From: Candidatus Woesearchaeota archaeon
GTDB lineage: Archaea > Nanobdellota > Nanobdellia > Woesearchaeales > GW2011-AR4
Direction: 5' to 3'
Assembly: GCA_016185755.1 (NCBI GenBank)
Contig: JACPMX010000006.1
Span: 98,644-162,643 of the forward strand
Length of the DNA stretch: 64,000 bases
A program made the translations under genes and the position numbers. Every line of letters starts with the position of its first letter. Positions within the stretch are counted from its first letter, which is position 1. Below the pieces are notes generated by a model. That model ran no database searches and was not told the origin of the DNA. It worked only from the letters and a program-made list of their open reading frames with translations. Below, piece after piece: positions 1-64,000 of this stretch.

Positions 1-69
1 GCAACAGCCTTCTTTTTGTTTTACTTCAGCCCCATAGGGGCTTCCATGTTTGGCTGAACGGGCATTAGA

Positions 70-81
70 AAAATATATATA
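70..81 (+). promoter_or_regulatory. TATA-like box upstream of tRNA-Val
   Basis: A/T-only run AAATATATATA lies about 25-35 nt upstream of the tRNA 5' end at 105, the spacing expected for an archaeal TATA box. Confidence 0.35.
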
Positions 82-104
82 GCATAGAAAAACTTAAATC
101 CCAT

Positions 105-210
105 GGGCCTGTAGTCTAGCGGTTTAACAAAAGTTACGTAAATGACGTCACCTCGACAATTATTAAATTCGGTATGGTGAAGGTCACCAGTTCGAATCTG
201 GTCAGGCCCA
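105..210 (+). tRNA. tRNA-Val(GAC) with two introns
   Basis: Acceptor GGGCCTG/CAGGCCC, D stem GTC/GAC, anticodon stem TCACC/GGTGA, T arm ACCAG-TTCGAAT-CTGGT, discriminator A. It is 106 nt because the D loop is 25 nt (about 16 nt extra) and a 16-nt insert (159-174) follows position 37 in a bulge-helix-bulge-like fold (TCGA/TCGG helix). Anticodon G155 A156 C157. No encoded CCA. Confidence 0.75.
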
Positions 211-255
211 TATTTTTAACATGGCAGAAATCATATAAAATTTACAATTACTAAA

Positions 256-1350
256 ATGGGTGATGCAACAAAATCAAGGCTCTATCCAAAGATATTTTTT
301 TCTATTTTGGTATTTGCCACTTTATTGCTTGCATTCTACATAGCAAGGCCTTTTCTGCCTGCGCTCCTGACCGGCGCCATAATAGCGTACCTGTCATATC
401 CTTTATACGAGAAAACTTTGAAGCGCATAAAAAACAGGAGCATAGCGTCCCTTATCGTCACAATTCTGATAATTCTTATTTTCACATTGCCCCTTATACT
501 GGTAATCGGGCTTGTATCAAAAGAAGCTTATGCAACATACAACTCCATTAACCAGCATAACCTTGGGACAAATTTCATCAGGATAGTGTGCAAGGATGAA
601 AGCTGGCTTTCATGCAGGACCCTGAAGTCTTTCACAGGCTTTTTGCCGAAGGAAGACCTTGATTATTATCTTCAGTCCTCCATAGAAAAAATCACGGGGT
701 TTATCATAAATAATGTCTCAAACTTGGCAGCGTCTATACCATCCATACTGCTGAATTTTTTCGTGATGGTGTTTGTAATTTATTATCTCCTTATAGACGG
801 CCCGTCAATAGCCAGAAGGATAAAGAACATGCTGCCGCTTAAGGAGCCTCACAAGCAGCATGTTATGGACAAGTTCCATGATGTCACGATAGCGGTTTTT
901 TACGGCAACATATCAATGGCTGTTCTCCAGGGAATCCTTGGAGGCATAGGGTTTTGGCTGCTCGGAGTCCCGTCTCCAATTTTGTGGGGTTTTGTAATGA
1001 TAATTTTTGCATTGGTGCCTTATTTTGGAGCGGCTGTTGTATGGCTTCCGGCTTCGCTTAATCTTATCTTCATGGGGTACCTTCAGAATGACAGCTCTGC
1101 AACAACCCGGGGAATAATACTTGGAGTTTATGGATTATTGATAATAAGCAGCATAGACAATCTTCTAAAGCCGAGATTAATAGGCAGGAATGGAAGAGTC
1201 CACCCAATACTTGTTCTTATCGGCGTCCTTGGAGGATTGAGCCTTTTCGGCTTTATAGGCTTGATTTTGGGCCCTGTCCTGCTTGCCCTGCTTATGACCT
1301 TCGTCGACATTTATGAGGAGGAAAAGGCAGAGATGGAGAATTATTTTTGA
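256..1350 (+). CDS. AI-2E family transporter (UPF0118/PerM-like permease)
   Basis: 364-aa polytopic membrane ORF whose N- and C-terminal hydrophobic pattern is typical of the family (ARPFLPALLTGAIIAYLSYPLY, GLILGPVLLALL). Motif recognition only. Confidence 0.6.
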   Translation: MGDATKSRLYPKIFFSILVFATLLLAFYIARPFLPALLTGAIIAYLSYPLYEKTLKRIKNRSIASLIVTILIILIFTLPLILVIGLVSKEAYATYNSINQHNLGTNFIRIVCKDESWLSCRTLKSFTGFLPKEDLDYYLQSSIEKITGFIINNVSNLAASIPSILLNFFVMVFVIYYLLIDGPSIARRIKNMLPLKEPHKQHVMDKFHDVTIAVFYGNISMAVLQGILGGIGFWLLGVPSPILWGFVMIIFALVPYFGAAVVWLPASLNLIFMGYLQNDSSATTRGIILGVYGLLIISSIDNLLKPRLIGRNGRVHPILVLIGVLGGLSLFGFIGLILGPVLLALLMTFVDIYEEEKAEMENYF

Positions 1351-1353
1351 AAA

Positions 1354-2838
1354 ATGAGGCTCAAAGTAAGGGACATAGACATTTCCAGCGGCGGCCCCCT
1401 GGTTGCCGTTATGAACAAAGAGGACGCTGCAGCGCTTGACTTGCACGTGATGGACAGGATAAAAATAAGGAAAAACGGCAGGATTGAAACTGCAGTTATC
1501 GACATTGCGCAGAGCAGCAAGATTGTGCCGAAGGGAAAGCTTGGGGTTTTTGAGGAGGTCATTTCTTCATTGAAGCTGAAAAACAATGACGCAGTTGAAA
1601 TTTCCATTGCCAGAAAGCCCTTGTCCCTCGATTACATCAAGAAAAAGCTTGACGGCCGCAAGCTGGACAAAAAGGAAATCAACCAGATAGTGTGGGACAT
1701 TGTGCACAACAAGCTGAGCGCAGTCGAGCTTACATATTTTGTCGCTGCCTGCTATACAAATGTGATGTCAACAGATGAGACGCTGCTTCTTACAAAAGCA
1801 ATGGTCAGTCATGGCGATACCCTGAAGCTTAACAAATATCCGGTCATTGACAAGCACTCCATCGGGGGCATTCCGGGCAACAGGACTACAATGGTTGTTG
1901 TCCCCATAATGGCTGCTGCAGGCTATTTCATGCCGAAAACAAGCTCCCGCTCCATAACAAGCCCTGCAGGCACAGCAGACACGATGGAGGTTCTTACGAA
2001 TGTAACATTTCCAATAAAAAAAATGAAAGAGATAGTGCTGAAAACGAATGGCTGCATAGTGTGGGGTGGCTCCCTCAATCTTGCGCCTGCAGACGACAAG
2101 ATAATATCTGTCGAGAGGCCGCTGGAGATAGACGCTGAAAGCCAGCTTCTTGCATCCATAATGGCAAAAAAGCATTCCGTGTCAAGCACACACATACTTA
2201 TTGATATTCCTGTCGGCAACAACACGAAAGTGAAAAATAGGGCAGGGGCATTCAGGCTCAAGAAGGAGTTTGAGAAGATAGGCAGGAAGCTCAGAAAGCA
2301 TATCAGGGTTCTGGTTACAAACGGAAAGCAGCCCATCGGCAACGGCATAGGGCCTGCCCTGGAGGCAAGGGATGTGCTCTGGCTGCTTAAAAGAGATCCC
2401 CGCAGGCCCCTTGATTTGGAGAAAAAATGCCTTTTCATGTGCAGCCAGATATTTGCCATGGTTGGCATAAAGAATGGCCACAAGCGCGCTCTTGAAATAC
2501 TTGACTCGGGAAAAGCATATCTCAAGATGCTGCAGATAATAAAGGCCCAGGGGGGAAAAGAGACTGCGGCAGAGGACATAAAGATAGGCGGGTTAAGCTT
2601 TGATGTCTTGTCTGCAAAAAAGGGGAAACTTGTATTTATAGACAATCACCTGGTTTCAAGGATTGCAAGGATTGCCGGGGCTCCAATCGACAAGGGAGCG
2701 GGGATTTACCTCTACAAGCACCTTAATGATAAGATAAGAAGAGGAGAGAAATTATTCACAGTTTATGCAGAAAGCAAGCGGGAGCTTGAATATGCGAAGG
2801 ATGTTGCAAAGCAGAATAAGGTTTTTGTGGTGAGATGA
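1354..2838 (+). CDS. AMP phosphorylase (archaeal thymidine-phosphorylase family enzyme)
   Basis: 494 aa. Extra N-terminal domain MRLKVRDIDISSGGPLVAVMNKEDA typical of archaeal AMP phosphorylases, followed by a glycosyltransferase family 3 core with HSIGGIPGNRTT and SPAGTADTMEV. Confidence 0.75.
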   Translation: MRLKVRDIDISSGGPLVAVMNKEDAAALDLHVMDRIKIRKNGRIETAVIDIAQSSKIVPKGKLGVFEEVISSLKLKNNDAVEISIARKPLSLDYIKKKLDGRKLDKKEINQIVWDIVHNKLSAVELTYFVAACYTNVMSTDETLLLTKAMVSHGDTLKLNKYPVIDKHSIGGIPGNRTTMVVVPIMAAAGYFMPKTSSRSITSPAGTADTMEVLTNVTFPIKKMKEIVLKTNGCIVWGGSLNLAPADDKIISVERPLEIDAESQLLASIMAKKHSVSSTHILIDIPVGNNTKVKNRAGAFRLKKEFEKIGRKLRKHIRVLVTNGKQPIGNGIGPALEARDVLWLLKRDPRRPLDLEKKCLFMCSQIFAMVGIKNGHKRALEILDSGKAYLKMLQIIKAQGGKETAAEDIKIGGLSFDVLSAKKGKLVFIDNHLVSRIARIAGAPIDKGAGIYLYKHLNDKIRRGEKLFTVYAESKRELEYAKDVAKQNKVFVVR

Positions 2839-3176
2839 ATTGTTCTAATGACATATCATATTTTTAGATAACTTCAAAATTTTATTCAATCTTCACTAAA
2901 ATAATTTAAAATTTCCTCTAAGCCTTCTGCGAATTGCTCCAATAAATCATTAAAATCAATGTTAATATTTAAGATAATCATAAAAAATCACACTCCGAGT
3001 GTAATAAATAAGAACTAATATTTATTTGTACACTTTTTATTCTAAAATAACCAAACATTTGAGTTGAATAAAACCTATATTCTTAGTTTAAAAACTAGAG
3101 TTATATAGTTACTATACAAAATGAAGAATATAAAAGAAAAGTTTTTATATAGTTCTAAAGATTAAATTAATTGGGG

Positions 3177-3659
3177 ATGGTTCAATACAAAAAAGCAGAA
3201 TTGGAACTAGACCGTGAAAAATTTGTGTTTGAAGCAAAATTTCATTGGCTAATATTTATTGGAACACTACTATTAAGTTCAATTCTAGGATATTATGCTG
3301 CCGTAAACCAAAAAAACACAATTGCTATGGTAGTTCTAGGTGTGTTTATGGCAGCAATGACAATTGCGATGATTATGCAGTACTTTAATGTTATCAGTCA
3401 ATTTAAAAAAGTTGGTGAGAGATATACCAAACTGATAGGAAACAAGACAGCAAAGAAACAGGCGAGTCTTTCTGAAAAAAGAAACTTTTGGTTATCTGTT
3501 ATGGCAAGCTTTTTAACTATTATGGTTTTAACTGCAGGTGATATTCTAGGAAGTTTGTTTGGATTTACTCATTTTTGGTCTAATATATTCATATTTGGAC
3601 TTTCAGCTATAGCCATTTTTATAATATCAATTAGATATTTTACCAATACACCAAGATAA
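3177..3659 (+). CDS. hypothetical membrane protein
   Basis: ORF with four predicted hydrophobic helices in an AT-rich segment. First ATG at 3177 (the track ORF begins at 3171 with TTG). Confidence 0.5.
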   Translation: MVQYKKAELELDREKFVFEAKFHWLIFIGTLLLSSILGYYAAVNQKNTIAMVVLGVFMAAMTIAMIMQYFNVISQFKKVGERYTKLIGNKTAKKQASLSEKRNFWLSVMASFLTIMVLTAGDILGSLFGFTHFWSNIFIFGLSAIAIFIISIRYFTNTPR

Positions 3660-3729
3660 AAAATGATAGATTTTTCTGGTAGCTAAGACTTGCTTTGATA
3701 ATTATAGTTTAGTAATCACAAAAAATAAA

Positions 3730-3853
3730 CGCCGACGCCCGGATTTGAACCGAGATACCCTTTCGGGAACCAGCTCTCAAGGCTAGCGCAATGTTCCCCA
3801 GCGGAAAACTGCGAAAACTTCGTTTTCGCGCTTCCAGGTTATGCGACGTCGGC
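3730..3853 (-). tRNA. tRNA-Ser(TGA) with one non-canonical (D-loop) intron
   Basis: Minus strand: acceptor GCCGACG/CGTCGGC, discriminator G. D stem GCA pairs with TGC only after a ~40-nt insert (about 3792-3831). Anticodon arm CTAGC-CTTGAGA-GCTGG, long variable arm TTCCCGAAAGGGTA, T arm CTCGG-TTCAAAT-CCGGG. Confidence 0.8.
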
Positions 3854-3953
3854 ATTCAGAAAAAGATTAAGCTTTATTATAAATTTATTGATTGAATTCA
3901 GCGCCCGTGATGTAGAATTACTTTATAAACTTCATGCAATAGATACCCTGTTG

Positions 3954-4139
3954 TTATTTTTTAGGCATCAGCACCGGAATTCCATCATTTATCGGATATT
4001 TCTCCCCGCATCCTGAGCAGACAAGCCCCTTCCCGTCATTTGTATATTCAAGGTCTGCCTTGCAGAGAGGGCATGCCAAAATGTCAAACAGCTCCTTTGG
4101 TATGGGTTCTTCCCCGCTTTTTTGCTCTTTTTTCCGCAT
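3954..4139 (-). CDS. Trm112-like zinc-ribbon protein
   Basis: 61 aa with LACPLCKADL...LVCSGCGEKYPINDGIPVLM, the Trm112/UPF0434 pattern. Confidence 0.7.
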   Translation of the reverse strand: MRKKEQKSGEEPIPKELFDILACPLCKADLEYTNDGKGLVCSGCGEKYPINDGIPVLMPKK

Positions 4140-4148
4140 TTTGCCCGA

Positions 4149-4157
4149 AAAATGACC
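4149..4157. repeat. target-site duplication, left copy (AAAATGACC)
   Basis: The identical 9-mer recurs in direct orientation at 8058-8066. Each copy sits one nucleotide outside the inverted termini. Confidence 0.65.
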
Positions 4158-4158
4158 A

Positions 4159-4218
4159 GCTTTGCACTTTTATTAACCCTATTTATGTGCAATCGGTATT
4201 TCTGCACATTTTTTAAAG
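4159..4218. repeat. left terminal inverted repeat region
   Basis: The reverse complement aligns with 8020-8056 in two blocks: 19 of 20 nt with one indel, and 14 nt with a 4-nt indel. It overlaps the 3' end of the transposase ORF. Confidence 0.6.
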
Positions 4219-5339
4219 TTTACGTCTATTCCAAGTTCCAGCGACTCCTGAATCAAAACGCACAGGTTGTGGGCAAGGCATTTAGCCAGAATCTCGTTGT
4301 TTTGCGAAACTTCATTTCTCGACCTCAAGTGGTCTCCAAATTTCCGCTTTAGCATGTTGAACGTGCTCTCGACATTGCTTCGCTTGTGATAGTGCATAAG
4401 GAAATCCTCCCTCTTTTGCATGTAGTAAAGGTACATCTTACGCCATATCTCAGAGCCACGCTGCTTCCCTGTTGCGTTGCTCTTGAACGGGATGAAGGCT
4501 ATCCCTCCTGCATTCTGGACAGCTTCAAGGTTATCCCTTGAGGAATACCCTTTGTCTGCGGAAACCTCCCTAATGCCGTATATTTGGCTTGTCGTACTAA
4601 TCAAGTCACCAAACTGAGGACTATCGGCGTAAGTGCCCTTCGTGATTTTGGCTGCGGTTATTATGTTCGTCCTCACGCCACAAGTCAGATGTGTCTTCCT
4701 GAATCGTCTCCTGTCCGAATCCTTGCCTGTCCTTGCGTCAAACCAAGGGTCATAAAGGCTTGTGGAAAACCCAGAAGAATCGACTGCAAAATCCGTCTCA
4801 ACTTGCTGCAACGGCAATCCTGAGACATTGACAAGGTGCTTGAAATAGACTTCCAGATTGGTGTCTTTCAGGCATTTCAGGATGGTGTTGAAATGAGGTG
4901 TCTTGTCTACGAATCCAAGCTGCCTGCATAGCTCCAAGTCCGCAATGCAGCGTCTGGAACTCTTGATGTTGTAGGCCTGCAAGGTAAGGTAGAAAATCTT
5001 GTCTTTTGTCGGGATTGGATTTCTTCCAACGCCTCTTTTTGTCTCTGGAAATGGAATTGAATCAAGAAGTTCGTTTAGGATGCTAATTAGCAAAGTCTTC
5101 TCCCGCATCTGGGCTTCGTTGTAACTTGGCCAATCTTGCGGGTAAGTTTTCTTTTCGCCGAATGGTTTTGGTACGTATTCCTCGAATTTTGGTTTCCTCT
5201 GTTTTCCATGCTCCAATTCATTTTTCACCTTCTCCAATACTCTGGAGAGGTCTTCGTAGATATCAAATTCTATCGAATGTTTTTTATACTCAGAGAACTC
5301 CTTACTGCTCTGAGGACTATTTTGTGCTTCGCGGTACAT
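4179..5339 (-). CDS. DDE transposase (IS4/IS5-type)
   Basis: Acidic triad context AVDSSG, SADKGYSS, NVESTF. Y-x2-R-x3-E-x6-K signature YHKRSNVESTFNMLK. ATG at 5339 is preceded by GGAGGA (the track ORF extends to a GTG at 5420). Confidence 0.8.
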   Translation of the reverse strand: MYREAQNSPQSSKEFSEYKKHSIEFDIYEDLSRVLEKVKNELEHGKQRKPKFEEYVPKPFGEKKTYPQDWPSYNEAQMREKTLLISILNELLDSIPFPETKRGVGRNPIPTKDKIFYLTLQAYNIKSSRRCIADLELCRQLGFVDKTPHFNTILKCLKDTNLEVYFKHLVNVSGLPLQQVETDFAVDSSGFSTSLYDPWFDARTGKDSDRRRFRKTHLTCGVRTNIITAAKITKGTYADSPQFGDLISTTSQIYGIREVSADKGYSSRDNLEAVQNAGGIAFIPFKSNATGKQRGSEIWRKMYLYYMQKREDFLMHYHKRSNVESTFNMLKRKFGDHLRSRNEVSQNNEILAKCLAHNLCVLIQESLELGIDVNFKKCAEIPIAHK

Positions 5340-5531
5340 TTTAGCTCCTCCTGACCTTAAGCCTTCGGGCTTTTGGTCGGTACTTTTAAGCATGATAATT
5401 TGTGAAAGGTAAGCACACACCCCATGCTTGGTTGTTCATACAATTAACCTCCGTCTGGGCCTAAGAGGGGTGGCTTCTCCGCTTACCTTTAATTTGGTAA
5501 ATTAACATATATTTAAATCTTTTGGTTAGTA

Positions 5532-5640
5532 TGTGTATGTGTGTATAAATACTTTAATCTCTAAACTCTGGTTTTTGTGTGTATATACACTCATTTTAAC
5601 ACTTTAGAAAAGTTTATAAAACAAACACATATACACATAT
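5532..5640 (+). promoter_or_regulatory. operator-like GTGTATA repeats and TATA box upstream of the RHH-DGQHR gene
   Basis: TGTGTATGTGTGTATA (5532-5547), perfect palindrome GTGTATATACAC (5579-5590), TTTATAAAA (5613-5621), and ACACATATACACATAT (5625-5640) abutting the ATG. Confidence 0.4.
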
Positions 5641-5641
5641 C

Positions 5642-7048
5642 ATGGGAAGAATACAAGTAGTTCTTAAGGACGAGACTGAAACAGAATTTAGAAATTTTTT
5701 AGCTAGAGAAGGTAGTATGAAAAAGGGAGAAATATCTCAAGAAATTGAAAGGTTGATAACAGGAGCAATCAGCACAGAGAAAATTGGAGATATAGGATTT
5801 ATTAAACAAGATTCCTCATTAGAAATTAATGATATTACTAAGGACCAAATAAAAGAGTTTTATGATAAAATAGAATTGTTAGAAAAAAAATTTGGACAAA
5901 CATTAATTTTATTGATTGACAAAAGAATTGATGCTTTATACACTGAATGTCATATAAGTAGTAAGGATTTAATTGGCAACATGGATCTAGACCCTTCAAT
6001 TGACCAAGAATATCAAGAAGAATTTAGAGCTAACAGGAATTTTGAAGAAGATAATCCAGATTATTTAGTTATGGTTGAAGATGCAAAAAATGGGAGACAA
6101 TTCTCCGATATAGTTATTGAATATAATTCATCAGAAAAATATTCTAAATCATTTAGACCATTAAAAGTATATGGCGGTCAACATAGATGTCATGCCATCG
6201 AAGAAGCCTATAAAGATAATGTAAATAGGTATCATGGGACAAGAGTTTATTTTAATCTGGATAAAGACCAAAGAGGGAATATTGCTATAGTATCAAATAC
6301 TAATATTCAAGTATCCAATGATTTAAGAGACAGGCTCAATGAACAATCACTCGACCCCCCAAATAAATTAAGAGATTTTTGTTATAAAATGGGGTTGTTG
6401 GATGAAAGTAAAAAGCAAGATTTTAGTTCTAAAAAACATAGTAAAGAAGCTCTTCCTACAGTAAGAGCAATGAGAACTTTTGTTGTTAATTTCCATCTAG
6501 GCAAGGAAGACCAAAGAAAGTTTGATGAAAAACCAATAGTTCCACCTCTTTGCGAAACTGGTGGTTCTGATGATAAATATTTAAAAATATACAAAAAGAA
6601 AAATTTTGTTGAAGAATCTGATTTAGTGGATGCAGGCTTGAATTTTGTAAAACTATGTAATAAACAAAAAGAGAAAGCTGATGGTAAATCAAAGAATATG
6701 GCTTTAACGTTAGCCATAGTTGCTAGTTGGTCTTATGCAGCAGGTTTATTGCAAAAAGACAAAACAAGATTGAAAAAACTATATTCGTTACCAGATGCCA
6801 CAATTAAAGAGCCATTAAATTCAAATGCTTTATCAAATGCAAGAGGTAAGGATGACTTAAAAAATTATCGTGGTTTAATAACTAGATATGGCGAAAAGGA
6901 AAGGGGAAGATTACTACAAATATTTTTAACTTATTCGAAATCAGCTAAAAATGAAATCTCACTAGAAATGTGTAATTATGCTATTAAATTATATCATTCA
7001 AAAAAGGAAAATCAAGAACTAGAGGACTTGGCCAACAGGGTTTATTAG
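5642..7048 (+). CDS. RHH-domain / DGQHR-domain (DndB-like, ParB-fold) protein
   Basis: 468 aa. N-terminal ribbon-helix-helix-like RIQVVLKDETETEFRNFLAREG...ISQEIERLI, and a central KVYGGQHRCHAIEEA that matches the DGQHR signature. AT-rich coding sequence. Confidence 0.6.
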   Translation: MGRIQVVLKDETETEFRNFLAREGSMKKGEISQEIERLITGAISTEKIGDIGFIKQDSSLEINDITKDQIKEFYDKIELLEKKFGQTLILLIDKRIDALYTECHISSKDLIGNMDLDPSIDQEYQEEFRANRNFEEDNPDYLVMVEDAKNGRQFSDIVIEYNSSEKYSKSFRPLKVYGGQHRCHAIEEAYKDNVNRYHGTRVYFNLDKDQRGNIAIVSNTNIQVSNDLRDRLNEQSLDPPNKLRDFCYKMGLLDESKKQDFSSKKHSKEALPTVRAMRTFVVNFHLGKEDQRKFDEKPIVPPLCETGGSDDKYLKIYKKKNFVEESDLVDAGLNFVKLCNKQKEKADGKSKNMALTLAIVASWSYAAGLLQKDKTRLKKLYSLPDATIKEPLNSNALSNARGKDDLKNYRGLITRYGEKERGRLLQIFLTYSKSAKNEISLEMCNYAIKLYHSKKENQELEDLANRVY

Positions 7049-7057
7049 ATTTTGCAG

Positions 7058-7894
7058 CTAATTGTTATTTGATAAAATAATTGGTATGTCTATAGGCTTT
7101 GCGTCTGAAATTTCTTGAATTTCTTCTTCTGTAAATTCATTAGCATTAATAAAAAAATCACCAAGTTCTATCAAATCATTATTTATAGTGTTATATTTTG
7201 TGTTACCTGTTGGCGATAGATAAGCAAACAGAATGATTATTTTACCTAATTGTTCCCTCACTAGCTTAATTGATTCTGTTAAATCAGAATCACCAGACAT
7301 AAGGATTGCCACATCATATGCATTCGAATGAGCAAATTTTATTAAGTCTGTTGCTAATTTGACATCGACGCCTTTTTGCCTTATATACCCTTCCCTATTC
7401 ACTAATGGTGTTGTTCGACGTTCAAATTTTGATTCTCTAACTTTTTTAAAGAAATCTTTTTGTTGCTCAGCCTGTGCCGCTTGATTATCCATAGCATCAA
7501 ATTTTGATTGTCTAATTTGTTCAAACTTCGTTTTTACAATATTGACATGCTGCCTAATCTCTGATTTTAAAATATTAGTTCCGCTCATTCCTTCGACTTT
7601 TTGGAGTAATTGGACTTCATTTTTTATCAGTTCATTCATATCGGTTATAGTGTTAAAACAGTCCTTACGAAATATTCCTAGCACCTTTGGAGTATACTCT
7701 CCTGTATAGATATACGTCCTAACCACTTCAAATAATTTGCTTCTGTCTTCTAATAACTCTTGTGTTTTCTTTACAATCAGTTTGTGAAAATCGTGGAATT
7801 TCCAGTCTCTTTTATCAGAAGGAGGTCTACGGTAGTTTAAACGCTCAAGACTCTTTATAGAATTTGCAGCATCATCAAAAACAATTATTTTCAT
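7058..7894 (-). CDS. NYN/LabA-like domain protein
   Basis: 278 aa with KIIVFDDAAN at the N-terminus and GVDVKLATDLI...YDVAILMSGDSDLTESIKLV, the LabA-like NYN pattern, split by a charged insert. Confidence 0.6.
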   Translation of the reverse strand: MKIIVFDDAANSIKSLERLNYRRPPSDKRDWKFHDFHKLIVKKTQELLEDRSKLFEVVRTYIYTGEYTPKVLGIFRKDCFNTITDMNELIKNEVQLLQKVEGMSGTNILKSEIRQHVNIVKTKFEQIRQSKFDAMDNQAAQAEQQKDFFKKVRESKFERRTTPLVNREGYIRQKGVDVKLATDLIKFAHSNAYDVAILMSGDSDLTESIKLVREQLGKIIILFAYLSPTGNTKYNTINNDLIELGDFFINANEFTEEEIQEISDAKPIDIPIILSNNN

Positions 7895-7907
7895 AAGCAG
7901 GAAACAT

Positions 7908-7950
7908 GAGGGTATAGTTGCTTTCCGTTATATAGAAAGCACATACCCTC
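7908..7950. promoter_or_regulatory. nested inverted repeat upstream of the NYN gene
   Basis: GAGGGTAT-agtt-GCTTTC-cgttatata-GAAAGC-ac-ATACCCTC gives 8-bp and 6-bp arms around a TATA-like loop, 14-56 nt upstream of the start at 7894. Confidence 0.4.
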
Positions 7951-8019
7951 TAGTAAATATAACTTTTAATAGATAGATATCCTTATATTTAAATATTTCT
8001 ATATTTATGTGCAAAATGC

Positions 8020-8056
8020 CTTTAAAAATGTGCAGAAAATGATTAATGTGCAAAGC
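8020..8056. repeat. right terminal inverted repeat region
   Basis: CTTTAAAAATGTGCAGAAA...TTAATGTGCAAAGC is the inverted counterpart of 4159-4218. Confidence 0.6.
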
Positions 8057-8057
8057 C

Positions 8058-8066
8058 AAAATGACC
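8058..8066. repeat. target-site duplication, right copy (AAAATGACC)
   Basis: Direct repeat of 4149-4157. Confidence 0.65.
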
Positions 8067-8082
8067 GAAAGCTTTATATATA
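8065..8082 (+). promoter_or_regulatory. BRE/TATA-like element upstream of tfb
   Basis: CCGAAAGC followed by TTTATATATA. It lies about 115 nt upstream of the tfb ATG, and a second A/T box (TTAATAAATT, about 8152-8161) lies closer, so the promoter assignment is uncertain. GGTGA Shine-Dalgarno-like motif at -12. Confidence 0.3.
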
Positions 8083-8195
8083 ACCTATTTCTACTTCTTT
8101 ATAAATCTTGTTAATGTTATCGACATACACTTTATTCGGGGGAAGAGGGTGTTAATAAATTTTTGCTTAAACAAAATTATGCAGGTGACTGAAAA

Positions 8196-9122
8196 ATGCC
8201 AGAACTAGTGAAGAAATGCCCGGAATGCGGCGGTATAAACCTTTCATGGAACAGGGATAGGGGGGAGATTATTTGCAGGGACTGCGGTCTGGTTATAGAA
8301 GAAAAAATGGTGGACTTCTCGCAGGAATGGAGGGAATTCGACTCAGAGGAAGGCGAGAAAAGGAGAAGGTCAGGCGCTCCAATGACTTACACCCAGTACG
8401 ACCAGGGCCTTGGGACAGAAGTTGGCCAAAAAGCTGACTTGCTCAAGCTTGGCGGAAAAGACAGGAACAAATTCTTCAGGCTAAGGAAATGGCAGTACAG
8501 GATATCAACTGCTATCGAAAGAAACCTTAAATTAGCATTGGCTGAGCTTAAAAGAGTATCTTCATATTTAAAATTGCCAAAGTCAGTTGAGGAAGAATCA
8601 GCAAGGATATACACTTTGGCTGTCCAGAGAGGCCTTGTCAGGGGAAGAAGCATGGAATCTGTTGTTGCAGGCGCTTTGTACGCTGCATGCAGAAGGCATG
8701 ATGTCCCAAGGACTCTTGACGAATTGTCAGAAGCTTCAGGCATTGAAAAGAAGGAAGTCGGAAGGACTTACAGGTTTGTCACAAGGGAGCTTGGAATCAC
8801 GATTTTGCCGAGCAATCCAGCAGATTACATTGCAAGGTTCGCATCTGCATTGAAATTAAGCGCAGAGACCCAGTCAAAATCAATCGAGATTCTTGAGCAG
8901 GCCCAAAAAGCAGAATTAACAAGCGGCAGGGGCCCGACAGGAATAGCCGCAGCTGCCCTTTATGTATCTGCATTGATACATGGCGAGAAAAGAACGCAAA
9001 GGGAAGTGGCAGATGTAGCAGGAGTTACAGAAGTTACAATCAGGAACAGGTACAAGGAATTGCTCGACGAGCTTGACCTTGAAGACGACATCAAGAAGAC
9101 AAAGAAAAAGAAGAAGAGATAA
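8196..9122 (+). CDS. tfb: transcription initiation factor IIB (TFB)
   Basis: N-terminal zinc ribbon CPECGG...CRDCG and two cyclin-fold repeats with typical TFB sequence (RGRSMESVVAGALYAACR, GRGPTGIAAAALYVSA). Confidence 0.95.
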   Translation: MPELVKKCPECGGINLSWNRDRGEIICRDCGLVIEEKMVDFSQEWREFDSEEGEKRRRSGAPMTYTQYDQGLGTEVGQKADLLKLGGKDRNKFFRLRKWQYRISTAIERNLKLALAELKRVSSYLKLPKSVEEESARIYTLAVQRGLVRGRSMESVVAGALYAACRRHDVPRTLDELSEASGIEKKEVGRTYRFVTRELGITILPSNPADYIARFASALKLSAETQSKSIEILEQAQKAELTSGRGPTGIAAAALYVSALIHGEKRTQREVADVAGVTEVTIRNRYKELLDELDLEDDIKKTKKKKKR

Positions 9123-9203
9123 GATTTTAATATTATTTTTTATTTTATAGAATTCTAAAAATTGGTGGATATTTTGATAATATTGTTTTTTTCAATTCAA
9201 GAA

Positions 9204-9818
9204 TTAATATCTTGGCAGAATTCCAAAAGGGGACCATGTTCTTGCTGGAACTCCCGGTCTAGGCATTTGATTTAATTCAGCAGCGGCGTAAGCAAGCCTA
9301 GCATATCTATTCAAGGATCCTCCGCCATCATCAAGAAGTTTTGTTTCTTTATCAATCTCCATTCTTAAAATTTCCCTAAATACTTCCCTGATACCGGCGA
9401 TATTTACTGCTGCAAGGACTGATCTGTGATTCATAATTCCATAATTTTTCTCAGATTCAGGGCTTAGATAGCCCTCAAGAATTTGCAAAGCAGTTCTGGC
9501 TATATGCGAATTTGAGTATACACTCTTTTCTTCTTCCGTCTTAGCACCTGGAAGTCTTTTGTCTTTTATCATTACCATTACTTGCAAATCAGCAAGAGGA
9601 TATTTTGGATCGACGATACGCCTTAGTTTAGATTCAGGGGTGTCATCCCTATGAGGGTAGATAAGATGTGCCATTGATGTCTCTATATGTTTTATAAGGG
9701 CAGTAAGGCCTTGCAATTCAGCAGTACTTTCTGCAATGAAATCTACAAATTGTTGGTCTGGCCTAGAACCGTTCTCAACAGTCCTTTGGCGATGCTCGTT
9801 ATATTTGGATATATCCAT
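9204..9818 (-). CDS. hypothetical protein
   Basis: 204-aa ORF with an ATG start and no overlapping better ORF. No recognisable motif. Confidence 0.5.
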   Translation of the reverse strand: MDISKYNEHRQRTVENGSRPDQQFVDFIAESTAELQGLTALIKHIETSMAHLIYPHRDDTPESKLRRIVDPKYPLADLQVMVMIKDKRLPGAKTEEEKSVYSNSHIARTALQILEGYLSPESEKNYGIMNHRSVLAAVNIAGIREVFREILRMEIDKETKLLDDGGGSLNRYARLAYAAAELNQMPRPGVPARTWSPFGILPRY

Positions 9819-9873
9819 ATAAAATGGATTTTCTTAGCACTTTATAAACCTTTTTGTTGTTATCTAAAGGTAG

Positions 9874-10197
9874 TTAAAATTTATGCAAAATTTTCTCAAA
9901 ATCCACAATTTTATTATTTTCAATCCTAATCCCTTCTTTCTCCAATAGCTCTTTTTTCTTCTTTAATCCATGCGCAAATCCGTGCAGGTGACACTTGCTG
10001 TCGACGACACGATGGCACGGTACCATATTTTCCCCTTTGCAGTTTAAAATTCCGTAAGGGTTTTTGTTCATTGCCTGGCCGACTGCGCGATAAGCTTTGG
10101 TTCCCGCTGCCTCTGCAAGGGCCTTGTATGTTGTTACTCTTCCCTTGGGAACTTTTCTAAGCAATTTGTAAATTTTTTCGTGAAATGGATTTGCCAT
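9874..10197 (-). CDS. ogt: methylated-DNA--protein-cysteine methyltransferase
   Basis: Active-site PCHRVV and upstream VPKGRVTTYKALA. The ATG at 10197 gives a typical-size domain (the track ORF extends to 10242). Confidence 0.85.
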   Translation of the reverse strand: MANPFHEKIYKLLRKVPKGRVTTYKALAEAAGTKAYRAVGQAMNKNPYGILNCKGENMVPCHRVVDSKCHLHGFAHGLKKKKELLEKEGIRIENNKIVDFEKILHKF

Positions 10198-10251
10198 ATT
10201 GCCATTATATCCACTCAGGTTTAAATATTTATTTGCCAGCATAGCTTTACA

Positions 10252-10380
10252 ATGTCATTTACATGCGGTATCTGCGGTATCGGCTTTAACTTTGAGAAGG
10301 ATTTGCAGGCTCATTTAGAAAAGCATAGCCCAAAATCGTCAATAAATCCGCTTTCCTCCGGGATTGTGGTGAAACAATAA
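10252..10380 (+). CDS. single C2H2 zinc-finger microprotein (42 aa)
   Basis: MSFTCGICGIGFNFEKDLQAHLEKH fits F-x-C-x2-C-x3-F-x5-L-x2-H-x3-H exactly. Too short for the ORF track. Confidence 0.5.
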   Translation: MSFTCGICGIGFNFEKDLQAHLEKHSPKSSINPLSSGIVVKQ

Positions 10381-10381
10381 A

Positions 10382-10507
10382 ATGCCAACATGCAGTTTTT
10401 GCGGAATGGACTTTGCAACAGAACAGCAGCTTTTTGGCCATATAAAGGAGATGCATAAATCCGAGCCCGCAGCTAACGAGCCGGGCCCCTTGCCGCCGCC
10501 TGCGTAA
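10382..10507 (+). CDS. single C2H2 zinc-finger microprotein (41 aa)
   Basis: MPTCSFCGMDFATEQQLFGHIKEMH fits C-x2-C-x3-F-x5-L-x2-H-x4-H. Starts 1 nt after the previous stop codon. Confidence 0.5.
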   Translation: MPTCSFCGMDFATEQQLFGHIKEMHKSEPAANEPGPLPPPA

Positions 10508-10509
10508 CT

Positions 10510-10995
10510 TTAAGTATGGCAAGTAAATAATCCGCGCTTCTCAAGGTATCTTTGATGGTATTCCTCTGCCCTGTAGAATTTCTTTGCAGGAACAATCTCT
10601 GTCACGATAGGCTTGCTGAATTTTCCTGATTTTTGCAGCTTTTCTTTTGATTTCATGGCGGTTTCTTTTTGCTTTTCATTGTGATAGAAAATCACTGACC
10701 TGTATTGCGTCCCGACATCAGGGCCTTGCCTGTTTAATTGGGTTGGATCATGACTGCTCCAGAAAACATCAAGAAGTTCTTCGTAAGAGGCTTTTGAAGG
10801 GTCGTATTCAACCTGCACAGCCTCTGCGTGCCCGGTTTTATCGGTGCACACCTCCTCATAGCTCGGATTTTCCATTTTGCCGCCGGAATAGCCCGCTATA
10901 GCATCAACTACCCCCTTGACCTTCCTGAATGCGGCCTCAACGCCCCAGAAGCATCCTGCTGCGAATGTTGCTAATTGTGTTTTTTGATTTGGCAT
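10510..10995 (-). CDS. msrA: peptide methionine sulfoxide reductase MsrA
   Basis: [15 protein letters not shown] active-site motif and full-length family-typical sequence. ATG at 10995. Confidence 0.9.
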
Positions 10996-11063
10996 GGTAA
11001 AAATCATGGTTAGGTTGTATTAATAGTTTTTCCCTAATTAACCCCAAAAGAAAAAATAAAAAA

Positions 11064-11138
11064 TGCTCCCGCCGAGATTTGAACTCGGGTCACCGGCGCG
11101 AGAGGCCAGTATGATTGTCCGGACTACACTACAGGAGC
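11064..11138 (-). tRNA. tRNA-Glu(CTC)
   Basis: 75 nt, no intron. Acceptor GCTCCTG/CGGGAGC, anticodon arm CTGGC-CTCTCGC-GCCGG, T arm CCGAG-TTCAAAT-CTCGG, discriminator A. Confidence 0.85.
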
Positions 11139-11268
11139 AATACAGCAAGAAATTTAAGAGATTTTTAAAGGTTGTGAATAATTAAATCAATATGGATAAG
11201 CTTATCAGGCGCTCATGCGCGCTGCATGATTTAGGAACTAATTTAAACCACCGCTTTACACAGCAATA

Positions 11269-11616
11269 ATGTACATCCCAAAGAAATACGGGCAGAGCAG
11301 GATTGACAAATGCCCTTTCTGCCAGAAGCACGCAACAGCAATTAACAGCCAGAAAGTCCCTGTCTGCCAGTCTCATAAGGAAGAGGTGCTTGACAGCCTT
11401 AAATGCATCTGCGGCTCGCATCTTGAGACTTTGAATGGGAAATTCGGAACATTTTTTTCATGCGCGAAATGCGGCAATATAAATATGAAAAAGGCTCTGG
11501 AATTCAATGCTGTGAAACCCCGGGCTCAAAATGAAAGAGTTTCCCAGAGAAATGAAAAAACGCAGACAAAGAAAGAAATGACTGTGAGGAGCGATGACCC
11601 AAGATATTTCGGCTAA
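11269..11616 (+). CDS. zinc-ribbon protein (topoisomerase-type C4 finger-like)
   Basis: Cys clusters CPFCQ...CQSH and CICG...FFSCAKCGN, with a basic C-terminal tail. Confidence 0.55.
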   Translation: MYIPKKYGQSRIDKCPFCQKHATAINSQKVPVCQSHKEEVLDSLKCICGSHLETLNGKFGTFFSCAKCGNINMKKALEFNAVKPRAQNERVSQRNEKTQTKKEMTVRSDDPRYFG

Positions 11617-11812
11617 ATATATAGAGCTGAACACCTTCCTCAGGATAATTGGTGTTGAAGGGACGGGCGGGCAAATCAAGCTCATCATCCGCTCAGGCTC
11701 TGTAAAAGTCAACGGGGAAATTGAAACAAGAAACAAGAGGAAGCTGCACGCAGGAGACATTGTTGAATATCTTGGAAAGAAGCATGAAATCGGGGAAAAA
11801 CTGATAAGATGA
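11594..11812 (+). CDS. S4-domain RNA-binding protein (YbcJ/Hsp15-like)
   Basis: 72 aa with LNTFLRIIGVEGTGGQIKLIIRSGSVKVNGEIETRNKRKLHAGDIV, the S4 alpha-L motif pattern. Confidence 0.6.
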   Translation: MTQDISAKYIELNTFLRIIGVEGTGGQIKLIIRSGSVKVNGEIETRNKRKLHAGDIVEYLGKKHEIGEKLIR

Positions 11813-13737
11813 ACTACAAGGGGCTGGAGCTGGACAAATTCCAGGAAGATGCGATAAGAAACATTGAGCACAACAAGTCTGTGGTAGTTTCAGCGCCGAC
11901 AGGCTCGGGAAAGACCCTTATTGCGGATTACATCATCGAGAGGGACTTCAGGAAAGGAATCAGGGTGATTTATACTGCCCCGATCAAGGCCCTTTCAAAC
12001 CAGAAGTACAAGGAATTCTCAAGAAGCTACGGGGAAAAGAATGTAGGCATAATAACCGGGGATGTGCAGAAAAACACCGATGCGCTGATTCTTATAATGA
12101 CAACCGAGATTTACCGCAATATGGTATTGAGCAATGACCCTTTCATCAGCGAGGTATCTTATGTTATTTTTGACGAGATACATTACATAAATGACATAGA
12201 GAGGGGCTATGTGTGGGAGGAATCGATAATATTCTCAAAGCCCAATGTAAGAGTATTATGTTTGTCTGCAACAATCCCGAATGCCGATGAGTTTGCAAGA
12301 TGGATTGAAGCGATAAAAGGGCACGAGGTTGTTGTTGTCAGGCATGATCAAAGGCCGGTGCCGCTTCATGTGAATTTTTATGACGCAGAGCTCGGGGTCA
12401 CAACATTAAAAAACCTGAAGGATGCGATGGACGTTCCTGATTACCATAAGGTTATGCCCCGGCACCAAAGGTTCAGGCAAAGGCAGAAATCAAAAATCCC
12501 GTCCCATTTTGAATTAGTAAGGGAGATTAAGGACAACCTTCCATGCATGTTCTTCAGCTTTTCAAGGCAGGGATGCCAGAAAAAGGCATATGAGCTTTTC
12601 CAGAAAAACATGTTCCAGATGAATCCTGAAATTTCTGCTTTTGTGAGGAACAGGCTTTCAGGCACGAGCCCTGAAATAAACAGGCTCGATTCAGCAAGAA
12701 TACTGAGGCAGATACTGCCTTACGGCATTGCATTCCATCATGCGGGCATGCTCCCTATCCTGAAGGAAATTGTGGAAGATCTTTTCGAGAAGGGGCTGAT
12801 AAAAGTATTGTACACGACCGAGACTTTTGCTGTCGGGGTGAACATGCCTGCAAAGAGCGTCTGCTTCGAATCACTGAGGAAATTTGACGGGGTTTCCTTC
12901 AGGCTGATGAACTCAAAGGAATATTTCCAGATTGCAGGCAGGGCAGGAAGGAGGGGGCTTGACAAGGAAGGCTTTGTCTACATAATGGCTGAAAGGAAAT
13001 TCTTTGAATATGAGAAGATAAAAAAAATAATCACTTCGGACACTTCCCCAATCACGTCCCAGTTCAGGCTTTCGGTAAACACTGTTTTGAATTTGATAAT
13101 GCAGCACGATGAGAAAGAGATAGACGACATACTGTGCAAAAGCTTCCATTCCTTCCAAAAATACGGGAATAAGTTCATGGACAGGGAAAATATTGTGAGC
13201 CATAATGCCTTCTATAACTACAAGAAGAAGCTGGAAAAGATGGAATATGTGCAGGGGAACAGCCTGACTGAAAAAGGGGTTTTTGCCTCGAAAATCTATT
13301 CCGATGAGATACTCATAGGGGAAATTTTTGCAACTGGCTTTTACACAAAGCTGAATGAGTACCAGATGCTCATGGCTGTTGCATGCCTGTGCTACGAGGC
13401 AAGGGAAAAGACAGAATTCTTCAAAAAATACCATTCAAAATTGGCGGACGAGCTTAAGAGGATGATATGGGGAAATGACTATCTCAGGCATGAAAAAAGA
13501 TTCAGGGAAATCGACGAGCTTACCTCCCTGATGCACCCGCTTTACCATGGGCAAAGCCTGCTGAAGATAATTGAAAACACGAATCTGCTTGAAGGGGATG
13601 TCATAAGGTTTTTCAGGCAGATTGCCGACAAGCTTGGCCAGATAAAGAGCGCAACAGAGGACAGGAGCTTGAGGGACATGCTATCCAACTGCCAGAAAAT
13701 TGTCGAGGACTGTGTCGGTGAATTTGACACGATTTGA
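11809..13737 (+). CDS. Ski2-like DEAD/DEAH-box helicase
   Basis: Motifs APTGSGKT, DEIH, SAT, HHAGM and QIAGRAGRRG, plus a C-terminal helical domain. The ATGA start overlaps the preceding ORF. Confidence 0.85.
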   Translation: MNYKGLELDKFQEDAIRNIEHNKSVVVSAPTGSGKTLIADYIIERDFRKGIRVIYTAPIKALSNQKYKEFSRSYGEKNVGIITGDVQKNTDALILIMTTEIYRNMVLSNDPFISEVSYVIFDEIHYINDIERGYVWEESIIFSKPNVRVLCLSATIPNADEFARWIEAIKGHEVVVVRHDQRPVPLHVNFYDAELGVTTLKNLKDAMDVPDYHKVMPRHQRFRQRQKSKIPSHFELVREIKDNLPCMFFSFSRQGCQKKAYELFQKNMFQMNPEISAFVRNRLSGTSPEINRLDSARILRQILPYGIAFHHAGMLPILKEIVEDLFEKGLIKVLYTTETFAVGVNMPAKSVCFESLRKFDGVSFRLMNSKEYFQIAGRAGRRGLDKEGFVYIMAERKFFEYEKIKKIITSDTSPITSQFRLSVNTVLNLIMQHDEKEIDDILCKSFHSFQKYGNKFMDRENIVSHNAFYNYKKKLEKMEYVQGNSLTEKGVFASKIYSDEILIGEIFATGFYTKLNEYQMLMAVACLCYEAREKTEFFKKYHSKLADELKRMIWGNDYLRHEKRFREIDELTSLMHPLYHGQSLLKIIENTNLLEGDVIRFFRQIADKLGQIKSATEDRSLRDMLSNCQKIVEDCVGEFDTI

Positions 13738-13754
13738 TTCTGCTTTGAATAAAG

Positions 13755-13958
13755 CGCCGAGGCTGGGACTTTCAATCCAATGGCTGTGTTAAGTCAGGCA
13801 ACGATTGCTCGCACCCAAAAGTGCAGCCACCGGATTTTGAACCCAGACATCCTTTCGGAAACAAGCTTTCAACTGGCAGTTCCAGGCTTGCGCGATATTT
13901 CCCAGCGGAAAACAGCGAAAACTGCTGCTTTCGCGCTTCCAGATTACGCGACCTCGGC
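13755..13958 (-). tRNA. tRNA-Ser(GGA) with three introns
   Basis: Acceptor GCCGAGG (13958-13952) pairs with CCTCGGC (13762-13756). D-loop insert about 13897-13936. The anticodon arm CAAGC/GCTTG encloses 19 nt (anticodon GGA at 13883-13881). T stem CTGGG/CCCAG is split by a 67-nt insert (13769-13835). Exons sum to about 85 nt. Confidence 0.7.
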
Positions 13959-14010
13959 AATAGAAACTTATAGTCATTTATTTATAAAGTTTTGTTGGAA
14001 AACAACAGAA

Positions 14011-14319
14011 TTATTCAATCATCTCGATTTCAATGTTTAAACCTTCAGGAATAGGCACCCTCATCACCAATCTTAAAGCCCTTTCATCCAAGCCCAAGTC
14101 AATAAGCCTCTTGTGCACCCTCATCTCGTATCTTTCCCAAGTGGCCGTTCCCTCTCCATCAGGGGATTTTCTTGTCGTTACCTTGAGCCTTTTTGTCGGC
14201 AACGGGATCGGGCCCCTCATGTCAACACCAGTCTTGTCAGCTATGTCTTTAATGTAGCTGCACACTTCATTGATTTTGGTTATGTCAATGCTTGCCAGTT
14301 TTATTCTTGCTTTTTGCAT
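14011..14319 (-). CDS. rps10: 30S ribosomal protein S10
   Basis: [10 protein letters not shown]... is a typical S10 start, and the gene is in the conserved position downstream of tuf. Confidence 0.9.
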
Positions 14320-14413
14320 GTTAATCACTTGGTGCTGATATGGATGCTTAGTGCCTCATGGTAATTGTCAGTTTACCGTGATTCCTTAAATAAGGAAAAT
14401 AAAATGAAAAAAA

Positions 14414-15700
14414 TCACTTCTTCACTAAGTCAATGCACATTCCGGCTGCAACTGTGACTCCTGAATCCCTTACAGCAAACCTCGCCATCTGCGGAATCTC
14501 GCTTTGCTTCTCTATGCACAATGGCTGTATGGGCTTGATCTTCATGATAGCTGCATCGCCGTTCTTTATGAAATCAGGCTTCTCTTCCTTTGTGGTGCCT
14601 GTTGCAGGGTCAAGCTTCTTGACTATTTCAGTCACTTGGCACGCAACCTGCGCTGTATGAACGTGGAACACCGGCGTGTACCCTACTGTTATGACAGTCG
14701 GATGGTTCAGCACAATAATCTGCGCTGTGAATTCAGTTGCAACTGTTGGAGGATGGCTTACATGGCCGAGGACATCTCCCCTTGCTATGTCTTTCTTTTC
14801 GATGCCCCTCACGTTGAATCCTATGTTGTCGCCCGGCTCTGCCTGCTGCAATTGCTCGTGGTGCATTTCTATTGTCTTTACCTCTCCTGTAATGCCCTTT
14901 CCTTCCCTTGCCGGCACTACAACTATCTTGTCGTTGACTTTCATGATGCCTGTAACGACCTTGCCGACCGGGACAACCCCGATTCCTGTTATGTTGTAGA
15001 CATCCTGGATTGGAAGCCTTAATGGCAATTGCGTAGGCTTTTGAGGCTCCTTGAATGTGTCAAGAGCTTCAAGCAAAGTTGGCCCCTTGTACCATGGCAT
15101 GTTTTCTGACTTCTTGGCAACGTTGTCGCCCGGGAAAGAAGCTCCTGCAACAAAAGTAATTTCATCAATTTTGAAGCCAACCAGCTTCAACTGCTTTGAC
15201 ACTTCTTCCTTTACTTCATTGAATCTTTTTTCGTCATACTTTGCCATGTCCATCTTGTTGACGTATATTATCATCTGGCTTACGCCCAAAGTCCTTGACA
15301 GGAAAATGTGCTCCTTTGTCTGTGCCTGCACCCCATCACCGGGATTTGCAGAAACAACCAGAATTCCGGCATCCGCCTGGGCAGCGCCTGTAATCATGTT
15401 CTTGATGAAATCCTTGTGGCCAGGCGCATCAATTATTGTAAAGTAATATTTTGATGTTTCGAATTTCTTGTGGCTCAGGTCGATTGTGACACCTCGCTCC
15501 CTTTCTTCCTTGAGGTTGTCCATTACGAAAGCAAATTCAAAGCCTGACTTTCCAAGCTCCTTTGCAGTGTCCTTTAATTTCCTCATTGTCTGCTCGTCAA
15601 TTGCACCTGTGTCGTAAAGCAGCCTTCCTACTGTAGTTGATTTTCCGTGGTCTACGTGACCGATGAACACGATGTTCATGTGTGGTTTTCCCTTAGCCAT
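14414..15700 (-). CDS. tuf: translation elongation factor 1-alpha
   Basis: [14 protein letters not shown] and NKMD GTPase motifs. 428 aa. GGAGGT Shine-Dalgarno upstream. Confidence 0.97.
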
Positions 15701-15830
15701 TTTATGTGTTAACCTCCTATTAATTTAATTGAATTTTAGCCCTCTTGGGAATTCTGCTGAATTTAAAAAGGTTGTGTTTTTTGTGAGTAAATCAAAGCTA
15801 AAAACCGGCACAGCAAGGTTTAAATACTGA

Positions 15831-16688
15831 ATGAAAAACCAAAGGATGGGTTGGTGCAATTTGGTTGACAAAAAAACTCAGGACAGCCAAGCTAAGAATT
15901 CGAAGCTTGCCATAAAAATCATCAGGAATGTCGTGATTGGAGTAATAACCGCGATTTTAGTTTTTGGATCATTCTTTGTTGTCGGAGCCGGGGAGAAAGG
16001 CGTCATATTCAATGTATTCAGCGGAGTGAAGGACAAGACTTATGATGAGGGGCTTCATTTTAAACTGCCGCTTTTTGAAAAGCCATACAGGTTTGAGGTC
16101 AGGACAAGGGTTTACAATGATGATGCGGCAGCTGCCTCAAAGGACCTGCAGATAGTTTCCACAAGAGTTGCCTTGAATTACCACATAGACAAGGACAAGG
16201 TAAACACTTTGTTCAAGAACATCGGGCCTGACTATGAGCACAGGATTATTGACCCTTCAATACAGGAAGTCGTGAAGGCGATAACTGCCAAGCACATAGC
16301 AGAGGAGCTTATAACAAAAAGGGAGATCGTGAAGGAAGAGATAAAAACAACCCTGAAAGAGAGGCTGGCAAGAAGCTATGTAATCCTTGATGACTTGTCC
16401 ATAACAAATTTTGACTTCAGCCCGGAGTTCAACCATGCAATTGAGCAGAAGGTGACTGCAGAGCAGAATGCCCTGAAGGAGCAGAACAACCTGAAAGTCA
16501 TTGAATTCCAGGCGCAGCAAAAAATAGCCCAGGCAAAGGGGGAGGCTGAAGCTATAAGGATTGTAAACGAGGAATTGCTTAAAAGCCCCCAATACATTGA
16601 TTACCTTACAATACAAAAATGGGACGGGAAGATGCCTCTTGCACTGGGAAGCGGAAGCCTGTTGTCGATAACCGGAGAGCAAAAGTAA
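15831..16688 (+). CDS. SPFH/band-7 (prohibitin-like) membrane protein
   Basis: N-terminal TM helix, then an SPFH core and the coiled-coil AEQNALKEQNNLKVIEFQAQQKIAQAKGEAEAIRI. Confidence 0.8.
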   Translation: MKNQRMGWCNLVDKKTQDSQAKNSKLAIKIIRNVVIGVITAILVFGSFFVVGAGEKGVIFNVFSGVKDKTYDEGLHFKLPLFEKPYRFEVRTRVYNDDAAAASKDLQIVSTRVALNYHIDKDKVNTLFKNIGPDYEHRIIDPSIQEVVKAITAKHIAEELITKREIVKEEIKTTLKERLARSYVILDDLSITNFDFSPEFNHAIEQKVTAEQNALKEQNNLKVIEFQAQQKIAQAKGEAEAIRIVNEELLKSPQYIDYLTIQKWDGKMPLALGSGSLLSITGEQK

Positions 16689-16719
16689 ATTTAATAAACA
16701 TTTTTGCCATTCTTCTGCC

Positions 16720-17358
16720 ATGCCCGACAATTTCGCGAAAGAAAAGTCTGATTTTCTGAATAAGAAGGACAAGAGCAGGAAAGGCTCCATAGACAAGGAT
16801 ATTGTTGATTTGGTTAATCTGATAAATTCAAATAAGGATTTCTACACTACCTCAAGCTGCGCCGGAAGGATTGTGCTGTTGGAAGTGAAGTCCAAAAGAA
16901 AAGATGAATGTGACTGGATTTTCACAAAGCATGATAAAGTGAAATTTAAAGAGGTTTTCAGCTCGTTAGCACAATACGATAAAAAAATTTCAAGCCCGAG
17001 AGCGTCCTCTGGAAGCAAAGCGATGGAGGAGACCCGCTTTAAAAGCTCTTTTAAACATCCAATCTGGTTCAAGCAGCAGCCGATCATTCTCCATGTTGCA
17101 TGCAGGAGCCTTGATGCCGCTAAAAGCCTTCTTAACATGGCAAGGAAAGTTTTCAAGCATTCCGGCATACTGAGCATTACTGAAAGGAAAACAACAATCG
17201 AGATTATAGGCAATGAAAGGATTGACACAATAATCGCTGACAAAAACTTTGCTGCTGATGAAAACTATATAAAGCAGCTTTTGAAATATGCTAATCGCAA
17301 TTTTGCGGAAAATAAAAGGAAAAGTAAAAAATTATTAAAAATAATTAAAGCTTTCTAA
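16720..17358 (+). CDS. taw3: tRNA wyosine-derivative methyltransferase Taw3/TYW3 homolog
   Basis: SIDKDIVDLVNLINSNKDFYTTSSCAGRIVLLE is a characteristic TYW3 N-terminal motif. Confidence 0.7.
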   Translation: MPDNFAKEKSDFLNKKDKSRKGSIDKDIVDLVNLINSNKDFYTTSSCAGRIVLLEVKSKRKDECDWIFTKHDKVKFKEVFSSLAQYDKKISSPRASSGSKAMEETRFKSSFKHPIWFKQQPIILHVACRSLDAAKSLLNMARKVFKHSGILSITERKTTIEIIGNERIDTIIADKNFAADENYIKQLLKYANRNFAENKRKSKKLLKIIKAF

Positions 17359-19547
17359 ACTCCGACCTGCGCGTCGCTTAGGCCTTTCCTGCCCTTGATT
17401 TCCTGCACCACCTTGCCCTGCAATTCTGTCGGCAGCCTTTCGAACACCTGGTCCACAAGCGAGGAAATGCCCCTTCCTTCTGTTGCCGAGCGCAAATCCG
17501 AGCTCCATCCGAGCATGTTCATGACCGGCAGCTTGGCCTTGACCATTGCCTGGGTTTCTTCCTGGGCTACATCAAGCAATTGCCCCCTCATGCTGTTCAC
17601 TAATTTAGTAAGGCTTCCCATGTAGTCAAGAGGGGCTTCGATCAGCATGACCTGCATCGGCTCAAGCATTATAGGGCCGGCCTGCAGCATCGCGCTTCTT
17701 ATCCCTTCCCTTATTGCCGGATAAACCTGCGCAGGGCCCCTGTGAATAGCATCCTCGTGCAGGCTCATATCAGTCAAAGTGACTTTTACATTCGAGCATG
17801 GCTCTCTTGCCAGCGGGCCCTTTTTCATTACCTCTTCAAACATGTCCATTATCATTTCAAGAACCTCGCCCAAATGAACCTGGCCCCTTGTCTTCTCCAA
17901 AAATAGATTTCCCTTGTAAATGTCCTTGACCTGCTCCGCATCCTTTGAATTCATTCCTGCATCCATGAAAGCCTGGCGTATCTCAAGGTTCTTTTTCTTT
18001 ATCCTTCCTTCAGGAACAGTCCCTTCCTTTATTGCCTTGTAAACTTCAGGAGTCAGGGGCTCGACTATGAAATAGAACTTGTTGTGCTTGTTGGGAGTTT
18101 TTCCTTCTGTTTCAGGCGATGTTTTAGTTATGGATTCCCTGAAAACAACAATCGGGGGGGAAGTCTTGACTTCAACTCCTTTCTCTGTGATTATCCTGTT
18201 CTCTATGATCTCAAGATGCAGCTCGCCCATTCCTGAAATCAAATTCTCGCCGGTCTCTTCGTTTATTTCAATCTGGATTGAAGGGTCTTCCCTACCAACC
18301 TTCCTTAAAACTTCAATCAGCTTTGGCAAATCACTTGCCTTTTTTGCCTCGATAGCCTTTGTAATGACGGGCTCGAAGATATGCTTCAGTTCCTCAAAAG
18401 GCTGCTCCGGCTCCAGGGTTACTGTTTCGCCTGCATTGCCCAAGACCCCTGAAATAGCGCATACATTGCCTGCGGGAATGTTGTCAATCAATTCCGGCTT
18501 TATCCCGTTGTAGATGTAAAGGTTCTGTATCCTCTGTTTTTGGTGCGCGTTGTTGAGGAAAACTTCTGTTCCGCTCTGCAGGGTTCCGGAAAACAGCCGG
18601 CCTGCAGAAATGTCTTTTCCCGACCTTGGGTCTATGACGATTCTTGTTATGACAAAAGCAATTTTCCCGTTAGGGTTGCAGTTAACCAGGTTACTTCCAA
18701 ACTCGCTTTCCAAATCACCATGCCAGATTTTTGGAATCCTGTATTTCTGCGCGTCAACAGGATTTGGATGGTGCTTGATTACCATGTCCAGGATTACCTC
18801 GTGCAACGGAGCGTTTGCCCAAACCCACTCTTTCCTTTCCTCATCGCCCATCTCATAAATCCTCAGTATGTCCTTGAAGCCGATGCTCTTCTTCTGCATG
18901 AACGAGAATGACAAAGCCCAGTTCTCCCTTGCCGAGCCGAATGCAACAGAGCCGTCCATTATGCTGACTTTCCATGCCTGCTTGAACTGCGGCTCTGCAA
19001 TGTCCTCTATGAGCTTGTTGAAGCCGTTTATCAGCTTGATGAACCTTTCCTGTATTTTCTCAGGAGACAGATGCAATTCCTTGACAAGCCTGTCCACCTT
19101 GTTGATGAACAAGACCGGCTTTACCCTTTCCCTCAAAGCCTGCTTCACCACAGTCTCTGTCTGCGGCATTATTCCTTCGACAGCGCAAATCAGGACAACG
19201 GTGCCGTCAATGGCCCTCATGGCCCTTGTCACATTGCCTCCAAAGTCAACGTGGCCCGGGGTGTCAATGAGATTGATAAGGTATTCCTTTCCCTGGAACT
19301 CGTGGACCATCGAGACATTTGCAGCGTCAACTGTCATAAGCCTTTCCTGCTCGTCCTTGTGCTGCCAGGTTGCCATTCCCTCCCCCAAGTCGCCGGCATA
19401 TTTTGAAGCCATGTGGCCTGCTGCGGCAAGGAGATTGTCTGTAAAGGCCGTTTTTCCGTGGTGGATGTGAGCAGAGGTGCAGATATTCCTGATAAAATGA
19501 GGATTCTTTGTAATCCTCGACACCATCTCGGCCATTTTCTCTGCCAT
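17355..19547 (-). CDS. fusA: translation elongation factor 2
   Basis: 730 aa with AHIHHGKT (variant G1), DTPGH, NKVD and the diphthamide-site HEDAIHRGPAQ. Confidence 0.95.
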   Translation of the reverse strand: MAEKMAEMVSRITKNPHFIRNICTSAHIHHGKTAFTDNLLAAAGHMASKYAGDLGEGMATWQHKDEQERLMTVDAANVSMVHEFQGKEYLINLIDTPGHVDFGGNVTRAMRAIDGTVVLICAVEGIMPQTETVVKQALRERVKPVLFINKVDRLVKELHLSPEKIQERFIKLINGFNKLIEDIAEPQFKQAWKVSIMDGSVAFGSARENWALSFSFMQKKSIGFKDILRIYEMGDEERKEWVWANAPLHEVILDMVIKHHPNPVDAQKYRIPKIWHGDLESEFGSNLVNCNPNGKIAFVITRIVIDPRSGKDISAGRLFSGTLQSGTEVFLNNAHQKQRIQNLYIYNGIKPELIDNIPAGNVCAISGVLGNAGETVTLEPEQPFEELKHIFEPVITKAIEAKKASDLPKLIEVLRKVGREDPSIQIEINEETGENLISGMGELHLEIIENRIITEKGVEVKTSPPIVVFRESITKTSPETEGKTPNKHNKFYFIVEPLTPEVYKAIKEGTVPEGRIKKKNLEIRQAFMDAGMNSKDAEQVKDIYKGNLFLEKTRGQVHLGEVLEMIMDMFEEVMKKGPLAREPCSNVKVTLTDMSLHEDAIHRGPAQVYPAIREGIRSAMLQAGPIMLEPMQVMLIEAPLDYMGSLTKLVNSMRGQLLDVAQEETQAMVKAKLPVMNMLGWSSDLRSATEGRGISSLVDQVFERLPTELQGKVVQEIKGRKGLSDAQVGV

Positions 19548-19557
19548 TTAATTTCAC

Positions 19558-20037
19558 CTAGAAAACATGCTTTTCGTGGACTGTGTTGTATGTATGGAGC
19601 TCGCCCTTTGCGAACCAGAGCCCGATTTCATAGTCGGCTTCCTTTTTGCTTCCTGAAGCATGGATTACATTTTTGCCTCCTGAGCCTTTTTTTGAGGCAT
19701 AAGCCATGCTGATATGCGCGAAGTCCCCCCTTATAGTTCCGGGGGCTGCCTCATGCGGCGATGTAGTGCCAACGAGCCTTCTCACGTTGTCTACTGCGTG
19801 AACCCCTTCAACCACAAAAGCAACAACAGGGCCTTCTGTGATGAAATCCACCAATTCGCTGAAGAACGGCTTTGACTTGTGGGCTGAATAATGCTTTTCC
19901 GCAAATTTCTTGTCAATCCAGACCATCTTCATGCCCACTATCTTAAGCCCGGTGTTCTCAAACCTTTTGATTATCTCTCCCACAAGGCTCCTTTCAACGC
20001 CGTCAGGCTTTATGATGGCAAGGCTTCTCTCAATCAT
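19558..20037 (-). CDS. ndk: nucleoside diphosphate kinase
   Basis: ERSLAIIKPDGV, NVIHASGS. The ATG at 20037 overlaps the rpl24e stop (ATGA). The track ORF N-terminal extension was rejected. Confidence 0.9.
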   Translation of the reverse strand: MIERSLAIIKPDGVERSLVGEIIKRFENTGLKIVGMKMVWIDKKFAEKHYSAHKSKPFFSELVDFITEGPVVAFVVEGVHAVDNVRRLVGTTSPHEAAPGTIRGDFAHISMAYASKKGSGGKNVIHASGSKKEADYEIGLWFAKGELHTYNTVHEKHVF

Positions 20038-20225
20038 TCTGTCCCCTCCTGCTTCTCGCGCTTGAATTTTTTGCTCCATCTGGTCTCGAGGAATTTCCTT
20101 CCAAGCTTGATGTGGTTCTTCTCGCATTTGCTTGAGCAGAAATACAGGATTTTTGCATCTTTCTGTATGTACATCTTTCCAGTCCCCTTTTCCAGGCTGT
20201 TTCCGCAAAAAGTGCACTTTGCCAT
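20034..20225 (-). CDS. rpl24e: 50S ribosomal protein L24e
   Basis: MAKCTFCGNSLEKGTGKMY...FCSSKCEKN zinc-ribbon pattern of L24e. Confidence 0.9.
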   Translation of the reverse strand: MAKCTFCGNSLEKGTGKMYIQKDAKILYFCSSKCEKNHIKLGRKFLETRWSKKFKREKQEGTE

Positions 20226-20260
20226 TTTGGATTATAGTTTTTGAATTTTACTTAAATCTT

Positions 20261-20350
20261 CAATCCGTCCCTTCGGGACAATATTTTGTGCGCCTCGGAC
20301 AATCCGATTTTGAGCCAAATTTTCTTTGTGCTCCTCCTCGGCGCAAATAT
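20261..20350 (+). repeat. dispersed two-hairpin repeat family, copy A (composite/degenerate)
   Basis: AATCCGTCCCTTCGGGACAATATTTTGTGC... shares the 5' hairpin and the TTTTGTGC(TC) core with copies at 30572, 34912 and 38487. Confidence 0.5.
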
Positions 20351-20436
20351 ATTACAAGCGGATTACTTTCTGCACTTTTACAGCGCAAAGTCGCTTTCGG
20401 GATTGAATTTTTATTTCGTAATGCGTTTTATGATGT

Positions 20437-20766
20437 TTATCCTGATCCTCTTCCGGCCTTTGTCAGCTGGCCTGCCTCGAATTCTGTCTCCCTGAGCATC
20501 AAAATGTCGCCAAGCTGGATTGGGCCTTTTACATTCCTTCTCAAAACCTTGTTCTTGTCCCTTCCATCCAAGACCCTGCACCTTATCTGGATTGCCTCGC
20601 CCCTTGAGCCGGTTCTTCCTATTATTTCCTCGACTTTTGCCGGGGTTGCGAACGAAAAATTGACAGCCCCTTTTACCTGCTCTTCCTGCTGCTGCCGCTG
20701 GGGCTTTCTCTTCATCTGGCCCCTGCCTTCGTCTTTCAAATGCTTTGTGGGGTCTTCTTTGGCCAT
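20437..20766 (-). CDS. rps28e: 30S ribosomal protein S28e (ORF with N-terminal extension)
   Basis: C-terminal [19 protein letters not shown]...[17 protein letters not shown] is typical S28e. The ORF start abuts the rpl7ae stop. Confidence 0.85.
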
Positions 20767-20767
20767 C

Positions 20768-21112
20768 TTACTTCTTCATCCTGTCTGCAATCTCTTTTAT
20801 CAGCTGCTTTGCCTCGCCTTCCTGCACAATCACAACGCTTCCTGTCGGGACATCCACACCTGCTGCTGCGCCAAGCTCTTCCTTGCTTGGAACCTGCACG
20901 CACGGCACTCCCTTCTCCTCTGAAAGTATTGGTATATGCATCGTTATCTCAGGCGGATTGACATCTTTTGCAATCGCGACAAACTTTGCAATGCCTTTTT
21001 CAATCACTTTTGTGGTCTCGTTTGTGCCTTTCCTTATCTTGCCTGTTGCTTTGGCTACTTCTATAGCCTCATAAACCTTGTCAACCAATTCCTTTGGCGC
21101 TTCATAAACCAT
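20768..21112 (-). CDS. rpl7ae: 50S ribosomal protein L7Ae
   Basis: [29 protein letters not shown] is the canonical L7Ae/L30e fold sequence. Confidence 0.95.
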
Positions 21113-21280
21113 TTTAACCTTACTCCACCTTGATTTGGATAAACAAGAACTTGCTTACCTCTCTCGGCTATCTATGATAGCTTCATCAATCACAGGTATG
21201 CTCTGGAAATAAAACGCTATTTATATAGGTTGCGGTGCGGTTTCGGAATAAATTTATAAACTAATTTTTAATTTCACCAA

Positions 21281-22177
21281 ATGATGGCATACAGCTGGAT
21301 TGCAGGAAACCTCGTCCCCTTGTCAATAGGCTATGCATTGTCTTTTCTGGCGCTTTTCATCGGCTCAATTACCGACTTTAAAACAAGGGAGGTGCCTGAC
21401 TGGGTGAATTATGGGCTGGTGATTTCCGGAATAGGCATAAACCTGCTGTTTTCCGTAATATACTCAGATTCCTCTTTCATAATAAACAGCATCCTTGGAC
21501 TGACGATATTTTTCGGCATAGCATACATAATGTTTTATGCAGGCCAGTGGGGCGGCGGAGATTCTAAAATGCTGATGGGTATCGGCGCGATGATTGGAAT
21601 TGATGTTGGCTTTCCAAAAGAGCAGTTCCTTCTTGGATTCCTTGTAAATGCGCTGTTCATAGGAGCCTTATACGGGCTTTTGTGGAGCATTTTCCTTGCC
21701 CTCAAGAACAGGCAGAAATTCTCTGGCAATTTCAAAAAGATACTGGCGGGAAAAAACGTTGCCAAGGCAAAGAAATTACTGCTGGCTTTTTTGGCAATAC
21801 TTTTGGTTGCATTGCTCTTTGCAAATCACTACGTGAGGATATCTCTGCTCTCATTTGGGCTGCTTGCCATTACGAGCCTTTACCTCTGGATTTTTGTCAA
21901 GGCAATTGAAAAAACATCAATGTACAAATTAGTGGAGCCGGGCAAGCTGACTGAAGGAGACTGGATTGCAAAAGACGTTTTTGTAGGCAAAAAGTACATT
22001 TGCGGGCCGAAGGATTTGGGCATAGAGAAAAAGCAAATAAGGCAGCTGATTGAATTCTACAAAAAGAGGAAAGTCGGCAAGATACTGATAAAGGAGGGCA
22101 TTCCGTTTGTGCCCAGCTTTTTCCTTGCCTTTATCGTGACTTTTGTGCTTGGGAATCCGCTAATGTGGATGCTGTGA
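21281..22177 (+). CDS. A24-family prepilin/preflagellin peptidase
   Basis: Polytopic protein with the two catalytic Asp contexts ITDFKTREVPD and GGGDSKMLMGIG. Confidence 0.8.
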   Translation: MMAYSWIAGNLVPLSIGYALSFLALFIGSITDFKTREVPDWVNYGLVISGIGINLLFSVIYSDSSFIINSILGLTIFFGIAYIMFYAGQWGGGDSKMLMGIGAMIGIDVGFPKEQFLLGFLVNALFIGALYGLLWSIFLALKNRQKFSGNFKKILAGKNVAKAKKLLLAFLAILLVALLFANHYVRISLLSFGLLAITSLYLWIFVKAIEKTSMYKLVEPGKLTEGDWIAKDVFVGKKYICGPKDLGIEKKQIRQLIEFYKKRKVGKILIKEGIPFVPSFFLAFIVTFVLGNPLMWML

Positions 22178-22576
22178 AATCATTAGGAACCTTCTCAGCA
22201 TTTTTTTGGCAGCTTCCTCGGGGCTGATTCCGGTCACAATAGTATCTCCATCTTTTAGGGACCCATAATCTTTTTCGTTTAGGTAACTGTACATGATGTG
22301 CTCACCATCCGGCCCGATAACAGAGATATGCTGGGCAACAACACTTTTATTGACTTCTTTTGTTGATATGCGGATAGAATAGCCGGAGCCATCAATCTCA
22401 TAGTCAACAAACAGCCTTATTTTGATGCTGCCATTCTGGACAGCCCTCTGGTTTTGCTCCTGCAAATATCCTATGCTGGCCAAGGCATAAGGGTGGCTTA
22501 AGGCAAGCCGATAAATTCTCTTGTCAGAAATTTCCTTGATGCAATCCATGACCACCCACCTTAAATCTTTTGCCAC
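22160..22576 (-). CDS. hypothetical protein
   Basis: 138-aa ORF with a GTG start at 22576 (first ATG at 22549). No motif recognised. Confidence 0.45.
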   Translation of the reverse strand: MAKDLRWVVMDCIKEISDKRIYRLALSHPYALASIGYLQEQNQRAVQNGSIKIRLFVDYEIDGSGYSIRISTKEVNKSVVAQHISVIGPDGEHIMYSYLNEKDYGSLKDGDTIVTGISPEEAAKKMLRRFLMISQHPH

Positions 22577-22623
22577 AGAAAAAAGTTGTTTAGCCTCATT
22601 TATAAATCAATATTATAAATAAT

Positions 22624-23160
22624 TTACGGCAGCCTCCCCATCTGCCTTGTGAAATACTCCTCCTCTTCCTCTGAAAAAATCACCGGCTTTGGGACCTGCA
22701 CCTTTGGCCTTTTCTCCTCTTTTTCAAAATGCCCCATATTTTTAGTCTGCTCCTTCAATTTAAGCTCGACAGTGGACATTTCCTCCTCGCCAAGCTGCCT
22801 TGGCTGCCATTGCAGGTTGATGCCGTCGTTCTCCTTCCTTGGAATGACATTTATCATGAAATGCGCGACTGTCTGGCCTGCGGGAATGCCGTTGGCCACG
22901 AAGATATTGGTTCCCTGCGCGCCAAGAGCCTCGAATATCGCGCTTGAAATTTTGTTGGAAACCTGGAACAGCCTTCCTATCTCGATGTCAGGAACCTGCT
23001 CTATTATGGGGTAATGGTTTTTCGGCATGACAAAGCAGTGGCCCGGGTTTGCGCCGTTGACATCCAGAACAGCAAGCACCATTTCGTCCTCGTAAATCTT
23101 TTTTGACGGGATGCTGTTTCCTATGATTTGGCATATGATGCACGTGTTTTTTGCCATCAT
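22624..23160 (-). CDS. HIT-family protein with degenerate histidine triad
   Basis: CIICQII zinc motif and NGIPAGQTVAHFMINVIPR, where the triad reads H-F-M-I-N. Acidic/basic C-terminal tail. Confidence 0.75.
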   Translation of the reverse strand: MMAKNTCIICQIIGNSIPSKKIYEDEMVLAVLDVNGANPGHCFVMPKNHYPIIEQVPDIEIGRLFQVSNKISSAIFEALGAQGTNIFVANGIPAGQTVAHFMINVIPRKENDGINLQWQPRQLGEEEMSTVELKLKEQTKNMGHFEKEEKRPKVQVPKPVIFSEEEEEYFTRQMGRLP

Positions 23161-23777
23161 TTAGCTCCGAGCAGTTTCGAGATGTCGTCAAGATTGATGC
23201 CCTTGCCCTCTTTTTTAGGCTCTTCTTTCTTCGGAACAGGAATCTGGGCTTTTGCATCTTCTTTTTCAACAGCGCCCCCAAGGGCTGCAACCAGCTTGTT
23301 TCCTATCGATTCTATCTCCTGCTGCTCCATCGCCTTTTGAGGAAGAACAAAATCAACCCCGTCCTTTTCCTTCCTTGGGATTACATGTGCCATGAAGTGC
23401 TGCGCCCTCTGGCCGGCTGCAATCCCGTTTGCCACTATTATGTTTGTGCCCTGCGCGTCAATGGAGCGCAGCATGGAATTTGAGAGTGATTTTGCAGCCA
23501 TGAACACGTGAGAAATATCTTCATCGGGGATCTGCGGCATTATGGAATAATGCTCCTTTGTCATCAGAAGAACATGGCCCGGGTTTGCGGGGTTTATGTC
23601 AAGAATTGCAAGGACTTTTTCATCCTCGTAGATTTTCTTGGACTGGACCTTGCCGGCTATTATCTGGCAGAAAATGCACTGCTTTTTCTGGAACTCCTTC
23701 AATTCCTCAGGACTCATCTGCTTTATCTTTTCCTGCAAAGCCTTCAGTTGCTCGGGGCTTATGTTTTGCTCGGCCAT
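23157..23777 (-). CDS. HIT-family protein with degenerate histidine triad (paralog)
   Basis: CIFCQII and NGIAAGQRAQHFMAHVIPR, where the triad reads H-F-M-A-H. ATGA overlap with the downstream paralog. Confidence 0.75.
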   Translation of the reverse strand: MAEQNISPEQLKALQEKIKQMSPEELKEFQKKQCIFCQIIAGKVQSKKIYEDEKVLAILDINPANPGHVLLMTKEHYSIMPQIPDEDISHVFMAAKSLSNSMLRSIDAQGTNIIVANGIAAGQRAQHFMAHVIPRKEKDGVDFVLPQKAMEQQEIESIGNKLVAALGGAVEKEDAKAQIPVPKKEEPKKEGKGINLDDISKLLGAK

Positions 23778-23812
23778 GTTGCATGCCTAATAATATTTTT
23801 TTATAAATGTTG

Positions 23813-26800
23813 TCATTCCTGCTCCTGGCAAAAAAAGTTCCCGATGCAGCACTTGCCATTCCTGCACTGGTTCCTCGCAAGGTTGTCCCTGCAGTCAAAA
23901 TGAAACTGGCCTTTCTTGCCGCAGCTGTCAAAGTAATACATCCTGTCGCCGTCCTCGCACCTTTTTTCAGCATTCTGGATGCATGGCTTTCCGCATTCCC
24001 CATTGGTGCATACCTCTCCTGACGGGCATGACTGCACAAATTCCTCCTGATTCCCGCAGCTGTCAAGCCAAAACACAACATCGCCAACACAGCCTTTTTT
24101 CGCATGGCTTTTGCAGAATTGCGAGACTTCCACCTTAAAAGCAGCCCTGTCCGTGAACTCAAGGTCATCAATTTGAATGGTTATTGTTGAAGTCCCGTCC
24201 CTGTTCTGCCTTACTTCACAGTCAAGATGCTTCTCACTGCTTATGCTGCAGTCCACAAGTGCCTTGTTTGTCTGGTCTATTATGGTGTAAACAAGGCTTG
24301 ACGGGTTTGTTTCCCTGTCCTGGGCATATTTCCAGAGATTGCTTATTACATTTTTTTTCAGGCCGATGCCGGAAACTGAAGCGTCCGGAATGCCGCCTAT
24401 GGTTGGAGCTGTATTCGGGCCTTTTGTTTCCTCTTCAGGCTTTTCTCCGGCAGCAAACTGCGCAACTCCCAGCCCCTGTATGGCCTTCTTGCATTCGTCA
24501 TCAAGCTCCGCGCTTAATTTGTATGACACTCTCTGCTCTCCCTCCAGGCTTTCAAAGCTCCACATTATCAACGGGTCGGACTTTATCTCGACATTGCCTT
24601 CTATATTTTCTGCAAGGAATTTGTCCAGGTCATCAATGCAGTTCTTCGGTATGAACTCGTAAAACCTGAAGTCTTTAATTTGGCTGCCTTTTTTCGGCCT
24701 TATTATTATCTGCACGCTTGTTATGCCGTCGCAGAATGTAAACTTCCTGAACATCTCGACATTCTGCCTTGTTATTTTTATATTGGCTGATTCCCTGTCA
24801 AAATCTGAAGGGCAGTTGCTGCATCCGAACTCTATCGCTTCATTTATTATCTTTTTTGACTCTTCCTCGCTGATGTTTATTGGCATCAAAGTGCATTCAG
24901 GCTGCTCGCATGAAGCTGCAATTTTTGCGTACTTGCCGGCTCCCTCTATAAAAAATGATATCTTGTCAAATTTAGGGCTGAAGCATATGTGATAAGGATA
25001 AATCATCTCAAGGCTGCCTGCATTGAATGAGCGCTTCACATTTCCTTCCTTGACCACAAATACATTATCCCCTCCGCCTGTCCTTAGGCTGTCCATAATT
25101 ATTGGAACGTCCTTGAAATTTTCGGGCTGGATTCCCTTGCTGAGGTCAAAAAAATATATCCGGTCGGCTTTGCACGGGACATCGTATGTCTGCAGCTCTC
25201 TAGTCCCGTACCTAAGGCTTTTGTCAAGGTTCCTCAGCTCTATCTCAAATTTTGCGATTTCAGTATTGCAGGCTCTCTCCTTAACCACACTTACCATCTT
25301 GTAGCCAAGGATCAGGATAAAAACAGAAACAACCCCGACCAGGCCGTACTTGAACACTTCTCCAATAAGCTGGGCTTTTTTAGGCCTGAAGATGCTTTTT
25401 TCAAGCCTTCTCGCCTTCCTCATTCCAGATACTATTTTTTCATCAATCGGCTCAGACCACTTTCTCCTGTGGTACTCCATCACTATCTCATACAAAAACA
25501 TGAGGTAGCCCCCTATGTAAAAAACTGCAGACAAGGCAAGAAGTACGCCGAGCACCGCGGCTATAATGAAATGAGGCGTGAACAAAGTCAGCATTATATT
25601 GCCGTAGAAATAAAGCAGCATGCTGCTGAAAAAATAATAAAGGTAAACTGCGTAAAAAGCCAGCCCCCCTATTATGGAAAATGCGTACAGCTCCCTCCTC
25701 GTTTTGGGATTCGAGCTTAGGATGTAGACAGCAAAGCCGAATATTATTGAAATCAGCGACACAGCAATTATTATGGAAGGCTTATCAGGAAAAAATCTCT
25801 CAAGGACCGAGCTTGTTTCCATCAGCGATATCGAAGCTATGTCAACACCGGCTATTGAAGAGCCGCCAAGAGGCCCGATTATATAGCCCGGGAGCATCAT
25901 GTAGGCTGCAACAGAGGAATAGATAAAGAACAGGAACGGCCTTCTTAAATGCAGCCCTTTTTTTGAGAACATTGATGCCCAGACAAAAACAGGCATGAGC
26001 AGAAAGATGGCAAGCGATGCGGCATTGAGCAGGTAATCGATAAGCAGCGGAATTGCCGCATGAGGCGGAATGCCGGCAGCGTCACTCAAAAACAGGCTCA
26101 AGAAAGGGGTGTGGCCTTCAGTTAAAAACTCAAGGTAAAAATTTTCCCTGAGAAACACGAAAGAATATGCGAATACGCCCAGGTCTGAGAGCGCATGCAG
26201 GATAAGCAGCCCGGATATGGCCAACGGCAGGGTTTTTTTATAATGAAACAGGGATACAAACTTCTTGTACAGGCCGGAGCTGAAGCCGCCGATTTTGTAT
26301 ATGAAATTTTTTTTATCAAATTTTTGATAGTGCTTTGATATGCCATATATGTAGAAAACAGCTCCAACTGCTATTACCGGGTCGTCTATGACGAACTCAA
26401 GCCATTCAAGTATCATGCTATAGACGAAATGATAAAATCCAACAAGCAAAATGAAAATTGAAATGAACTTGAGCAGCCTGCTCCTGAATTTGCTGCCGAA
26501 GATTGCATAGAGGAAGCTTGGATGGGATATCTCTGCCTTATAAGCCAGGTAAATGCTGATGATGAAAATTCCGGCAATCCCGGTATAGAAAGTTGAAATG
26601 TTTGCAGCCAGAAGGTTGTCGCGCAGAAACACGTAAATGTAGTCAACAAAAGATATGAACTTGAATTTAAAGGCATTCAATTCCGTATAGCTTATTATGT
26701 CCTTGAAGAACAGCGAAAAGTATGAAATGATTATCACAAAGTTTGCGAGCCTTGACGTCCTGCCGAACAGAATCGACGTTATGTTCAATTTATAAAACAG

Positions 26801-26962
26801 GTAAGAGAACAAAATGAAGCTCACGGTGTGGTCAATCCAGTCCAGGTCTGCAGAGACGGTCCCGAAGTAGCCGACAAGGCCTATCACCATCAAGGCCCCT
26901 ACAAGAAACTCAACTACCCCAAACTCCAGCTTCCTAAGCACCTCCTTTGCCCCTGCCATCAT
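23813..26962 (-). CDS. large polytopic membrane protein with Cys-rich C-terminal domain
   Basis: 1049 aa. About 500 aa of repeated hydrophobic helices, then a soluble region ending in CxxxC-rich sequence (SCGNQEEFVQSCPSGEVCTNGECGKPC...). Confidence 0.6.
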   Translation of the reverse strand: MMAGAKEVLRKLEFGVVEFLVGALMVIGLVGYFGTVSADLDWIDHTVSFILFSYLFYKLNITSILFGRTSRLANFVIIISYFSLFFKDIISYTELNAFKFKFISFVDYIYVFLRDNLLAANISTFYTGIAGIFIISIYLAYKAEISHPSFLYAIFGSKFRSRLLKFISIFILLVGFYHFVYSMILEWLEFVIDDPVIAVGAVFYIYGISKHYQKFDKKNFIYKIGGFSSGLYKKFVSLFHYKKTLPLAISGLLILHALSDLGVFAYSFVFLRENFYLEFLTEGHTPFLSLFLSDAAGIPPHAAIPLLIDYLLNAASLAIFLLMPVFVWASMFSKKGLHLRRPFLFFIYSSVAAYMMLPGYIIGPLGGSSIAGVDIASISLMETSSVLERFFPDKPSIIIAVSLISIIFGFAVYILSSNPKTRRELYAFSIIGGLAFYAVYLYYFFSSMLLYFYGNIMLTLFTPHFIIAAVLGVLLALSAVFYIGGYLMFLYEIVMEYHRRKWSEPIDEKIVSGMRKARRLEKSIFRPKKAQLIGEVFKYGLVGVVSVFILILGYKMVSVVKERACNTEIAKFEIELRNLDKSLRYGTRELQTYDVPCKADRIYFFDLSKGIQPENFKDVPIIMDSLRTGGGDNVFVVKEGNVKRSFNAGSLEMIYPYHICFSPKFDKISFFIEGAGKYAKIAASCEQPECTLMPINISEEESKKIINEAIEFGCSNCPSDFDRESANIKITRQNVEMFRKFTFCDGITSVQIIIRPKKGSQIKDFRFYEFIPKNCIDDLDKFLAENIEGNVEIKSDPLIMWSFESLEGEQRVSYKLSAELDDECKKAIQGLGVAQFAAGEKPEEETKGPNTAPTIGGIPDASVSGIGLKKNVISNLWKYAQDRETNPSSLVYTIIDQTNKALVDCSISSEKHLDCEVRQNRDGTSTITIQIDDLEFTDRAAFKVEVSQFCKSHAKKGCVGDVVFWLDSCGNQEEFVQSCPSGEVCTNGECGKPCIQNAEKRCEDGDRMYYFDSCGKKGQFHFDCRDNLARNQCRNGKCCIGNFFCQEQE

Positions 26963-27043
26963 CCAATTTTACCTTTGATACTTCTTATTTAAATATTGCT
27001 GTTATTCAATAAATATAAAAACAAAAAAGAAAAGCGGAATTAT

Positions 27044-27829
27044 ATGGCAAGGCTTGTTTTGGACCTGGCAAAAAGCATAGACGAGAATGCAGCGGCTTAC
27101 TTCGAGAAGGCGAAGAAAATAAAGAAGAAGGCGGAAGGGGCTGAAAAGGCGCTGAGCGAAAACCTCGGGAAGCTCAAGCTTCTGGAGCTGAAGAAGGAGA
27201 AAATAAGCCTTGAAAAGGCAAAGCAGGACAAGCTGAAGGAAAGGAAAACCGAATGGTATGAAAAATTCAGGTGGTTTATCAGCTCTGAAGGATTTCTAGT
27301 CATTGGCGGGAGGGATGCAACTTCCAATGAGATTGTAGTGAAAAAACACACCGAAGCAAATGACCTGGTTTTCCACACGGACATGGCAGGCTCGCCTTTT
27401 TTTGTTGTGAAAAGCGAAGGAAAGGAAATCGGGGAAAAGACAAAGGAAGAAACTGCTGATGCGACTGTCACTTTCAGCAGGGCATGGAAGCTCGGGCTCC
27501 ATACTTCCTCTGTGTTTTATGTTTCACCCGAACAGGTGAGCAAGAAGACAAAGGCCGGGGAGTACATGGGCAAAGGGGCTTTCATGATTTACGGCAAGAC
27601 AAACTACATAGGCAATAAGCTGAACCTGGCTGTTGGGATGACAAAGCAGCAGCAAATAATGTCAGGCCCGCTTGATGCCGTCAAAGCTAACTGCGAAAAA
27701 TTCGTTGTTTTGGAGCAGGGCAATGAGAAATCAAGCTCAGTTGCCAAATACATCCAGCACAAGATAGGGGGCTCCATAGATGAGATAATAAGGGCATTGC
27801 CGTCAGGTGAGTTTAGGGTAAAGAAATAA
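27044..27829 (+). CDS. NFACT-R/DUF814 domain protein (RqcH/FbpA C-terminal-like)
   Basis: Coiled-coil N-terminus, then FRWFISSEGFLVIGGRDATSNEIVVKKHTEANDLVFHTDMAGSPFFVVK, the DUF814 pattern. ATG at 27044. Confidence 0.65.
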   Translation: MARLVLDLAKSIDENAAAYFEKAKKIKKKAEGAEKALSENLGKLKLLELKKEKISLEKAKQDKLKERKTEWYEKFRWFISSEGFLVIGGRDATSNEIVVKKHTEANDLVFHTDMAGSPFFVVKSEGKEIGEKTKEETADATVTFSRAWKLGLHTSSVFYVSPEQVSKKTKAGEYMGKGAFMIYGKTNYIGNKLNLAVGMTKQQQIMSGPLDAVKANCEKFVVLEQGNEKSSSVAKYIQHKIGGSIDEIIRALPSGEFRVKK

Positions 27830-27908
27830 CACTAAGAATTTGAAATCACATTAACAAAAGCTCATTAACTAAAAATCAATAAAAATAAGGAAAAAATATA
27901 AACTAAAA

Positions 27909-28724
27909 ATGTTCATTCCAATACAGCCCGAAATCCCAAAGTTCCAGTGCAATGCATGCGGAAGCTGCTGCAGCCATATAAGGGGAATAATCCCGAAAGA
28001 AGACCAAGAGTTTATCAGGGAATTTGCATTCGGCAAGATGCCAGTCGTGCAGCTTGTTCCTGTTGAAAGAATGACATTTCCATTGTGGGACTGGGAAGCG
28101 AAGAGATTCATGGAATGGCAGAAAGAAGCAAATGTGAATGCAAACATAAAGCCATTGAGGGTTATTTTTGACTTGAAATCAAACAAGGCAATTGTTTTGA
28201 CATATTTCATGGATGGTGAAACTGATGCATGCCCATTTTTGAAGGAAAATAAATGCTCAATATACCACACAAAAAGGGCTTATGTCTGCAGGCTGTTTCC
28301 GTTCAACATGGGGCCGTTCATCGGCAATGACGGGATGAACCAGAAAGAAAGCCTGTTTGGGGAATGCTGGGCAATGGAAAAAATTCTTCCGCAGCTGCCG
28401 GATAACTTCGAAAAAATGGTGGGGTTTTTGAGCGAGGCATTTCCTGACGGGTCTTTCATCAATGCTGTCCAAAACGACATCATAATTGAATGGGCCAACA
28501 GCACAATCATTGAGCTGGCAAGGAAAAAGATTATAAAGCCTGCGGTTAATTATCCCTATGAATTTCTGCTGAAGAGGGTATCAAATGCGGAAAAAATCGA
28601 TTTTACTGACTTTTTGGTTGAGAGCAGCTACCTGAGCCGGGAGGAAAAGGAAATCTTAATAAAAAAGTTTGACGGCAATGCAGACGCAAAAGAAAAAATT
28701 GAGAATTTTTTGAGTTCACGATGA
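27909..28724 (+). CDS. YkgJ-family CxxCxxCC cysteine-cluster protein
   Basis: FQCNACGSCCSH and CPFLKENKCSIYHTKRAYVCRLFP. Confidence 0.6.
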   Translation: MFIPIQPEIPKFQCNACGSCCSHIRGIIPKEDQEFIREFAFGKMPVVQLVPVERMTFPLWDWEAKRFMEWQKEANVNANIKPLRVIFDLKSNKAIVLTYFMDGETDACPFLKENKCSIYHTKRAYVCRLFPFNMGPFIGNDGMNQKESLFGECWAMEKILPQLPDNFEKMVGFLSEAFPDGSFINAVQNDIIIEWANSTIIELARKKIIKPAVNYPYEFLLKRVSNAEKIDFTDFLVESSYLSREEKEILIKKFDGNADAKEKIENFLSSR

Positions 28725-29314
28725 TTTCATCAGGGGAAATAAGGATTTTGGAGGCCAAGAGCGGCATACCAAGAGGAAACCTCATGGAGAATGCCGGAAA
28801 GGCTGTTTATAATGCGCTTAAAGAAAAGCTTGACATAAGGGACAAGAACATTCTAGTGGTATGCTACCACGGCAACAACGGGGGAGATGGCTTTGTTGCT
28901 GCAAGACACCTTTGCGATGAGGCGGAAACTGATGTCCTGTTCATAGGGGACGAAGCAAAGCTGAAGAAGGAAGCGCTTGCAAACTTCAAGAGAATAGAGC
29001 ACAACGAGAAGGTGCAGTTTCTTGTTGGCGACGATGTCGACTTCAATGCGTATGATATCATCATTGATGCAATCCTCGGCATCGGAATCCACGGAAGGCT
29101 GAACAGGGAAATTTCCGCCATAATTGACGACATCAACAATTCAAAAGCATTCAGGGTTTCAGTTGACATCCCGACAGGGATTGACCCTGACACAGGGGAT
29201 GTTGTGGACAAGTTCGTGAATGCGGACTTGATTGTGACGTTCCATGAAATGAAGAAAGGGCTTGAGAAAATGCAGGAGAAGACTGTTGTCGTTGATATTG
29301 GATTGCCTAAATAA
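28721..29314 (+). CDS. nnrE: NAD(P)H-hydrate epimerase (YjeF N-terminal domain)
   Basis: LMENAGKAVYNAL, VVCYHGNNGGDGFVAARHL, DAILGIGIHG. Confidence 0.8.
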   Translation: MISSGEIRILEAKSGIPRGNLMENAGKAVYNALKEKLDIRDKNILVVCYHGNNGGDGFVAARHLCDEAETDVLFIGDEAKLKKEALANFKRIEHNEKVQFLVGDDVDFNAYDIIIDAILGIGIHGRLNREISAIIDDINNSKAFRVSVDIPTGIDPDTGDVVDKFVNADLIVTFHEMKKGLEKMQEKTVVVDIGLPK

Positions 29315-29316
29315 CC

Positions 29317-30189
29317 ATGCGATTCATCACCAAATCACAAGTCAGATTGGCAAAAAGAGAAAGCGGGAGCCATAAAGGCCAAAATGGCTATGTTCTTGCC
29401 GTTGGAGGCTCTGAAGAATATTCCGGCGCAATTACACTTGCAGGATTGGCTGCCTTGAGAAGCGGATGCGATCTGGTGAAAATAATAGCGCCTAAAAAGG
29501 TTGCATGGGCCATAAATGCCTATTCTCCTGATTTGGTTACGATGAAGCTGAAGGATTCTAATTTTAAATTAAAACATTTTAGTATTGTTAAAAAATCAAT
29601 GGATAGGTTTGATGTTCTTTTGATTGGAAACGGCATCGGCATGGATAATGAAACCAAAAAATTCTGCAAAAAAACAATAAAAGAAATTAAAAAATCCAAA
29701 GTCATAGATGCTGATGCAATAAAATCCATTTCAATGTATGATGCTGAAAATTCAATAATAACCCCTCATTCAAAAGAGCTTGAATATTTTTTAATTAACT
29801 CAAAGATTAAAAAGCCCATTATCGAAAAAATCAATAATGAGAAAAACATCGGGAAAAAATCACAATCAATAAAAAAAACAGCGCAAAAATTCCTCGGCAA
29901 AAACAATATCATCCTTCTTAAAGGGAAAGTTGATGCAATAATATCAAAAAACAGAATTTTGCTTGTAAAAGGCGGCAATGCAGGCATGACAAAAGGCGGC
30001 ACAGGTGATGTGCTGGCAGGATTGTGCGCCGGGTTTTTAGCGCAATCAAAAGAATCGCTTCAAAGCGCAATAAATGCCTCATACTACAACAAAAAAATCG
30101 GAGATATCTTGCTGAAAAAGAAAAAAGGATTTAGTTATCTTGCTTCTGACATGGTAAATGAGATTAAAAGAATAAAAGACTATTCCTGA
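29317..30189 (+). CDS. nnrD: ADP/ATP-dependent NAD(P)H-hydrate dehydratase (YjeF C-terminal domain)
   Basis: GSHKGQNGYVLAVGGSEEYSGAITLAG and GGTGDVLAGLCAGF. Confidence 0.8.
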   Translation: MRFITKSQVRLAKRESGSHKGQNGYVLAVGGSEEYSGAITLAGLAALRSGCDLVKIIAPKKVAWAINAYSPDLVTMKLKDSNFKLKHFSIVKKSMDRFDVLLIGNGIGMDNETKKFCKKTIKEIKKSKVIDADAIKSISMYDAENSIITPHSKELEYFLINSKIKKPIIEKINNEKNIGKKSQSIKKTAQKFLGKNNIILLKGKVDAIISKNRILLVKGGNAGMTKGGTGDVLAGLCAGFLAQSKESLQSAINASYYNKKIGDILLKKKKGFSYLASDMVNEIKRIKDYS

Positions 30190-30539
30190 ATATACTCAAC
30201 GCCCAAAGCAAGGCACAATTCAGCCTTCTTCAGCTCCTTTCCAAGGTAAGCTGCATGGTCAAGCACCCTGAACCAGTTCTTCCTGTGCTCGTCGCTGAAC
30301 TTGAACATTGCGACATAAATGTCATTGGCCCTTTTGCCCCTGAATTCCTTGAGGACCGTGTGTTGGTAGTCGCATACTGCAACTCCAATTTCATGGGTGT
30401 CCCAGTAAATCCTGATCAGGGTATAACAGCCGTCATCGTTCCGGTGATCCTTGTAGTCATCATACGGCTTTGTCCTTATGACTTCAAAGTCATCAGCCAC
30501 CTTCTTGTCCTTCACCCACGCGGGCCTGTCCATTGCCAT
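30180..30539 (-). CDS. hypothetical protein (possibly DUF4346-like)
   Basis: 119 aa. The C-terminal HAAYLGKELKKAELCLALGVEYIQE resembles the DUF4346 pattern from memory. Weak. Confidence 0.4.
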   Translation of the reverse strand: MAMDRPAWVKDKKVADDFEVIRTKPYDDYKDHRNDDGCYTLIRIYWDTHEIGVAVCDYQHTVLKEFRGKRANDIYVAMFKFSDEHRKNWFRVLDHAAYLGKELKKAELCLALGVEYIQE

Positions 30540-30571
30540 TTTTTTATTTTTTAAATTCTAACTTTGTTTTT

Positions 30572-30626
30572 AATCCGTCCTTCGGACAAAATTTACTGCT
30601 CGGAGGCATCCGACCTCCTCGCCTAT
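30572..30626 (+). repeat. dispersed two-hairpin repeat family, copy B
   Basis: AATCCGTCCTTCGGACAAAATTTACTGCTCGGAGGCATCCGACCTCCTCGCCTAT. Hairpins GTCC/GGAC and GGAGG/CCTCC. Confidence 0.6.
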
Positions 30627-30652
30627 TATTGTAAATTGAATCTAACTTTTCT

Positions 30653-31255
30653 TTAAAAAGTTTTGTTTTCCGTATTCGGCACAAAAACCCATTCATTTAG
30701 CCAGTCCTTTTTTATGGTTCCCCTGTCCATGTTGAACAATGGCAGGTAATTATGGTGCACCCTGAACGGAAAAGTGACTTTTGCCGTTATGATCTCATTT
30801 ATGCAGTCCCTGCCGTGCCTTTTTTTTATTTCCGGGATTATGGCGCCGTTGAATATCTCGATAAGCTCGTCCTCGCTGCCGGCTTCTAAAATCAATATAA
30901 TTGCAAAGTGCCCGTCTTTTTCGCCCAGAAAGCTTTCCGCGTGATGCCTTGGGTTGACTTTCCTGAAATTCTCGCTTTTCTTTATCTCGTCAAGGTATTT
31001 CTGCCTTGTGATGCCTTCCTTGAACTTAACGATGTAAAGCTGCCTTGCATTGTGCTGTCCCCTTTCATAGCTCTCATAGGAAACATTGGAGTAATAGTGT
31101 ATATAGCCTTCCTCCTCAAGGAGCTTTCTTTTCCTGTTGACAGTTGTTACAGGAATCATTGTATTCTTGGCTATCTGGTTGTCGGAAATTCTGGGATTCC
31201 GGACAAGCTCCCTCAGTATTTTTTCCTCCTGCTTGTCAAACTTTCTCATTTTCAT
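30653..31255 (-). CDS. winged-helix (Lrp/AsnC-type HTH) regulator
   Basis: N-terminal EEKILRELVRNPRISDNQIAKNTMIPVTTVNRKRKLLEEEGYI. Confidence 0.6.
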   Translation of the reverse strand: MKMRKFDKQEEKILRELVRNPRISDNQIAKNTMIPVTTVNRKRKLLEEEGYIHYYSNVSYESYERGQHNARQLYIVKFKEGITRQKYLDEIKKSENFRKVNPRHHAESFLGEKDGHFAIILILEAGSEDELIEIFNGAIIPEIKKRHGRDCINEIITAKVTFPFRVHHNYLPLFNMDRGTIKKDWLNEWVFVPNTENKTF

Positions 31256-31387
31256 ATATAATTCAGCATAATTTCGTTATACGCAACCATTACATTTGGT
31301 AATTTATTCCGTTTTTTAAGCTTTGTGGTATGAATATGCTAAATTCCTGAAAAAAGCTTTAAAAATGAAAAAGGATTACTGGGAAGT

Positions 31388-31705
31388 ATGGCGATAGCAG
31401 AACCAAGAACTATTGATGATGTTGCTAGGGGCATACCCACACTTAGCCCTAGGGAATTGGGTATTGTACTGACAGGGCATAACTCTGTAGAAGCTATGAG
31501 CGGAAAAGGAAAAGCGCCATCTGTAGGAATTTATGAAGTCAGCGGAAAACTTTACCTGATAAATAGGGTGAATGGGGATATTAATGTTTATGGCATTGGG
31601 CATGTTGAAAATTCATCAATACCAAAATTAACTTTAGTTTCTTATCCAGTAGAACGGGAAAAAGCTTTGAAAGCATACCTAAGGCATGAAGCTGGCTTAA
31701 TTTAA
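31388..31705 (+). CDS. hypothetical protein
   Basis: 105-aa ORF, no motif recognised. Confidence 0.45.
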   Translation: MAIAEPRTIDDVARGIPTLSPRELGIVLTGHNSVEAMSGKGKAPSVGIYEVSGKLYLINRVNGDINVYGIGHVENSSIPKLTLVSYPVEREKALKAYLRHEAGLI

Positions 31706-31720
31706 AAAAATTATCGCAAA

Positions 31721-32098
31721 ATGGCATTCTTGTCTGAAGACGGGGGAATTGGATCGAATACCGATACACTAGATGTTAAGGTTAGAGGCCAGACAACATC
31801 AGTGTCTGCAGCAGACTTGGCGCATTATCTTCAGCAAACATCGCCTGAAGGAACACCCTTATACGGGAATATTGTTGTAAGGGATTTAAGCGAACCAGAA
31901 GTATTTTTGAAAAGAGTCGGAAGCTCTTATTATTTTGGGCAATTGATTGGGATTATACGCAGGCAAGCTGGCGATTTAGTTGCAAGAGTCAAGCCCTTTT
32001 CTGATGAAATAGGGGAGAACCTAAGGGCAGAATTAAGAAGAATATCCCATGCACATCCATTTTTTCCTTACCTCCCAATGGATTCCATTAAAGTATGA
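31721..32098 (+). CDS. hypothetical protein
   Basis: 125-aa ORF 15 nt downstream of the previous one, no motif recognised. Confidence 0.45.
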   Translation: MAFLSEDGGIGSNTDTLDVKVRGQTTSVSAADLAHYLQQTSPEGTPLYGNIVVRDLSEPEVFLKRVGSSYYFGQLIGIIRRQAGDLVARVKPFSDEIGENLRAELRRISHAHPFFPYLPMDSIKV

Positions 32099-32225
32099 AT
32101 CTTTCATCTATTTTCTGAACTAAAATCCAAAACCGCAACCTTTATATACTATTATTAAAGATATTTCTGGAATTATGTTTTAAAATATAAAAAAAGCTAT
32201 GAAAAATAATATTTGAAATACTATT

Positions 32226-32378
32226 ATGGTAAAAATACAGAAATTGCCGTCAGGGCAATTGGTAATCACTATCCCGAAGCTTCTTGCAGAGTATGAAGGG
32301 CTGAAGAAAGGAATGGAGATGGAATTCAAGAAGCACAAGGGCGGGTTTATACTTGAAATAAAGAAAAAAGGTGGTTGA
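32226..32378 (+). CDS. AbrB/SpoVT-type small DNA-binding protein (50 aa)
   Basis: MVKIQKLPSGQLVITIPKLLAEYEGLKKGMEMEFKKHKGGFILEIKK fits the swapped-hairpin AbrB/MazE pattern. A/T box about 35 nt upstream. Below the ORF-track size cutoff. Confidence 0.5.
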   Translation: MVKIQKLPSGQLVITIPKLLAEYEGLKKGMEMEFKKHKGGFILEIKKKGG

Positions 32379-32529
32379 ACTGAAAATAGACGATATAGCA
32401 GCACTGCTAGGGAAAAGAAGGAGCGAAGTCGAGGAAATGCTGAAGAGAAGCGATGTGATAGATCTTAACCTGAGCGAGAGGAAGCCTAGGCAAAGGGACG
32501 AAGATGACGACCTGAGGATTTACGAATAG
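32371..32529 (+). CDS. small hypothetical protein (52 aa, HTH-like)
   Basis: GTG start overlaps the AbrB-like stop (GTGGTTGA). IDDIAALLGKRRSEVEEMLKR, then an acidic tail. Weak. Confidence 0.3.
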   Translation: MVELKIDDIAALLGKRRSEVEEMLKRSDVIDLNLSERKPRQRDEDDDLRIYE

Positions 32530-32643
32530 GCATAGCACATTCAGGCATGGAAGCAGCATCGCCGCTTCGGAGTATTATGGGCTTAAGCCATAAACCAAAA
32601 CTTTAAAAAGAATATTTCAAACAAAAATCAAAAAGAGGACAAA

Positions 32644-34056
32644 ATGCCGACAGACGCAGAGCTTGCAAAATATGGCTTTGAGAACGAAACAAGCGAGGAG
32701 TACAGGCAGTCGTTCATAAAGACAGGCTACCCCCAGCCTGCAAGGAGGTACAGGCTGCACTATGAAGGCTACAACATTTCCATAGAAGAGCCTTATTTCT
32801 GGATGCTTCACTACCTGAGATATTTTGGGGGATTTCCAAGGATTGACAAGATAACTGATGTTTTTGCAGCTGCGGAAAATTCAGCTTTTTTTGGAGCGTC
32901 GCAGCAGAGGATAGGGCTGCAGCAGGACAAAGTTTCCCAATTTCTTGCCACGATAGGGAAGATGGTGAGGGAACTGTTCCAGCTTGTCAGGGAAATGAGA
33001 GTTCTGGACGAGAGACTGGGCTATTATGCGGACTCGTACACAAACAGCCCCAGCGCTGAAAGCGCTGAAATAACATTGAAAGGGATATGGGTTGATTTGG
33101 TTGAGCAGGGAGCTAAAAACCCGGCGTCAGTCTACGGAATGGCAAGGGAAGTGCAATTCACAACCCTGCCGGACCTGTTTTTCAGCACGCATCCCCAGAA
33201 GCAGGAGGATGTTGACATTTCAGTTGAAAGGGAAAGGGGGCAGTTCAACAGGAAAGTAAGGGAAGTGCTGAAAAGAAAGCTCAGGGCATTTTTGGCATGG
33301 AAGGAGCACACTTATCAGGAGCTGAAAAACAGGAGGGTATTCACATTAAAATACCTCAGGCAGCATTTTGAAATCATAAGGATGTATGTGACATGGGTAA
33401 AGCCATATCTAAAAAACATACAAAGGCTGCAGCTTGACCAGAGCAAAACAGAAACTCCTGACCTGATAATTGCATTTGAAGGCTCGATGATTGAGGTTGA
33501 GATCCTCGCAGTCAAGCCTGCATCGGGAGGAATGAACCAATGCATACTGATGCATTACTTTTTCAGGACAAGGCCTGAAATGAGTTATTCCCAGGAATAT
33601 CAGAGGGGGCCGCTGCACCTCGGCAGGGTTGAAATCGACTTCCGCGCTTACGGATGGACTGACAAGGAGATTGAAAATTACAAGAGAATGAGGGACCAGG
33701 AAGATTTCCAGCTGCTTGGGGTAATTGACGGCTCTGTAAAGTCGGCAATGGAATCCCTGGGAGACGAGCTGATGCGCTATCTCAAAGAGGCCGGTGAGGA
33801 ATTCGAGGAGAAAAAAGAAATGCCAAAAGCGCATCCAAAAAGGCCAGGCATTTTCATGTCAGTCTTTGACGGGTTTGCCGAGCTTCTTGGCTCATTCAGG
33901 GTTAAAAAGGAAATCAAGGAGTCAAGAAAAAAGCCGAAACAGACAGACCTGATGAAGGAAGCGATTGCAAGGAGCAAGGCAGAGGACGCTGTCAAGAAAG
34001 TCATGTGGAACACTTACCATCATTTCAAGAAGCAGCATGACATGCTAAACTGGTGA
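32644..34056 (+). CDS. hypothetical protein (470 aa)
   Basis: Long uninterrupted ORF with host-like composition. No motif recognised. Confidence 0.6.
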   Translation: MPTDAELAKYGFENETSEEYRQSFIKTGYPQPARRYRLHYEGYNISIEEPYFWMLHYLRYFGGFPRIDKITDVFAAAENSAFFGASQQRIGLQQDKVSQFLATIGKMVRELFQLVREMRVLDERLGYYADSYTNSPSAESAEITLKGIWVDLVEQGAKNPASVYGMAREVQFTTLPDLFFSTHPQKQEDVDISVERERGQFNRKVREVLKRKLRAFLAWKEHTYQELKNRRVFTLKYLRQHFEIIRMYVTWVKPYLKNIQRLQLDQSKTETPDLIIAFEGSMIEVEILAVKPASGGMNQCILMHYFFRTRPEMSYSQEYQRGPLHLGRVEIDFRAYGWTDKEIENYKRMRDQEDFQLLGVIDGSVKSAMESLGDELMRYLKEAGEEFEEKKEMPKAHPKRPGIFMSVFDGFAELLGSFRVKKEIKESRKKPKQTDLMKEAIARSKAEDAVKKVMWNTYHHFKKQHDMLNW

Positions 34057-34080
34057 ATATTGTATTATTTTTATAATTTG

Positions 34081-34785
34081 TTAATTGAATACAGATATAT
34101 GTGCCATACCCACACTTATAAGGAAATTAGTTCTTTCAGGATATAAGCTAATGATTTTATGGAATTCTTGTCGGCTGTAAGCTTCCCAGTAAGGTTTTAT
34201 ATCTTCGTACAAAATAGTAGGTGCACCATTTTTTATAACTCTGCAGACATCATCAAGAGATCTTCTCATCATTTTAGCTGTGCCTAATAAGGCTAACAAA
34301 AGTTCAATTGGTCCGTCGGGTGCATTAGGAAACATCTGAAAATGAAATTGTACCATTGCTCTTTCAATTTCGTCATCACTAACCCCAGCACTCTTTTTAA
34401 TAAATCTCCTAACTTCGGCATCATCAATATCGGGCATTGCCTCGTGGTAAGGTATACTAAATAATTTGGCTAATTCCTGAAAATAGAAATGAGGAGGAAA
34501 TTCCTTTGGATCTTTGATTTGTTTAGAAACACCCTCTCTGAGTATTATCCAATCGTTGGGATTTAATTTTGGCACTATGCTTTGATGTACGTACTCTACG
34601 GGCTTTTTTGAAGCGTGAGTCTCTCCAACAACATACAATGTCCTGTCTCGTAAAAAACGTTTATCCTCAAATATTTCCGCATCAACCATTCCTCTTGTAA
34701 CAGGGTCCTGTTCTGTTCTTTCTTTAAAATCTTCAAATGCTTCCATCACAATTGAATACAATTCGTGCTCGTCTTTGAATTCCAT
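34081..34785 (-). CDS. hypothetical protein
   Basis: 234-aa ORF in an AT-rich segment. LYVVGETHASK faintly recalls TraB/GumN-type motifs. Not supported further. Confidence 0.5.
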   Translation of the reverse strand: MEFKDEHELYSIVMEAFEDFKERTEQDPVTRGMVDAEIFEDKRFLRDRTLYVVGETHASKKPVEYVHQSIVPKLNPNDWIILREGVSKQIKDPKEFPPHFYFQELAKLFSIPYHEAMPDIDDAEVRRFIKKSAGVSDDEIERAMVQFHFQMFPNAPDGPIELLLALLGTAKMMRRSLDDVCRVIKNGAPTILYEDIKPYWEAYSRQEFHKIISLYPERTNFLISVGMAHISVFN

Positions 34786-34911
34786 AAAACGAAGTTACCC
34801 CAATAGCCTTAAAAATCTTTGTTTTTTCACTACTTTAAAATTAATATATTAAAACCACTAACTATTTATATCACCGTTTCATAGAATAACTAAAAGATAA
34901 TGATTAAAATT

Positions 34912-34963
34912 ATAAGCGAGCCGTCGGATGCGGCGAGCACAAAAATCTGCCGAAGGCGGAATC
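34912..34963 (-). repeat. dispersed two-hairpin repeat family, copy D
   Basis: Minus strand reads GATTCCGCCTTCGGCAGATTTTTGTGCTCGCCGCATCCGACGGCTCGCTTAT. Hairpins GCC/GGC and GCCG/CGGC. Confidence 0.6.
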
Positions 34964-34988
34964 AAATTGAATACAAAAAGGTGATATT

Positions 34989-37130
34989 ATGAAATTCGGC
35001 TCAGGCTATTATTCCCACCATCCTGTGGTGGACTATTTCAATTCAATGGACCCTGAAAGCTACGGGGAAAAGCCGGCATATGGGGCAGACCTTGGGATAA
35101 AAGACATCGGAATGAGCGTTCCCATGGGGATTTCCGCTGCAAATGTCGCAGGCATTTACTCCAAGATAAGGATGGGGGCAGGCAACATAGAAATACAGTT
35201 CCCGGGATACAGGATGGGCTCAAGAAATGCGCAAACTCCCGAAATGCTTGGAGAAGACCAGAGGCAGGCAATAAGGGAGCTGTCCATGGCAAATGAAGTC
35301 AAATTCACAACACATGCCTCTTTCCAATTGATGGGGATGATGGGCAGGGATGAAAGGGGTAATTTTTCAATCTATAATGCAACCCAGGATTTGTTCGAGC
35401 TGAAAAGGGCAATTGATTTCCAGGCTGACATGGGCGGAGGCTCGGTTGTCATGCATTCAGGGGAATTTGAAAGGCCGATGACTGACATGTACCTCGACGA
35501 CGAAAGCGGAAGAATCAATCTTGCAAGGGACCCAAGCGGAAGGCTTCTGTTCAAGCAGGCCCATACGCAGGAAGTTGATGCAAGATTTGAGCTTCTTGAC
35601 GACAGGACGCATGCAAAGATAGAGACTGTGCAGAAAGACAGGCTTGTTGCACATCCTACTTGGAATACAGCTGAAAAAGATTATTGGGGAGCTGATCAAA
35701 AAGGAAATAGTGTTTTTATAAAACAAGGAGACTATATTGATTATCAAAAAAAACTCATTAATGACCCCTATGACCCGCTAAAAGGGCGCGTTCCAAAGTT
35801 CAACGAAAAAACACAGCTCTTTGAGTCAAAATTAAAGACATTTGAGGATTTCAGAAAAGAAGCAGAAGACTACAACAGGTTTCAGGAGAAAAAATTAGGA
35901 AGGAAGCTGAATTATTATGAAAAGATGTATCCTGAAGAAGCTTATGTTAAAGCTACTTTGGATTCACAGGAAAGCATAGCAAGAGGATGGCAGCTTCAGT
36001 TTTCTGCCACAGCTGACACTCAGATAAAGGCGCTGCAAAAACTCAGGGAGGCAAAAAAATTTTATGAAGACCTGCAGGCATCAACACCGCCGGAAGAGCA
36101 ATGGAAACTGCTGAGGCAGGATGATGAGCTTTACAGGGCCACGCACGGCTTTGTTGCGCCTGAAATGAAGACTCCGCTGGATCTGATTAAAAAGGCCGAG
36201 TTTGATGTTGAAAGGTCCCTTGAATATTACAGGACAACTGCTGCAGGACAGGGGCAGCAGGCAGAAGACACATATGAAACAAAGAAACACATAATCACTC
36301 CAATAAAAAGGCTGGAGAAGCATGGCGTGAGGATGTATGCAGAGGCAGGAGTGCATGCACTAAGAAAAACTCGCGACCCAAACAATCCTGTGACTGTCGC
36401 AATCGAGCACATTTTTCCTGAAAGATTTGGCGGCCATCTTGAAGAGTTGAAGTGGATAATAAAGAAATCAAGGGAGAGAATGGTTGATTTGCTGACGAAG
36501 CCGGAGATTGAATATGGTACAAGTTTAGCTCCAGAAGGGGCTACGCATGATACTAGACAGCCAAACCCTTATTACATGGGTGTAAGCAAGGAAGAAGCCG
36601 AGAAACTGGCTGAGAAGCACATAAAGGCAACACTTGACACAGGCCACATCAACCTTTGGAGAAAATACTGGCAGGATGATCCAAGAAAAACAAGGGAGCA
36701 GAATGAGTCTGCATTCAACAAATGGGTTCTTGACCAGGTTGAAAGCCTTGCAAGGGAAAAAATGGTCGGGAATGTGCACCTTGCAGACAACTATGGCTAC
36801 CATGATGACCATCTTGGGCCCGGGCAGGGCAACAGCCCAATAAAAGAGATAATGGCAATAGTCAAGAAATATGGCTATTCAAAGGCCATCACTGTTGAGC
36901 CCGGTGCGGATGCCTCGACTGACTTGAGCGACTTCCATGGCCTGATGAAGACATGGAGATTTTTCGGAAGCCCGGTTTACGGCATGGGTTTCAGAGGGGC
37001 AGGAGTTCCGCAGACCTGGAGCGATGTGCAGTATTCCTTCTTCGGCCAGAACAAGCCCCCTTACTACATATTTGGGGGCTATGCGCCAAGCAATGACTGG
37101 ACATTCTGGAGCGCAGTTCCTTTGGAATAA
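34989..37130 (+). CDS. xylose-isomerase-like TIM-barrel protein with large internal insertion
   Basis: N-terminal GAGNIEIQFPG...FTTHASF...GGGSVVMHSGE and C-terminal VAIEHIFPE...LDTGHINLW...NVHLADNYGYHDDHLGPGQG...ITVEPG match sugar-phosphate isomerase/AP-endonuclease-2 barrel motifs. About 300 aa intervene. Confidence 0.65.
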   Translation: MKFGSGYYSHHPVVDYFNSMDPESYGEKPAYGADLGIKDIGMSVPMGISAANVAGIYSKIRMGAGNIEIQFPGYRMGSRNAQTPEMLGEDQRQAIRELSMANEVKFTTHASFQLMGMMGRDERGNFSIYNATQDLFELKRAIDFQADMGGGSVVMHSGEFERPMTDMYLDDESGRINLARDPSGRLLFKQAHTQEVDARFELLDDRTHAKIETVQKDRLVAHPTWNTAEKDYWGADQKGNSVFIKQGDYIDYQKKLINDPYDPLKGRVPKFNEKTQLFESKLKTFEDFRKEAEDYNRFQEKKLGRKLNYYEKMYPEEAYVKATLDSQESIARGWQLQFSATADTQIKALQKLREAKKFYEDLQASTPPEEQWKLLRQDDELYRATHGFVAPEMKTPLDLIKKAEFDVERSLEYYRTTAAGQGQQAEDTYETKKHIITPIKRLEKHGVRMYAEAGVHALRKTRDPNNPVTVAIEHIFPERFGGHLEELKWIIKKSRERMVDLLTKPEIEYGTSLAPEGATHDTRQPNPYYMGVSKEEAEKLAEKHIKATLDTGHINLWRKYWQDDPRKTREQNESAFNKWVLDQVESLAREKMVGNVHLADNYGYHDDHLGPGQGNSPIKEIMAIVKKYGYSKAITVEPGADASTDLSDFHGLMKTWRFFGSPVYGMGFRGAGVPQTWSDVQYSFFGQNKPPYYIFGGYAPSNDWTFWSAVPLE

Positions 37131-37264
37131 ATGCAATTATCTTTTTATTATTTGTTTTTATTATTTTTTTATTGATTCTACAGTTATTGAGTCTTCGTTA
37201 ATGTTAATCGTCATTGTGTTTTTTGTGAAAAAGTTTAAATACATTAATTTCTGTATTGAAAAAT

Positions 37265-37768
37265 ATGATTGACAAGAAAGAGTTCACGAAGCTCTCTCCC
37301 GGGGAAAGGATAAAAAGGCTCAAGCTTTTGGAAGAGGAGAAGAAAAAGGAAGTTGACGAAATAGGGCACTTGATAAGGGACTCAATGCGCGAGCTCAAGA
37401 CTGACAAGCTGGCAGAGGAAGTTGCCCCGGAGCAAAAGGCTGTTGACATTTCAAGGCTTTTCGAGTCGAATGCAGGGCACAATCTTGAGTGGACTGCAAG
37501 AAAGGAAACAGCTTCATCGGGAAAAGGCAGTAAAGGCTATCAAACCTTTCTGCAAGTCCAGTATGACTACACAAAGCTGAAGAAATTCGAGTATGCGCTG
37601 TCTGTCGAAGGCACGCTTACACAGGAGCAGCTTGCATCGATTGGCCAGATAGGCGAAAGGATAAACAGGGCAGAAAGGTACATGACAGATTCGGAAAAGA
37701 CTGCGAGCAAGCTTGATGCAAGCAGAATTGTCCTTTACAAGCTGAAGAAAGAGACTGGACTTGACTAG
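37265..37768 (+). CDS. hypothetical charged/coiled-coil protein
   Basis: ORF with its first ATG at 37265 (TTG at 37256). Lys/Glu-rich N-terminus. Confidence 0.45.
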   Translation: MIDKKEFTKLSPGERIKRLKLLEEEKKKEVDEIGHLIRDSMRELKTDKLAEEVAPEQKAVDISRLFESNAGHNLEWTARKETASSGKGSKGYQTFLQVQYDYTKLKKFEYALSVEGTLTQEQLASIGQIGERINRAERYMTDSEKTASKLDASRIVLYKLKKETGLD

Positions 37769-38382
37769 GATGTTGAAATTTTGAGCAGATACATGACCGT
37801 GTCAAGCCTCATCCAAAGCTTGAACTGCTCCCATTCTGCGGAATTCATGCCTGCCATCGGGACAAGGGATGACTTGTCTATAGGGGTCTTGGAATTGAAG
37901 TATCTTATGTATTTTGCCCCATTGTCCATCAGCTGCTTGTCTGCAAGGAAAAATCCCGAGTCATCAAGCTGCACATTTTTTTCTGCGACTACCTCTTCTT
38001 CATTTTGATAGGAACTACTTGCCCTGAATTTTCCAAGGTAGCTGAACAGTTTGCCATAGTCCACGTATGAAGCTTTAGGCGAAGCTCCGTAGCCTTTCGA
38101 TGCAGACCCATATCCCCCGCTTGCAAACTCTGCGCCATCTTTAAGCATAGAGTAGGCTGTGCCGTTTTCTATGATTTTTTCTTTTCTTTCCCTTTTTGCC
38201 TTTTCAGCTGCATTTTTTATCAGTATGCCTACGATTGAAGAAATCGGAATCTCTGTTTTTTTTGAACCAGCTTTTGCAAGAGGCCTTTTTCCGGCTTTAA
38301 GCCTTGGCACCTTAACGGAAATTTTTTTAACCCTGACTTTGGAAAAATTTAACACCTTGTCTGCTAATGTATTTGACACCAA
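37765..38382 (-). CDS. hypothetical protein
   Basis: 205-aa ORF with a TTG start, no motif. Confidence 0.4.
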   Translation of the reverse strand: MVSNTLADKVLNFSKVRVKKISVKVPRLKAGKRPLAKAGSKKTEIPISSIVGILIKNAAEKAKRERKEKIIENGTAYSMLKDGAEFASGGYGSASKGYGASPKASYVDYGKLFSYLGKFRASSSYQNEEEVVAEKNVQLDDSGFFLADKQLMDNGAKYIRYFNSKTPIDKSSLVPMAGMNSAEWEQFKLWMRLDTVMYLLKISTS

Positions 38383-38486
38383 ACCACCTGTTGGATATTA
38401 TATCCAATATAGCATGTATTTATAGTTTTTGGTTAAGCTTATTAATAAGCTGGATTTTAGCTCGAAATAACATCAAATAAACATCA

Positions 38487-38550
38487 AATCTGCCTTCGGC
38501 CAATTTTGTGCTCGGTCTCGCTGTTTGCACACACGCTCGACCTCGCTTAT
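38487..38550 (+). repeat. dispersed two-hairpin repeat family, copy C
   Basis: AATCTGCCTTCGGCCAATTTTGTGCTCGGTCTCGCTGTTTGCACACACGCTCGACCTCGCTTAT. Hairpins GCC/GGC and GGTC/GACC with an enlarged loop. Confidence 0.6.
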
Positions 38551-38572
38551 TTATTCAATAATATTTTATTCA

Positions 38573-39118
38573 ATGATATTTAAAATGAACGGCATTGCCT
38601 TCAGCCAGATAAAAAAAGAGTACGACGGCTTCTACAGGCAGCTCCTGCAGAAAGGAAGGCTTCCCATGTGGAGCACTTCAAAAGGCTTCTGGAATGCGTC
38701 TATAGCTGATGAAGTTTATGAGGCTTTCAAAAAAATCAGCCTTGGCAAGTTCAAAAATTTTCTCGACATCGGGAGCGGAGACGGAAAAATTGTCCTTATT
38801 GCCTCTTTGTTCTGCGATAATGCAGAGGGCGTGGAAATAGACAGATTTTTGCACAACAGGGCAGTCGAGGCAAGGAACAGGCTTAAAATTACCAATGCCG
38901 TTTTCCACAACAAGGACTTTTTCGGGCATGATTTCTCGAAGCATGACATACTATTCTCAGCCCCGGACGTTCCCATGGAAAGGGGCCTGGAAAACAAGCT
39001 GCTCAATGAAATGAAAGGAAATCTTCTGCATTACGGGAACCATTTCCATCCGAGATTTTTGAAGAAGGAATCAGGCTTCATGGTGAACGGGACGATGGTT
39101 TCTGTTTATGTGAAATAA
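38573..39118 (+). CDS. SAM-dependent methyltransferase-like protein
   Basis: FLDIGSGDGKIVLIASLF is a motif I-like glycine loop. The ATG at 38573 was chosen because the TTG at 38525 lies inside repeat copy C. Confidence 0.6.
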   Translation: MIFKMNGIAFSQIKKEYDGFYRQLLQKGRLPMWSTSKGFWNASIADEVYEAFKKISLGKFKNFLDIGSGDGKIVLIASLFCDNAEGVEIDRFLHNRAVEARNRLKITNAVFHNKDFFGHDFSKHDILFSAPDVPMERGLENKLLNEMKGNLLHYGNHFHPRFLKKESGFMVNGTMVSVYVK

Positions 39119-39162
39119 CCCAAAAACAAAAATTTAAAAATAGTAACTACTTCTTAGTAAAT

Positions 39163-39834
39163 ATGGCTGAAACTAAAGCGTTAGCTACTATAAATAAAAA
39201 TGGAGGTTATTTAAGGCTATTGCAAGGCATTAGAAATTATTTCTTGGCTTCCAACTCTAAAGAGCAGTTAAATTACAGATTACGCATTTTTTATAAACTT
39301 TTGTCACCTCTTTTCTTAAGAAATGGGCCTAGAAGAAAGCAGGATTTTGATGTAATTGAAAGACTGGAATTTTTTTATCAAAATACCGAAACAGGCGATA
39401 GAGTTGTCGACGTTGGATGTTTTGATGGATACTTCTCTCAAAAATTGACTCAAAAAGGCTGCAGGGTAGTTGGAGTAGACTCTTTGGATTTAGTTGTTCA
39501 AAAAACAATTTTTGACGACCAGGAAACAAGGTATGTTGCAGCGTTTGGAGAGGAAATCCCTTTTGGAGATAGCAAATTTGATGTAGGGATATATTCTCAT
39601 GTTTTAGAGCATGTATTTGACCCGGAATTGGTTTTAATTGAGGCAAGAAGAATAATCAAACCTGGCGGCAAGATTATAGTTGTGGTCCCATTTGGTATGG
39701 GAGTTGATGCAAATCATTTGAGGGAATATGATAGGGATGGTTTAGTTGGAATGGTGTCAAAATTTTTTCCGGAGGTAACTTACTTTAGTAGCATTGGGGA
39801 TGGTCATGGCTGCATAGGCATTAAACCTAAATAA
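39163..39834 (+). CDS. class I SAM-dependent methyltransferase
   Basis: VVDVGCFDGYFSQKL, FDVGIYSHVLEHVFDP, IKPGGKIIVVVP. Confidence 0.75.
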   Translation: MAETKALATINKNGGYLRLLQGIRNYFLASNSKEQLNYRLRIFYKLLSPLFLRNGPRRKQDFDVIERLEFFYQNTETGDRVVDVGCFDGYFSQKLTQKGCRVVGVDSLDLVVQKTIFDDQETRYVAAFGEEIPFGDSKFDVGIYSHVLEHVFDPELVLIEARRIIKPGGKIIVVVPFGMGVDANHLREYDRDGLVGMVSKFFPEVTYFSSIGDGHGCIGIKPK

Positions 39835-40671
39835 TCATTTAAAAACCATGATCCCGTACTGGGGGCCCTCTATATTGACATCACTCACTACAAAGCTGTT
39901 CTTGCCGATAATTTTCAATTCCCTGTTTGATGCGAGCAGGAAATACAATTTGCTTTTTGATGTGGTAAGCAGATCGCTGTAAACGATTACGTCGCTGATT
40001 TTTTCGTGTTTTCTCAGGAGAAAAACCCCCTCTTCTGCCGTGTAAATGACTGTGCTTTGCAGTATGCCTGCAAACATCGCAGCAAGCTGTTCGGAATGCC
40101 TTTGGATTATCTTAAGGTTGTTTTTTGCGGTTTCGATAGAGGGGCTGCATTGGAAGCTGTGGGGAAAATGGCTCAAAATGGAAACATCAAAATGCCTTGC
40201 CGCAACATTTGTGTAGAACGGGAATTCATATCCTTCAGAGTTTTCAAGCGCCTTCAGCGTCAAGTCAGTATTCTCCTCATTGAAATTCTGCGCGAAAAAC
40301 TCGCAGCAGCATTTTGGATATCCGAGCAATAGCCCAAGCTCCACGTGATTGCCCCTTTCCTCCATTAGCCTGGCTTTTTCCGCAGTCTCCATGCTTTTTG
40401 ACAAATAAACAAAAAAATAGCCTTTTCTTTCGTCATTTTTCGGGATTTTTACCGACCTGTCGGAATAAAACTCGCTCTGTGCAGTTTGCTTTAGAACTTT
40501 GAAGCCTGAGACAGCAACATTAATTTCTTTTGATTTTAAAAATTCGAGAGCCTTTGCAAGCCCGTCTTCCGAAACAAGTATCCTGGAGCATGGCTTTGCA
40601 TTCTCCATTACATACAAAACTTCGAGAGATTTTATTATGGAATGGAAAACCTGCTGGAGCTGCTGAATCAT
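39835..40671 (-). CDS. hypothetical protein with GYPxCC motif (DUF483-like)
   Basis: LLLGYPKCCCEFFAQNF. The family assignment is from memory only. Confidence 0.5.
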   Translation of the reverse strand: MIQQLQQVFHSIIKSLEVLYVMENAKPCSRILVSEDGLAKALEFLKSKEINVAVSGFKVLKQTAQSEFYSDRSVKIPKNDERKGYFFVYLSKSMETAEKARLMEERGNHVELGLLLGYPKCCCEFFAQNFNEENTDLTLKALENSEGYEFPFYTNVAARHFDVSILSHFPHSFQCSPSIETAKNNLKIIQRHSEQLAAMFAGILQSTVIYTAEEGVFLLRKHEKISDVIVYSDLLTTSKSKLYFLLASNRELKIIGKNSFVVSDVNIEGPQYGIMVFK

Positions 40672-40720
40672 AAAAATAAAAAAATACTGGTTTTTATAAG
40701 TTTATGTTTTAATCTTGCTA

Positions 40721-41437
40721 TTAGTGAAATTTTAATTCAACACGAGCCGGATGTTGAGGGTTTCTCAAGCTATATTCTCCTGGATTTAATGGCCTCTGAA
40801 AAGGCGACTTTCCATACCTTACCATGAATATGCTTTCCTCAATTTCATGTAAAGCAGCAGGGTCATAATCCTCGGTCTTTTGCGCCCTATCAGGATTACC
40901 CTTATAAAGATTATTCCTTATCCTTTCAAATACCCTTGCCAATGGCTCAAGCAAAGACTTAAAATAAGCGTGCGCCGCTTGCCTAATTTGTCTTGCACGC
41001 ATATATTCTCCTTGAACATAATTATCGTATCGGTAACTTTCTCGGGATTGCCCTATAGTATTTTCAACCGCATCATCTATAGTTGTAGGTTTTTGTGACT
41101 TATTTTGATGCTCCTCTCTTCTAAGTTCTGCTGGCTTCACCCCTGAAAGCCTTGCCTCATCATAGAGCTGGTCTGGAACATCGGCTCTTGGATTTGATTT
41201 CTTGCTCCACCATTTCTGTAACTCCGAACTGCCTAAAACACCTTTGCTGGCAAGATAATCCAGCCAATTTTCATATGTAACGGTGGCTAGAAGGCTTGGA
41301 GTTTTTGACGGCCTGTTATCAAGTGGATCCCTTTGAGTAGAATTGACCAAACGAGAAACCACTCCTTGATTTATCCCCATTCCGGAATCTGCCGGCCGGC
41401 TTGCATATGATGTAGGAGCTATCATGTATTTGCCCAT
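40721..41437 (-). CDS. hypothetical protein
   Basis: ORF with an ATG at 41437 (TTG at 41446). No motif. Confidence 0.45.
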   Translation of the reverse strand: MGKYMIAPTSYASRPADSGMGINQGVVSRLVNSTQRDPLDNRPSKTPSLLATVTYENWLDYLASKGVLGSSELQKWWSKKSNPRADVPDQLYDEARLSGVKPAELRREEHQNKSQKPTTIDDAVENTIGQSRESYRYDNYVQGEYMRARQIRQAAHAYFKSLLEPLARVFERIRNNLYKGNPDRAQKTEDYDPAALHEIEESIFMVRYGKSPFQRPLNPGEYSLRNPQHPARVELKFH

Positions 41438-41566
41438 ATCCTGCAATTAACAATAATGATATTTAAACCTTTTTGTCACTATCTTAAAACAGCAACAAAA
41501 CCTTTTATATTGCCAGCAATAATTTTATAAAGGAACAGATTAAAGACTACAAAAAAAGAGGCTTAA

Positions 41567-42373
41567 ATGAAATTTGATATTCCCAAGAAAGAGCATCCCA
41601 ACCTTGAGAGATATTACAAGGAGGATGTCGACACTGCGTACAGGTTTGCGAATGAAATATACAAGGAGCTTGGCAGCCTGATAAGGGGGGTTATAATATT
41701 CGGCTCCACTGCAAGAAGGACCAAAGGGCCCGGCGGCGATATAGACATTCTTGTCATAATCGATGATTTAACAATGAGCATGTCGCCGGAAGTTGTCGAG
41801 GCATACAGGCTTATTGTGCAGAAATCAATTGTCAGCATCTCAACCAAGCTGCATATAACAACGATGCGCTTCACTGCATTCTGGGAATACATGAGAAACG
41901 GCGACCCTATTGCCATAAACCTATTAAGGGACGGAGTTGCGCTGATTGACTCAGGCTTTTTTGACCCGATGCAGGCGCTTCTTAAGAGGGGGAAGATAAG
42001 GCCTACGCAGGAAAGCATCTGGACATATTATACAAGGGCGCCAAATACCCTGCACAACTCAAAATGGCATTTATTGCAGGGAGTTATCGACCTGTACTGG
42101 GCAGTGATTGACGCGGCCCATGCCGCATTGATGAAAATAGGCGAGATTCCGCCAACACCCGAGCATGTTGCTGACCTGATGGAGCAGAAGCTTGTGAAGG
42201 CAAAGCTGCTTGAGCACAAGTATGTAACAATAATGAGGAATTTCTACAGGCTTATGAAGATGGTCACCCACCGCGAGATTGTCGAGATAAAAGGCGAGGA
42301 ATTTGACCGGTATTACAAGGTGGCGGAAGATTTTGTCCAGAGAATGAGAAAACTGATTGAGCACAGCAAGTAA
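41567..42373 (+). CDS. minimal nucleotidyltransferase fused to a helical HEPN-like domain
   Basis: GVIIFGSTARRTKGPGGDIDILVIID (the G-S ... D-x-D NTase motif), followed by an all-helical C-terminal half. Confidence 0.65.
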   Translation: MKFDIPKKEHPNLERYYKEDVDTAYRFANEIYKELGSLIRGVIIFGSTARRTKGPGGDIDILVIIDDLTMSMSPEVVEAYRLIVQKSIVSISTKLHITTMRFTAFWEYMRNGDPIAINLLRDGVALIDSGFFDPMQALLKRGKIRPTQESIWTYYTRAPNTLHNSKWHLLQGVIDLYWAVIDAAHAALMKIGEIPPTPEHVADLMEQKLVKAKLLEHKYVTIMRNFYRLMKMVTHREIVEIKGEEFDRYYKVAEDFVQRMRKLIEHSK

Positions 42374-44212
42374 TCATAATTCCTGCCTTTTAATTCCTGC
42401 TGCAAGTGAAACAATTATCACAATTACGAGCAGCACAATTATTATTATCGCCAGGAAGAAAATCAGGCCCCTCCAGTTGATATTTCTAAAAAGCCCGGAA
42501 AGAAATTCCGTATCAGTGTCTGGACCCCTTATGACGAACTGCTGCATTGATGATACACTATCTGGAGCAGTGCAATTCAGTACAGTTAAGCTTGAAGCGC
42601 GCGTGTCTTTTACTTTGCCGTCGCTGGAGTAGAGATTTGCAGTTAAAGTATGCAGTCCGGGCTCAAGCCTGTTGCCTATATCTGGCCTGATAAGCCTTGT
42701 GACAGCATTGCTGCTTTCCGATTGTATGGGGAAATTATCCCGGGCAATACTGACTCCATTATCAACACTTACATCAACTGCAGCATTGCTTTCGTCCTCG
42801 CTTCCAATGTTCATCACTCTTGCATTTGCAGTCATATCCGTGCTGCAATCAACAATTCCCGGGCTAAATCCAAAGCTCAAAAACCTCAGGTCATGCTTTT
42901 CTTTTTGGACTTCAAGCTCCACATCAGCCTGATCGCTATGCTCGTCTCCGTTTTCATCCTCGCCTTGGGCCTCTATCGCTATATTATAGTCGCCTTCATC
43001 TATGCCCAGCGGAAGCTTGAATTTTAAAGTGGCTGTCTTGTCTGACTGGGGCCTTAAGTCGAATGAATTTGACTCATCTTCAATGTCCGTTCCACCAATT
43101 CCTTCTATAGCTGCAATTACCGTGACATCTTCGATATCGACATTTTCGCTTGAAGTGAAATCATTTTTCACAGTTATCCTGAGCTCGACAGATGATTCAG
43201 GCTTTGCCTCTTTTCCAATCCTGTCATTGTCATCTATATTGCTGCTTGTCTTACCATCTATTTTTACATCGATGTCAGTTATGGTGAGCTTGTTTCCTGT
43301 TGATGAGGCTACTTGCGTGCTTGGAACGCAATTGTTCCCTGATGCAGTTTGTCCACTTGGGCATCCGCATTGCGAAGCCCTGTTGACAAGATTTCCGCTC
43401 TCGCATAACAACGGCCTTGCTGAAGAGCATTGGCCTGAAGCAGTTCCGTCAGAGCATGCTTGAGCCTGCACTATGCAATTATCACCGCTTGCTACCTGCC
43501 CGGGAGGGCATCCGCATGTCAGTGCCCTATTGATTAGGCTGCCTCCAAGACAAAACAAGGGTCTTGCCGAAGAACATTGATTGAATGGAGTATTGTCGCT
43601 GCAAGTTTGAGCCTGCTGGGTTATACAATTATCACCGTTTGCAATCTGGCTGGAAGGGCATCCACAAACTGATGCGCGACTTATTAAGACACCATTATTA
43701 CAGAATAAAGGCCTTGTTGAAGAGCATTGGCTAAATGAAGTGCCGTCACTGCAAGTTTGCGATTGAGGAGTTTGCGGAGCCTGCTGACTTTGCTGTATGC
43801 AATCCTCGCCGCTTCTTACAAGATTCCCCGGACAGCCGCAGAAAGAAGCCCTTTTTACCAGTTTACCATTGTCGCAGAAAGAAGGTACATTGGCGCTGCA
43901 GAAGCCGTTTTTAGTGCCGTCTGTGCACCTCTCATCTTCCTGCCTCTCGCACACTATCAGGCACCCTGGGCTGCCATAATTGTTTCTTCCCTCAAATGCC
44001 TGGCAGCTGTTGATGGCCACAGGAACGCAGTTGTGGTTTCGCCCGTCGCCTGTGTCGGAGCAGCTTACCCTTCTATCATTGCCGTCACAGCTGATAACAT
44101 TGCCGCTTGATGTCGGAAAAGAATTTTTAGTGTAGGTTGCGGCTGTTGCAATGCCGGACATAATGACTAGCAAAGCAGCAAAAACAAAGAGATACTTCAG
44201 GAGACTTTTCAT
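42374..44212 (-). CDS. secreted/anchored Cys-rich repeat surface protein
   Basis: Signal-like N-terminus, four ~47-aa six-Cys repeats, a beta-rich module shared with the next two genes, and a C-terminal TM anchor. Confidence 0.65.
   Translation of the reverse strand: MKSLLKYLFVFAALLVIMSGIATAATYTKNSFPTSSGNVISCDGNDRRVSCSDTGDGRNHNCVPVAINSCQAFEGRNNYGSPGCLIVCERQEDERCTDGTKNGFCSANVPSFCDNGKLVKRASFCGCPGNLVRSGEDCIQQSQQAPQTPQSQTCSDGTSFSQCSSTRPLFCNNGVLISRASVCGCPSSQIANGDNCITQQAQTCSDNTPFNQCSSARPLFCLGGSLINRALTCGCPPGQVASGDNCIVQAQACSDGTASGQCSSARPLLCESGNLVNRASQCGCPSGQTASGNNCVPSTQVASSTGNKLTITDIDVKIDGKTSSNIDDNDRIGKEAKPESSVELRITVKNDFTSSENVDIEDVTVIAAIEGIGGTDIEDESNSFDLRPQSDKTATLKFKLPLGIDEGDYNIAIEAQGEDENGDEHSDQADVELEVQKEKHDLRFLSFGFSPGIVDCSTDMTANARVMNIGSEDESNAAVDVSVDNGVSIARDNFPIQSESSNAVTRLIRPDIGNRLEPGLHTLTANLYSSDGKVKDTRASSLTVLNCTAPDSVSSMQQFVIRGPDTDTEFLSGLFRNINWRGLIFFLAIIIIVLLVIVIIVSLAAGIKRQEL
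43328..43927 (-). repeat. four tandem coding repeats (about 47-58 aa, six Cys each)
   Basis: CTDGTKNGFCSANVPSFCDNGKLVKRASFCGCPGNLVRSGEDCI, CSDGTSFSQCSSTRPLFCNNGVLISRASVCGCPSSQIANGDNCI, CSDNTPFNQCSSARPLFCLGGSLINRALTCGCPPGQVASGDNCI, CSDGTASGQCSSARPLLCESGNLVNRASQCGCPSGQTASGNNCV. Confidence 0.85.
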
Positions 44213-44295
44213 GCAGCAACCCCTCACACATAATCATTAAATGAATATTTAAGGCTATATATGCAGTATATAGTCTTGGTTTTTAAATGTTATCA

Positions 44296-46842
44296 CTATA
44301 TCTTAGTAAAGAGAAAAATAGCAGTGAAAACGAAAAAGAGCGTAAAAGCCAGGGTGCTTAATGCCAGCAGCCTGATATTAGCATCGTCCGAAAATGCTAT
44401 CTCTGTTTGCGGAATCTGCGTTTTTTCCGCAGTTGTCGCTGATTCCTGATTTTGCGGCAGTAGCAGCTGCTCAGCCTCTTTTTTTGCCCGGCAATCCCCT
44501 ATACTAAGCTTTGCCGTCCTGGAATCGCTGAGCCTGCCGCTGTCAAAATGAATGCCTGCTGTTATCGTGTAATCTCCGCTTGGAGCAGACCCCTTTATCT
44601 CTAATTTTGCAGATTTTGAAATTTTATTGCCATCTGCTCCGGAGTTTAGAGATATATTTTGCACGGCAGAATCAATCCCCAGCTCCGCGCTTCCTATGCT
44701 GATGAACGCATTTTCCTCGTCTTCCTGGCCTGCATTCAGCACTTCATAATCAAGGCTTAAAACCCTGCTGCAGATTATTACCGGCGGCCTTAAGCCAAAG
44801 CTTAGAAACCTGATATCATGCTTTTCCTTCTCAAGCTCAAGCCCTATCTCAAAATGGTTCCGGTGCACAGTGCCGTTTTCATCCTCGCCTTCTGCTTCTA
44901 TGAGAACATCAAAAGTGCCCTCATCAGCTTCGAGCGGAATCTTGAATTTCAGCGTTGCGGATTTTTCGCTGCCTGCCCTAATGCCAAACTCATTTGCTTC
45001 CTCTTCCAGGTCATCGTCATTATCAATCTCTTCTATCGTGGCTTTCAATCCTATGCCTTCAATCTTCAGGCCCTCATCTCCTGTAAAGTCGTTTCTAAGC
45101 CTTATCCTGAATTCGGCATCCGAGCCTGGAACTGCATTTCTCCCGATTTTCGTGCTGTTGGCTACGCTGCTACTTTTCCTGCCGTCAATTTCCACATCAA
45201 CATCAATGATTTTCAGCATGCTTCCTGTTCCTGCGGTGATGTTAAATGACTGGTTTGCAGTTTCGACAAAATCAGTCACGCTTACATTGACATTGAAGAC
45301 TCCGACAGATGACGGAGTGAAGGAAATCAGCCCTGTTGAAGAGTCAATTGAAATTCCGGCTGCGCTTGATGCAATGGAATATCTCAAAGTGTCATTGTCA
45401 GAATCGGATGCATCCGCATCATATGAATAAGGCTCATTCCGCACTGCAGTTACCCTAGGCAAAGAAACTATATTCGGAGCACTGTTGCCTGCGGCATCAA
45501 CAGATATTGCAGCAAGCCTTGAATCTGCCGAGGAACCGTCCGTGACTGTGAAATTCAGGATGTTAATGCCTAAATCCGCGTTTGATGGCTTCCATGAGAC
45601 TGTTGCCAAAGAATTGTTGATTTTTGATATTGCAAATCCGGAATGGTTTGCAGAGTATGTAACCAAATCATTGTCGAAATCCGATGCGCTTATGTTAAAG
45701 CTCAGGTTTATTCCTTTAGAAACTGACTTGTTTGGGATGTCCTGCATCACAGGGGCGACATTGAGGTTTGCAACAGATACGCTCCATCTTAATGAAACCT
45801 GGTTTGAGAATGAGTCCCTTATAGTTGAGTTTATCATGTGAGTTCCGTTGTCGCTCAAGCCAGGACTATATGAGAAATTTGCCGGAGCTGTGCTGCTTAA
45901 AATCCCATCTATGTACCATGAGAAATTCAAAACTGAATCGTCGGGATCGGATGCATTTATGCTGAATGAAATGGAAGAGCCTTCTGCCACAGCCTGCGCC
46001 AGGCCCGGCGGCGAAAAAGCAATGATTTTAGGGCTGTTATTCACAAAAATGTTCAGCAGCCTGTCAGAGCCTGATTTGCCATAGCTGTCGTTGAAAAATA
46101 CCGTTATGTTGTAAATCTTATTGATGTTAAGGCTCGTATTCCAAAGGAAAATCCACAAGTCGCCATTTTTGCTCATTGAGAAATTTGTTCCGTTAAAAAC
46201 CACCGATGTAAAATTAATGCTGGCCGTGTCGTCTGTTATATTCACTGTTATTGTTACAAGCCCGCTTATGTTTGTGCTGTTCCCTGATGGAGCAATCCAC
46301 CTGTTTAACTGGGGGAACTGGTTGTCGTTTTTAAATCCCGGAGTTAATGTTGAAATGTTGAATGTTTTGGAGCTGCCGTCCGGGTACCTCCCTACAGAGA
46401 TATTTTCTTGCGAGGAAGATTGCTTATACTCCAGGCTATCCACCATTTTTCCCGAGGAATTATACAATGCTACAGTTCCTCCGGTATTTGACAATTCAAA
46501 ATCCGGGACTGATTCACCATATTCAATAATTTTTATCCCGCTCTGGTTTACCCTTGGAAAAGTTGAATTAAACAATGTAAAATTTTCAACCAAAACAATA
46601 AACCCGTTTGCAGGTATTATTGCATTTAATGTGAGGTTCTTGCTTGACGTTTCAGATATATTAAAACCGGTTAAGTTAACATCAAAGCTTTCATTATTGA
46701 ACAATTCAACCCATTCAGAGTCCGGCTCTATGATTCCATTTGCAAGAATCTCGTTGATAAGGGCTGCTGAATAAGCATTTAAAGAAAGCATAGGCATGCA
46801 TAACAGCAATACTGCGGCAAACACCCCTTTTTTTGCACCCAT
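44296..46842 (-). CDS. large surface protein with lamin-tail-like domain and Ig-like repeats
   Basis: Signal peptide, LINEILANG...SEWVELFN...ANGFIVLVEN (LTD pattern), N-x-S/T-rich beta repeats, the shared C-terminal module, and a TM anchor. Confidence 0.7.
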   Translation of the reverse strand: MGAKKGVFAAVLLLCMPMLSLNAYSAALINEILANGIIEPDSEWVELFNNESFDVNLTGFNISETSSKNLTLNAIIPANGFIVLVENFTLFNSTFPRVNQSGIKIIEYGESVPDFELSNTGGTVALYNSSGKMVDSLEYKQSSSQENISVGRYPDGSSKTFNISTLTPGFKNDNQFPQLNRWIAPSGNSTNISGLVTITVNITDDTASINFTSVVFNGTNFSMSKNGDLWIFLWNTSLNINKIYNITVFFNDSYGKSGSDRLLNIFVNNSPKIIAFSPPGLAQAVAEGSSISFSINASDPDDSVLNFSWYIDGILSSTAPANFSYSPGLSDNGTHMINSTIRDSFSNQVSLRWSVSVANLNVAPVMQDIPNKSVSKGINLSFNISASDFDNDLVTYSANHSGFAISKINNSLATVSWKPSNADLGINILNFTVTDGSSADSRLAAISVDAAGNSAPNIVSLPRVTAVRNEPYSYDADASDSDNDTLRYSIASSAAGISIDSSTGLISFTPSSVGVFNVNVSVTDFVETANQSFNITAGTGSMLKIIDVDVEIDGRKSSSVANSTKIGRNAVPGSDAEFRIRLRNDFTGDEGLKIEGIGLKATIEEIDNDDDLEEEANEFGIRAGSEKSATLKFKIPLEADEGTFDVLIEAEGEDENGTVHRNHFEIGLELEKEKHDIRFLSFGLRPPVIICSRVLSLDYEVLNAGQEDEENAFISIGSAELGIDSAVQNISLNSGADGNKISKSAKLEIKGSAPSGDYTITAGIHFDSGRLSDSRTAKLSIGDCRAKKEAEQLLLPQNQESATTAEKTQIPQTEIAFSDDANIRLLALSTLAFTLFFVFTAIFLFTKI

Positions 46843-46883
46843 TCACCCGACTTCGGGAAAATTAGGAATTATGTATTTAAACT

Positions 46884-47954
46884 TTACCGCGGCTTGCTTC
46901 TCAAATAGCCGAAAACAGCAAGCACGGCAAGCGCCAGTATTGCAATTCCCCCTGCGAGCATGAATACCTCCACAGGGGTGCTGAGGCTTGTGCTTTCTGT
47001 TGATGTGGAAATGCCTGAGCTATCCTCACTTTCCGGCTGTACCACTGTCACAGTTTCCTGTTTTTTTCCGGTGCCTTGGCTTGGCTGCTGCTGCACTGAG
47101 CCTGCTGAACAGTCTTTGACCACCAAGTCGGCTGTTTTCTGGTCGAACAATACAAAATTCTTCCAGTAAAGGTTTATGAAGATTGGGTAGGTGCCTTCCC
47201 TCATGAATGAGGGCACTTCTATGCTGAGGGTTTTTGTATGGGTTTTTTCCTCGTCGCTTGCCTCGCCTGACGATTCAAGCGATATGTCCCTGTCAAATGA
47301 ATTTATTCCCAAGTTGCCGGATTTGAATTCCAGCGCAACCTGGTTTTCTGCATTCGAGCCTGCATTCACTATTTCTGCTGTGAGCCTTGCTTTCCTGTCG
47401 CAGTCTATTGTGCTTGGGCTCAGCAGCACATTTGAAATCCTTATGTCGTGGCTCTGCTTCTTGACTTCGAGCTTCAGCGTAACTTCGGTATTGTACGAAG
47501 TTCCATTCCTGTCCTCGCCTTCAGCCTCTATCGAAGTGTCGTACGTGCCGGCTTCCGCATCAAGAGGCACGTGGAACTTGACGTCGAACCTGTAGTCGCC
47601 TCCCGGCTCCAGGTCAAAATCAAGGCTTTCCTCGTCCAAGTCAGAGCCGTCGTCTATTTCCTTTATGCTTGTCGTCACAAAAACGCCCCTTATCTCCGGG
47701 TCTTCTCCTGTGAATGTATTTTCAACCCTGATTGTGAATGTCACATTCGAGCCCGGAAGGATGTCAACACCTATTTTTGAGCCGTTGGCAACAGCGACTG
47801 ATGCTGAGTCTATCCTGTCCCTGTTCTCAACCCTGTATGTGTAGGCCTCGTCATAATCCACATTCACGTCAATCTCAGTTATCTGCAGGCCTGCAGCCAT
47901 TATAGCAGGGGCTAGCAAAAGCGCAGCCATGAGAAAAATAATTGATGTCTTCAT
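46884..47954 (-). CDS. surface protein consisting of the shared module plus TM anchor
   Basis: Signal peptide, then a module alignable with the C-terminal ~250 aa of the two upstream genes (IEAEGEDRNG, SHDIRISNVLLSP), a Ser/Thr linker, and a TM helix. Confidence 0.65.
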   Translation of the reverse strand: MKTSIIFLMAALLLAPAIMAAGLQITEIDVNVDYDEAYTYRVENRDRIDSASVAVANGSKIGVDILPGSNVTFTIRVENTFTGEDPEIRGVFVTTSIKEIDDGSDLDEESLDFDLEPGGDYRFDVKFHVPLDAEAGTYDTSIEAEGEDRNGTSYNTEVTLKLEVKKQSHDIRISNVLLSPSTIDCDRKARLTAEIVNAGSNAENQVALEFKSGNLGINSFDRDISLESSGEASDEEKTHTKTLSIEVPSFMREGTYPIFINLYWKNFVLFDQKTADLVVKDCSAGSVQQQPSQGTGKKQETVTVVQPESEDSSGISTSTESTSLSTPVEVFMLAGGIAILALAVLAVFGYLRSKPR

Positions 47955-48032
47955 TTTGTATTCATTATATAGTAGTTATTTTCCATATATAAAGCTATCG
48001 AAAATGCCGCTTCTAATTGCATTCGCCATGCA

Positions 48033-48509
48033 TCATTCCTTTTCACAGAAAAGGATTGTGTCATTTTCCTCTTCTGTTATCTTCAGGACCTTGAAGTTTT
48101 TCAGTATTAATTCCATAATCATGCCTGATTTTTTTGACCTTTTAAGAATGCTGAAAACAAAACCCTTTTTGCCGACCCTTTTCATTTCCCCTATGGACTT
48201 GGCTATGTCTTTGAAGTTGTGGACTGCTGTAACTGAAATGACAAAATCAAATGAGTTGTCCCTGAAAGGAAGGTATTCTGCGAGCCCAAGCAGTTTTGTG
48301 CCCTTATTCTGCCTAAGGAGCCCTATGCTGGGGTCAATGCCTATAACATTGCAGTCAAAACCGGAAGAAATGCCGGTTCCGCAGCCGACATCCAAGATGC
48401 TCATGCCATTGCTTATCTTTATATCCCTCTTTATTATCGAGAGCTTTTTAAGCTGCTCTTCCCCGTGCAGCTCATTGTAGCCCCTTGAGATTTTATTGTA
48501 GTAGTCCAT
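48033..48509 (-). CDS. class I SAM-dependent methyltransferase
   Basis: ILDVGCGTGISSG, FDFVISVTAVHNF. ATG at 48509. Confidence 0.75.
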   Translation of the reverse strand: MDYYNKISRGYNELHGEEQLKKLSIIKRDIKISNGMSILDVGCGTGISSGFDCNVIGIDPSIGLLRQNKGTKLLGLAEYLPFRDNSFDFVISVTAVHNFKDIAKSIGEMKRVGKKGFVFSILKRSKKSGMIMELILKNFKVLKITEEENDTILFCEKE

Positions 48510-48561
48510 CTTGCATTGCCCTTTCTTTGGGATGTCAAAAACCACCCCTCAAAGAAGGATG

Positions 48562-48680
48562 GCGTGCTGTAAGCATTGTTTAGTTTTGCTTTTAGTGGTT
48601 TTTGAGCACGCTCGAAATTCCACGATAAGACAGTGGTCGAGCTTACGAGACCACCACTCATAGAGATGGTGGAATTTCGA
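48562..48680. ncRNA. candidate structured RNA or palindromic element (unclassified)
   Basis: Three helices: GCGTGCT (48562-48568)/AGCACGC (48605-48611), TCGAAATTCCAC (48612-48623)/GTGGAATTTCGA (48669-48680), and GTGGTC (48633-48638)/GACCAC (48649-48654). Lies between divergently transcribed genes. Confidence 0.4.
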
Positions 48681-48738
48681 CGTTTAAAAATCTTTCAGCA
48701 TAGAAAAGCATAAATATGCGATTAAGTTTACCGGCAGC

Positions 48739-49410
48739 ATGAAAAAGACATTTTTACTGATATTGCTTGTCTTTATTTTTGGCTGCGCTCAGGCAAATGA
48801 CTTCAATTATGGATTGAAGCAAATCAGCTCGTTGAATTCCAAGTACAACACGACAATTGAAACCTATCCAAAAACCTTGGATGGCATCAGCCAAATGGCA
48901 AGCGAGTATGATGGGCTGAGAAAAATGCAGCTTGAGTCCGGGCAGGAGCCTTTCAATTACCTGATTGATTACAGGCTGTTGAATCTTGAAGCCGAGAAAC
49001 TGTTCATGCAGGGCCAGAAATACGGCAATTCAGGCACAACAAAATACGGGTTCGGATGCAAGATAAGGCCTTTAATTATAGAGTCAGCGGAATTAAGGAA
49101 CAAATCATCCAACAAGGGATTTGAAGCGGTCAATATTCTCAATGACTTTGTTAAGAAATATCCTGAAGAATCAAAAACAGCCGGACTGGCTGCAAAAAAT
49201 GCATTGTTTCTTAATGCATCATTCTACCAGGTATTCCGGGATGCCAGAAGAGACAGCAGCATAATAAACAATTTTTGCCCTGCAAATGTGACTTTGGAAT
49301 TATACAGGGAAGAATTCAGGAAAAGCACTAACTTTACACAAGATATCCTGGATAAACTCACTTATGAAGAAGCAGCCCAGATTTGGAAAATTTCAAGAGG
49401 CCTAAAATAA
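48739..49410 (+). CDS. putative lipoprotein
   Basis: MKKTFLLILLVFIFGCAQ is a lipobox-like signal. Confidence 0.55.
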   Translation: MKKTFLLILLVFIFGCAQANDFNYGLKQISSLNSKYNTTIETYPKTLDGISQMASEYDGLRKMQLESGQEPFNYLIDYRLLNLEAEKLFMQGQKYGNSGTTKYGFGCKIRPLIIESAELRNKSSNKGFEAVNILNDFVKKYPEESKTAGLAAKNALFLNASFYQVFRDARRDSSIINNFCPANVTLELYREEFRKSTNFTQDILDKLTYEEAAQIWKISRGLK

Positions 49411-49411
49411 A

Positions 49412-49828
49412 ATGGCATTGAAAAAGCCCGGCAGCGCGGAAGAATGCGTCTATTTCACTAACAGGACCATTGGCGACGGAAGGGCAATGGCATGGGTTTT
49501 TCGCAAAGAATGCCCCAAATGCAAGGGAATCATGGGAAAGCCCCTCAAGAAAGGAGGAAAGATTGACAAGAAAGCCGACCATTACGTTTGCTATTCCTGC
49601 GGCTATCAAGAGCCGAATGAAAAGGCTGAGAACAGCCTTATTATTAACGTTGAGTACAAGTGCCCCCACTGCGGCAATCAAGGCGAGACAACAACAGAGT
49701 ACAAAAGGAAATCATTCGAAGGAGTTCCATCTTACGTTTTTGAATGCCAGAAATGCAAAAAGAAGATCGGGCTGACGAAAAAATTAAAAGAGCCGAAGAA
49801 GAAAAAGGAAGAAAATCCGGATGAATGA
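49412..49828 (+). CDS. double zinc-ribbon protein
   Basis: CPKC...CYSCG and CPHCG...CQKC pairs, with a Lys-rich tail. Confidence 0.55.
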   Translation: MALKKPGSAEECVYFTNRTIGDGRAMAWVFRKECPKCKGIMGKPLKKGGKIDKKADHYVCYSCGYQEPNEKAENSLIINVEYKCPHCGNQGETTTEYKRKSFEGVPSYVFECQKCKKKIGLTKKLKEPKKKKEENPDE

Positions 49829-50072
49829 ACTGAAATTTTTGGTTGGCGGGTTTATGACCATCATGCTGTTTTTTATTGCGGTTTTTGCGCTGCTGTTTGT
49901 TTTCTGGGTTGTCATGCTTATCGACTGCATAAAAAGAAGCTTCAAAAATGAAAACGAGAAGATTGTGTGGGTGCTGGTTATAATATTCCTTCACATTATC
50001 GGTGCTATTATCTATTTCTTCGTGATAAAGATTGGAGAGCAAAAGAGGCTAATTGGAAAAGGAAAGAAATAA
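49821..50072 (+). CDS. PLDc_N-type small membrane protein
   Basis: FWVVMLIDCIKRSFKNENEKIVWVLVIIFLHIIGAIIYFFV matches the phospholipase-D-nuclease N-terminal domain pattern. Confidence 0.6.
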   Translation: MNELKFLVGGFMTIMLFFIAVFALLFVFWVVMLIDCIKRSFKNENEKIVWVLVIIFLHIIGAIIYFFVIKIGEQKRLIGKGKK

Positions 50073-50114
50073 TAAGCAGTGATTTACACTGATTTTTTTA
50101 TTAAGGGGGGGTAA

Positions 50115-50564
50115 ATGATTCCATTAGAATTCAAAGTTGAAATTCTAGATGATTCACATGAGATAAAAATCCCTATTTTTGGACCTGAATTGCCTCCTGA
50201 TAGGTGCTCAACATATGCAAGGCTGGCAGCAGAATTAATTTTTGGGATACATTACCCTGAAATCGGCACCAAGCAGATGAGATTTGAGCATGAAATTGAA
50301 ACGGTCCAGGTTTCCAATTCGCAATTACCGGAGCTAGTGGGGAGGGGAACTGTTAGGCCAGGCATGCTTTTAGGTGTTTATTCTGCCCGCAACAGGTATA
50401 ATGACGGAATACACCCTTATGCTCACTTAGCTTTATTCCTAGGCCAGCAAGCAAGAGTTCCTTTGTTTCTTGAACAATTAGGAAAAAGAATAAGAACCCC
50501 TAATCTTATGGATTATGATTTAGAAGGATTTGAAATTAAGGAAGCATTGTTTTTAAGGAATTAA
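50115..50564 (+). CDS. hypothetical protein
   Basis: 149-aa ORF. Cys...His spacing (DRCSTYAR ... YAHLALF) is faintly papain-like. Unsupported. Confidence 0.4.
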   Translation: MIPLEFKVEILDDSHEIKIPIFGPELPPDRCSTYARLAAELIFGIHYPEIGTKQMRFEHEIETVQVSNSQLPELVGRGTVRPGMLLGVYSARNRYNDGIHPYAHLALFLGQQARVPLFLEQLGKRIRTPNLMDYDLEGFEIKEALFLRN

Positions 50565-50610
50565 TTTAAAAATTGCTAAAGTGCTTTGGGATAAATGTTC
50601 CAAACAAAGC

Positions 50611-50910
50611 CTAGGCTGTTGTCAATCCCATTACTTCGGCTCTAAAATAAACCACTGCTTTTTGGTACCTTTCCCTTTGCGCAGGGTCTCCCTTATCCCT
50701 TTCAGCAACTAAATGGGAATACACTGCCCTTCTTTCAAAAGCGGTTAGTTCCCTTAATATTTGTAAATTGGAGGCACTTGAAGCATCACATGTCTGCAGA
50801 GCCAGGCTGGCATACTTTCGAATTCTTTCTTTGTCCATGGACATCTGTTCCAATGTCGCTTCGGCCTTCAATGCAGGAACTATTCTAAGCTCTCTTTCAT
50901 GGAAGCTCAT
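50611..50910 (-). CDS. hypothetical protein
   Basis: 99-aa helical ORF. Confidence 0.4.
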   Translation of the reverse strand: MSFHERELRIVPALKAEATLEQMSMDKERIRKYASLALQTCDASSASNLQILRELTAFERRAVYSHLVAERDKGDPAQRERYQKAVVYFRAEVMGLTTA

Positions 50911-50937
50911 TTTAAAAATAGAAACAGATGCCTATTT

Positions 50938-51543
50938 TTATTTGTTTGCTTTCTTTAAAATATCGTTAACCTTCTCCCAGTTGACAACATTCCACCATGC
51001 TGCCAAATAATCCGCTCTCTTGTTTTGGTACTTGAGATAATATGCATGCTCCCATACATCAACGCCCAAAATAGGAACTTTGCCTTCCATCAATGGGCTG
51101 TCTTGGTTTGCTGTATTAATGACGGACAATTTTCCGTTGTCAACAACAAGCCACGCCCATCCTGAGCCGAACCTGTTCAAGCCGGCATTAGTGAATTCTT
51201 CCCTGAACTTGTCAAAGCCGCCGAATGCCTCGTCAATTGCAGCTGCAACATCGCCGCTTGGGTTGCCGCCTGCATCAGGGGCCATTATCTGCCAGAAGAA
51301 TGAATGGTTTGAGTGGCCACCGCCATTGTTCCGAACCGCAGTCCTTATGTTTTCAGGAACATCATTAAGATGCTTTATGATCTCGTTTTCATCCATATGC
51401 TCGAATTTTGTCCCTTTCACAGCCCCTATGAGCTTGTCTATGTAAGCCTGGTGATGCTTTGTATGGTGTATCATCATGGTTTGAGCATCTATGTGCGGCT
51501 CAAGGGCGTTGTAATCGTATGGCAATTTCGGCAAAGTGTGCAT
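50938..51543 (-). CDS. sod: Fe/Mn superoxide dismutase
   Basis: [37 protein letters not shown] at 51543. Confidence 0.92.
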
Positions 51544-51627
51544 ATTCCCACCTCCAAGTGTAATCTTAGAATGATTTATAGATATAAATAGTTTTTGATT
51601 TATATACCTCATAGATAATCTGTAATT

Positions 51628-52248
51628 TCAAGCGAAAATCTGGGACCCTTCCTTATTTTTTCTCCATTTTTCAATCTCTCTTTCAAACCACTCCTTAAGC
51701 TTTCTTTTTTGCTCCATTTCATTTTTTTTAAATTGCTCAATTTCCTTTTCAAATTGTTTCTTATCTTCTTCCGCTGTCTCAATATATTTGCATCTTTCCC
51801 CAGGCTCGTGAATAAATGAAGAGGTGCTGTCAAAATGGACATTGCTTACTTTTCTTGGATCATGCCATTGTTCCGGGGCAGTGCCATTATAATAAAAAAT
51901 TATAATTGGAACTCCCTTGCCCGACATATAAATTATTTTATCTATTTTCTGGGTTCCTGACCTGTCCATGTAATAATAAAATCCAGCGACAAGCTCATTG
52001 GTCATTGGATCAAACCTCAGCTCGTTGACCACAGTTCCGTTAGCGGTTTCCTTCTCATAGTGCGAAGTTTTTAGCGGTCGTTTCAATTCACCAAGAATTT
52101 TTGATATTGATTGGTATTTGCCAGCAGGTTTCTTTGCCAAATCTGCGTATGACCTGACTTTTCCCTCCAGGCTTGCGCAGCTGCTTTGCTCATTTGCCTG
52201 AATTACAATGGCCGGAGGATGAAGCTGGGCGTAAGTCGGGGCATCCAT
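51628..52248 (-). CDS. hypothetical protein
   Basis: The ATG at 52248 overlaps the upstream stop (TAATG). Charged C-terminal tail. Confidence 0.45.
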   Translation of the reverse strand: MDAPTYAQLHPPAIVIQANEQSSCASLEGKVRSYADLAKKPAGKYQSISKILGELKRPLKTSHYEKETANGTVVNELRFDPMTNELVAGFYYYMDRSGTQKIDKIIYMSGKGVPIIIFYYNGTAPEQWHDPRKVSNVHFDSTSSFIHEPGERCKYIETAEEDKKQFEKEIEQFKKNEMEQKRKLKEWFEREIEKWRKNKEGSQIFA

Positions 52249-53186
52249 TATCTTATCTCCGCCTTGTTTTTTAATCTCTCCAAATAAGCGCACGCATTGC
52301 AGACATCATTCGCGCTTGGCTCGCTGCATCTTGCACAGATTCTTATGGCATCGGCCCTGAACTGCTGCTTTAATAGCGGCAATGTCTGCAGGAATGAGTT
52401 TATTGTGGAATATTTTGTGCCGGGAAACTTGTTTTCCAAATTGTTCAGCATGTCCCTCACTTGCGCCCTGAAGGATTGCGGCACGTTAGGGCACTCATTG
52501 AAGTTATCCAACAATCCATTTATAAAAGCGTATGTTGTGACTTCCTTTTCTGTGCATAAGTACAATGGCTTTATCCTCTGGACAAACTTATCATCTTGCA
52601 CCAATCCGACTTTTGGGCCGAGCCTTGCAGATGCATTTATGTTGTTCTTCATCTGGTTCATGATTATGGACTGGCACTCGTCGTCAAGATTGTGGCCTGT
52701 GGCCAACTTCGTCAGCTTCAGTTCCTTTGCTTTCTTGTTCAACAAGTACCTTCGGAAAACACCGCAAATCGAGCACGGCTTTACATCCAGGATTTTCAGC
52801 ATTTCATCAAGAGCAAGCCCAAATTCTTCTTTGTACGAAAAGATATTCAGCTTTATGCCGCTATTATTGCAGAACTCTTTTGCTTTTTCAAGCGTCTTGT
52901 CCCTGTAATTATGAATGCCTTCGTCAATCGCTATTGCACTTATTTTTATGTTTGGATTTTCCTTTGACAATTTGCTAAGAATATGCAAAACAGTCAAGGA
53001 ATCTTTCCCTCCTGACAGTGCAACTCCTAGATTTTCTTCCTTGCCAATCAGCCCAAACTGCCTTATTGTCCTGAATACCTTGTTTTCAAAGTATTCCGAG
53101 AAATGTAATTTGCAGAGCTTTTCGCCTGAGTAAAGCTCAATGACGGATTTGTGGCTGCAGCAATTGATTTTTATTTTGTCTTGCAT
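52248..53186 (-). CDS. ttuA: PP-loop ATPase, tRNA 2-thiolation enzyme (TtuA/NcsA-like)
   Basis: PP-loop VALSGGKDSLTV, CSICGVFRR, and N- and C-terminal Cys clusters (CARCSEP...CNAC). Confidence 0.75.
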   Translation of the reverse strand: MQDKIKINCCSHKSVIELYSGEKLCKLHFSEYFENKVFRTIRQFGLIGKEENLGVALSGGKDSLTVLHILSKLSKENPNIKISAIAIDEGIHNYRDKTLEKAKEFCNNSGIKLNIFSYKEEFGLALDEMLKILDVKPCSICGVFRRYLLNKKAKELKLTKLATGHNLDDECQSIIMNQMKNNINASARLGPKVGLVQDDKFVQRIKPLYLCTEKEVTTYAFINGLLDNFNECPNVPQSFRAQVRDMLNNLENKFPGTKYSTINSFLQTLPLLKQQFRADAIRICARCSEPSANDVCNACAYLERLKNKAEIR

Positions 53187-53547
53187 TTTGGCTTACAAAA
53201 TCTTGTAAAGTTTTAGTTTTTTGCATTTCAGGCAGCACGGCTATTCCGTCCCGAAGCCTTTTTAGCTGGGCAATGGATTCCCTGTTGCCGAGATAAAATG
53301 AGCATAAGGCTTCTATAAATTCAGGCATCAATTCCCTGACTGCATTGGCAATTTCTCTTTTTTCAGGCATCCTTGCAATGTCTTCTCTTGAATACCAGTT
53401 GTATATCTCCTTTGCAAAGTTCAATGAATCAGATGCAATGGCATAAGTATTATCGATTTTTGGGAATGCCTGCTGGAGCTCAGCCGTTGTTATTATAAAA
53501 TCAAGGTCATGTAGCAATCTTGATTCCATATATGCTTCAAAAGACAT
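53137..53547 (-). CDS. hypothetical protein
   Basis: 136-aa ORF between the ThiS-like and TtuA-like genes. Overlaps the ttuA start by 50 nt. Confidence 0.4.
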   Translation of the reverse strand: MSFEAYMESRLLHDLDFIITTAELQQAFPKIDNTYAIASDSLNFAKEIYNWYSREDIARMPEKREIANAVRELMPEFIEALCSFYLGNRESIAQLKRLRDGIAVLPEMQKTKTLQDFVSQNARQNKNQLLQPQIRH

Positions 53548-53548
53548 G

Positions 53549-53764
53549 TTATCCTCCGCTTATAACCGACAAAATTTTTATATCGTCATTGTTTTTTAAC
53601 TTTTCATCATCAAGAATCAGCTCATTGCCCCTTGAAACTATTACTGTGACTGGATTGATGCTTAGCTTATCCAGCAAATCAGAGACTTTTGAGTTGCCAT
53701 CCAGCTCTAATTCAGCATTCTTGTTTTCCCTGTCTATGAAGACGCTGACTTTTATCTTGTCCAT
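53549..53764 (-). CDS. ThiS/MoaD-type ubiquitin-like sulfur carrier (C-terminal GG)
   Basis: 71 aa ending ILSVISGG, with a beta-grasp-like pattern. Confidence 0.65.
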   Translation of the reverse strand: MDKIKVSVFIDRENKNAELELDGNSKVSDLLDKLSINPVTVIVSRGNELILDDEKLKNNDDIKILSVISGG

Positions 53765-53823
53765 ACACTATAGAAATAGCTGTTTATTAATAAATATTAT
53801 CAATAATGGTTTTTAGCTTGAAA

Positions 53824-54972
53824 TTACAGTTTCAATTCAAGGCCCTGGTAAGACATGACAATATCCAATCTCTTTCCAGCATGCTCTGGCCGGCGCAGCA
53901 ATTTATCCCTGAATTCTAAAGATATTTGGTGCAGCTCCTCCAGTCCTCTGTCTCCTCTTTTTGGCTCATGATGCCCAAGAACCAGAAGAGGAATTCCGGC
54001 AGCCAGGGCATTAACCACGCACCATTCATAAGTATTATGCCCCCAGTCAATCTTTGGCAAGGCTCCTGTAACGGCTTTGGGATTGCCTCCTTTATATTCA
54101 TCAGGGAGGTATTGCGCATCCATGTATATTGCGTCAGCGTTTCCAACTGCCTTCCCATTTTCCCTTTTTCTTGAGAAGTCTATCAGTCTTGCATCCTCTA
54201 TACCTTTTATTTCGCAGTCTGTTGCAAAAACAAATTTTTTGCTATTCACCTCAAATGCATAAGTAAATGAAGAATCAGGGTGGCTCATTTCCCTATAAGT
54301 AACTGTCAATTTTCCCCGCTGCCTTGGTACAGGATCCATCCTTAGCATTTCATCGTACTTGACATCTGCAGGAATATCTTGCCATACAACAGGAAAATTT
54401 GGATACTGCTGTTGGCCTGCCAAAACCTCCTCCAGCCTTTTGCGCGCGTCTCTTTTGCCGTGGACATGGATATCAATCCCTCTTGGCACAAAAATCGGGT
54501 CGAAAAAAGGCATGCCCTGTATATGATCCCAGTGGTAATGGGTAAGCCATAAATCCAGCAATTTGCTGTACTCTGGAACAGTGTTTAACGGATTAATGTT
54601 TCCTTCTGTAAAAAGACGCCTTAGTATCAGGCCACCCAGCTTTCTTGCGCCTGTCCCCGCGTCTATCATCTGAAGCGGCGAATCAACAGCCTGGATTTCC
54701 GCACATGTTGTTTCTCCCCCGTAAGTGCCACGAACCGATCTTGGAAAATTGCGCACAACATAATCAGTCACGTCATCCAATGTCGGGCTTTCTTTGCCAA
54801 ATAAAGACTTCACACTTTCCTGCCCAGACAGCCTATTTATTGTTCCATGTACGCCCAACGCGACTTTTTCAAGAATTTCCTCATCTGCCTGCGGAGCGGG
54901 AATACTCCCCCTATTCCCCCAAATCTTTACAATCATGCTTGGGCTTGCTTTATCACTTGGATTGGCATCCAT
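53824..54972 (-). CDS. metallo-beta-lactamase-fold hydrolase
   Basis: LTHYHWDHIQG (HxHxDH). ATG at 54972. Confidence 0.7.
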   Translation of the reverse strand: MDANPSDKASPSMIVKIWGNRGSIPAPQADEEILEKVALGVHGTINRLSGQESVKSLFGKESPTLDDVTDYVVRNFPRSVRGTYGGETTCAEIQAVDSPLQMIDAGTGARKLGGLILRRLFTEGNINPLNTVPEYSKLLDLWLTHYHWDHIQGMPFFDPIFVPRGIDIHVHGKRDARKRLEEVLAGQQQYPNFPVVWQDIPADVKYDEMLRMDPVPRQRGKLTVTYREMSHPDSSFTYAFEVNSKKFVFATDCEIKGIEDARLIDFSRKRENGKAVGNADAIYMDAQYLPDEYKGGNPKAVTGALPKIDWGHNTYEWCVVNALAAGIPLLVLGHHEPKRGDRGLEELHQISLEFRDKLLRRPEHAGKRLDIVMSYQGLELKL

Positions 54973-55054
54973 TTTAAGGCGAATCTTATTGTATTGTATA
55001 TTTAAAATATTCATATTATTTATTTTAACAAAAACGCTAAATTTATATATAAAT

Positions 55055-56032
55055 ATGCAAATATTAAAAAATATGATAAAAATTGATACTTATGACAAAA
55101 AAATAATATATGAGCTGGACAAAGACTCCTCACTGAGCCTGTCACAATTGTCAAAGAAACTAAGGAGGTCAAAGCAATTCATACTTTACAGGATGAAACA
55201 GCTTGAAAAAGCAAACATAATCGCAGGCTATAACGCAATTATAGACATGTCAAAATTAGGCTACTTTACTTTCAGAGTTTATATCAAATTCCAACAGATG
55301 ACCCAGGATGATGAAAAAAAGTTTGTAGACTACCTTATAAAGGAGCAAAGCCAGATATGGACAATCACGCAGATACACAGCAAGTGGGATTATGCCATCT
55401 TTTTCGGAGTGAAATCAATTTCAGACTTTCATGCGACATGGGACAACATATTGAAAAAATACAAAAAAAACCTGGTCTCTTATAATGTCTCAATTTACGA
55501 GCCAATTTATAATTTTAATAAAAGTTTTTTTATGAACAAGCAGGCAGAGCCAGTGGAAAGGGTTTACGGCTCCAGCAAAAGAGAAGAAATTGATGCGACA
55601 GACTTAAAGATAATAGAGGCATTTTCCATAAATGTAAGGCAGCCATCGCTTCAAATTGCAAAGAAAATAGGGATATCCCCAGATAGCGTGCGCAGGCGAA
55701 TCAGGAAACTGGAGGACAAAAAAATAATAGTGGGATATAAAATTGGATTAAATGCGGAGCCATTGGGATATGATTCCTACAGAGTGGATTTGCACTTGTC
55801 ATCCACAGAAAGAAATGAAGAACTTCATGAATTCTGCAAAATACACAAAAATATTTACCAAATCAATAAAACCATTGGCAGCGCAGATTTTGAAATTGAA
55901 GTCATAGTTAAGGATCAGAACCACCTTTTGCAGGTATTGAATGAGATAAAGGAGCGATTCAGCTCTTCTGTAAAGTATGTAGAATTCTTTGGATTTTCAG
56001 TTTATTATATCCTGCATTACATCCCAGACTGA
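55055..56032 (+). CDS. tandem Lrp/AsnC-type transcriptional regulator
   Basis: Two HTH_AsnC-like units (DKKIIYELDKDSSLSLSQLSKKLRRSKQFILYRMKQLEKANII and DLKIIEAFSINVRQPSLQIAKKIGISPDSVRRRIRKLEDKKII), each followed by a RAM-like region. ATG at 55055. Confidence 0.7.
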   Translation: MQILKNMIKIDTYDKKIIYELDKDSSLSLSQLSKKLRRSKQFILYRMKQLEKANIIAGYNAIIDMSKLGYFTFRVYIKFQQMTQDDEKKFVDYLIKEQSQIWTITQIHSKWDYAIFFGVKSISDFHATWDNILKKYKKNLVSYNVSIYEPIYNFNKSFFMNKQAEPVERVYGSSKREEIDATDLKIIEAFSINVRQPSLQIAKKIGISPDSVRRRIRKLEDKKIIVGYKIGLNAEPLGYDSYRVDLHLSSTERNEELHEFCKIHKNIYQINKTIGSADFEIEVIVKDQNHLLQVLNEIKERFSSSVKYVEFFGFSVYYILHYIPD

Positions 56033-56043
56033 AAAATAAATAG

Positions 56044-56388
56044 CTATCCAACACTATGCCCGCAGCCGCAGCTTGTCTTGACATTGGGATTGCTTATCTT
56101 GAAGCCCGCATTTGTCAATGAGTCCAGATAGTCGACTGTCGAGCCTTTCATGAAGGCAATGCTTTCAGGGTTGATGAATATTTTTACCCCTTTTTCCTCT
56201 ATGACCATGTCGTTTTCCTTCGGGGACTTTTCAATCCCTATGTCATACATGTAGCTTGAGCATCCTCCTGCTGTAATTCCAACTCTCAGTCCATAATCCT
56301 TCTTGTTCTCCTTTTCAAGCAGCTTTTTCACTTTTTCAGCTGCCTTTTCCGTCAAGCTTACAATCATTTCTTTTGTCTGCTGTTCCAT
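56044..56388 (-). CDS. A-type Fe-S cluster carrier (IscA/SufA/HesB)
   Basis: GGCSSYMYD and C-terminal SCGCGHSVG. Confidence 0.85.
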   Translation of the reverse strand: MEQQTKEMIVSLTEKAAEKVKKLLEKENKKDYGLRVGITAGGCSSYMYDIGIEKSPKENDMVIEEKGVKIFINPESIAFMKGSTVDYLDSLTNAGFKISNPNVKTSCGCGHSVG

Positions 56389-56404
56389 TTTCAATTCACC
56401 TCAA

Positions 56405-57163
56405 TTATGCCTTAACCTCTCCTTCAAATTCCTCGTATTCCTTGTAGCCGTGGGCCTCAAGCTCCTCTGAAAGCTCCTTTCCCCCGCTCTTTACAATCTT
56501 TCCGTTCATCATCACATGAACTTTGTCGGGCTTTATGTAATTCAATAATCTTTGGTAGTGCGTTATGACCAAGATGCCGACATTAGGACCAATCAAAGTG
56601 TTGACTCCTTCTGCAACAACTTTTAACGAATCTATGTCCAGGCCTGAGTCTGTCTCATCCAGAATGGCCATGTCAGGCTGCAGGACTGCCAACTGCAGAA
56701 TTTCAGCCCGTTTCTTTTCTCCTCCTGAAAATCCTTCATTCAAATACCTTCTGCTGAATGAGTCATCTATCTTCAACAATTTCATCTTTTCCCTTAGCAA
56801 TTTTACAAAATCAGGAACGCTGACCTTGTTTGGCTTTACTGAGTTCAGTGCAGTCCTTAAGAAGTTTGAGACGGAAACACCGGGAATCTCCTGCGGATAC
56901 TGGAATGACAAGAACAATCCAAGCTTTGCCCTTTCATCCGGAGGCAATTCAAGAATATTCTTTCCCTTGTACCAAACCTCGCCCTTGTCAACAGTATATC
57001 TTGGATGGCCCATCAAAGTATATGCCAAAGTCGATTTTCCCGAGCCATTCGGACCCATCAACGCGCAGACTTCTCCTTTCTTGACTGTTAAATTTACTCC
57101 ATTCAGTATTTTTTTCCCCTCAATGCTTACATGCAACTCCTTTATTACCAGTTCGTCCGTCAT
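56405..57163 (-). CDS. sufC: Fe-S cluster assembly ATPase SufC
   Basis: Walker A GPNGSGKST, signature FSGGEKKR, Walker B AILDETDSGLD. Confidence 0.92.
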   Translation of the reverse strand: MTDELVIKELHVSIEGKKILNGVNLTVKKGEVCALMGPNGSGKSTLAYTLMGHPRYTVDKGEVWYKGKNILELPPDERAKLGLFLSFQYPQEIPGVSVSNFLRTALNSVKPNKVSVPDFVKLLREKMKLLKIDDSFSRRYLNEGFSGGEKKRAEILQLAVLQPDMAILDETDSGLDIDSLKVVAEGVNTLIGPNVGILVITHYQRLLNYIKPDKVHVMMNGKIVKSGGKELSEELEAHGYKEYEEFEGEVKA

Positions 57164-57164
57164 T

Positions 57165-57554
57165 TTATTTCCCCATATATCTCTCAAATATCAGTATGCT
57201 GTTTTTAAGCGTATCTAATGATAGCAATGCGCATTTCAATCTTACAGGGCTTATTGGAATGCCGAGCATCTCCAAAAGCTGCTCTTTTGTCATGTTTTTT
57301 ACTTCATCAATGCCTTTTCCCTTTATCTCGTCGCTCAGCATCGAGGCGCTTGCAACAGATATTGCGCATCCTGTCGGATAAACCTTGATATCGACAATCT
57401 TTTTATCCTCAACTATTAAAAACATGTCCAATTCATCCCCGCACAATGGATTTTTCTCGTGATGGTGGACTGTCGCATTTTCCACCTTTCCAAAATTATG
57501 CGGGCTTTTGTAATGGTCCAGTATGTTCTCCTGATACATCATTTCTATGTCCAT
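57165..57554 (-). CDS. SufU/IscU-type Fe-S scaffold or sulfur-acceptor protein
   Basis: NPLCGDELDMF, PTGCAISVASAS, LKCALLSLDTL. Confidence 0.8.
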   Translation of the reverse strand: MDIEMMYQENILDHYKSPHNFGKVENATVHHHEKNPLCGDELDMFLIVEDKKIVDIKVYPTGCAISVASASMLSDEIKGKGIDEVKNMTKEQLLEMLGIPISPVRLKCALLSLDTLKNSILIFERYMGK

Positions 57555-57555
57555 C

Positions 57556-58788
57556 TTAAACCCCAAACACCTTTTTCACTTTATGTATTGCATTTATGAA
57601 AGTATCTACTTCCTGCTCCGTGTTGTAGAGGTAAAAGCTTGCCCTTGCTGTTGCTGATATTCCCAGAACAGACATCAGAGGCATGCAGCAGTGGTGGCCT
57701 GCGCGTATTGCAACTCCCTCGCTGTCAAGTATTTGCGAAACATCATGCGCATGGACTCCCTTGACATTAAATGACAAGATTGAAGCCCTTTCTTTCGGCC
57801 CGTAAATTGTGATTCCATCGATTTCCTTGATTTTTTCCATTGCATAACCCAGCAATTCCTTGTCCCTGTTGAAGATATTCTGCATTCCAACTTTTGCCAA
57901 ATAATCAACTGCAACCCCAAGGCCGATTCCCTCTGCAATGTTTGGAGTGCCTGCCTCAAATTTCCAGGGCAGCTTGTTGAATGTGGTATCATCAAACCTG
58001 ACTTCATTGATCATCTCGCCTCCATACAAAAACGGCCTCATGCCTTCAAGCAACTCTTTCTTTCCATAAACAACCCCAACTCCCGTAGGGCCAAGCATCT
58101 TGTGGCCTGTGAAGACATAAAAATCTGAGTTAATCTTCTTCATGTCCAACGGCATATGGGGAGCAGCCTGCGAGCCGTCTACAACCATCAAGGCGCCGTT
58201 TTCATGCGCTATTTTTGCAATATCCTCAACAGGATTTATTGTCCCGACGGCATTTGATATGTGATTGACAGAGACGATCTTTGTTTTTTTGGTGATGTTT
58301 TTCTTTATTGACTCTTCATCAAGCTCTGCATTTTTATTTACCTCAATGAACTTCAATTTTAAATCCAAATGCTTTGCCATCTGCTGCCATGGCACAAAAT
58401 TGGAGTGATGCTCAAGCTGTGAAATTACTATCTCATCGCCTTGCTTCAATCCTGATGTTAAAGAATATGCAAGCAGATTCAACCCCTCTGTTGAATTCTT
58501 AGTGAAAATCACCTCTTCGTATTGCGCGTTTATGAACTCTGCAATCTTTTCCCTTGCCTTTTCGTATGCTGCAGTCGCTTCTTCCCCAAGCTGATGGATG
58601 CTTCTGTGGACATTTGAATTATAGTTTTTGTAATAAAAATCCAGCGCATCAATCACCTGCTTCGGCTTTTGGGAAGTTGCCGCATTGTCAAAATAAACCA
58701 GCGGCTTTCCATGCACTTTCCTCTGCAGAATAGGAAAATCTTTTCTGATTTGTTCAACGTCCAATGATTTTGTTTGTGCTGATAGCAT
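57556..58788 (-). CDS. sufS: cysteine desulfurase SufS
   Basis: Class V aminotransferase with PLP-Lys context FTGHKMLGPTG and active-site RAGHHCCMP. Confidence 0.92.
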   Translation of the reverse strand: MLSAQTKSLDVEQIRKDFPILQRKVHGKPLVYFDNAATSQKPKQVIDALDFYYKNYNSNVHRSIHQLGEEATAAYEKAREKIAEFINAQYEEVIFTKNSTEGLNLLAYSLTSGLKQGDEIVISQLEHHSNFVPWQQMAKHLDLKLKFIEVNKNAELDEESIKKNITKKTKIVSVNHISNAVGTINPVEDIAKIAHENGALMVVDGSQAAPHMPLDMKKINSDFYVFTGHKMLGPTGVGVVYGKKELLEGMRPFLYGGEMINEVRFDDTTFNKLPWKFEAGTPNIAEGIGLGVAVDYLAKVGMQNIFNRDKELLGYAMEKIKEIDGITIYGPKERASILSFNVKGVHAHDVSQILDSEGVAIRAGHHCCMPLMSVLGISATARASFYLYNTEQEVDTFINAIHKVKKVFGV

Positions 58789-58808
58789 TTTTTATTAATA
58801 AAAATACC

Positions 58809-59186
58809 TTAGTATATCCTTCTTTGATTTTCTATGTAACCTAAAACTTTCTTGTATGCGTCTAATTCTAATTGACTAACTTTTTGATTGGCAACTCCGA
58901 GTTTTTGTCCTAAACCCTCTAGACTAATCATTTTTATTCGTGGGAAAGGTGTCCTATATTGAAGAACAATATACCTTCTCCAATCTATTATTCCTTTTAT
59001 TAAAACCTCTTGGGATAGTGCACCAAGTTCTGAAAATGGATTATTGCCTTGCTTGTTCAGCCATTCGTATAGACGTTTCCTAATTATCTTTAAGGTGGAG
59101 TTTCTTCTTCTATCCCTATAGGTTGGATTGTTTAAAACAGATTTAGGTTCTTCTCTTTCAACAATCCTTGACAATGGATCTACCAT
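58809..59186 (-). CDS. small HTH protein (sigma-70 region-4-like) embedded in the SUF operon
   Basis: ISLEGLGQKLGVANQKVSQLELDAYKKVL resembles the sigma-70 r4.2 HTH. The ATG overlaps the sufD stop (TAATG). Confidence 0.5.
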   Translation of the reverse strand: MVDPLSRIVEREEPKSVLNNPTYRDRRRNSTLKIIRKRLYEWLNKQGNNPFSELGALSQEVLIKGIIDWRRYIVLQYRTPFPRIKMISLEGLGQKLGVANQKVSQLELDAYKKVLGYIENQRRIY

Positions 59187-60367
59187 TATTTTCTCACCAT
59201 TTCCCTTATCTTTTCCCTCAATTCTTCCGAAGGGATTTTTTGGATTACAGGCTCGAAAAATCCCTCTACGATAAGGGCTTCCGCTTCTTCCCTTGACAGG
59301 CCTCTTGCCATCAGATAAAACATGTGCTCGTCGTTGACTTGCCCGACTGTTGCCCCATGGGATGCTTTCACGTCATTGGCATCAATCTTAAGGCTTGGAA
59401 TGCTGTTTGCCAAAGTTTTTTCTCCGAGCTTTAGAATGTGGTTTTGGAGATATGACCATGTTTTTTGCGCTTGCTTGTCTATCTTTATAAGGCCCCTGTA
59501 GACGGAGCTTGACTCGTCTTTTAAAATCCCATCAACCAAAACTTCATTTGTCGTGTTTTCAACATTATGGTACATGTTTGTCGTGAAATCAATGTGCTCC
59601 CCGCCCTTGCCCAAGAAAATTCCGACATTGCTGCATTCTGAGCCTGCGCCGTTAAACAGCGAATCAATCCTCAGCCTGTTGAACTTGCCCCCAAAGCAGC
59701 CTGAAACCCAGTTTATTGAAGCGTCTCTCTCAACACTTCCTACAATATTTGTGAAATTATGCATATTTTTTGTCCAGTTATTGACGTGATTGTAATTTAT
59801 TTTTGAATTTTGGTTGGCAAAAACCTCCGTGATGCATACATTTAGTTGCCCGCTTTCATCTTCGCCTGAATACTCTTCAATGAAATCAAGCTTGCTGTTT
59901 GGCTCAACAATCACCAGGTTGTGCAATATTCCAGCTCCCTCGAAATTTATCCTTATAGGCGCTTCCAATTCAATATTTTTCGGGACATAAAGGAAGATCC
60001 CGCTGTTGAAATGGGCTGCGCTCAAGGCAACGAACTTGTCCTTGTCAATTTTAGTTTGCTTGAAAAAATATTCTTGTGCAATGGGATATTTGTCCAGCGC
60101 AGTGTTTATGTCCGTCAAAACAACTCCTTTTTCTATCAAATCCTCGCTCAGCACGCTTGCAGATATTTTTGTTTTAGGATTCAAGCTAAAATTCTCAATT
60201 TTGAGGGCGTCAATTTTAGTGTATCTCCAGTCTTCGTCTTTCTCTTTAGGCATCGGGATGGAATTGAAAATAGCCAAAGCATCCGCCTTTTTCTTGGCTG
60301 CAAAATTGCCTTCAGCTTGGCTTAATTGTTCCATAGCGTTTTTAGTAACCAGAGTTTGACCTTCCAT
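59186..60367 (-). CDS. sufD: Fe-S cluster assembly protein SufD
   Basis: SufB/SufD-family beta-helix sequence with C-terminal ASHGATVGQVNDEHMFYLMARGLSREEA. ATG at 60367 (TTG at 60379 is also possible). Confidence 0.85.
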   Translation of the reverse strand: MEGQTLVTKNAMEQLSQAEGNFAAKKKADALAIFNSIPMPKEKDEDWRYTKIDALKIENFSLNPKTKISASVLSEDLIEKGVVLTDINTALDKYPIAQEYFFKQTKIDKDKFVALSAAHFNSGIFLYVPKNIELEAPIRINFEGAGILHNLVIVEPNSKLDFIEEYSGEDESGQLNVCITEVFANQNSKINYNHVNNWTKNMHNFTNIVGSVERDASINWVSGCFGGKFNRLRIDSLFNGAGSECSNVGIFLGKGGEHIDFTTNMYHNVENTTNEVLVDGILKDESSSVYRGLIKIDKQAQKTWSYLQNHILKLGEKTLANSIPSLKIDANDVKASHGATVGQVNDEHMFYLMARGLSREEAEALIVEGFFEPVIQKIPSEELREKIREMVRK

Positions 60368-60381
60368 ATAGAACACCAATT

Positions 60382-62934
60382 TTATCCTACAGAGCCTTCC
60401 ATGTTCATTGCAATCAGCCTGTTCAATTCGATTGCATATTCAAGCGGCAATTCCTTTGTGAAAGGCTCCATGAACCCCGATACAATCATTGTCATTGCCT
60501 GATCCTGTGAAAGGCCTCTTGACATCAGGTAAAACAGTTGCTCTTCCCCGATTTTTCCGACTGTTGCCTCGTGCTCAATTGTAACGTCCTTTTCATTTAT
60601 CTCCATGTAAGGGACAGTGTCTGATGCTGATTTGTCATCCAAGATTAAAGCATCACAAGTTACATGGCTTTTGACATTCCTGCACCCCTCTGCAACATGC
60701 AGCAATCCCCTGTAAGTTGTTTTTCCCCCGTCCTTGCTAACTGATTTTGATGTTATTCTCGATGTGGTATTCGGGGCCATGTGCAGTATTTTTCCTCCTG
60801 CATCCTGGTGCTGGCCTTTGCCTGCAAAAGCAACGCTCAAAATCTCAGCTTTCGCGTTTTCCCCCAATAAGTATATGCTTGGATATTTCATGGTTATCTT
60901 GCTTCCCAGATTGCCGTCAACCCAGAATACAGTTGAATTCTTGTGGGCAAATGCCCTCTTTGTGACGAGATTGTAGACATTGTTGCTCCAGTTCTGTATT
61001 GTTGTATATTGGATGCGAGAGCCTTCCAGGGCAATCAGCTCAACAACTGCAGAGTGCAATGAATCAGATGAATATACAGGGGCTGTGCAGTTATGAACTA
61101 TAATTCCATGGCTTACGTAGGATTCATCCTCGACCACGCTGAAATTATAAACTTCCAAATTTGCAACAATTTCTTTAATTATATTTTTAATAGGCACAAA
61201 TGCATAATTTTCTGTAATTTTGGCATACGACACAAGCTCTTGCTTTAAAAGCAAATTCCCATCAGAGCTTTCATTTACTGCATGCTCTACGATGTTTGAG
61301 AAATTTTCCAAGTGAGAGCCACCTACATAGATAACAAATGAATTGCTTCTTGGAATTATTTTATTCCAAACATTAATTGAAGCAAAAACATTCAACCTTA
61401 GCAGAATGTCTCTTGTCTGCTCTGCAAGCATCTCAGAAATTGTGTTTATCCTGAACATTCTTTTATTTCCCCAAGCATACTTTTTGCTTATGAAGCTCCC
61501 ATCCCCTCTCCAGTACCCTTTAATGAATTCTGCCTGCTTTTCAGTGGCTTCGAGCATAAACCATTTTGGCAATGATTTGTTTTTTGCTCCTTTTCCAAAT
61601 TCTTGCTTAAATAATCTTGCAGCCAAAGTGCTGCACAATACTAATGAAATCCCACCTTTGTATTCTTCCTGCTCTAAAGGAGCTTTTCCAAAGAATTTTT
61701 CAAGCAACTCTTTTACATCATCAATATATTCTCTTTCCTTCTTATTAAAAGTGAATGTCAAATAATTTTCCCCTATTATGCTGCCTTCCGCCATGTAATA
61801 TCCGACAAGCCTGAAAAAATCTTTGTTTGTATTTATCTTGAAATCAATTATTTTTGATGGGTGTCTTCCTCTTCCTATTTTTACGGAAAAGAATCTTTCG
61901 TCTTGTGAGATAACTGTCCTTTCTATTGGCATTGCAACATAATCATATCTGTCCAATTGCCCTGCTTCAATCCATTCAGGCTTCCATTCGGTATTTTTGT
62001 ACTCTGCTTTTTGCCTTTTAACTGCAAGAATAGGATGACCTCCCGTTATTTTTATTTCCTGCCTTGTATCTCCGTAATACTTTATAGTGCATAATGTTCC
62101 ATCATGCTTTCTTTTTTGAGTTTTGTAAACTTTCTTGTAAGAATTTGTGTGAGTAAGAACAACGTCATTTTCTTTAATTTCTTCAATTTTCTTAGTTCCT
62201 TCTATCGTTTTTATTGAAGTGCCTTTTACGAAGCATCCCTCAATGTAATGCACTGAAGAGCCCGGCTCTGCAACTATCAAAGTCCTTTCAAACTGCCCCA
62301 TGTTCTGGGCATTTATCCTGAAATAAGCCTGCAAGGGCAGGTCAACTTTCACTCCGGCCGGGATATACACAAATGAGCCTCCTGACCATACTGCGCTGTT
62401 TAAAGCAGCAAGCTTGTTGTCATTGTAAGGAATGACTGTTCCAAAATATTTCTTCACAATGTTGGGATATTCCCTTAAGCCGCCGTCCATGTCGAGGAAA
62501 ACAACACCTTGTTTTGCCAAATCATCCCTTATTTTGTGATAGATCACTTCGCTTTCATACTGGGCCCCCACTCCTCCTAAAAATTTCTGCTCGGCTTCAG
62601 GAATTCCCAATTTATTGAATGTGTTCTTTATGTATTCAGGCACGTCTTCCCATGAATCACCCTGCCGGTCCGTGGGCCTCAGGTAATAGAATATATTCTC
62701 AAAATCTATTGTGTTTAAGTTTGCTCCCCATTGCGGCATTGGCCTCTTGTAGAATTCCTCCAATGATTTCAGCCTGAACTTCAGCATCCATTCGGGCTCG
62801 TTCTTTATCTTGGAAATCTGCTCCACTATCTCTTTTGAAAGGCCTCTCTTTGCCTTGAACACGAATTCTTCCTTGTCATGGAACCCATACTTGCTGTAGT
62901 CCTTGTCAAAAACCTGTTCACTTTGCGGTGCCAT
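60382..62934 (-). CDS. sufB: Fe-S cluster assembly protein SufB, intein-containing precursor
   Basis: 850-aa ORF. The extein junction HYIEG|C...HN|CTAPVYS restores the conserved EGCTAP motif. The mature protein would be 468 aa. Confidence 0.92.
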   Translation of the reverse strand: MAPQSEQVFDKDYSKYGFHDKEEFVFKAKRGLSKEIVEQISKIKNEPEWMLKFRLKSLEEFYKRPMPQWGANLNTIDFENIFYYLRPTDRQGDSWEDVPEYIKNTFNKLGIPEAEQKFLGGVGAQYESEVIYHKIRDDLAKQGVVFLDMDGGLREYPNIVKKYFGTVIPYNDNKLAALNSAVWSGGSFVYIPAGVKVDLPLQAYFRINAQNMGQFERTLIVAEPGSSVHYIEGCFVKGTSIKTIEGTKKIEEIKENDVVLTHTNSYKKVYKTQKRKHDGTLCTIKYYGDTRQEIKITGGHPILAVKRQKAEYKNTEWKPEWIEAGQLDRYDYVAMPIERTVISQDERFFSVKIGRGRHPSKIIDFKINTNKDFFRLVGYYMAEGSIIGENYLTFTFNKKEREYIDDVKELLEKFFGKAPLEQEEYKGGISLVLCSTLAARLFKQEFGKGAKNKSLPKWFMLEATEKQAEFIKGYWRGDGSFISKKYAWGNKRMFRINTISEMLAEQTRDILLRLNVFASINVWNKIIPRSNSFVIYVGGSHLENFSNIVEHAVNESSDGNLLLKQELVSYAKITENYAFVPIKNIIKEIVANLEVYNFSVVEDESYVSHGIIVHNCTAPVYSSDSLHSAVVELIALEGSRIQYTTIQNWSNNVYNLVTKRAFAHKNSTVFWVDGNLGSKITMKYPSIYLLGENAKAEILSVAFAGKGQHQDAGGKILHMAPNTTSRITSKSVSKDGGKTTYRGLLHVAEGCRNVKSHVTCDALILDDKSASDTVPYMEINEKDVTIEHEATVGKIGEEQLFYLMSRGLSQDQAMTMIVSGFMEPFTKELPLEYAIELNRLIAMNMEGSVG
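61090..62235 (-). mobile_element. SufB intein (382 aa) with LAGLIDADG homing-endonuclease domain
   Basis: Starts at Cys234 (CFVKGTSIKT) and ends at His-Asn615, followed by Cys+1. Block B TGGHP. LAGLIDADG-like FFRLVGYYMAEGS and FIKGYWRGDGSF. Confidence 0.85.
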
Positions 62935-62936
62935 TT

Positions 62937-63335
62937 TTAGTTAGTCTTTATAGTTATTAATTCTTCATCGAAGCATACGTTGCAGTGCTTCAAGTCTTTT
63001 GATTGTGCCCGGTGTATGTCGCATAGAACCTGCCTTACTGTGGTGAGGTTGGTAATCCTGTACATCTCGGCCATCAGCCTTTGCTTGGCATTTTTGTCGG
63101 TAAGAACCTTATCAGCAGACTTCCTTATTTCGTTTACAACAGCATCGCTGAAGACAACTTCCCTTGCCCTCTTTGAGTGCTGGTATTGGGATATTGCAGC
63201 CTCTGTCAGCCCAAGTATCTTTGCAGCTTCCTTTTGGCTTCGCTTGTGCTCTTTTATGAAAATTCTTGCCAATTCCCTTCTTATGGCAGGCAGGATGTAC
63301 CTTACTTCTATCTCCTGCGGCATAGTCTCTTGCAT
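62937..63335 (-). CDS. HTH regulator with C-terminal Cys/His cluster
   Basis: SQKEAAKILGLTEAAISQYQHSKRA (XRE-like HTH) and C-terminal CDIHRAQSKDLKHCNVC. Lies immediately upstream of sufB on the same strand. Confidence 0.55.
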   Translation of the reverse strand: MQETMPQEIEVRYILPAIRRELARIFIKEHKRSQKEAAKILGLTEAAISQYQHSKRAREVVFSDAVVNEIRKSADKVLTDKNAKQRLMAEMYRITNLTTVRQVLCDIHRAQSKDLKHCNVCFDEELITIKTN

Positions 63336-63392
63336 GTACTTAACAATTGTTAACTAATATATAAAGTTTGTGATACTTACTTGTAGATAGAA

Positions 63393-63851
63393 TTAAGTGT
63401 ACTGCCTGGATGATACTAGGATTGGAATTGCAGCTGCTTCTGCCCTTATTTTAAAAGAATAGCCATTCTGGGACTCTAGATACCTACTCGATCTTCTGAA
63501 ATTGCCGCTTACGGTATACCAAGACTTACCGTCATAAGAGACCTGCTGCCTTAAATCATAATCGCCATCGGTACCGCTATATTGCAGATGATGGTCAATT
63601 CCCCGAGACCCATTCCTAAAAACCATGGAGTTCAGCTTCACATCTTTTCCAATCAAATCAGGAAGCATAAGATCAAGCCCGGGGCAGTCAAAAAGGACAA
63701 TTGTCTTAGAGAAATCACCGTTCCTTACAATAACATCAAACCTCCTCAAGCCGCTTTCATACTCTGTCGGAACAACTTCGGCAAGCGTTCCATCAAAGTC
63801 TCTGATTTCCTTCACCTTTTCAATGTTCAGGATTCGCTCGAGCGCAGGCAT
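63393..63851 (-). CDS. hypothetical protein
   Basis: 152-aa ORF with an ATG start, no motif. Confidence 0.4.
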   Translation of the reverse strand: MPALERILNIEKVKEIRDFDGTLAEVVPTEYESGLRRFDVIVRNGDFSKTIVLFDCPGLDLMLPDLIGKDVKLNSMVFRNGSRGIDHHLQYSGTDGDYDLRQQVSYDGKSWYTVSGNFRRSSRYLESQNGYSFKIRAEAAAIPILVSSRQYT

Positions 63852-64000
63852 GCCTTTGCAATATGGAAAAATTAAATATAAAATTTCAGTATAGCTAATT
63901 TACAGAATATGCCGGGCGGTTTTTAAACCGGCGATTGCGAGCCTTGAGTGACAATCTCCTAAAATTTTTAAATAAGCCGGCATTTTTCCTGTTATGCGCT

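Follow-up and report, generated by a model that had tools for sequence, protein, structure and literature searches.

Positions 4158-8057 of a 64-kb stretch of woesearchaeal DNA (hereafter the window) very probably, at a probability of about 0.88, constitute a genuine transposon with precisely these boundaries, belonging to the IS903 group of the IS5 family. The unit of 3,900 bp consists of one transposase gene and two passenger genes, both nuclease-related, which encode a 468-aa protein and a NYN-domain protein (Table 1).

Boundaries and ends of the element

In the 64-kb window, the 9-bp sequence AAAATGACC has just two copies, both on one strand (4149-4157 and 8058-8066). An earlier note on this DNA, whose coordinates are all correct, had already taken this direct repeat for a target-site duplication and recognized the inverted termini (GCTTTGCAC, 4159-4167; complement, 8048-8056), but it left one nucleotide between each terminus and the repeat. 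This gap does not exist. According to the family consensus RGCTTTG...CAAAGCY, A4158 and C8057 are the terminal bases of the element, so that the duplication directly abuts the 3,900-bp unit, with one copy flush against AGCTTTGCAC, which starts at 4158, and the other against GTGCAAAGCC, which ends at 8057. A 9-mer that recurs somewhere in 128 kb is not rare (by our estimate, about 0.7 further copies are expected by chance); the chance that such a copy exactly abuts an inverted terminus is of the order of 1e-5.

A motif of about 12 nts is present three times at each end, once at the terminus and twice in a subterminal position, and the two ends are asymmetric. At the transposase-proximal end, which overlaps the final codons of the transposase gene, the terminal copy is AGCTTTGCAC (4158-4167); ATTTATGTGCAAT (4181-4193) lies subterminally in inverted orientation, and TTTCTGCACATTTTTTAAAG (4199-4218) is the inner motif. 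At the transposase-distal end, the copies are ATTTATGTGCAAA (8003-8015), AAAAATGTGCAGA (8024-8036) and ATTAATGTGCAAAGCC (8042-8057), the last being the terminus, and this three-repeat layout is also present in relatives. The second inverted block that had been noticed further inside is borne out, positions 4199-4216 and 8021-8038 being 94 % complementary. Between 4220 and 8000 no copy of any end motif was found, even with up to 2 mismatches, and consequently there is no alternative right end near the transposase start; the previous search for such blocks had reached from this start to 5640 with the same outcome.

The left boundary is given by an alignment of five relatives whose similarity ends precisely with ...GTGCAAAGCT, the right boundary by the inverted terminus and the 9-bp duplication, in agreement with the original proposal that the whole segment is mobile and not a 1.3-kb IS. 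The related contig L003 begins exactly on GGCTTTGCAC and carries the homologous transposase end 5.7 kb away, so both ends are present; relatives with the same left end but another right end 1.3-1.5 kb away were not encountered. The passenger genes are AT-richer than their surroundings, as first noted by eye: the GC content of the cargo is 30.8 %, compared to 44.7 % for the transposase gene and 41 % for the flanks. Since the window holds only one copy of the element and no empty site was recovered, recent mobility of this copy is unproven.

Table 1. Features of the transposon and its flanks (positions in the window)
Feature	Position	Strand	Evidence or remarks
Trm112-like zinc-ribbon protein, flanking host gene	3954..4139	-	PF03966, 1.5e-13
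Target-site duplication AAAATGACC (9 bp), left copy	4149..4157	+	Abuts left terminus
Complete transposon, 3,900 bp	4158..8057	.	Termini and duplication; architecture shared with 20 independent relatives
Transposase-proximal end	4158..4218	+	Conservation in L001-L004 reaches the final base; divergence immediately beyond
DDE transposase, 386 aa	4179..5339	-	ATG at 5339; PF01609, 6.8e-21
Divergent intergenic region, transposase/468-aa gene, 302 bp	5340..5641	.	GC falls from ~41 % to ~30 %
468-aa passenger protein	5642..7048	+	RHH_6, 2.9e-4
NYN-domain protein (PIN-like RNase fold), 278 aa	7058..7894	-	PF01936, 4.2e-15
Transposase-distal end	8003..8057	+	Three motif copies in the same orientation, ~20 nt apart
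Target-site duplication AAAATGACC (9 bp), right copy	8058..8066	+	Abuts right terminus
tfb (TFIIB), flanking host gene	8196..9122	+	PF00382, PF08271

Transposase and related elements

In the transposase, D187, D262 and E324 as well as Y317-R320-E324-K331 are invariant across 30 homologues, and the Y-2-R-3-E-6-K signature is intact. An upstream GTG at 5420 would, as a start, extend the protein to 413 aa; the gene is called at 386 aa on the Logan contig L084. The model NF033579 (“IS5 family”) scores 129.6 bits, under its cut-off of 140, and the nearest annotated transposases are those of IS903B, ISVa2, IS17 and ISEc35 at only 23-26 % identity. Because the element agrees with IS903 in its GGCTTTG termini and in the 9 bp of its duplication, the initial guess of an IS4/IS5-type element can be sharpened to the IS5 family, IS903 group. 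For comparison, IS903B (taken from a plasmid copy) has the termini GGCTTTGTTGAATAAATC and ...CAACAAAGCC, the window element GGCTTTGCACAT and the relative L073 AGCTTTGTTGAATAAGT.

With IS903 and IS903B the element shares a DDE_Tnp_1 transposase with the YREK signature, the length of the duplication and termini that open with GGCTTTG. However, IS903 measures 1,057 bp and has a single gene and simple 18-bp inverted repeats, whereas the window element carries two passengers, has three motif copies per end in an asymmetric layout, encodes a transposase longer by about 80 aa at its N-terminus and resides in an archaeon. In transporter IS (tIS, ISfinder/TnCentral), too, a single transposase is accompanied by passengers within the terminal inverted repeats, and the target is duplicated, but the window element differs from them in its membership of the IS5/IS903 group and in the cargo of its relatives, which reaches about 9.5 kb.

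Another twenty complete elements, each with a perfect duplication of 9 bp, were found in Woese-, Nano- and Aenigmatarchaeota, in Methanoperedens and in one Acidobacteriota bacterium; one measures 1,802 bp and the others 3,401-10,914 bp. The window element belongs to a large and apparently undescribed clade of similar transposons, mostly with restriction-modification genes, and nearly all complete members are 3.4-10.9 kb long and carry cargo. DNA methyltransferase or restriction genes are present in at least 16 of the 20 relatives with cargo examined. A census of 93 cargo ORFs yielded N6_Mtase (8), Eco57I (5), C5 methylase, D12, MmeI and HSDR_N (4 each), in addition to NgoPII, MvaI, AIPR, EVE and Panacea. 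Mobile restriction-modification units with inverted repeats and short target duplications have been described (Furuta, Abe & Kobayashi 2010, PMC2853133), as has defence cargo on Tn7-like transposons (Benler et al. 2021, PMC8649781); like the sister elements, they hold such genes inside transposon ends. These examples are bacterial, whereas the clade occurs mostly in DPANN and methanogen-related archaea, and the selection of Furuta et al. (PMC2853133) left no restriction-modification case from archaea. Moreover, Tn7-like elements depend on a multi-protein machinery, in contrast to the single IS903-like transposase of the clade.

That an ordinary IS of 1.3-1.5 kb simply lies beside two unrelated resident genes, with coincidental distant repeats, would agree with the size of classical IS903-group elements (about 1.06 kb, one gene) and with a cargo GC content very unlike that of the transposase gene. 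However, a lower GC content of the cargo is the rule throughout the clade, and 19 of the 20 relatives exceed 3.4 kb; with the unique 9-mer abutting both termini and no end motif in 4220-8000, the short-IS reading is effectively refuted and can be considered most improbable. Just as improbable is an integrated plasmid, a virus-like element or an integrase-type genomic island. The related contigs L009, L010, L059 and L071 are indeed roughly element-sized, but this is the usual assembler output for repeats. The segment contains no replication, capsid or integrase genes and no tRNA or att-like long repeat, and the insertion signature is of the DDE type, a 9-bp duplication with inverted termini.

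The two passenger genes

The 468-aa protein comprises an N-terminal ribbon-helix-helix (RHH), a ParB/Srx-like domain and a helical C-terminal half. Its family is rare and unannotated: none of the 134 homologues is named (293 representative clusters), and a PLKxxGGQHR motif is invariant in the ParB/Srx-like domain. An AF2 model (pLDDT 87.7) gave fold matches that were all of the ParB/Srx type but weak (E >= 0.04; PadC, pNOB8 ParB, sulfiredoxin and SerK). The label “RHH-DGQHR” in the earlier note is tenable only as remote homology, with sub-threshold matches to TIGR03187 in 31 and to Pfam DndB in 19 of 42 family members; the window protein itself matches none of the DGQHR, DndB and DUF262 models. 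Like the DGQHR/DndB/DUF262 (COG1479) proteins of the ParB superfamily, this family combines a GGQHR motif and a ParB/Srx-like fold with the same associated gene types. A HEPN RNase gene follows directly, in an operon, at 55 of 64 loci, and other genes in this downstream slot encode HD proteins, PD-(D/E)XK with type III Mod/Res, or C5, D12 or N4/N6 methyltransferases; COG1479 and DndB have been associated with HEPN, PD-(D/E)XK, HD and methyltransferases (Makarova et al. 2013, PMC3632139). The 468-aa protein differs from them by the RHH, the long helical C-terminal half and a nuclease partner encoded by a separate gene instead of a fusion. A TATA-like TTTATAAA lies about 25 nt ahead of the ATG at 5642, and an Rfam search of the intergenic region 5340-5641 returned no match.

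The family recurs directly beside transposases (DDE_Tnp_1 proteins are 12 of 52 upstream neighbours), and one complete relative of 4,681 bp (L092) contains a transposase, a 468-aa homologue and a C5 methyltransferase. Such a DNA-binding RHH and ParB-like protein might therefore be an accessory factor of transposition (regulator, target selector or immunity factor) and not a passenger, as its gene is the immediate upstream neighbour, in divergent orientation, of transposase genes from several lineages, either IS903-like at 30-75 % identity or of a distinct 520-530-aa DDE_Tnp_1/DUF772 type. However, about 37 of the 52 homologues with a readable upstream gene have no adjacent transposase but a tight HEPN RNase operon; among the elements retrieved by transposase similarity, only those of the window and L003 have the gene, and none of 18 other duplication-flanked complete ones does; and the weak matches across the family are to defence-associated DndB/DGQHR proteins. 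An accessory role is thus quite unlikely.

The NYN protein matches the PADLOC profile HEC-09 (5.1e-13, profile positions 35-185 of 203), a candidate NYN/MARF1-like single-gene system. HEC-09 was discovered inside Hma systems and did not protect against the tested phages (bioRxiv 10.1101/2024.01.29.577857), whereas the window gene travels in a transposon. A functional pairing of the two passengers is weakly supported, because their genes are convergent and not an operon, NYN homologues at other loci stand alone, and no NYN gene was found at other loci of the 468-aa family.

History of the insertion and possible role of the cargo

The ATG of the Trm112-like gene lies 9 nt from the left duplication, and the filled Trm112 junction was seen again in a different sample (L096). 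Logan contig L084 begins exactly at 4158 and L085 finishes at 8087, that is 8057 + 30; assuming k = 31 for Logan assemblies, we read these limits as points where the de Bruijn graph branches at the element junctions. A NYN orthologue with 92 % identity adjoins tfb in a related Nanoarchaeota MAG, with decayed right-end repeats but without transposase or 468-aa gene. This resembles one case named beforehand as contrary to a transposon, cargo at this locus without repeats; the NYN gene is there, the 468-aa gene is not, and since right-end repeats are retained, the locus is an orthologous insertion in truncated form, not a refutation of the transposon. It follows that the insertion is old and precedes the split from this relative, which is about 12-18 % divergent.

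The same relative could reflect a two-step history, in which an older NYN-carrying element at the tfb site had its transposase, perhaps with the 468-aa gene, swapped later by recombination with a related element; the present unit would still be a transposon, with parts of different history. The sharp GC step at about 5400-5500 fits this scenario, as does the point at which the closest transposase relatives cease to be similar, about 40 nt ahead of the ATG (at about 5372-5378 for L001 and L003), and the identities of transposase and 468-aa protein do not co-vary (75 %/46 % in L003, 32 %/64 % in L105). However, loss by rearrangement explains the state of the relative equally well, because the window lacks IleRS and PolB; moreover, the two termini and the two copies of the duplication are intact in the window. 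Such a mosaic origin is rather unlikely, though less so than an accessory role of the 468-aa protein.

In the preferred reading, the element is a single-transposase unit transposon, or transporter IS, of the IS903 group that landed in a DPANN-type archaeon between the Trm112 gene and tfb, in their short intergenic region, with a 9-bp duplication of the target. The transposase would bind the repeated end motifs, pair both ends and move the whole 3.9 kb, cutting the target in the staggered IS903 manner, with 9 bp between the cuts. The initial view that the cargo has no obvious role needs to be amended: since the cargo of the sister elements is mainly restriction-modification and defence genes, that of the window element could well be a defence or addiction module rather than a set of housekeeping genes. 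The 468-aa RHH and GGQHR ParB/Srx-like protein would then likely act as a DNA- or NTP-binding sensor or regulator and the NYN RNase-fold protein as effector, and the cargo may benefit the host or stabilise the element, as the restriction-modification systems of the sister elements would.

Boundaries and family of the element

Between the Trm112-like gene and tfb (TFIIB), the left junction (4149-4167) reads ...CCCGA AAAATGACC | AGCTTTGCAC... and the right junction (8048-8071) reads ...GTGCAAAGCC | AAAATGACC GAAAGC.... The 64-kb window contains the 9-bp duplication AAAATGACC at these two places and nowhere else, on the plus strand in either case. The earlier note had described this duplication with inverted termini set one nucleotide inside each copy; the duplication and the termini stand, but the intervening base turns out to be the terminal base of the element itself. 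The alignment of five related transposase loci holds as far as ...GTGCAAAGCT and breaks down one base further on, and the consensus terminus of the family is RGCTTTG. The unit therefore extends from 4158 to 8057 (3,900 bp), with the duplication directly abutting. The filled junctions, …GAAAAATGACC|AGCTTTGCAC on the left and GTGCAAAGCC|AAAATGACCGAAAGC on the right, go with a reconstructed empty site that is the 20-mer CCCGAAAAATGACCGAAAGC.

Features of the element and its flanks (window coordinates)
Feature	Position	Strand	Description
Trm112-like gene	3954-4139	-	
Transposase	4179-5339	-	386 aa, DDE_Tnp_1
468-aa protein	5642-7048	+	weak N-terminal ribbon-helix-helix (RHH) match
NYN protein	7058-7894	-	278 aa; PF01936 at 4e-15, 57 bits (cut-off 24.2)
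tfb	8196-9122	+	

The inner inverted block proposed previously was also recovered, 4199-4216 being 94 % complementary to 8021-8038. Each end of the element contains three copies of a motif of about 12 nt, which are predicted to be transposase-binding sites. At the transposase-distal end the copies are direct and about 20 nt apart (8003, 8024, 8042), and at the transposase-proximal end one subterminal copy is inverted. Relatives have this asymmetric three-repeat layout in common, with a motif sequence that differs from one relative to the next. Between 4220 and 8000 no copy of the end motifs exists at up to two mismatches, which leaves no alternative right end near the transposase start and agrees with the view that the whole segment is mobile. 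A compound (composite) transposon was considered and rejected: there is a single transposase gene, tblastn finds no second copy in the window, and the right end consists of 55 bp of repeats only. With one transposase gene, passengers enclosed by one pair of inverted termini and one target duplication, the segment is a unit transposon, or tIS. Rfam and ARAGORN gave no match over 3000-9000.

The transposase is intact. It matches PF01609 with 75.4 bits (cut-off 23), and its catalytic residues D187, D262 and E324, together with the signature Y317-x2-R320-x3-E324-x6-K331, are invariant across 30 homologues; homologues number in the thousands, mostly in DPANN archaea. The best NCBIfam model, NF033579 ‘IS5 family’, scores 129.6 bits, under its cut-off of 140, and tblastn against plasmids returned only IS5-family matches of 23-26 % identity, including IS903B, ISVa2, IS17 and ISEc35. 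An IS903B copy of 1,057 bp on a K. pneumoniae plasmid has the termini GGCTTTGTTGAATAAATC... and ...GATTTATTCAACAAAGCC and reads GGCTTTGTTG; the window termini are GGCTTTGCAC and AGCTTTGCAC (in a longer reading GGCTTTGCACAT and AGCTTTGCACTT), and that of the related locus L073 reads AGCTTTGTTGAATAAGT. Termini like those of IS903B and the 9-bp duplication thus narrow the IS4/IS5-type guess of the earlier note to the IS903 group of the IS5 family, of which the element is, on sequence criteria, a distant branch. It shares with this group the YREK signature, the length of the duplication and termini starting GGC(TTTG). However, IS903-group members are normally about 1 kb long and encode only a transposase, whereas the element in the window measures 3,900 bp and holds three genes; IS903 also differs from it with respect to the three motif copies per end.

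A clade of long transposons and its cargo

Contig searches gave no match with the single transposase as query, and with an alignment as query they yielded 79 loci from species-representative genomes. Screening these loci for a perfect 9-bp duplication next to RGCTTT...AAAGCY termini revealed 18 complete elements besides that in the window. Of the 18, a search that used no motif confirmed 17, and it added one more (L024), while a further complete element (L092) was found among the loci of the 468-aa family, which brings the complete relatives to 20, each with a perfect 9-bp duplication. Their lengths are 1,802; 3,401; 3,665; 4,681; 5,150; 5,214; 5,459; 5,463; 5,466; 5,754; 6,075; 6,285; 6,397; 6,627; 6,754; 6,938; 7,619; 8,454; 8,470 and 10,914 bp, so that with one exception the clade ranges from 3.4 to 10.9 kb; the long architecture is clade-wide, and the transposase gene lies at one extreme end in all complete relatives. 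According to record titles, the archaeal hosts are Woese-, Nano- and Aenigmatarchaeota, Thermoplasmatales, Methanosarcinales/Methanoperedens and Methanomicrobia, and the only bacterial host is a Pyrinomonadaceae bacterium (Acidobacteriota). In the latter, the complete 7,619-bp member (L039:3386-11004; target-site duplication CTCAGCAAC) carries an HTH protein, an IS1/IS240-like fragment and DUF5343, and its presence there means that the clade crosses the boundary between archaea and bacteria.

The contig of L003, whose transposase is 75 % identical, begins exactly on GGCTTTGCAC, with the transposase-proximal end 5,756 bp away. The right ends of L001, L002 and L004 were not found, the contigs being too short or the end lying more than 5 kb away. 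At L004 (L004:1-5400; transposase 76 % identical) the upstream genes are DprA, a phosphoribosyltransferase and two C5 methylases, and the available 5.4 kb hold no second end; either the far end of this element is decayed or its length exceeds 6.5 kb. In L007:813-5791 a perfect pair of 19-nt inverted termini lies 4,979 bp apart without a matching 9-bp duplication, and could belong to a rearranged or recombined copy.

Domain scans of 93 cargo ORFs from 20 elements detected N6_Mtase (8 matches), Eco57I (5), C5 methylase, D12 methylase, MmeI_Mtase and HSDR_N_2 (4 each), TaqI_C (3) and N6_N4_Mtase (2), with single matches that include NgoPII, MvaI/BcnI, NgoFVII, AIPR, PDDEXK_11, EVE and SocA_Panacea. 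Clustering and targeted scans place a DNA methyltransferase in at least 16 of the 20. Exceptions are L020, with a TrkH transporter, and the 1.8-kb L027, with a 95-aa DUF2569 protein. This census identifies the clade as transposons that predominantly carry restriction-modification and defence genes. In the window element, domain scans found neither a methyltransferase nor a known restriction-enzyme domain; it is not a restriction-modification system.

As had been noticed from the sequence, the passenger genes are AT-rich (GC 30.8 %, against 44.7 % in the transposase gene and 41 % in the flanks). Since cargo is lower in GC than the transposase in nearly all elements of the clade, this step is a clade feature and does not prove that the cargo has an origin of its own. 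A second low-GC stretch (2800-3700, 23-34 % GC) immediately to the left of the locus, in which 3171-3659 is a 162-aa, apparently membrane-protein ORF, indicates that low GC is not unique to the transposon cargo.

The insertion site and its age

The element went in just 9 nt ahead of the start codon (ATG) of Trm112. In the empty site a palindromic TATA-like GCTTTATATATA (8071-8082) would have been about 24 nt from this ATG, from which 3.9 kb now separate it. The element has a TATA-like TTAATAAAAG of its own in its left end (4168-4177, on the minus strand), at a distance of about 28 nt from the ATG, and the transposase gene is co-directional with Trm112 and just upstream. Trm112 may thus now be expressed from inside the transposon. 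On the other side of Trm112, the minus strand at ~3728-3855 resembles an archaeal tRNA, with complementary acceptor ends GCCGACG / CGTCGGC and T-loop GGTTCAAATCC, interrupted by a long insert. Neither ARAGORN nor Rfam calls this sequence, which may represent a tRNA that is split or contains an intron, as is typical of DPANN; L096, a contig of another sample, has a variant of it.

The element is 100 % identical in the contigs of eight Logan runs. One Logan contig starts exactly at 4158 and another stops at 8087, 30 nt beyond the terminus; assuming k = 31, these ends would be graph branch points at both junctions, and such branching suggests more than one context in those samples. An exact look-up of the Trm112 and TFB proteins for the empty site brought up nothing but L096, which has the left junction in its filled form, and a tfb contig of 995 bp.

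The NYN gene has few close homologues (30), among them an orthologue of 92 % identity; a Nanoarchaeota MAG and contigs from Hainich groundwater carry it, and there the order is tfb - 91-aa ORF - NYN - IleRS - PolB. One such locus, L182, is 88 % identical to the window over 7059-8124 (82 % in tfb), and the similarity ends exactly at the NYN stop codon. It retains the right-end repeats ATTTATGTGCAAA and AAATGTGCAGAA and, at the tip, the decayed sequence TTAATGTG-AACCC; next comes AAAAAAACC and, beyond it, GAAAGCTTTATATA. This alignment confirms that NYN lies inside the right end of the element, and NYN with a decayed right end next to tfb argues for the same insertion in a common ancestor; the window copy is therefore old rather than a recent arrival. 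L182 lacks the 468-aa gene as well as the transposase and Trm112. Since IleRS and PolB are absent from the window, a simple local deletion is ruled out as the origin of this state, and the left part of the relative was probably lost via a larger rearrangement. The 91-aa ORF (L182:1639-1914, likewise in L179-L183) is an extra gene in an insert of ~350 bp between the conserved GAAAGCTTTATATA block and tfb, and the window is devoid of it.

The passengers and the meaning of the element

The 468-aa protein belongs to a rare family, with 134 matches in 5.8 billion proteins, none of them named, and 293 representative clusters in an exhaustive HMM search; NCBIfam and PADLOC gave no match. Invariant in the family are PLKxxGGQHRxxAI, YFNL, NTNI and DLxDR, so that its motif is GGQHR and not DGQHR. 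The window protein has no match at E <= 1 to TIGR03187 (DGQHR), PF14072 (DndB) or PF03235 (DUF262). In a permissive search with 42 homologues, 31 matched TIGR03187 (best 7.4e-4) and 19 the Pfam DndB model (best 1e-3), all weakly, the E-values being close to the limit of reporting. Searching PDB sequences with the family profile returned nothing meaningful. The AF2 model (pLDDT 87.7) has ParB, Noc or PadC as five of its top seven full-length Foldseek matches, which are not significant. A model of the core domain, less confident (pLDDT 69) than the full-length one, has a cleaner list: its top 11 matches are all of the ParB/Srx fold, albeit weak (best E = 0.04, probability 0.91, TM 0.34-0.50), and include PadC (E = 0.04), pNOB8 ParB, sulfiredoxin, the serine kinase SerK and SbnI. 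The protein is best described as a putative, divergent DGQHR/DndB-like member of the ParB superfamily with an N-terminal RHH.

Gene neighbourhoods were surveyed at 84 loci of this family, 64 with a close downstream gene and 52 with an upstream neighbour. In 55 of the 64, a co-directional and often overlapping ORF of 163-181 aa follows, with an invariant R...H motif and, in 6 of 37 scanned, a RiboL-PSP HEPN match; a literature search on RiboL-PSP, HEPN and ParB found nothing relevant. The clade nearest the window protein fills the downstream slot otherwise, namely with a C5 methylase (L092), an N4/N6 methylase and ResIII helicase (L093), a D12 methylase (L003, L117), an HD + OB protein (L101) or PD-(D/E)XK with type III Mod and Res (L103). 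The divergent upstream neighbour is a DDE_Tnp_1 transposase in 12 of 52 loci and an IS240-type one in 3, and several other loci have restriction enzymes or methylases upstream. These transposases are of different lineages, 30-75 % identical to that of the window, and include a distinct DDE_Tnp_1/DUF772 type of 520-530 aa, found divergently upstream at L093:6191-7765, L101:2106-3701 and L103:5634-7199, where type III restriction-modification, HD or PD-(D/E)XK genes follow. Co-evolution of the transposase with the 468-aa gene was dropped because their identities do not co-vary, which points to a module shuffled between elements. The neighbourhood pattern is that of COG1479/DndB, for which Makarova et al. 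(PMC3632139) described ParB-like domains fused or linked to HEPN, PD-(D/E)XK and HNH nucleases beside DNA-modification systems.

How the two passengers relate to each other is a separate matter. An RHH antitoxin with an RNase toxin would suggest a type II toxin-antitoxin operon, but the genes in the window converge, their stop codons 9 nt apart, unlike most other 468-aa loci, which are co-directional with the HEPN gene and often overlap it. A conserved pair was likewise dropped: none of the 84 other 468-aa loci has an NYN gene, and other NYN homologues stand alone, with no 468-aa gene beside them. Lone NYN genes elsewhere and convergence here suggest that the two may be independent passengers rather than one system.

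In the mechanism that we propose, the transposase would bind the three repeats of each end and then move the whole unit by IS903-type DDE transposition. The cargo would be a defence or addiction module, in which the RHH and ParB/Srx-like protein could bind DNA or nucleotides and act as a sensor or regulator, with the NYN protein as an RNase-type effector. By analogy with restriction-modification on the sister elements, it could benefit the host or stabilise the element. The NYN protein matches the PADLOC candidate family HEC-09 at 5e-13. HEC-09 conferred no protection in one published test (bioRxiv 10.1101/2024.01.29.577857), which keeps the function of the cargo putative.

Insertion sequences that bear passenger genes are already known. 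Our literature searches turned up no account of archaeal cargo transposons of the IS903 group, nor of their link to restriction-modification. According to Krupovic et al. 2019 (PMC6563490), passenger-carrying DNA transposons had not been detected in archaea; the only report of Tn7-family elements there is a 2025 preprint, and transporter IS, in the ISfinder/TnCentral definition, are said to occur in no families other than IS1595 and IS66; mobility of restriction-modification on bacterial transposons is established (PMC2853133, PMC8649781). We would give a probability of about 0.4 to the broader reading: that an unrecognised but widespread IS903-group clade (one transposase, 3-11 kb, asymmetric multi-repeat ends) is a main vehicle of restriction-modification and defence genes among DPANN and methanogen-related archaea, reaching some bacteria, and that the rare RHH and GGQHR ParB/Srx-like protein which it recurrently carries may lie at the heart of a new system of defence or addiction whose nuclease partners are exchangeable, whether HEPN, NYN, HD, PD-(D/E)XK or methyltransferase-linked.

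The finding is solid as a transposon and of interest at the level of the clade, with a cargo that is a candidate new defence component. The compact and well-delimited ends, about 60 bp each, are candidates for testing as a genetic tool, and the GGQHR ParB/Srx-like family, unannotated and with a swapped nuclease partner, is a candidate component of defence. This locus and its 20 relatives flanked by target-site duplications indicate that a simple IS903-type transposase can move several kilobases of cargo in archaea, a concrete route for immunity genes to spread horizontally among the DPANN, a group with small genomes and little-known mobile elements.

Follow-up and report, generated by a model that had tools for sequence, protein, structure and literature searches.

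A previously undescribed family of two-hairpin intergenic repeats in a tiny groundwater archaeon of the Woesearchaeota

In bacteria, the REP, BIME and REPIN sequences, which are mobilised by RAYT tyrosine transposases, are extragenic palindromes whose families persist within a lineage. The Correia elements of Neisseria (CREE/NEMIS) belong with the promoter-bearing MITEs among the small non-coding repeats with inverted ends; their inverted repeats measure 26 bp, and they have TA duplications and promoter boxes of the bacterial -35/-10 type. In archaea, PATEs and other IS200-IS605 derivatives move without target duplications. Finally, mini-hairpins of the C-GNA-G type, found at ssDNA priming sites and in the hairpin promoters of phage N4, are extraordinarily stable as DNA and far less so as RNA (PMC13037366; PMC3201870).

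The family of about 48 two-hairpin repeats that we report here, from a tiny groundwater archaeon, is previously undescribed. With moderate confidence, we regard it as a genus-specific, non-coding DNA repeat whose structure is maintained. A preliminary description of a 64-kb window (the whole stretch of DNA analysed) had listed four intergenic copies, A to D, which would be "L" units of this family. The sequences quoted for B, D, C and A were confirmed, and all four were found again with a covariance model that had been trained on nine further copies and on none of A to D. Four is the right number for the window; the total for the 1.25-Mb Woesearchaeota genome, obtained by a covariance-model scan at E <= 0.01, is 48 (best E = 3e-22). 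All 48 copies are intergenic; they are short extragenic imperfect palindromes, inverted doublets included, and their pairwise identity is 71-87% (divergence 13-29%). In congeners, the covariance model detected hundreds of copies: the family is present in 22 of 24 of them, with 0-92 copies per genome. In other families of the order, a match was obtained in only 1 of 16 genomes. The earlier statements that the element could not be assigned to a known RNA class and is devoid of C/D and H/ACA boxes were upheld. No Rfam family overlaps the copies, even at E <= 5, and tRNA-Glu was the sole family in the window to pass the Rfam gathering thresholds. A pattern scan of 185,579 genomes, in which the loose pattern gave many chance matches in GC-rich bacteria, also returned Woesearchaeota MAG names among its matches.

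The L unit is about 50-75 nt long and occurs as a solo, in tail-to-tail inverted pairs (L-R) or followed by a hairpin/T-run module (L-S). Hereafter, E* designates the reverse complement of the text of the preliminary description, which is the strand predicted to fold best. On E*, the order is tail box ATTAATGAATA-ATAG, hairpin 2, an A/T linker, hairpin 1 and the head CGGATT-GAAAA; on the written strand, the boxes AATCCG, TGCTC and TCGCC stand at the palindrome feet. Hairpin 1 has a variable stem of 3-6 bp closed by C-GAA-G on E*. In 55 L copies its loop is TTC as written and hence GAA on E*; TAC and TGC also occur, and correspond to GTA and GCA. Of 82 copies, 72 have C-G as the closing pair. 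The hairpin is thus of the C-GNA-G type, and the conserved CTTCG loop reads on E* as the stable mini-hairpin motif C-GAA-G. A UUCG tetraloop was rejected, the register giving a 3-nt TTC loop instead.

Hairpin 2 consists, on E*, of GC pairs, a tandem G·A, a variable Watson-Crick stem of 3-10 bp and a loop containing TGGCA, which is often preceded by a second tandem G·A. As written, TC..TC flanks this hairpin in 56 of 78 copies and an inner TC..TC is found in 24 of 78, both being tandem G·A on E*. The boxes TGCTC and TCGCC, which had been considered as unpaired, are not: GCTC and TCGC enclose the stem in 41 of 78 copies, which on E* reads as GC, tandem G·A and stem, so that hairpin 2 is lengthened by GC pairs plus a tandem G·A. 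Two other candidates were discarded. The tandem G·A loops are symmetric (2x2) and have no 3-nt bulge, unlike a K-turn, and the idea of a permuted or split tRNA (AATCCG / GCGGATT) was abandoned because the T-arm and the acceptor context are absent.

The asymmetric motifs, namely the GNA triloop and the tandem G·A, are confined to one strand. E* is predicted to be the more stable strand in 78 of 83 copies with RNA and DNA parameters alike (p about 1e-14), by 4.8 kcal/mol under RNA parameters; according to these predictions, the strand on which A, B and C had been written is opposite to the favoured fold. Nearest-neighbour calculations likewise predict that a single E* DNA strand would form the hairpins. 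Where genes are arranged in tandem or in operons, E* coincides with the sense strand and may well be copied into RNA. These observations bear on the small RNA or leader that had been proposed on the written strand (AATCCG...CTCGCCTAT), the longer L-S form of which would end at the T-run after module S. Such an RNA would be made from the less stable strand in those 78 copies, with TC/TC mismatches as internal loops and a 3-nt TTC loop in place of a UUCG tetraloop. Moreover, promoter-like matches at the tail do not exceed the null, and 30 nt upstream of the head there is no consistent TATA. The T-runs, however, occur on the written strand only, L is followed by a hairpin + T5-6 module S at 11 loci, and S also follows another hairpin family, X, like a shared 3' terminator. 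Taken together, such a small RNA or leader appears very improbable.

The compensatory nature of the stem changes was borne out by an alignment of 43 distinct sequences to the model, in which 99.4% of 359 pair cells are standard pairs. When partners were shuffled or slid, only 34-73% were paired, and none of 500 shuffles reached the observed values. Changes on both sides were found in 8 of 9 pairs and total 89 cells, a count that exceeds the number of independent events since the copies are related (32 distinct 5' arms among 82 copies). Covariation of the kind expected of a structured non-coding RNA family is therefore present, whereas the strand-specific wobble or one-sided change expected of evolution at the RNA level is not: a single G·U was counted in the 359 cells, and no pair in the model alignment varied on one side only. 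Our own parse of 840 stem positions led to the same picture: 825 are Watson-Crick, 3 are G·T, 4 are A·C and the remaining 8 are other mismatches. Hairpin 1 accounts for 344 Watson-Crick pairs with zero internal mismatches, and hairpin 2 for 481, together with the 3 G·T, the 4 A·C and the 8 others; the only mismatches that are tolerated are TC/TC on the written strand, that is, tandem G·A on E*. The idea of selection on a fold stands insofar as both hairpins are kept intact despite 13-29% divergence, and the copies, being 71-87% identical, do not owe their intact stems to youth alone; the near absence of the wobble and one-sided changes typical of evolving RNAs does not support an RNA.

Copy A (20262..20348, + as written, favoured fold predicted on minus; 32.4 bits, E 4e-07) had been taken for a degenerate composite. 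It is rather a member of a long-insert subtype of the L element, with a long insert in hairpin 2, which two other species (genomes G001 and G013) carry at the identical rps28e-rpl24e site. Between species, the stems of this subtype show a compensatory change from GCGCC/GGCGC to GCGCG/CGCGC. The strand of its favoured fold (minus) is the sense strand of rpl24e, and its head, AATCC at 20262, lies about 35 nt from the rpl24e start codon (CAT 20223-20225). From head to ATG extends an AT-rich flank (20226..20261, -), whose sequence gives a promoter-matrix match, 'R -16', with a score of 6.3; in this flank, the minus-strand TTTAAGTA begins 31 nt before the ATG, which is the usual TATA position in this genome.

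The unusual 210-nt spacer around copy A does contain the element as first described, and also this promoter flank and a second module, S (20358..20415, +), which reads GCGGATTACTTT..loop..AAAGTCGC, then TTTCGGGATTGAA and a T-run. Evidence for S comes from an alignment of 10 L-S units, out of 11 counted in total, and from an nhmmer match on contig C3 of the genome (118993-119055, E 8.5e-11); the module is characterised loosely because its MFE folds are inconsistent. Within S, CGGGATTGAA repeats the element head in inverted orientation, so that the L-S unit has inverted ends on either side. Among genomes, the rps28e-rpl24e spacer ranges from 1 to 1055 nt, and 10 of 19 genomes carry L-type elements of differing subtypes there, the head always being directed towards rpl24e. 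The element accounts in this way for odd spacers within otherwise tight ribosomal-protein operons.

Copy B (30572..30626, +; 44.9 bits, E 4e-11) is an L element with a short hairpin 2 (GGAGG CATCCGA CCTCC). Its head is separated by 32 nt from the start of gene 30180-30539, on the minus strand, and its tail by 26 nt from the stop of gene 30653-31255. It was not found upstream of the orthologous gene in 19 readable congeners, among which one L-R pair lies 95 nt from the start and one fragment elsewhere, both at a different position than B. A related metagenome contig (run X7) skips 30544-30652, the flanking genes being about 10 nt apart. The AAAGTTAGA(T/A)T repeat that flanks copy B is inside the null range for a target-site duplication.

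Copy D (34912..34962, -, favoured fold predicted on plus; 31 bits, E 9e-07) also has a short hairpin 2 (GCCG CATCCGA CGGC). The ATG (34989) of a 713-aa gene follows this fold at a distance of 26 nt, and the Shine-Dalgarno site of that gene (GGTGAT) is 18 nt past the element. In addition, a promoter-like site (score 8.2) located 47 nt beyond the tail points through the element. Copy C (38487..38550, +; 55.7 bits, E 2e-14), an L element with a long hairpin 2 (GGTC..TCGCTGTTTGCACACACGCTC..GACC), occupies a divergent intergenic region, with its tail 34 nt from the ATG at 38585 and its head about 104 nt from a minus-strand ORF ending at 38382. Its first 58 nt are identical to those of a copy on contig C2 (25371-25434).

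Genome-wide, TATA boxes start at -30/-31 from the ATG. At the AATCC head of the element, an outward BRE/TATA-like match was detected in 23 of 46 copies against a null of 19.4% (p = 3e-06); the other half of the copies lack such a match. The tail box was rejected as a promoter (7 of 46 copies, not above the null). Heads face a gene start in 26 of the 38 L copies of this genome, usually at a distance of 30-40 nt; in relatives 16 of 27 do so, with distances grouped at 32-40 nt. In about a third of copies the head adjoins a stop codon. Most head-adjacent genes, with their ATG 30-40 nt from the head, have no Shine-Dalgarno site, and from their sequence this arrangement fits leaderless transcripts starting downstream of the element.

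These spacings have to be set against a structured RNA made from E*, in the sense of the downstream gene. Such an RNA would serve the neighbouring mRNAs as a 5' leader or an intercistronic element, for their stability, processing or protein binding, or else would form the 5' domain of a transcript of its own, started just upstream of the tail. The tandem G·A in a C-GA-G context and the GNA triloop are also classic RNA motifs and would stabilise such an RNA, the fold of which is favoured under RNA parameters by the difference given above. Copies A and B lie between co-directional genes which in some relatives are 1-10 nt apart, so that read-through transcription is likely. The position of the Shine-Dalgarno site after copy D and the strong promoter-like site beyond its tail are consistent with a leader, and 10 of 15 solos have a promoter-like match 9-56 nt beyond the tail (a raw count, without a null for that interval), 8 of these 10 giving a predicted start 1-26 nt upstream of the tail. 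Against this stand the scarcity of wobble and one-sided change (a single G·U among 359 cells, with G·T and A·C at similar counts), the lack of Shine-Dalgarno sites in most head-adjacent genes and a 30-40 nt spacing that fits leaderless starts past the element. Furthermore, about one third of the copies face a stop codon, L-R pairs put one half on each strand, presence at the same gene varies between species and no Rfam family matches. We hold a structured RNA encoded by E* to be possible but unlikely.

The preliminary description had also envisaged that the copies might be termini of a non-autonomous transposon. This is in part supported. The composite units (146-190 nt) are bounded by 9-bp inverted ends and the solos have one such end, as expected from the terminal inverted repeats of a MITE; the 11 L-R pairs (146-168 nt) end in TTCAATCCG...CGGATTGAA. 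Taken as a single long RNA held together by G·U pairing of GTGCTCG with CGAGTGT, the L-R unit has a similar MFE on both strands. On the other hand, target-site duplications were not found, nor was a matching transposase among the Y1 genes and the resident IS903-like and IS200-like elements. The suggested duplications did not emerge from the flanks: the longest common substring of a copy's own flanks averaged 7.8 nt versus 7.5 nt for mismatched flanks, and only 2 of 38 copies exceeded the 95th percentile of the null.

The Y1 transposase (PF01797) was not found in G001 (45 copies), G021 (92), G016 (42) and G005 (38), an absence that is not absolute because the genomes are 74-90% complete; the gene is present in G006, which has 0 copies. 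A REPIN-RAYT link was rejected, Y1_Tnp presence being unrelated to copy number. The elements were also rejected as MITEs of IS903-like or IS200-like elements, the end sequences being unrelated: the two IS200-type copies of the genome have other end hairpins (GGACTTTAGTCC), and the ends of the IS903-like transposon that sits in the window (GCTTTGCAC...) are unlike those of the element. No autonomous element with the same ends was found when the IS903-like and IS200-like ends were compared. Whether an orthologous site carries the element differs from species to species; near-identical copies, which would demonstrate recent transposition, are missing from this genome.

An ordinary MITE, moved by cut-and-paste by a DDE transposase encoded elsewhere, its hairpins being incidental and its solos broken halves, would account for the composite units with their 9-bp inverted repeats, for the 0-92 copies in congeners and for the filled and empty sites. 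A published census also reports a very high MITE density in a Woesearchaeal genome (PMC11602168). Yet there is no signal of target-site duplication, the IS903-like transposon of the window has unrelated ends, and the solos outnumber the complete units while retaining all conserved boxes. In addition, the stems are all intact at 71-87% identity, which the random decay of dead copies would not yield. We therefore consider a MITE of this ordinary kind to be improbable.

The siting at promoters, the fold on the opposite strand, and the gain and loss among species make the family more like a structure-dependent DNA repeat than like a classic small RNA. Of the options first put forward (small RNA, leader or single-stranded DNA site), the single-stranded DNA site fits best; the element behaves like a dispersed repeat that is gained and lost. 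As far as sequence comparison can tell, our best reading, on balance a plausible one, is a REP/BIME- or MITE-like, structure-maintained, promoter-proximal DNA repeat. Under this reading, the hairpins would function as DNA of the E* strand, either single-stranded and folded or extruded, and a putative structure-specific protein would recognise them. Copying, or recombination between the conserved boxes, would spread the family and keep it homogeneous; whole hairpin cassettes would be exchanged, which would preserve pairing without wobble intermediates. Copies would persist mainly where the head supplies the promoter of the next gene or leaves it undisturbed.

A bolder extension, which we think rather doubtful, is that the hairpins constitute a working ssDNA device of Woesearchaeota, read by a putative protein that copies the cassette and sets promoter activity or insulation. 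Supercoiling driven by transcription would extrude the C-GAA-G and G·A-studded hairpins on E*, just upstream of the BRE/TATA, or else they would become accessible on the lagging-strand template. The protein, which might be primase-like, recombinase-like or a transcription factor, would copy the cassette to new promoters as well as set their activity or insulation. If true, archaea would have, with a new enzyme, their own equivalent of REPIN-RAYT or of the hairpin promoters and ssi signals.

DPANN genomes are tiny and tightly packed, and this genus still keeps up to 92 copies of a structured repeat beside promoters. Such abundance implies either an unrecognised archaeal mobile-DNA mechanism or a structural element of promoter architecture. 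Perfect compensatory pairing without RNA-type wobble is a warning for covariation-based RNA discovery. The family also lends itself to testing whether mini-hairpins of the C-GNA-G type and hairpins with tandem G·A are functional in chromosomal DNA, and the element could be used to mark strains in groundwater metagenomes.

Among the known systems, the REP/BIME/REPIN sequences share several traits with the family: both are short extragenic imperfect palindromes in tens of copies, arranged as singles and inverted doublets (here the L-R pairs), in lineage-specific, long-lived and diverged families without target duplications, in which structure is conserved over stem sequence. The present family differs by its archaeal host, by units made of two hairpins in which tandem G·A and a GNA triloop are conserved, and by a position set against promoters and not at operon 3' ends; it has no GTAG/CGTC tag at the palindrome foot and no co-occurring Y1/RAYT gene. 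With the Correia elements and promoter-bearing MITEs it has in common a small non-coding repeat with inverted ends, an outward promoter-like end beside genes and a presence that differs between related genomes, whereas its ends are of 9 bp, its promoter match is of the archaeal BRE/TATA type, no duplication is seen and its copies are far more diverged. As in PATEs and IS200-IS605 derivatives, target duplications are absent, and the hairpins would be recognition features of a single-strand transposition mechanism; however, the end hairpins differ and TnpA is missing from several element-rich genomes. In contrast to the mini-hairpins of ssi sites and N4 promoters, those of the family are scattered over the chromosome and each has a second, larger hairpin as its partner; the likeness to priming or polymerase sites is one of sequence and predicted geometry. 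Hairpin 1 on E* is often literally the CCGAAGG of RSF1010 ssiA or the d(GCGAAGC) type also known from the phage G4 origin, and with its stem of about 5 bp and 3-nt loop it has the same geometry as the early promoters of phage N4 (PMC13037366).

The four copies (A-D) of a two-hairpin element named in the preliminary description were present in the window (C3:98644-162643) exactly as quoted. When the 16 contigs of the 1.25-Mb genome, a MAG of groundwater Woesearchaeota (DPANN), were searched by a simple motif scan and then by nhmmer, many further copies were found. A covariance model was built on nine copies other than A-D, with five pairs in hairpin 1 (the CTTCG-loop hairpin near the AATCC end, or head, of the unit) and four pairs in hairpin 2 (the larger variable hairpin near the other end, or tail). 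At E ≤ 0.01, it detected 48 copies of this family (L) in the genome, all intergenic with respect to predicted genes. Copies A (20262-20348, +), B (30572-30626, +), D (34912-34962, -) and C (38487-38550, +) were all recovered among them. The original observation was thus confirmed and enlarged well beyond four.

L units, of ~50-75 nt, appeared alone (copies B, C and D) or in two composite forms. In 11 L-R pairs, each of 146-168 nt with ends TTCAATCCG...CGGATTGAA, a diverged second unit (R) was joined tail-to-tail across the palindrome ATTCATTAATGAAT. In 11 L-S units, copy A among them, L was followed by a module S, CGGRTYACYTY..loop..RAGGYCGYTCT and then a T5-6 run or CGGGATTGAA. The S module of copy A lies at 20358-20415, and ~20 further S sites occur in the genome. 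The S stems form two compensating classes, ACTTT/AAAGT and CCTC/GAGG, plus some G·T pairs, and the 5' arm of S, GGGTCACCTC, may be similar to the anti-Shine-Dalgarno end of 16S rRNA. Hairpin 2 falls into several classes, the short CATCCGA class of copies B and D being one. Copy A, formerly regarded as a composite, degenerate version, belongs to a long-insert class which two congener genomes, G001 and G013, have at the same site; in the stems, GCGCC/GGCGC is exchanged for GCGCG/CGCGC in a compensatory way.

Another family of dispersed hairpins, (A/C)TGAGACCCATGC-loop-AATGGGTGCCCCTC, was observed in seven copies on contigs outside the window (C6:101613, C6:103493, C8:29894, C12:171476, C12:190301, C16:27215 and C16:26059). 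In four of the seven, an S module (stem and T-run) follows within about 20-35 nt, and this arrangement looks like a small transcription unit.

In an alignment of 43 distinct sequences, most from other species, standard pairs made up 99.4% of 359 pair cells, and both sides had changed in 8 of 9 pairs, totalling 89 cells, in keeping with the compensatory change proposed for both hairpins. These values were reached by none of 500 shuffles, and slid partners paired only at 34-55%. A second parse, in which 79 copies were split by eye-defined boxes without use of the model, gave 344 Watson-Crick pairs for hairpin 1, free of internal mismatches; for hairpin 2, there were 481 such pairs, with 3 G·T, 4 A·C and 8 other mismatches. 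Pairwise identity among whole units was only 71-87%. Because dead, drifting copies would carry broken stems, stem pairing is actively maintained. Wobble and one-sided changes are nearly absent, a scarcity which is unlike typical RNA families. Furthermore, only 32 distinct 5' arms were counted in 82 copies and the same arms recur across species, so that the pair-cell counts exceed the number of events. Swapping of whole hairpin cassettes among copies is a plausible source of the apparent "compensation".

The conserved boxes, previously taken to be unpaired, lie on either side of the variable stem in hairpin 2, as TC..TC in 56 of 78 copies and in the arrangement GCTC[stem]TCGC in 41; in 24, another TC..TC is found within the stem. 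On the reverse complement of the strand originally written (E*), hairpin 2 reads as GC, G·A/A·G, stem and G·A/A·G, every tandem being in the favourable C-GA-G context. Similarly, a recurrent hairpin 1 variant, GTTCGC TTC GCTCAC, contains an internal TC/TC loop, which on E* turns into a tandem G·A. The hairpin 1 loop, TTC on the written strand in 55 L copies, and its closing pair, C-G in 72 of 82, read as C-GAA-G on E*, while the rarer loops TAC and TGC become GTA and GCA, i.e. GNA. By nearest-neighbour folding, E* was the stabler strand in 78 of 83 copies (p about 1e-14), the mean difference being -4.8 kcal/mol under RNA parameters and -1.5 kcal/mol under DNA ones. Together, the tandems, the GNA loop and this bias indicate a strand-specific fold. 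For copies A, B and C, the predicted strand is opposite to the one written. A transcribed E* RNA (leader, intercistronic element or sRNA) is a serious rival, although less probable than a DNA repeat; an RNA of the written strand is less likely. Rfam gave no match for the copies, in agreement with the earlier statement that no known RNA class could be assigned. A look-up of RNA sequencing runs returned none for this genome or a relative. Mini-hairpins of the C-GNA-G type have extraordinary stability as DNA, and far less as RNA; they have been described at ssDNA priming signals (ssiA, with CCGAAGG) and in the hairpin promoters of phage N4 (PMC13037366; PMC3201870).

Upstream of 631-699 genes across the whole genome, the start of TTTAWATA is sharply placed at -30/-31 relative to the ATG (promoter consensus cCRAAAnnTTTAWATA), from which it follows that most genes are of the leaderless kind; GGTGA-type Shine-Dalgarno sites, at -14 to -9, mark a separate class. 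Of 38 L heads in this genome, 26 point toward a gene start, 17 of them from 18-67 nt away, and the R head lies 24-40 nt past a stop codon in 6 of 8. Among 27 copies of other species, 16 have the head toward a start, at distances clustered at 32-40 nt, and 11 toward a stop; beside the head of three more, the sequence can be read as two tRNA genes and rpl24e. Of 46 copies, 23 had an outward BRE/TATA matrix match at +3 to -16 of the head; the rate in element-free intergenic DNA was 19.4% (p = 3e-06). At the tail of these 46 copies, matches did not exceed this null. The head rate was alike with or without a gene start downstream, which suggests that the promoter-like end is part of the element. 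At two loci in relatives (L007, L019), the distance from the L head to the start of a tRNA gene is about 38-40 nt, and in this genome (region C3:51600-51680) a tRNA lies ~80 nt behind the tail of the copy at C3:51679-51747; the element therefore adjoins RNA-gene promoters too.

The covariance-model scan, proposed earlier for the assembly and its relatives, detected L copies in 22 of the 24 congeners examined (0-92 copies per genome) and in 1 of the 16 genomes taken from the order's other families. No element was present at the copy B site upstream of the orthologous gene in any of 19 readable congeners; in one of them an L-R pair lies 95 nt from the start, and another has a fragment only. On a related metagenome contig, the two flanking genes are about 10 nt apart. 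The rps28e-rpl24e spacer varies from 1 to 1055 nt among 19 congeners (loci L056-L074), ten of which hold an L-type element of varying subtype, always with its head toward rpl24e. This spacer also contained no fewer than three further, unrelated inserts rich in hairpins (e.g. L064, L072, L061/L067) and is therefore a hot spot for small insertions.

An ordinary DDE MITE is a less likely explanation of the L family, since no target-site duplication signal was found around L-family copies and the IS903-like ends are unrelated. At 30544-30652, AAAGTTAGA(T/A)T occurs on both sides of copy B in minus-strand reading; this direct repeat, matching at 10 of 11, could represent an insertion footprint; such repeats are not above chance family-wide. 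Resident IS200-like and IS903-like elements were rejected as the source, their ends being unrelated to L. The IS200-type Y1 transposase genes at C6:65031-65375 and C12:59530-59883 are flanked by GGACTTTAGTCC-type hairpins, also unrelated, and across congeners Y1 genes did not track L copy number; on retesting, the idea of a RAYT partner did not hold in this genus.

Our best reading, for and against which we hold the case evenly poised, is that the L family would be a structure-maintained, promoter-proximal DNA repeat, gained and lost, with its predicted fold on the E* strand. No description of the family was found in the published literature; a MITE census reported one Woesearchaeal genome very rich in MITEs (PMC11602168). 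While falling short of the full definition of either, the L family is akin to REP/BIME elements and to promoter-bearing MITEs.
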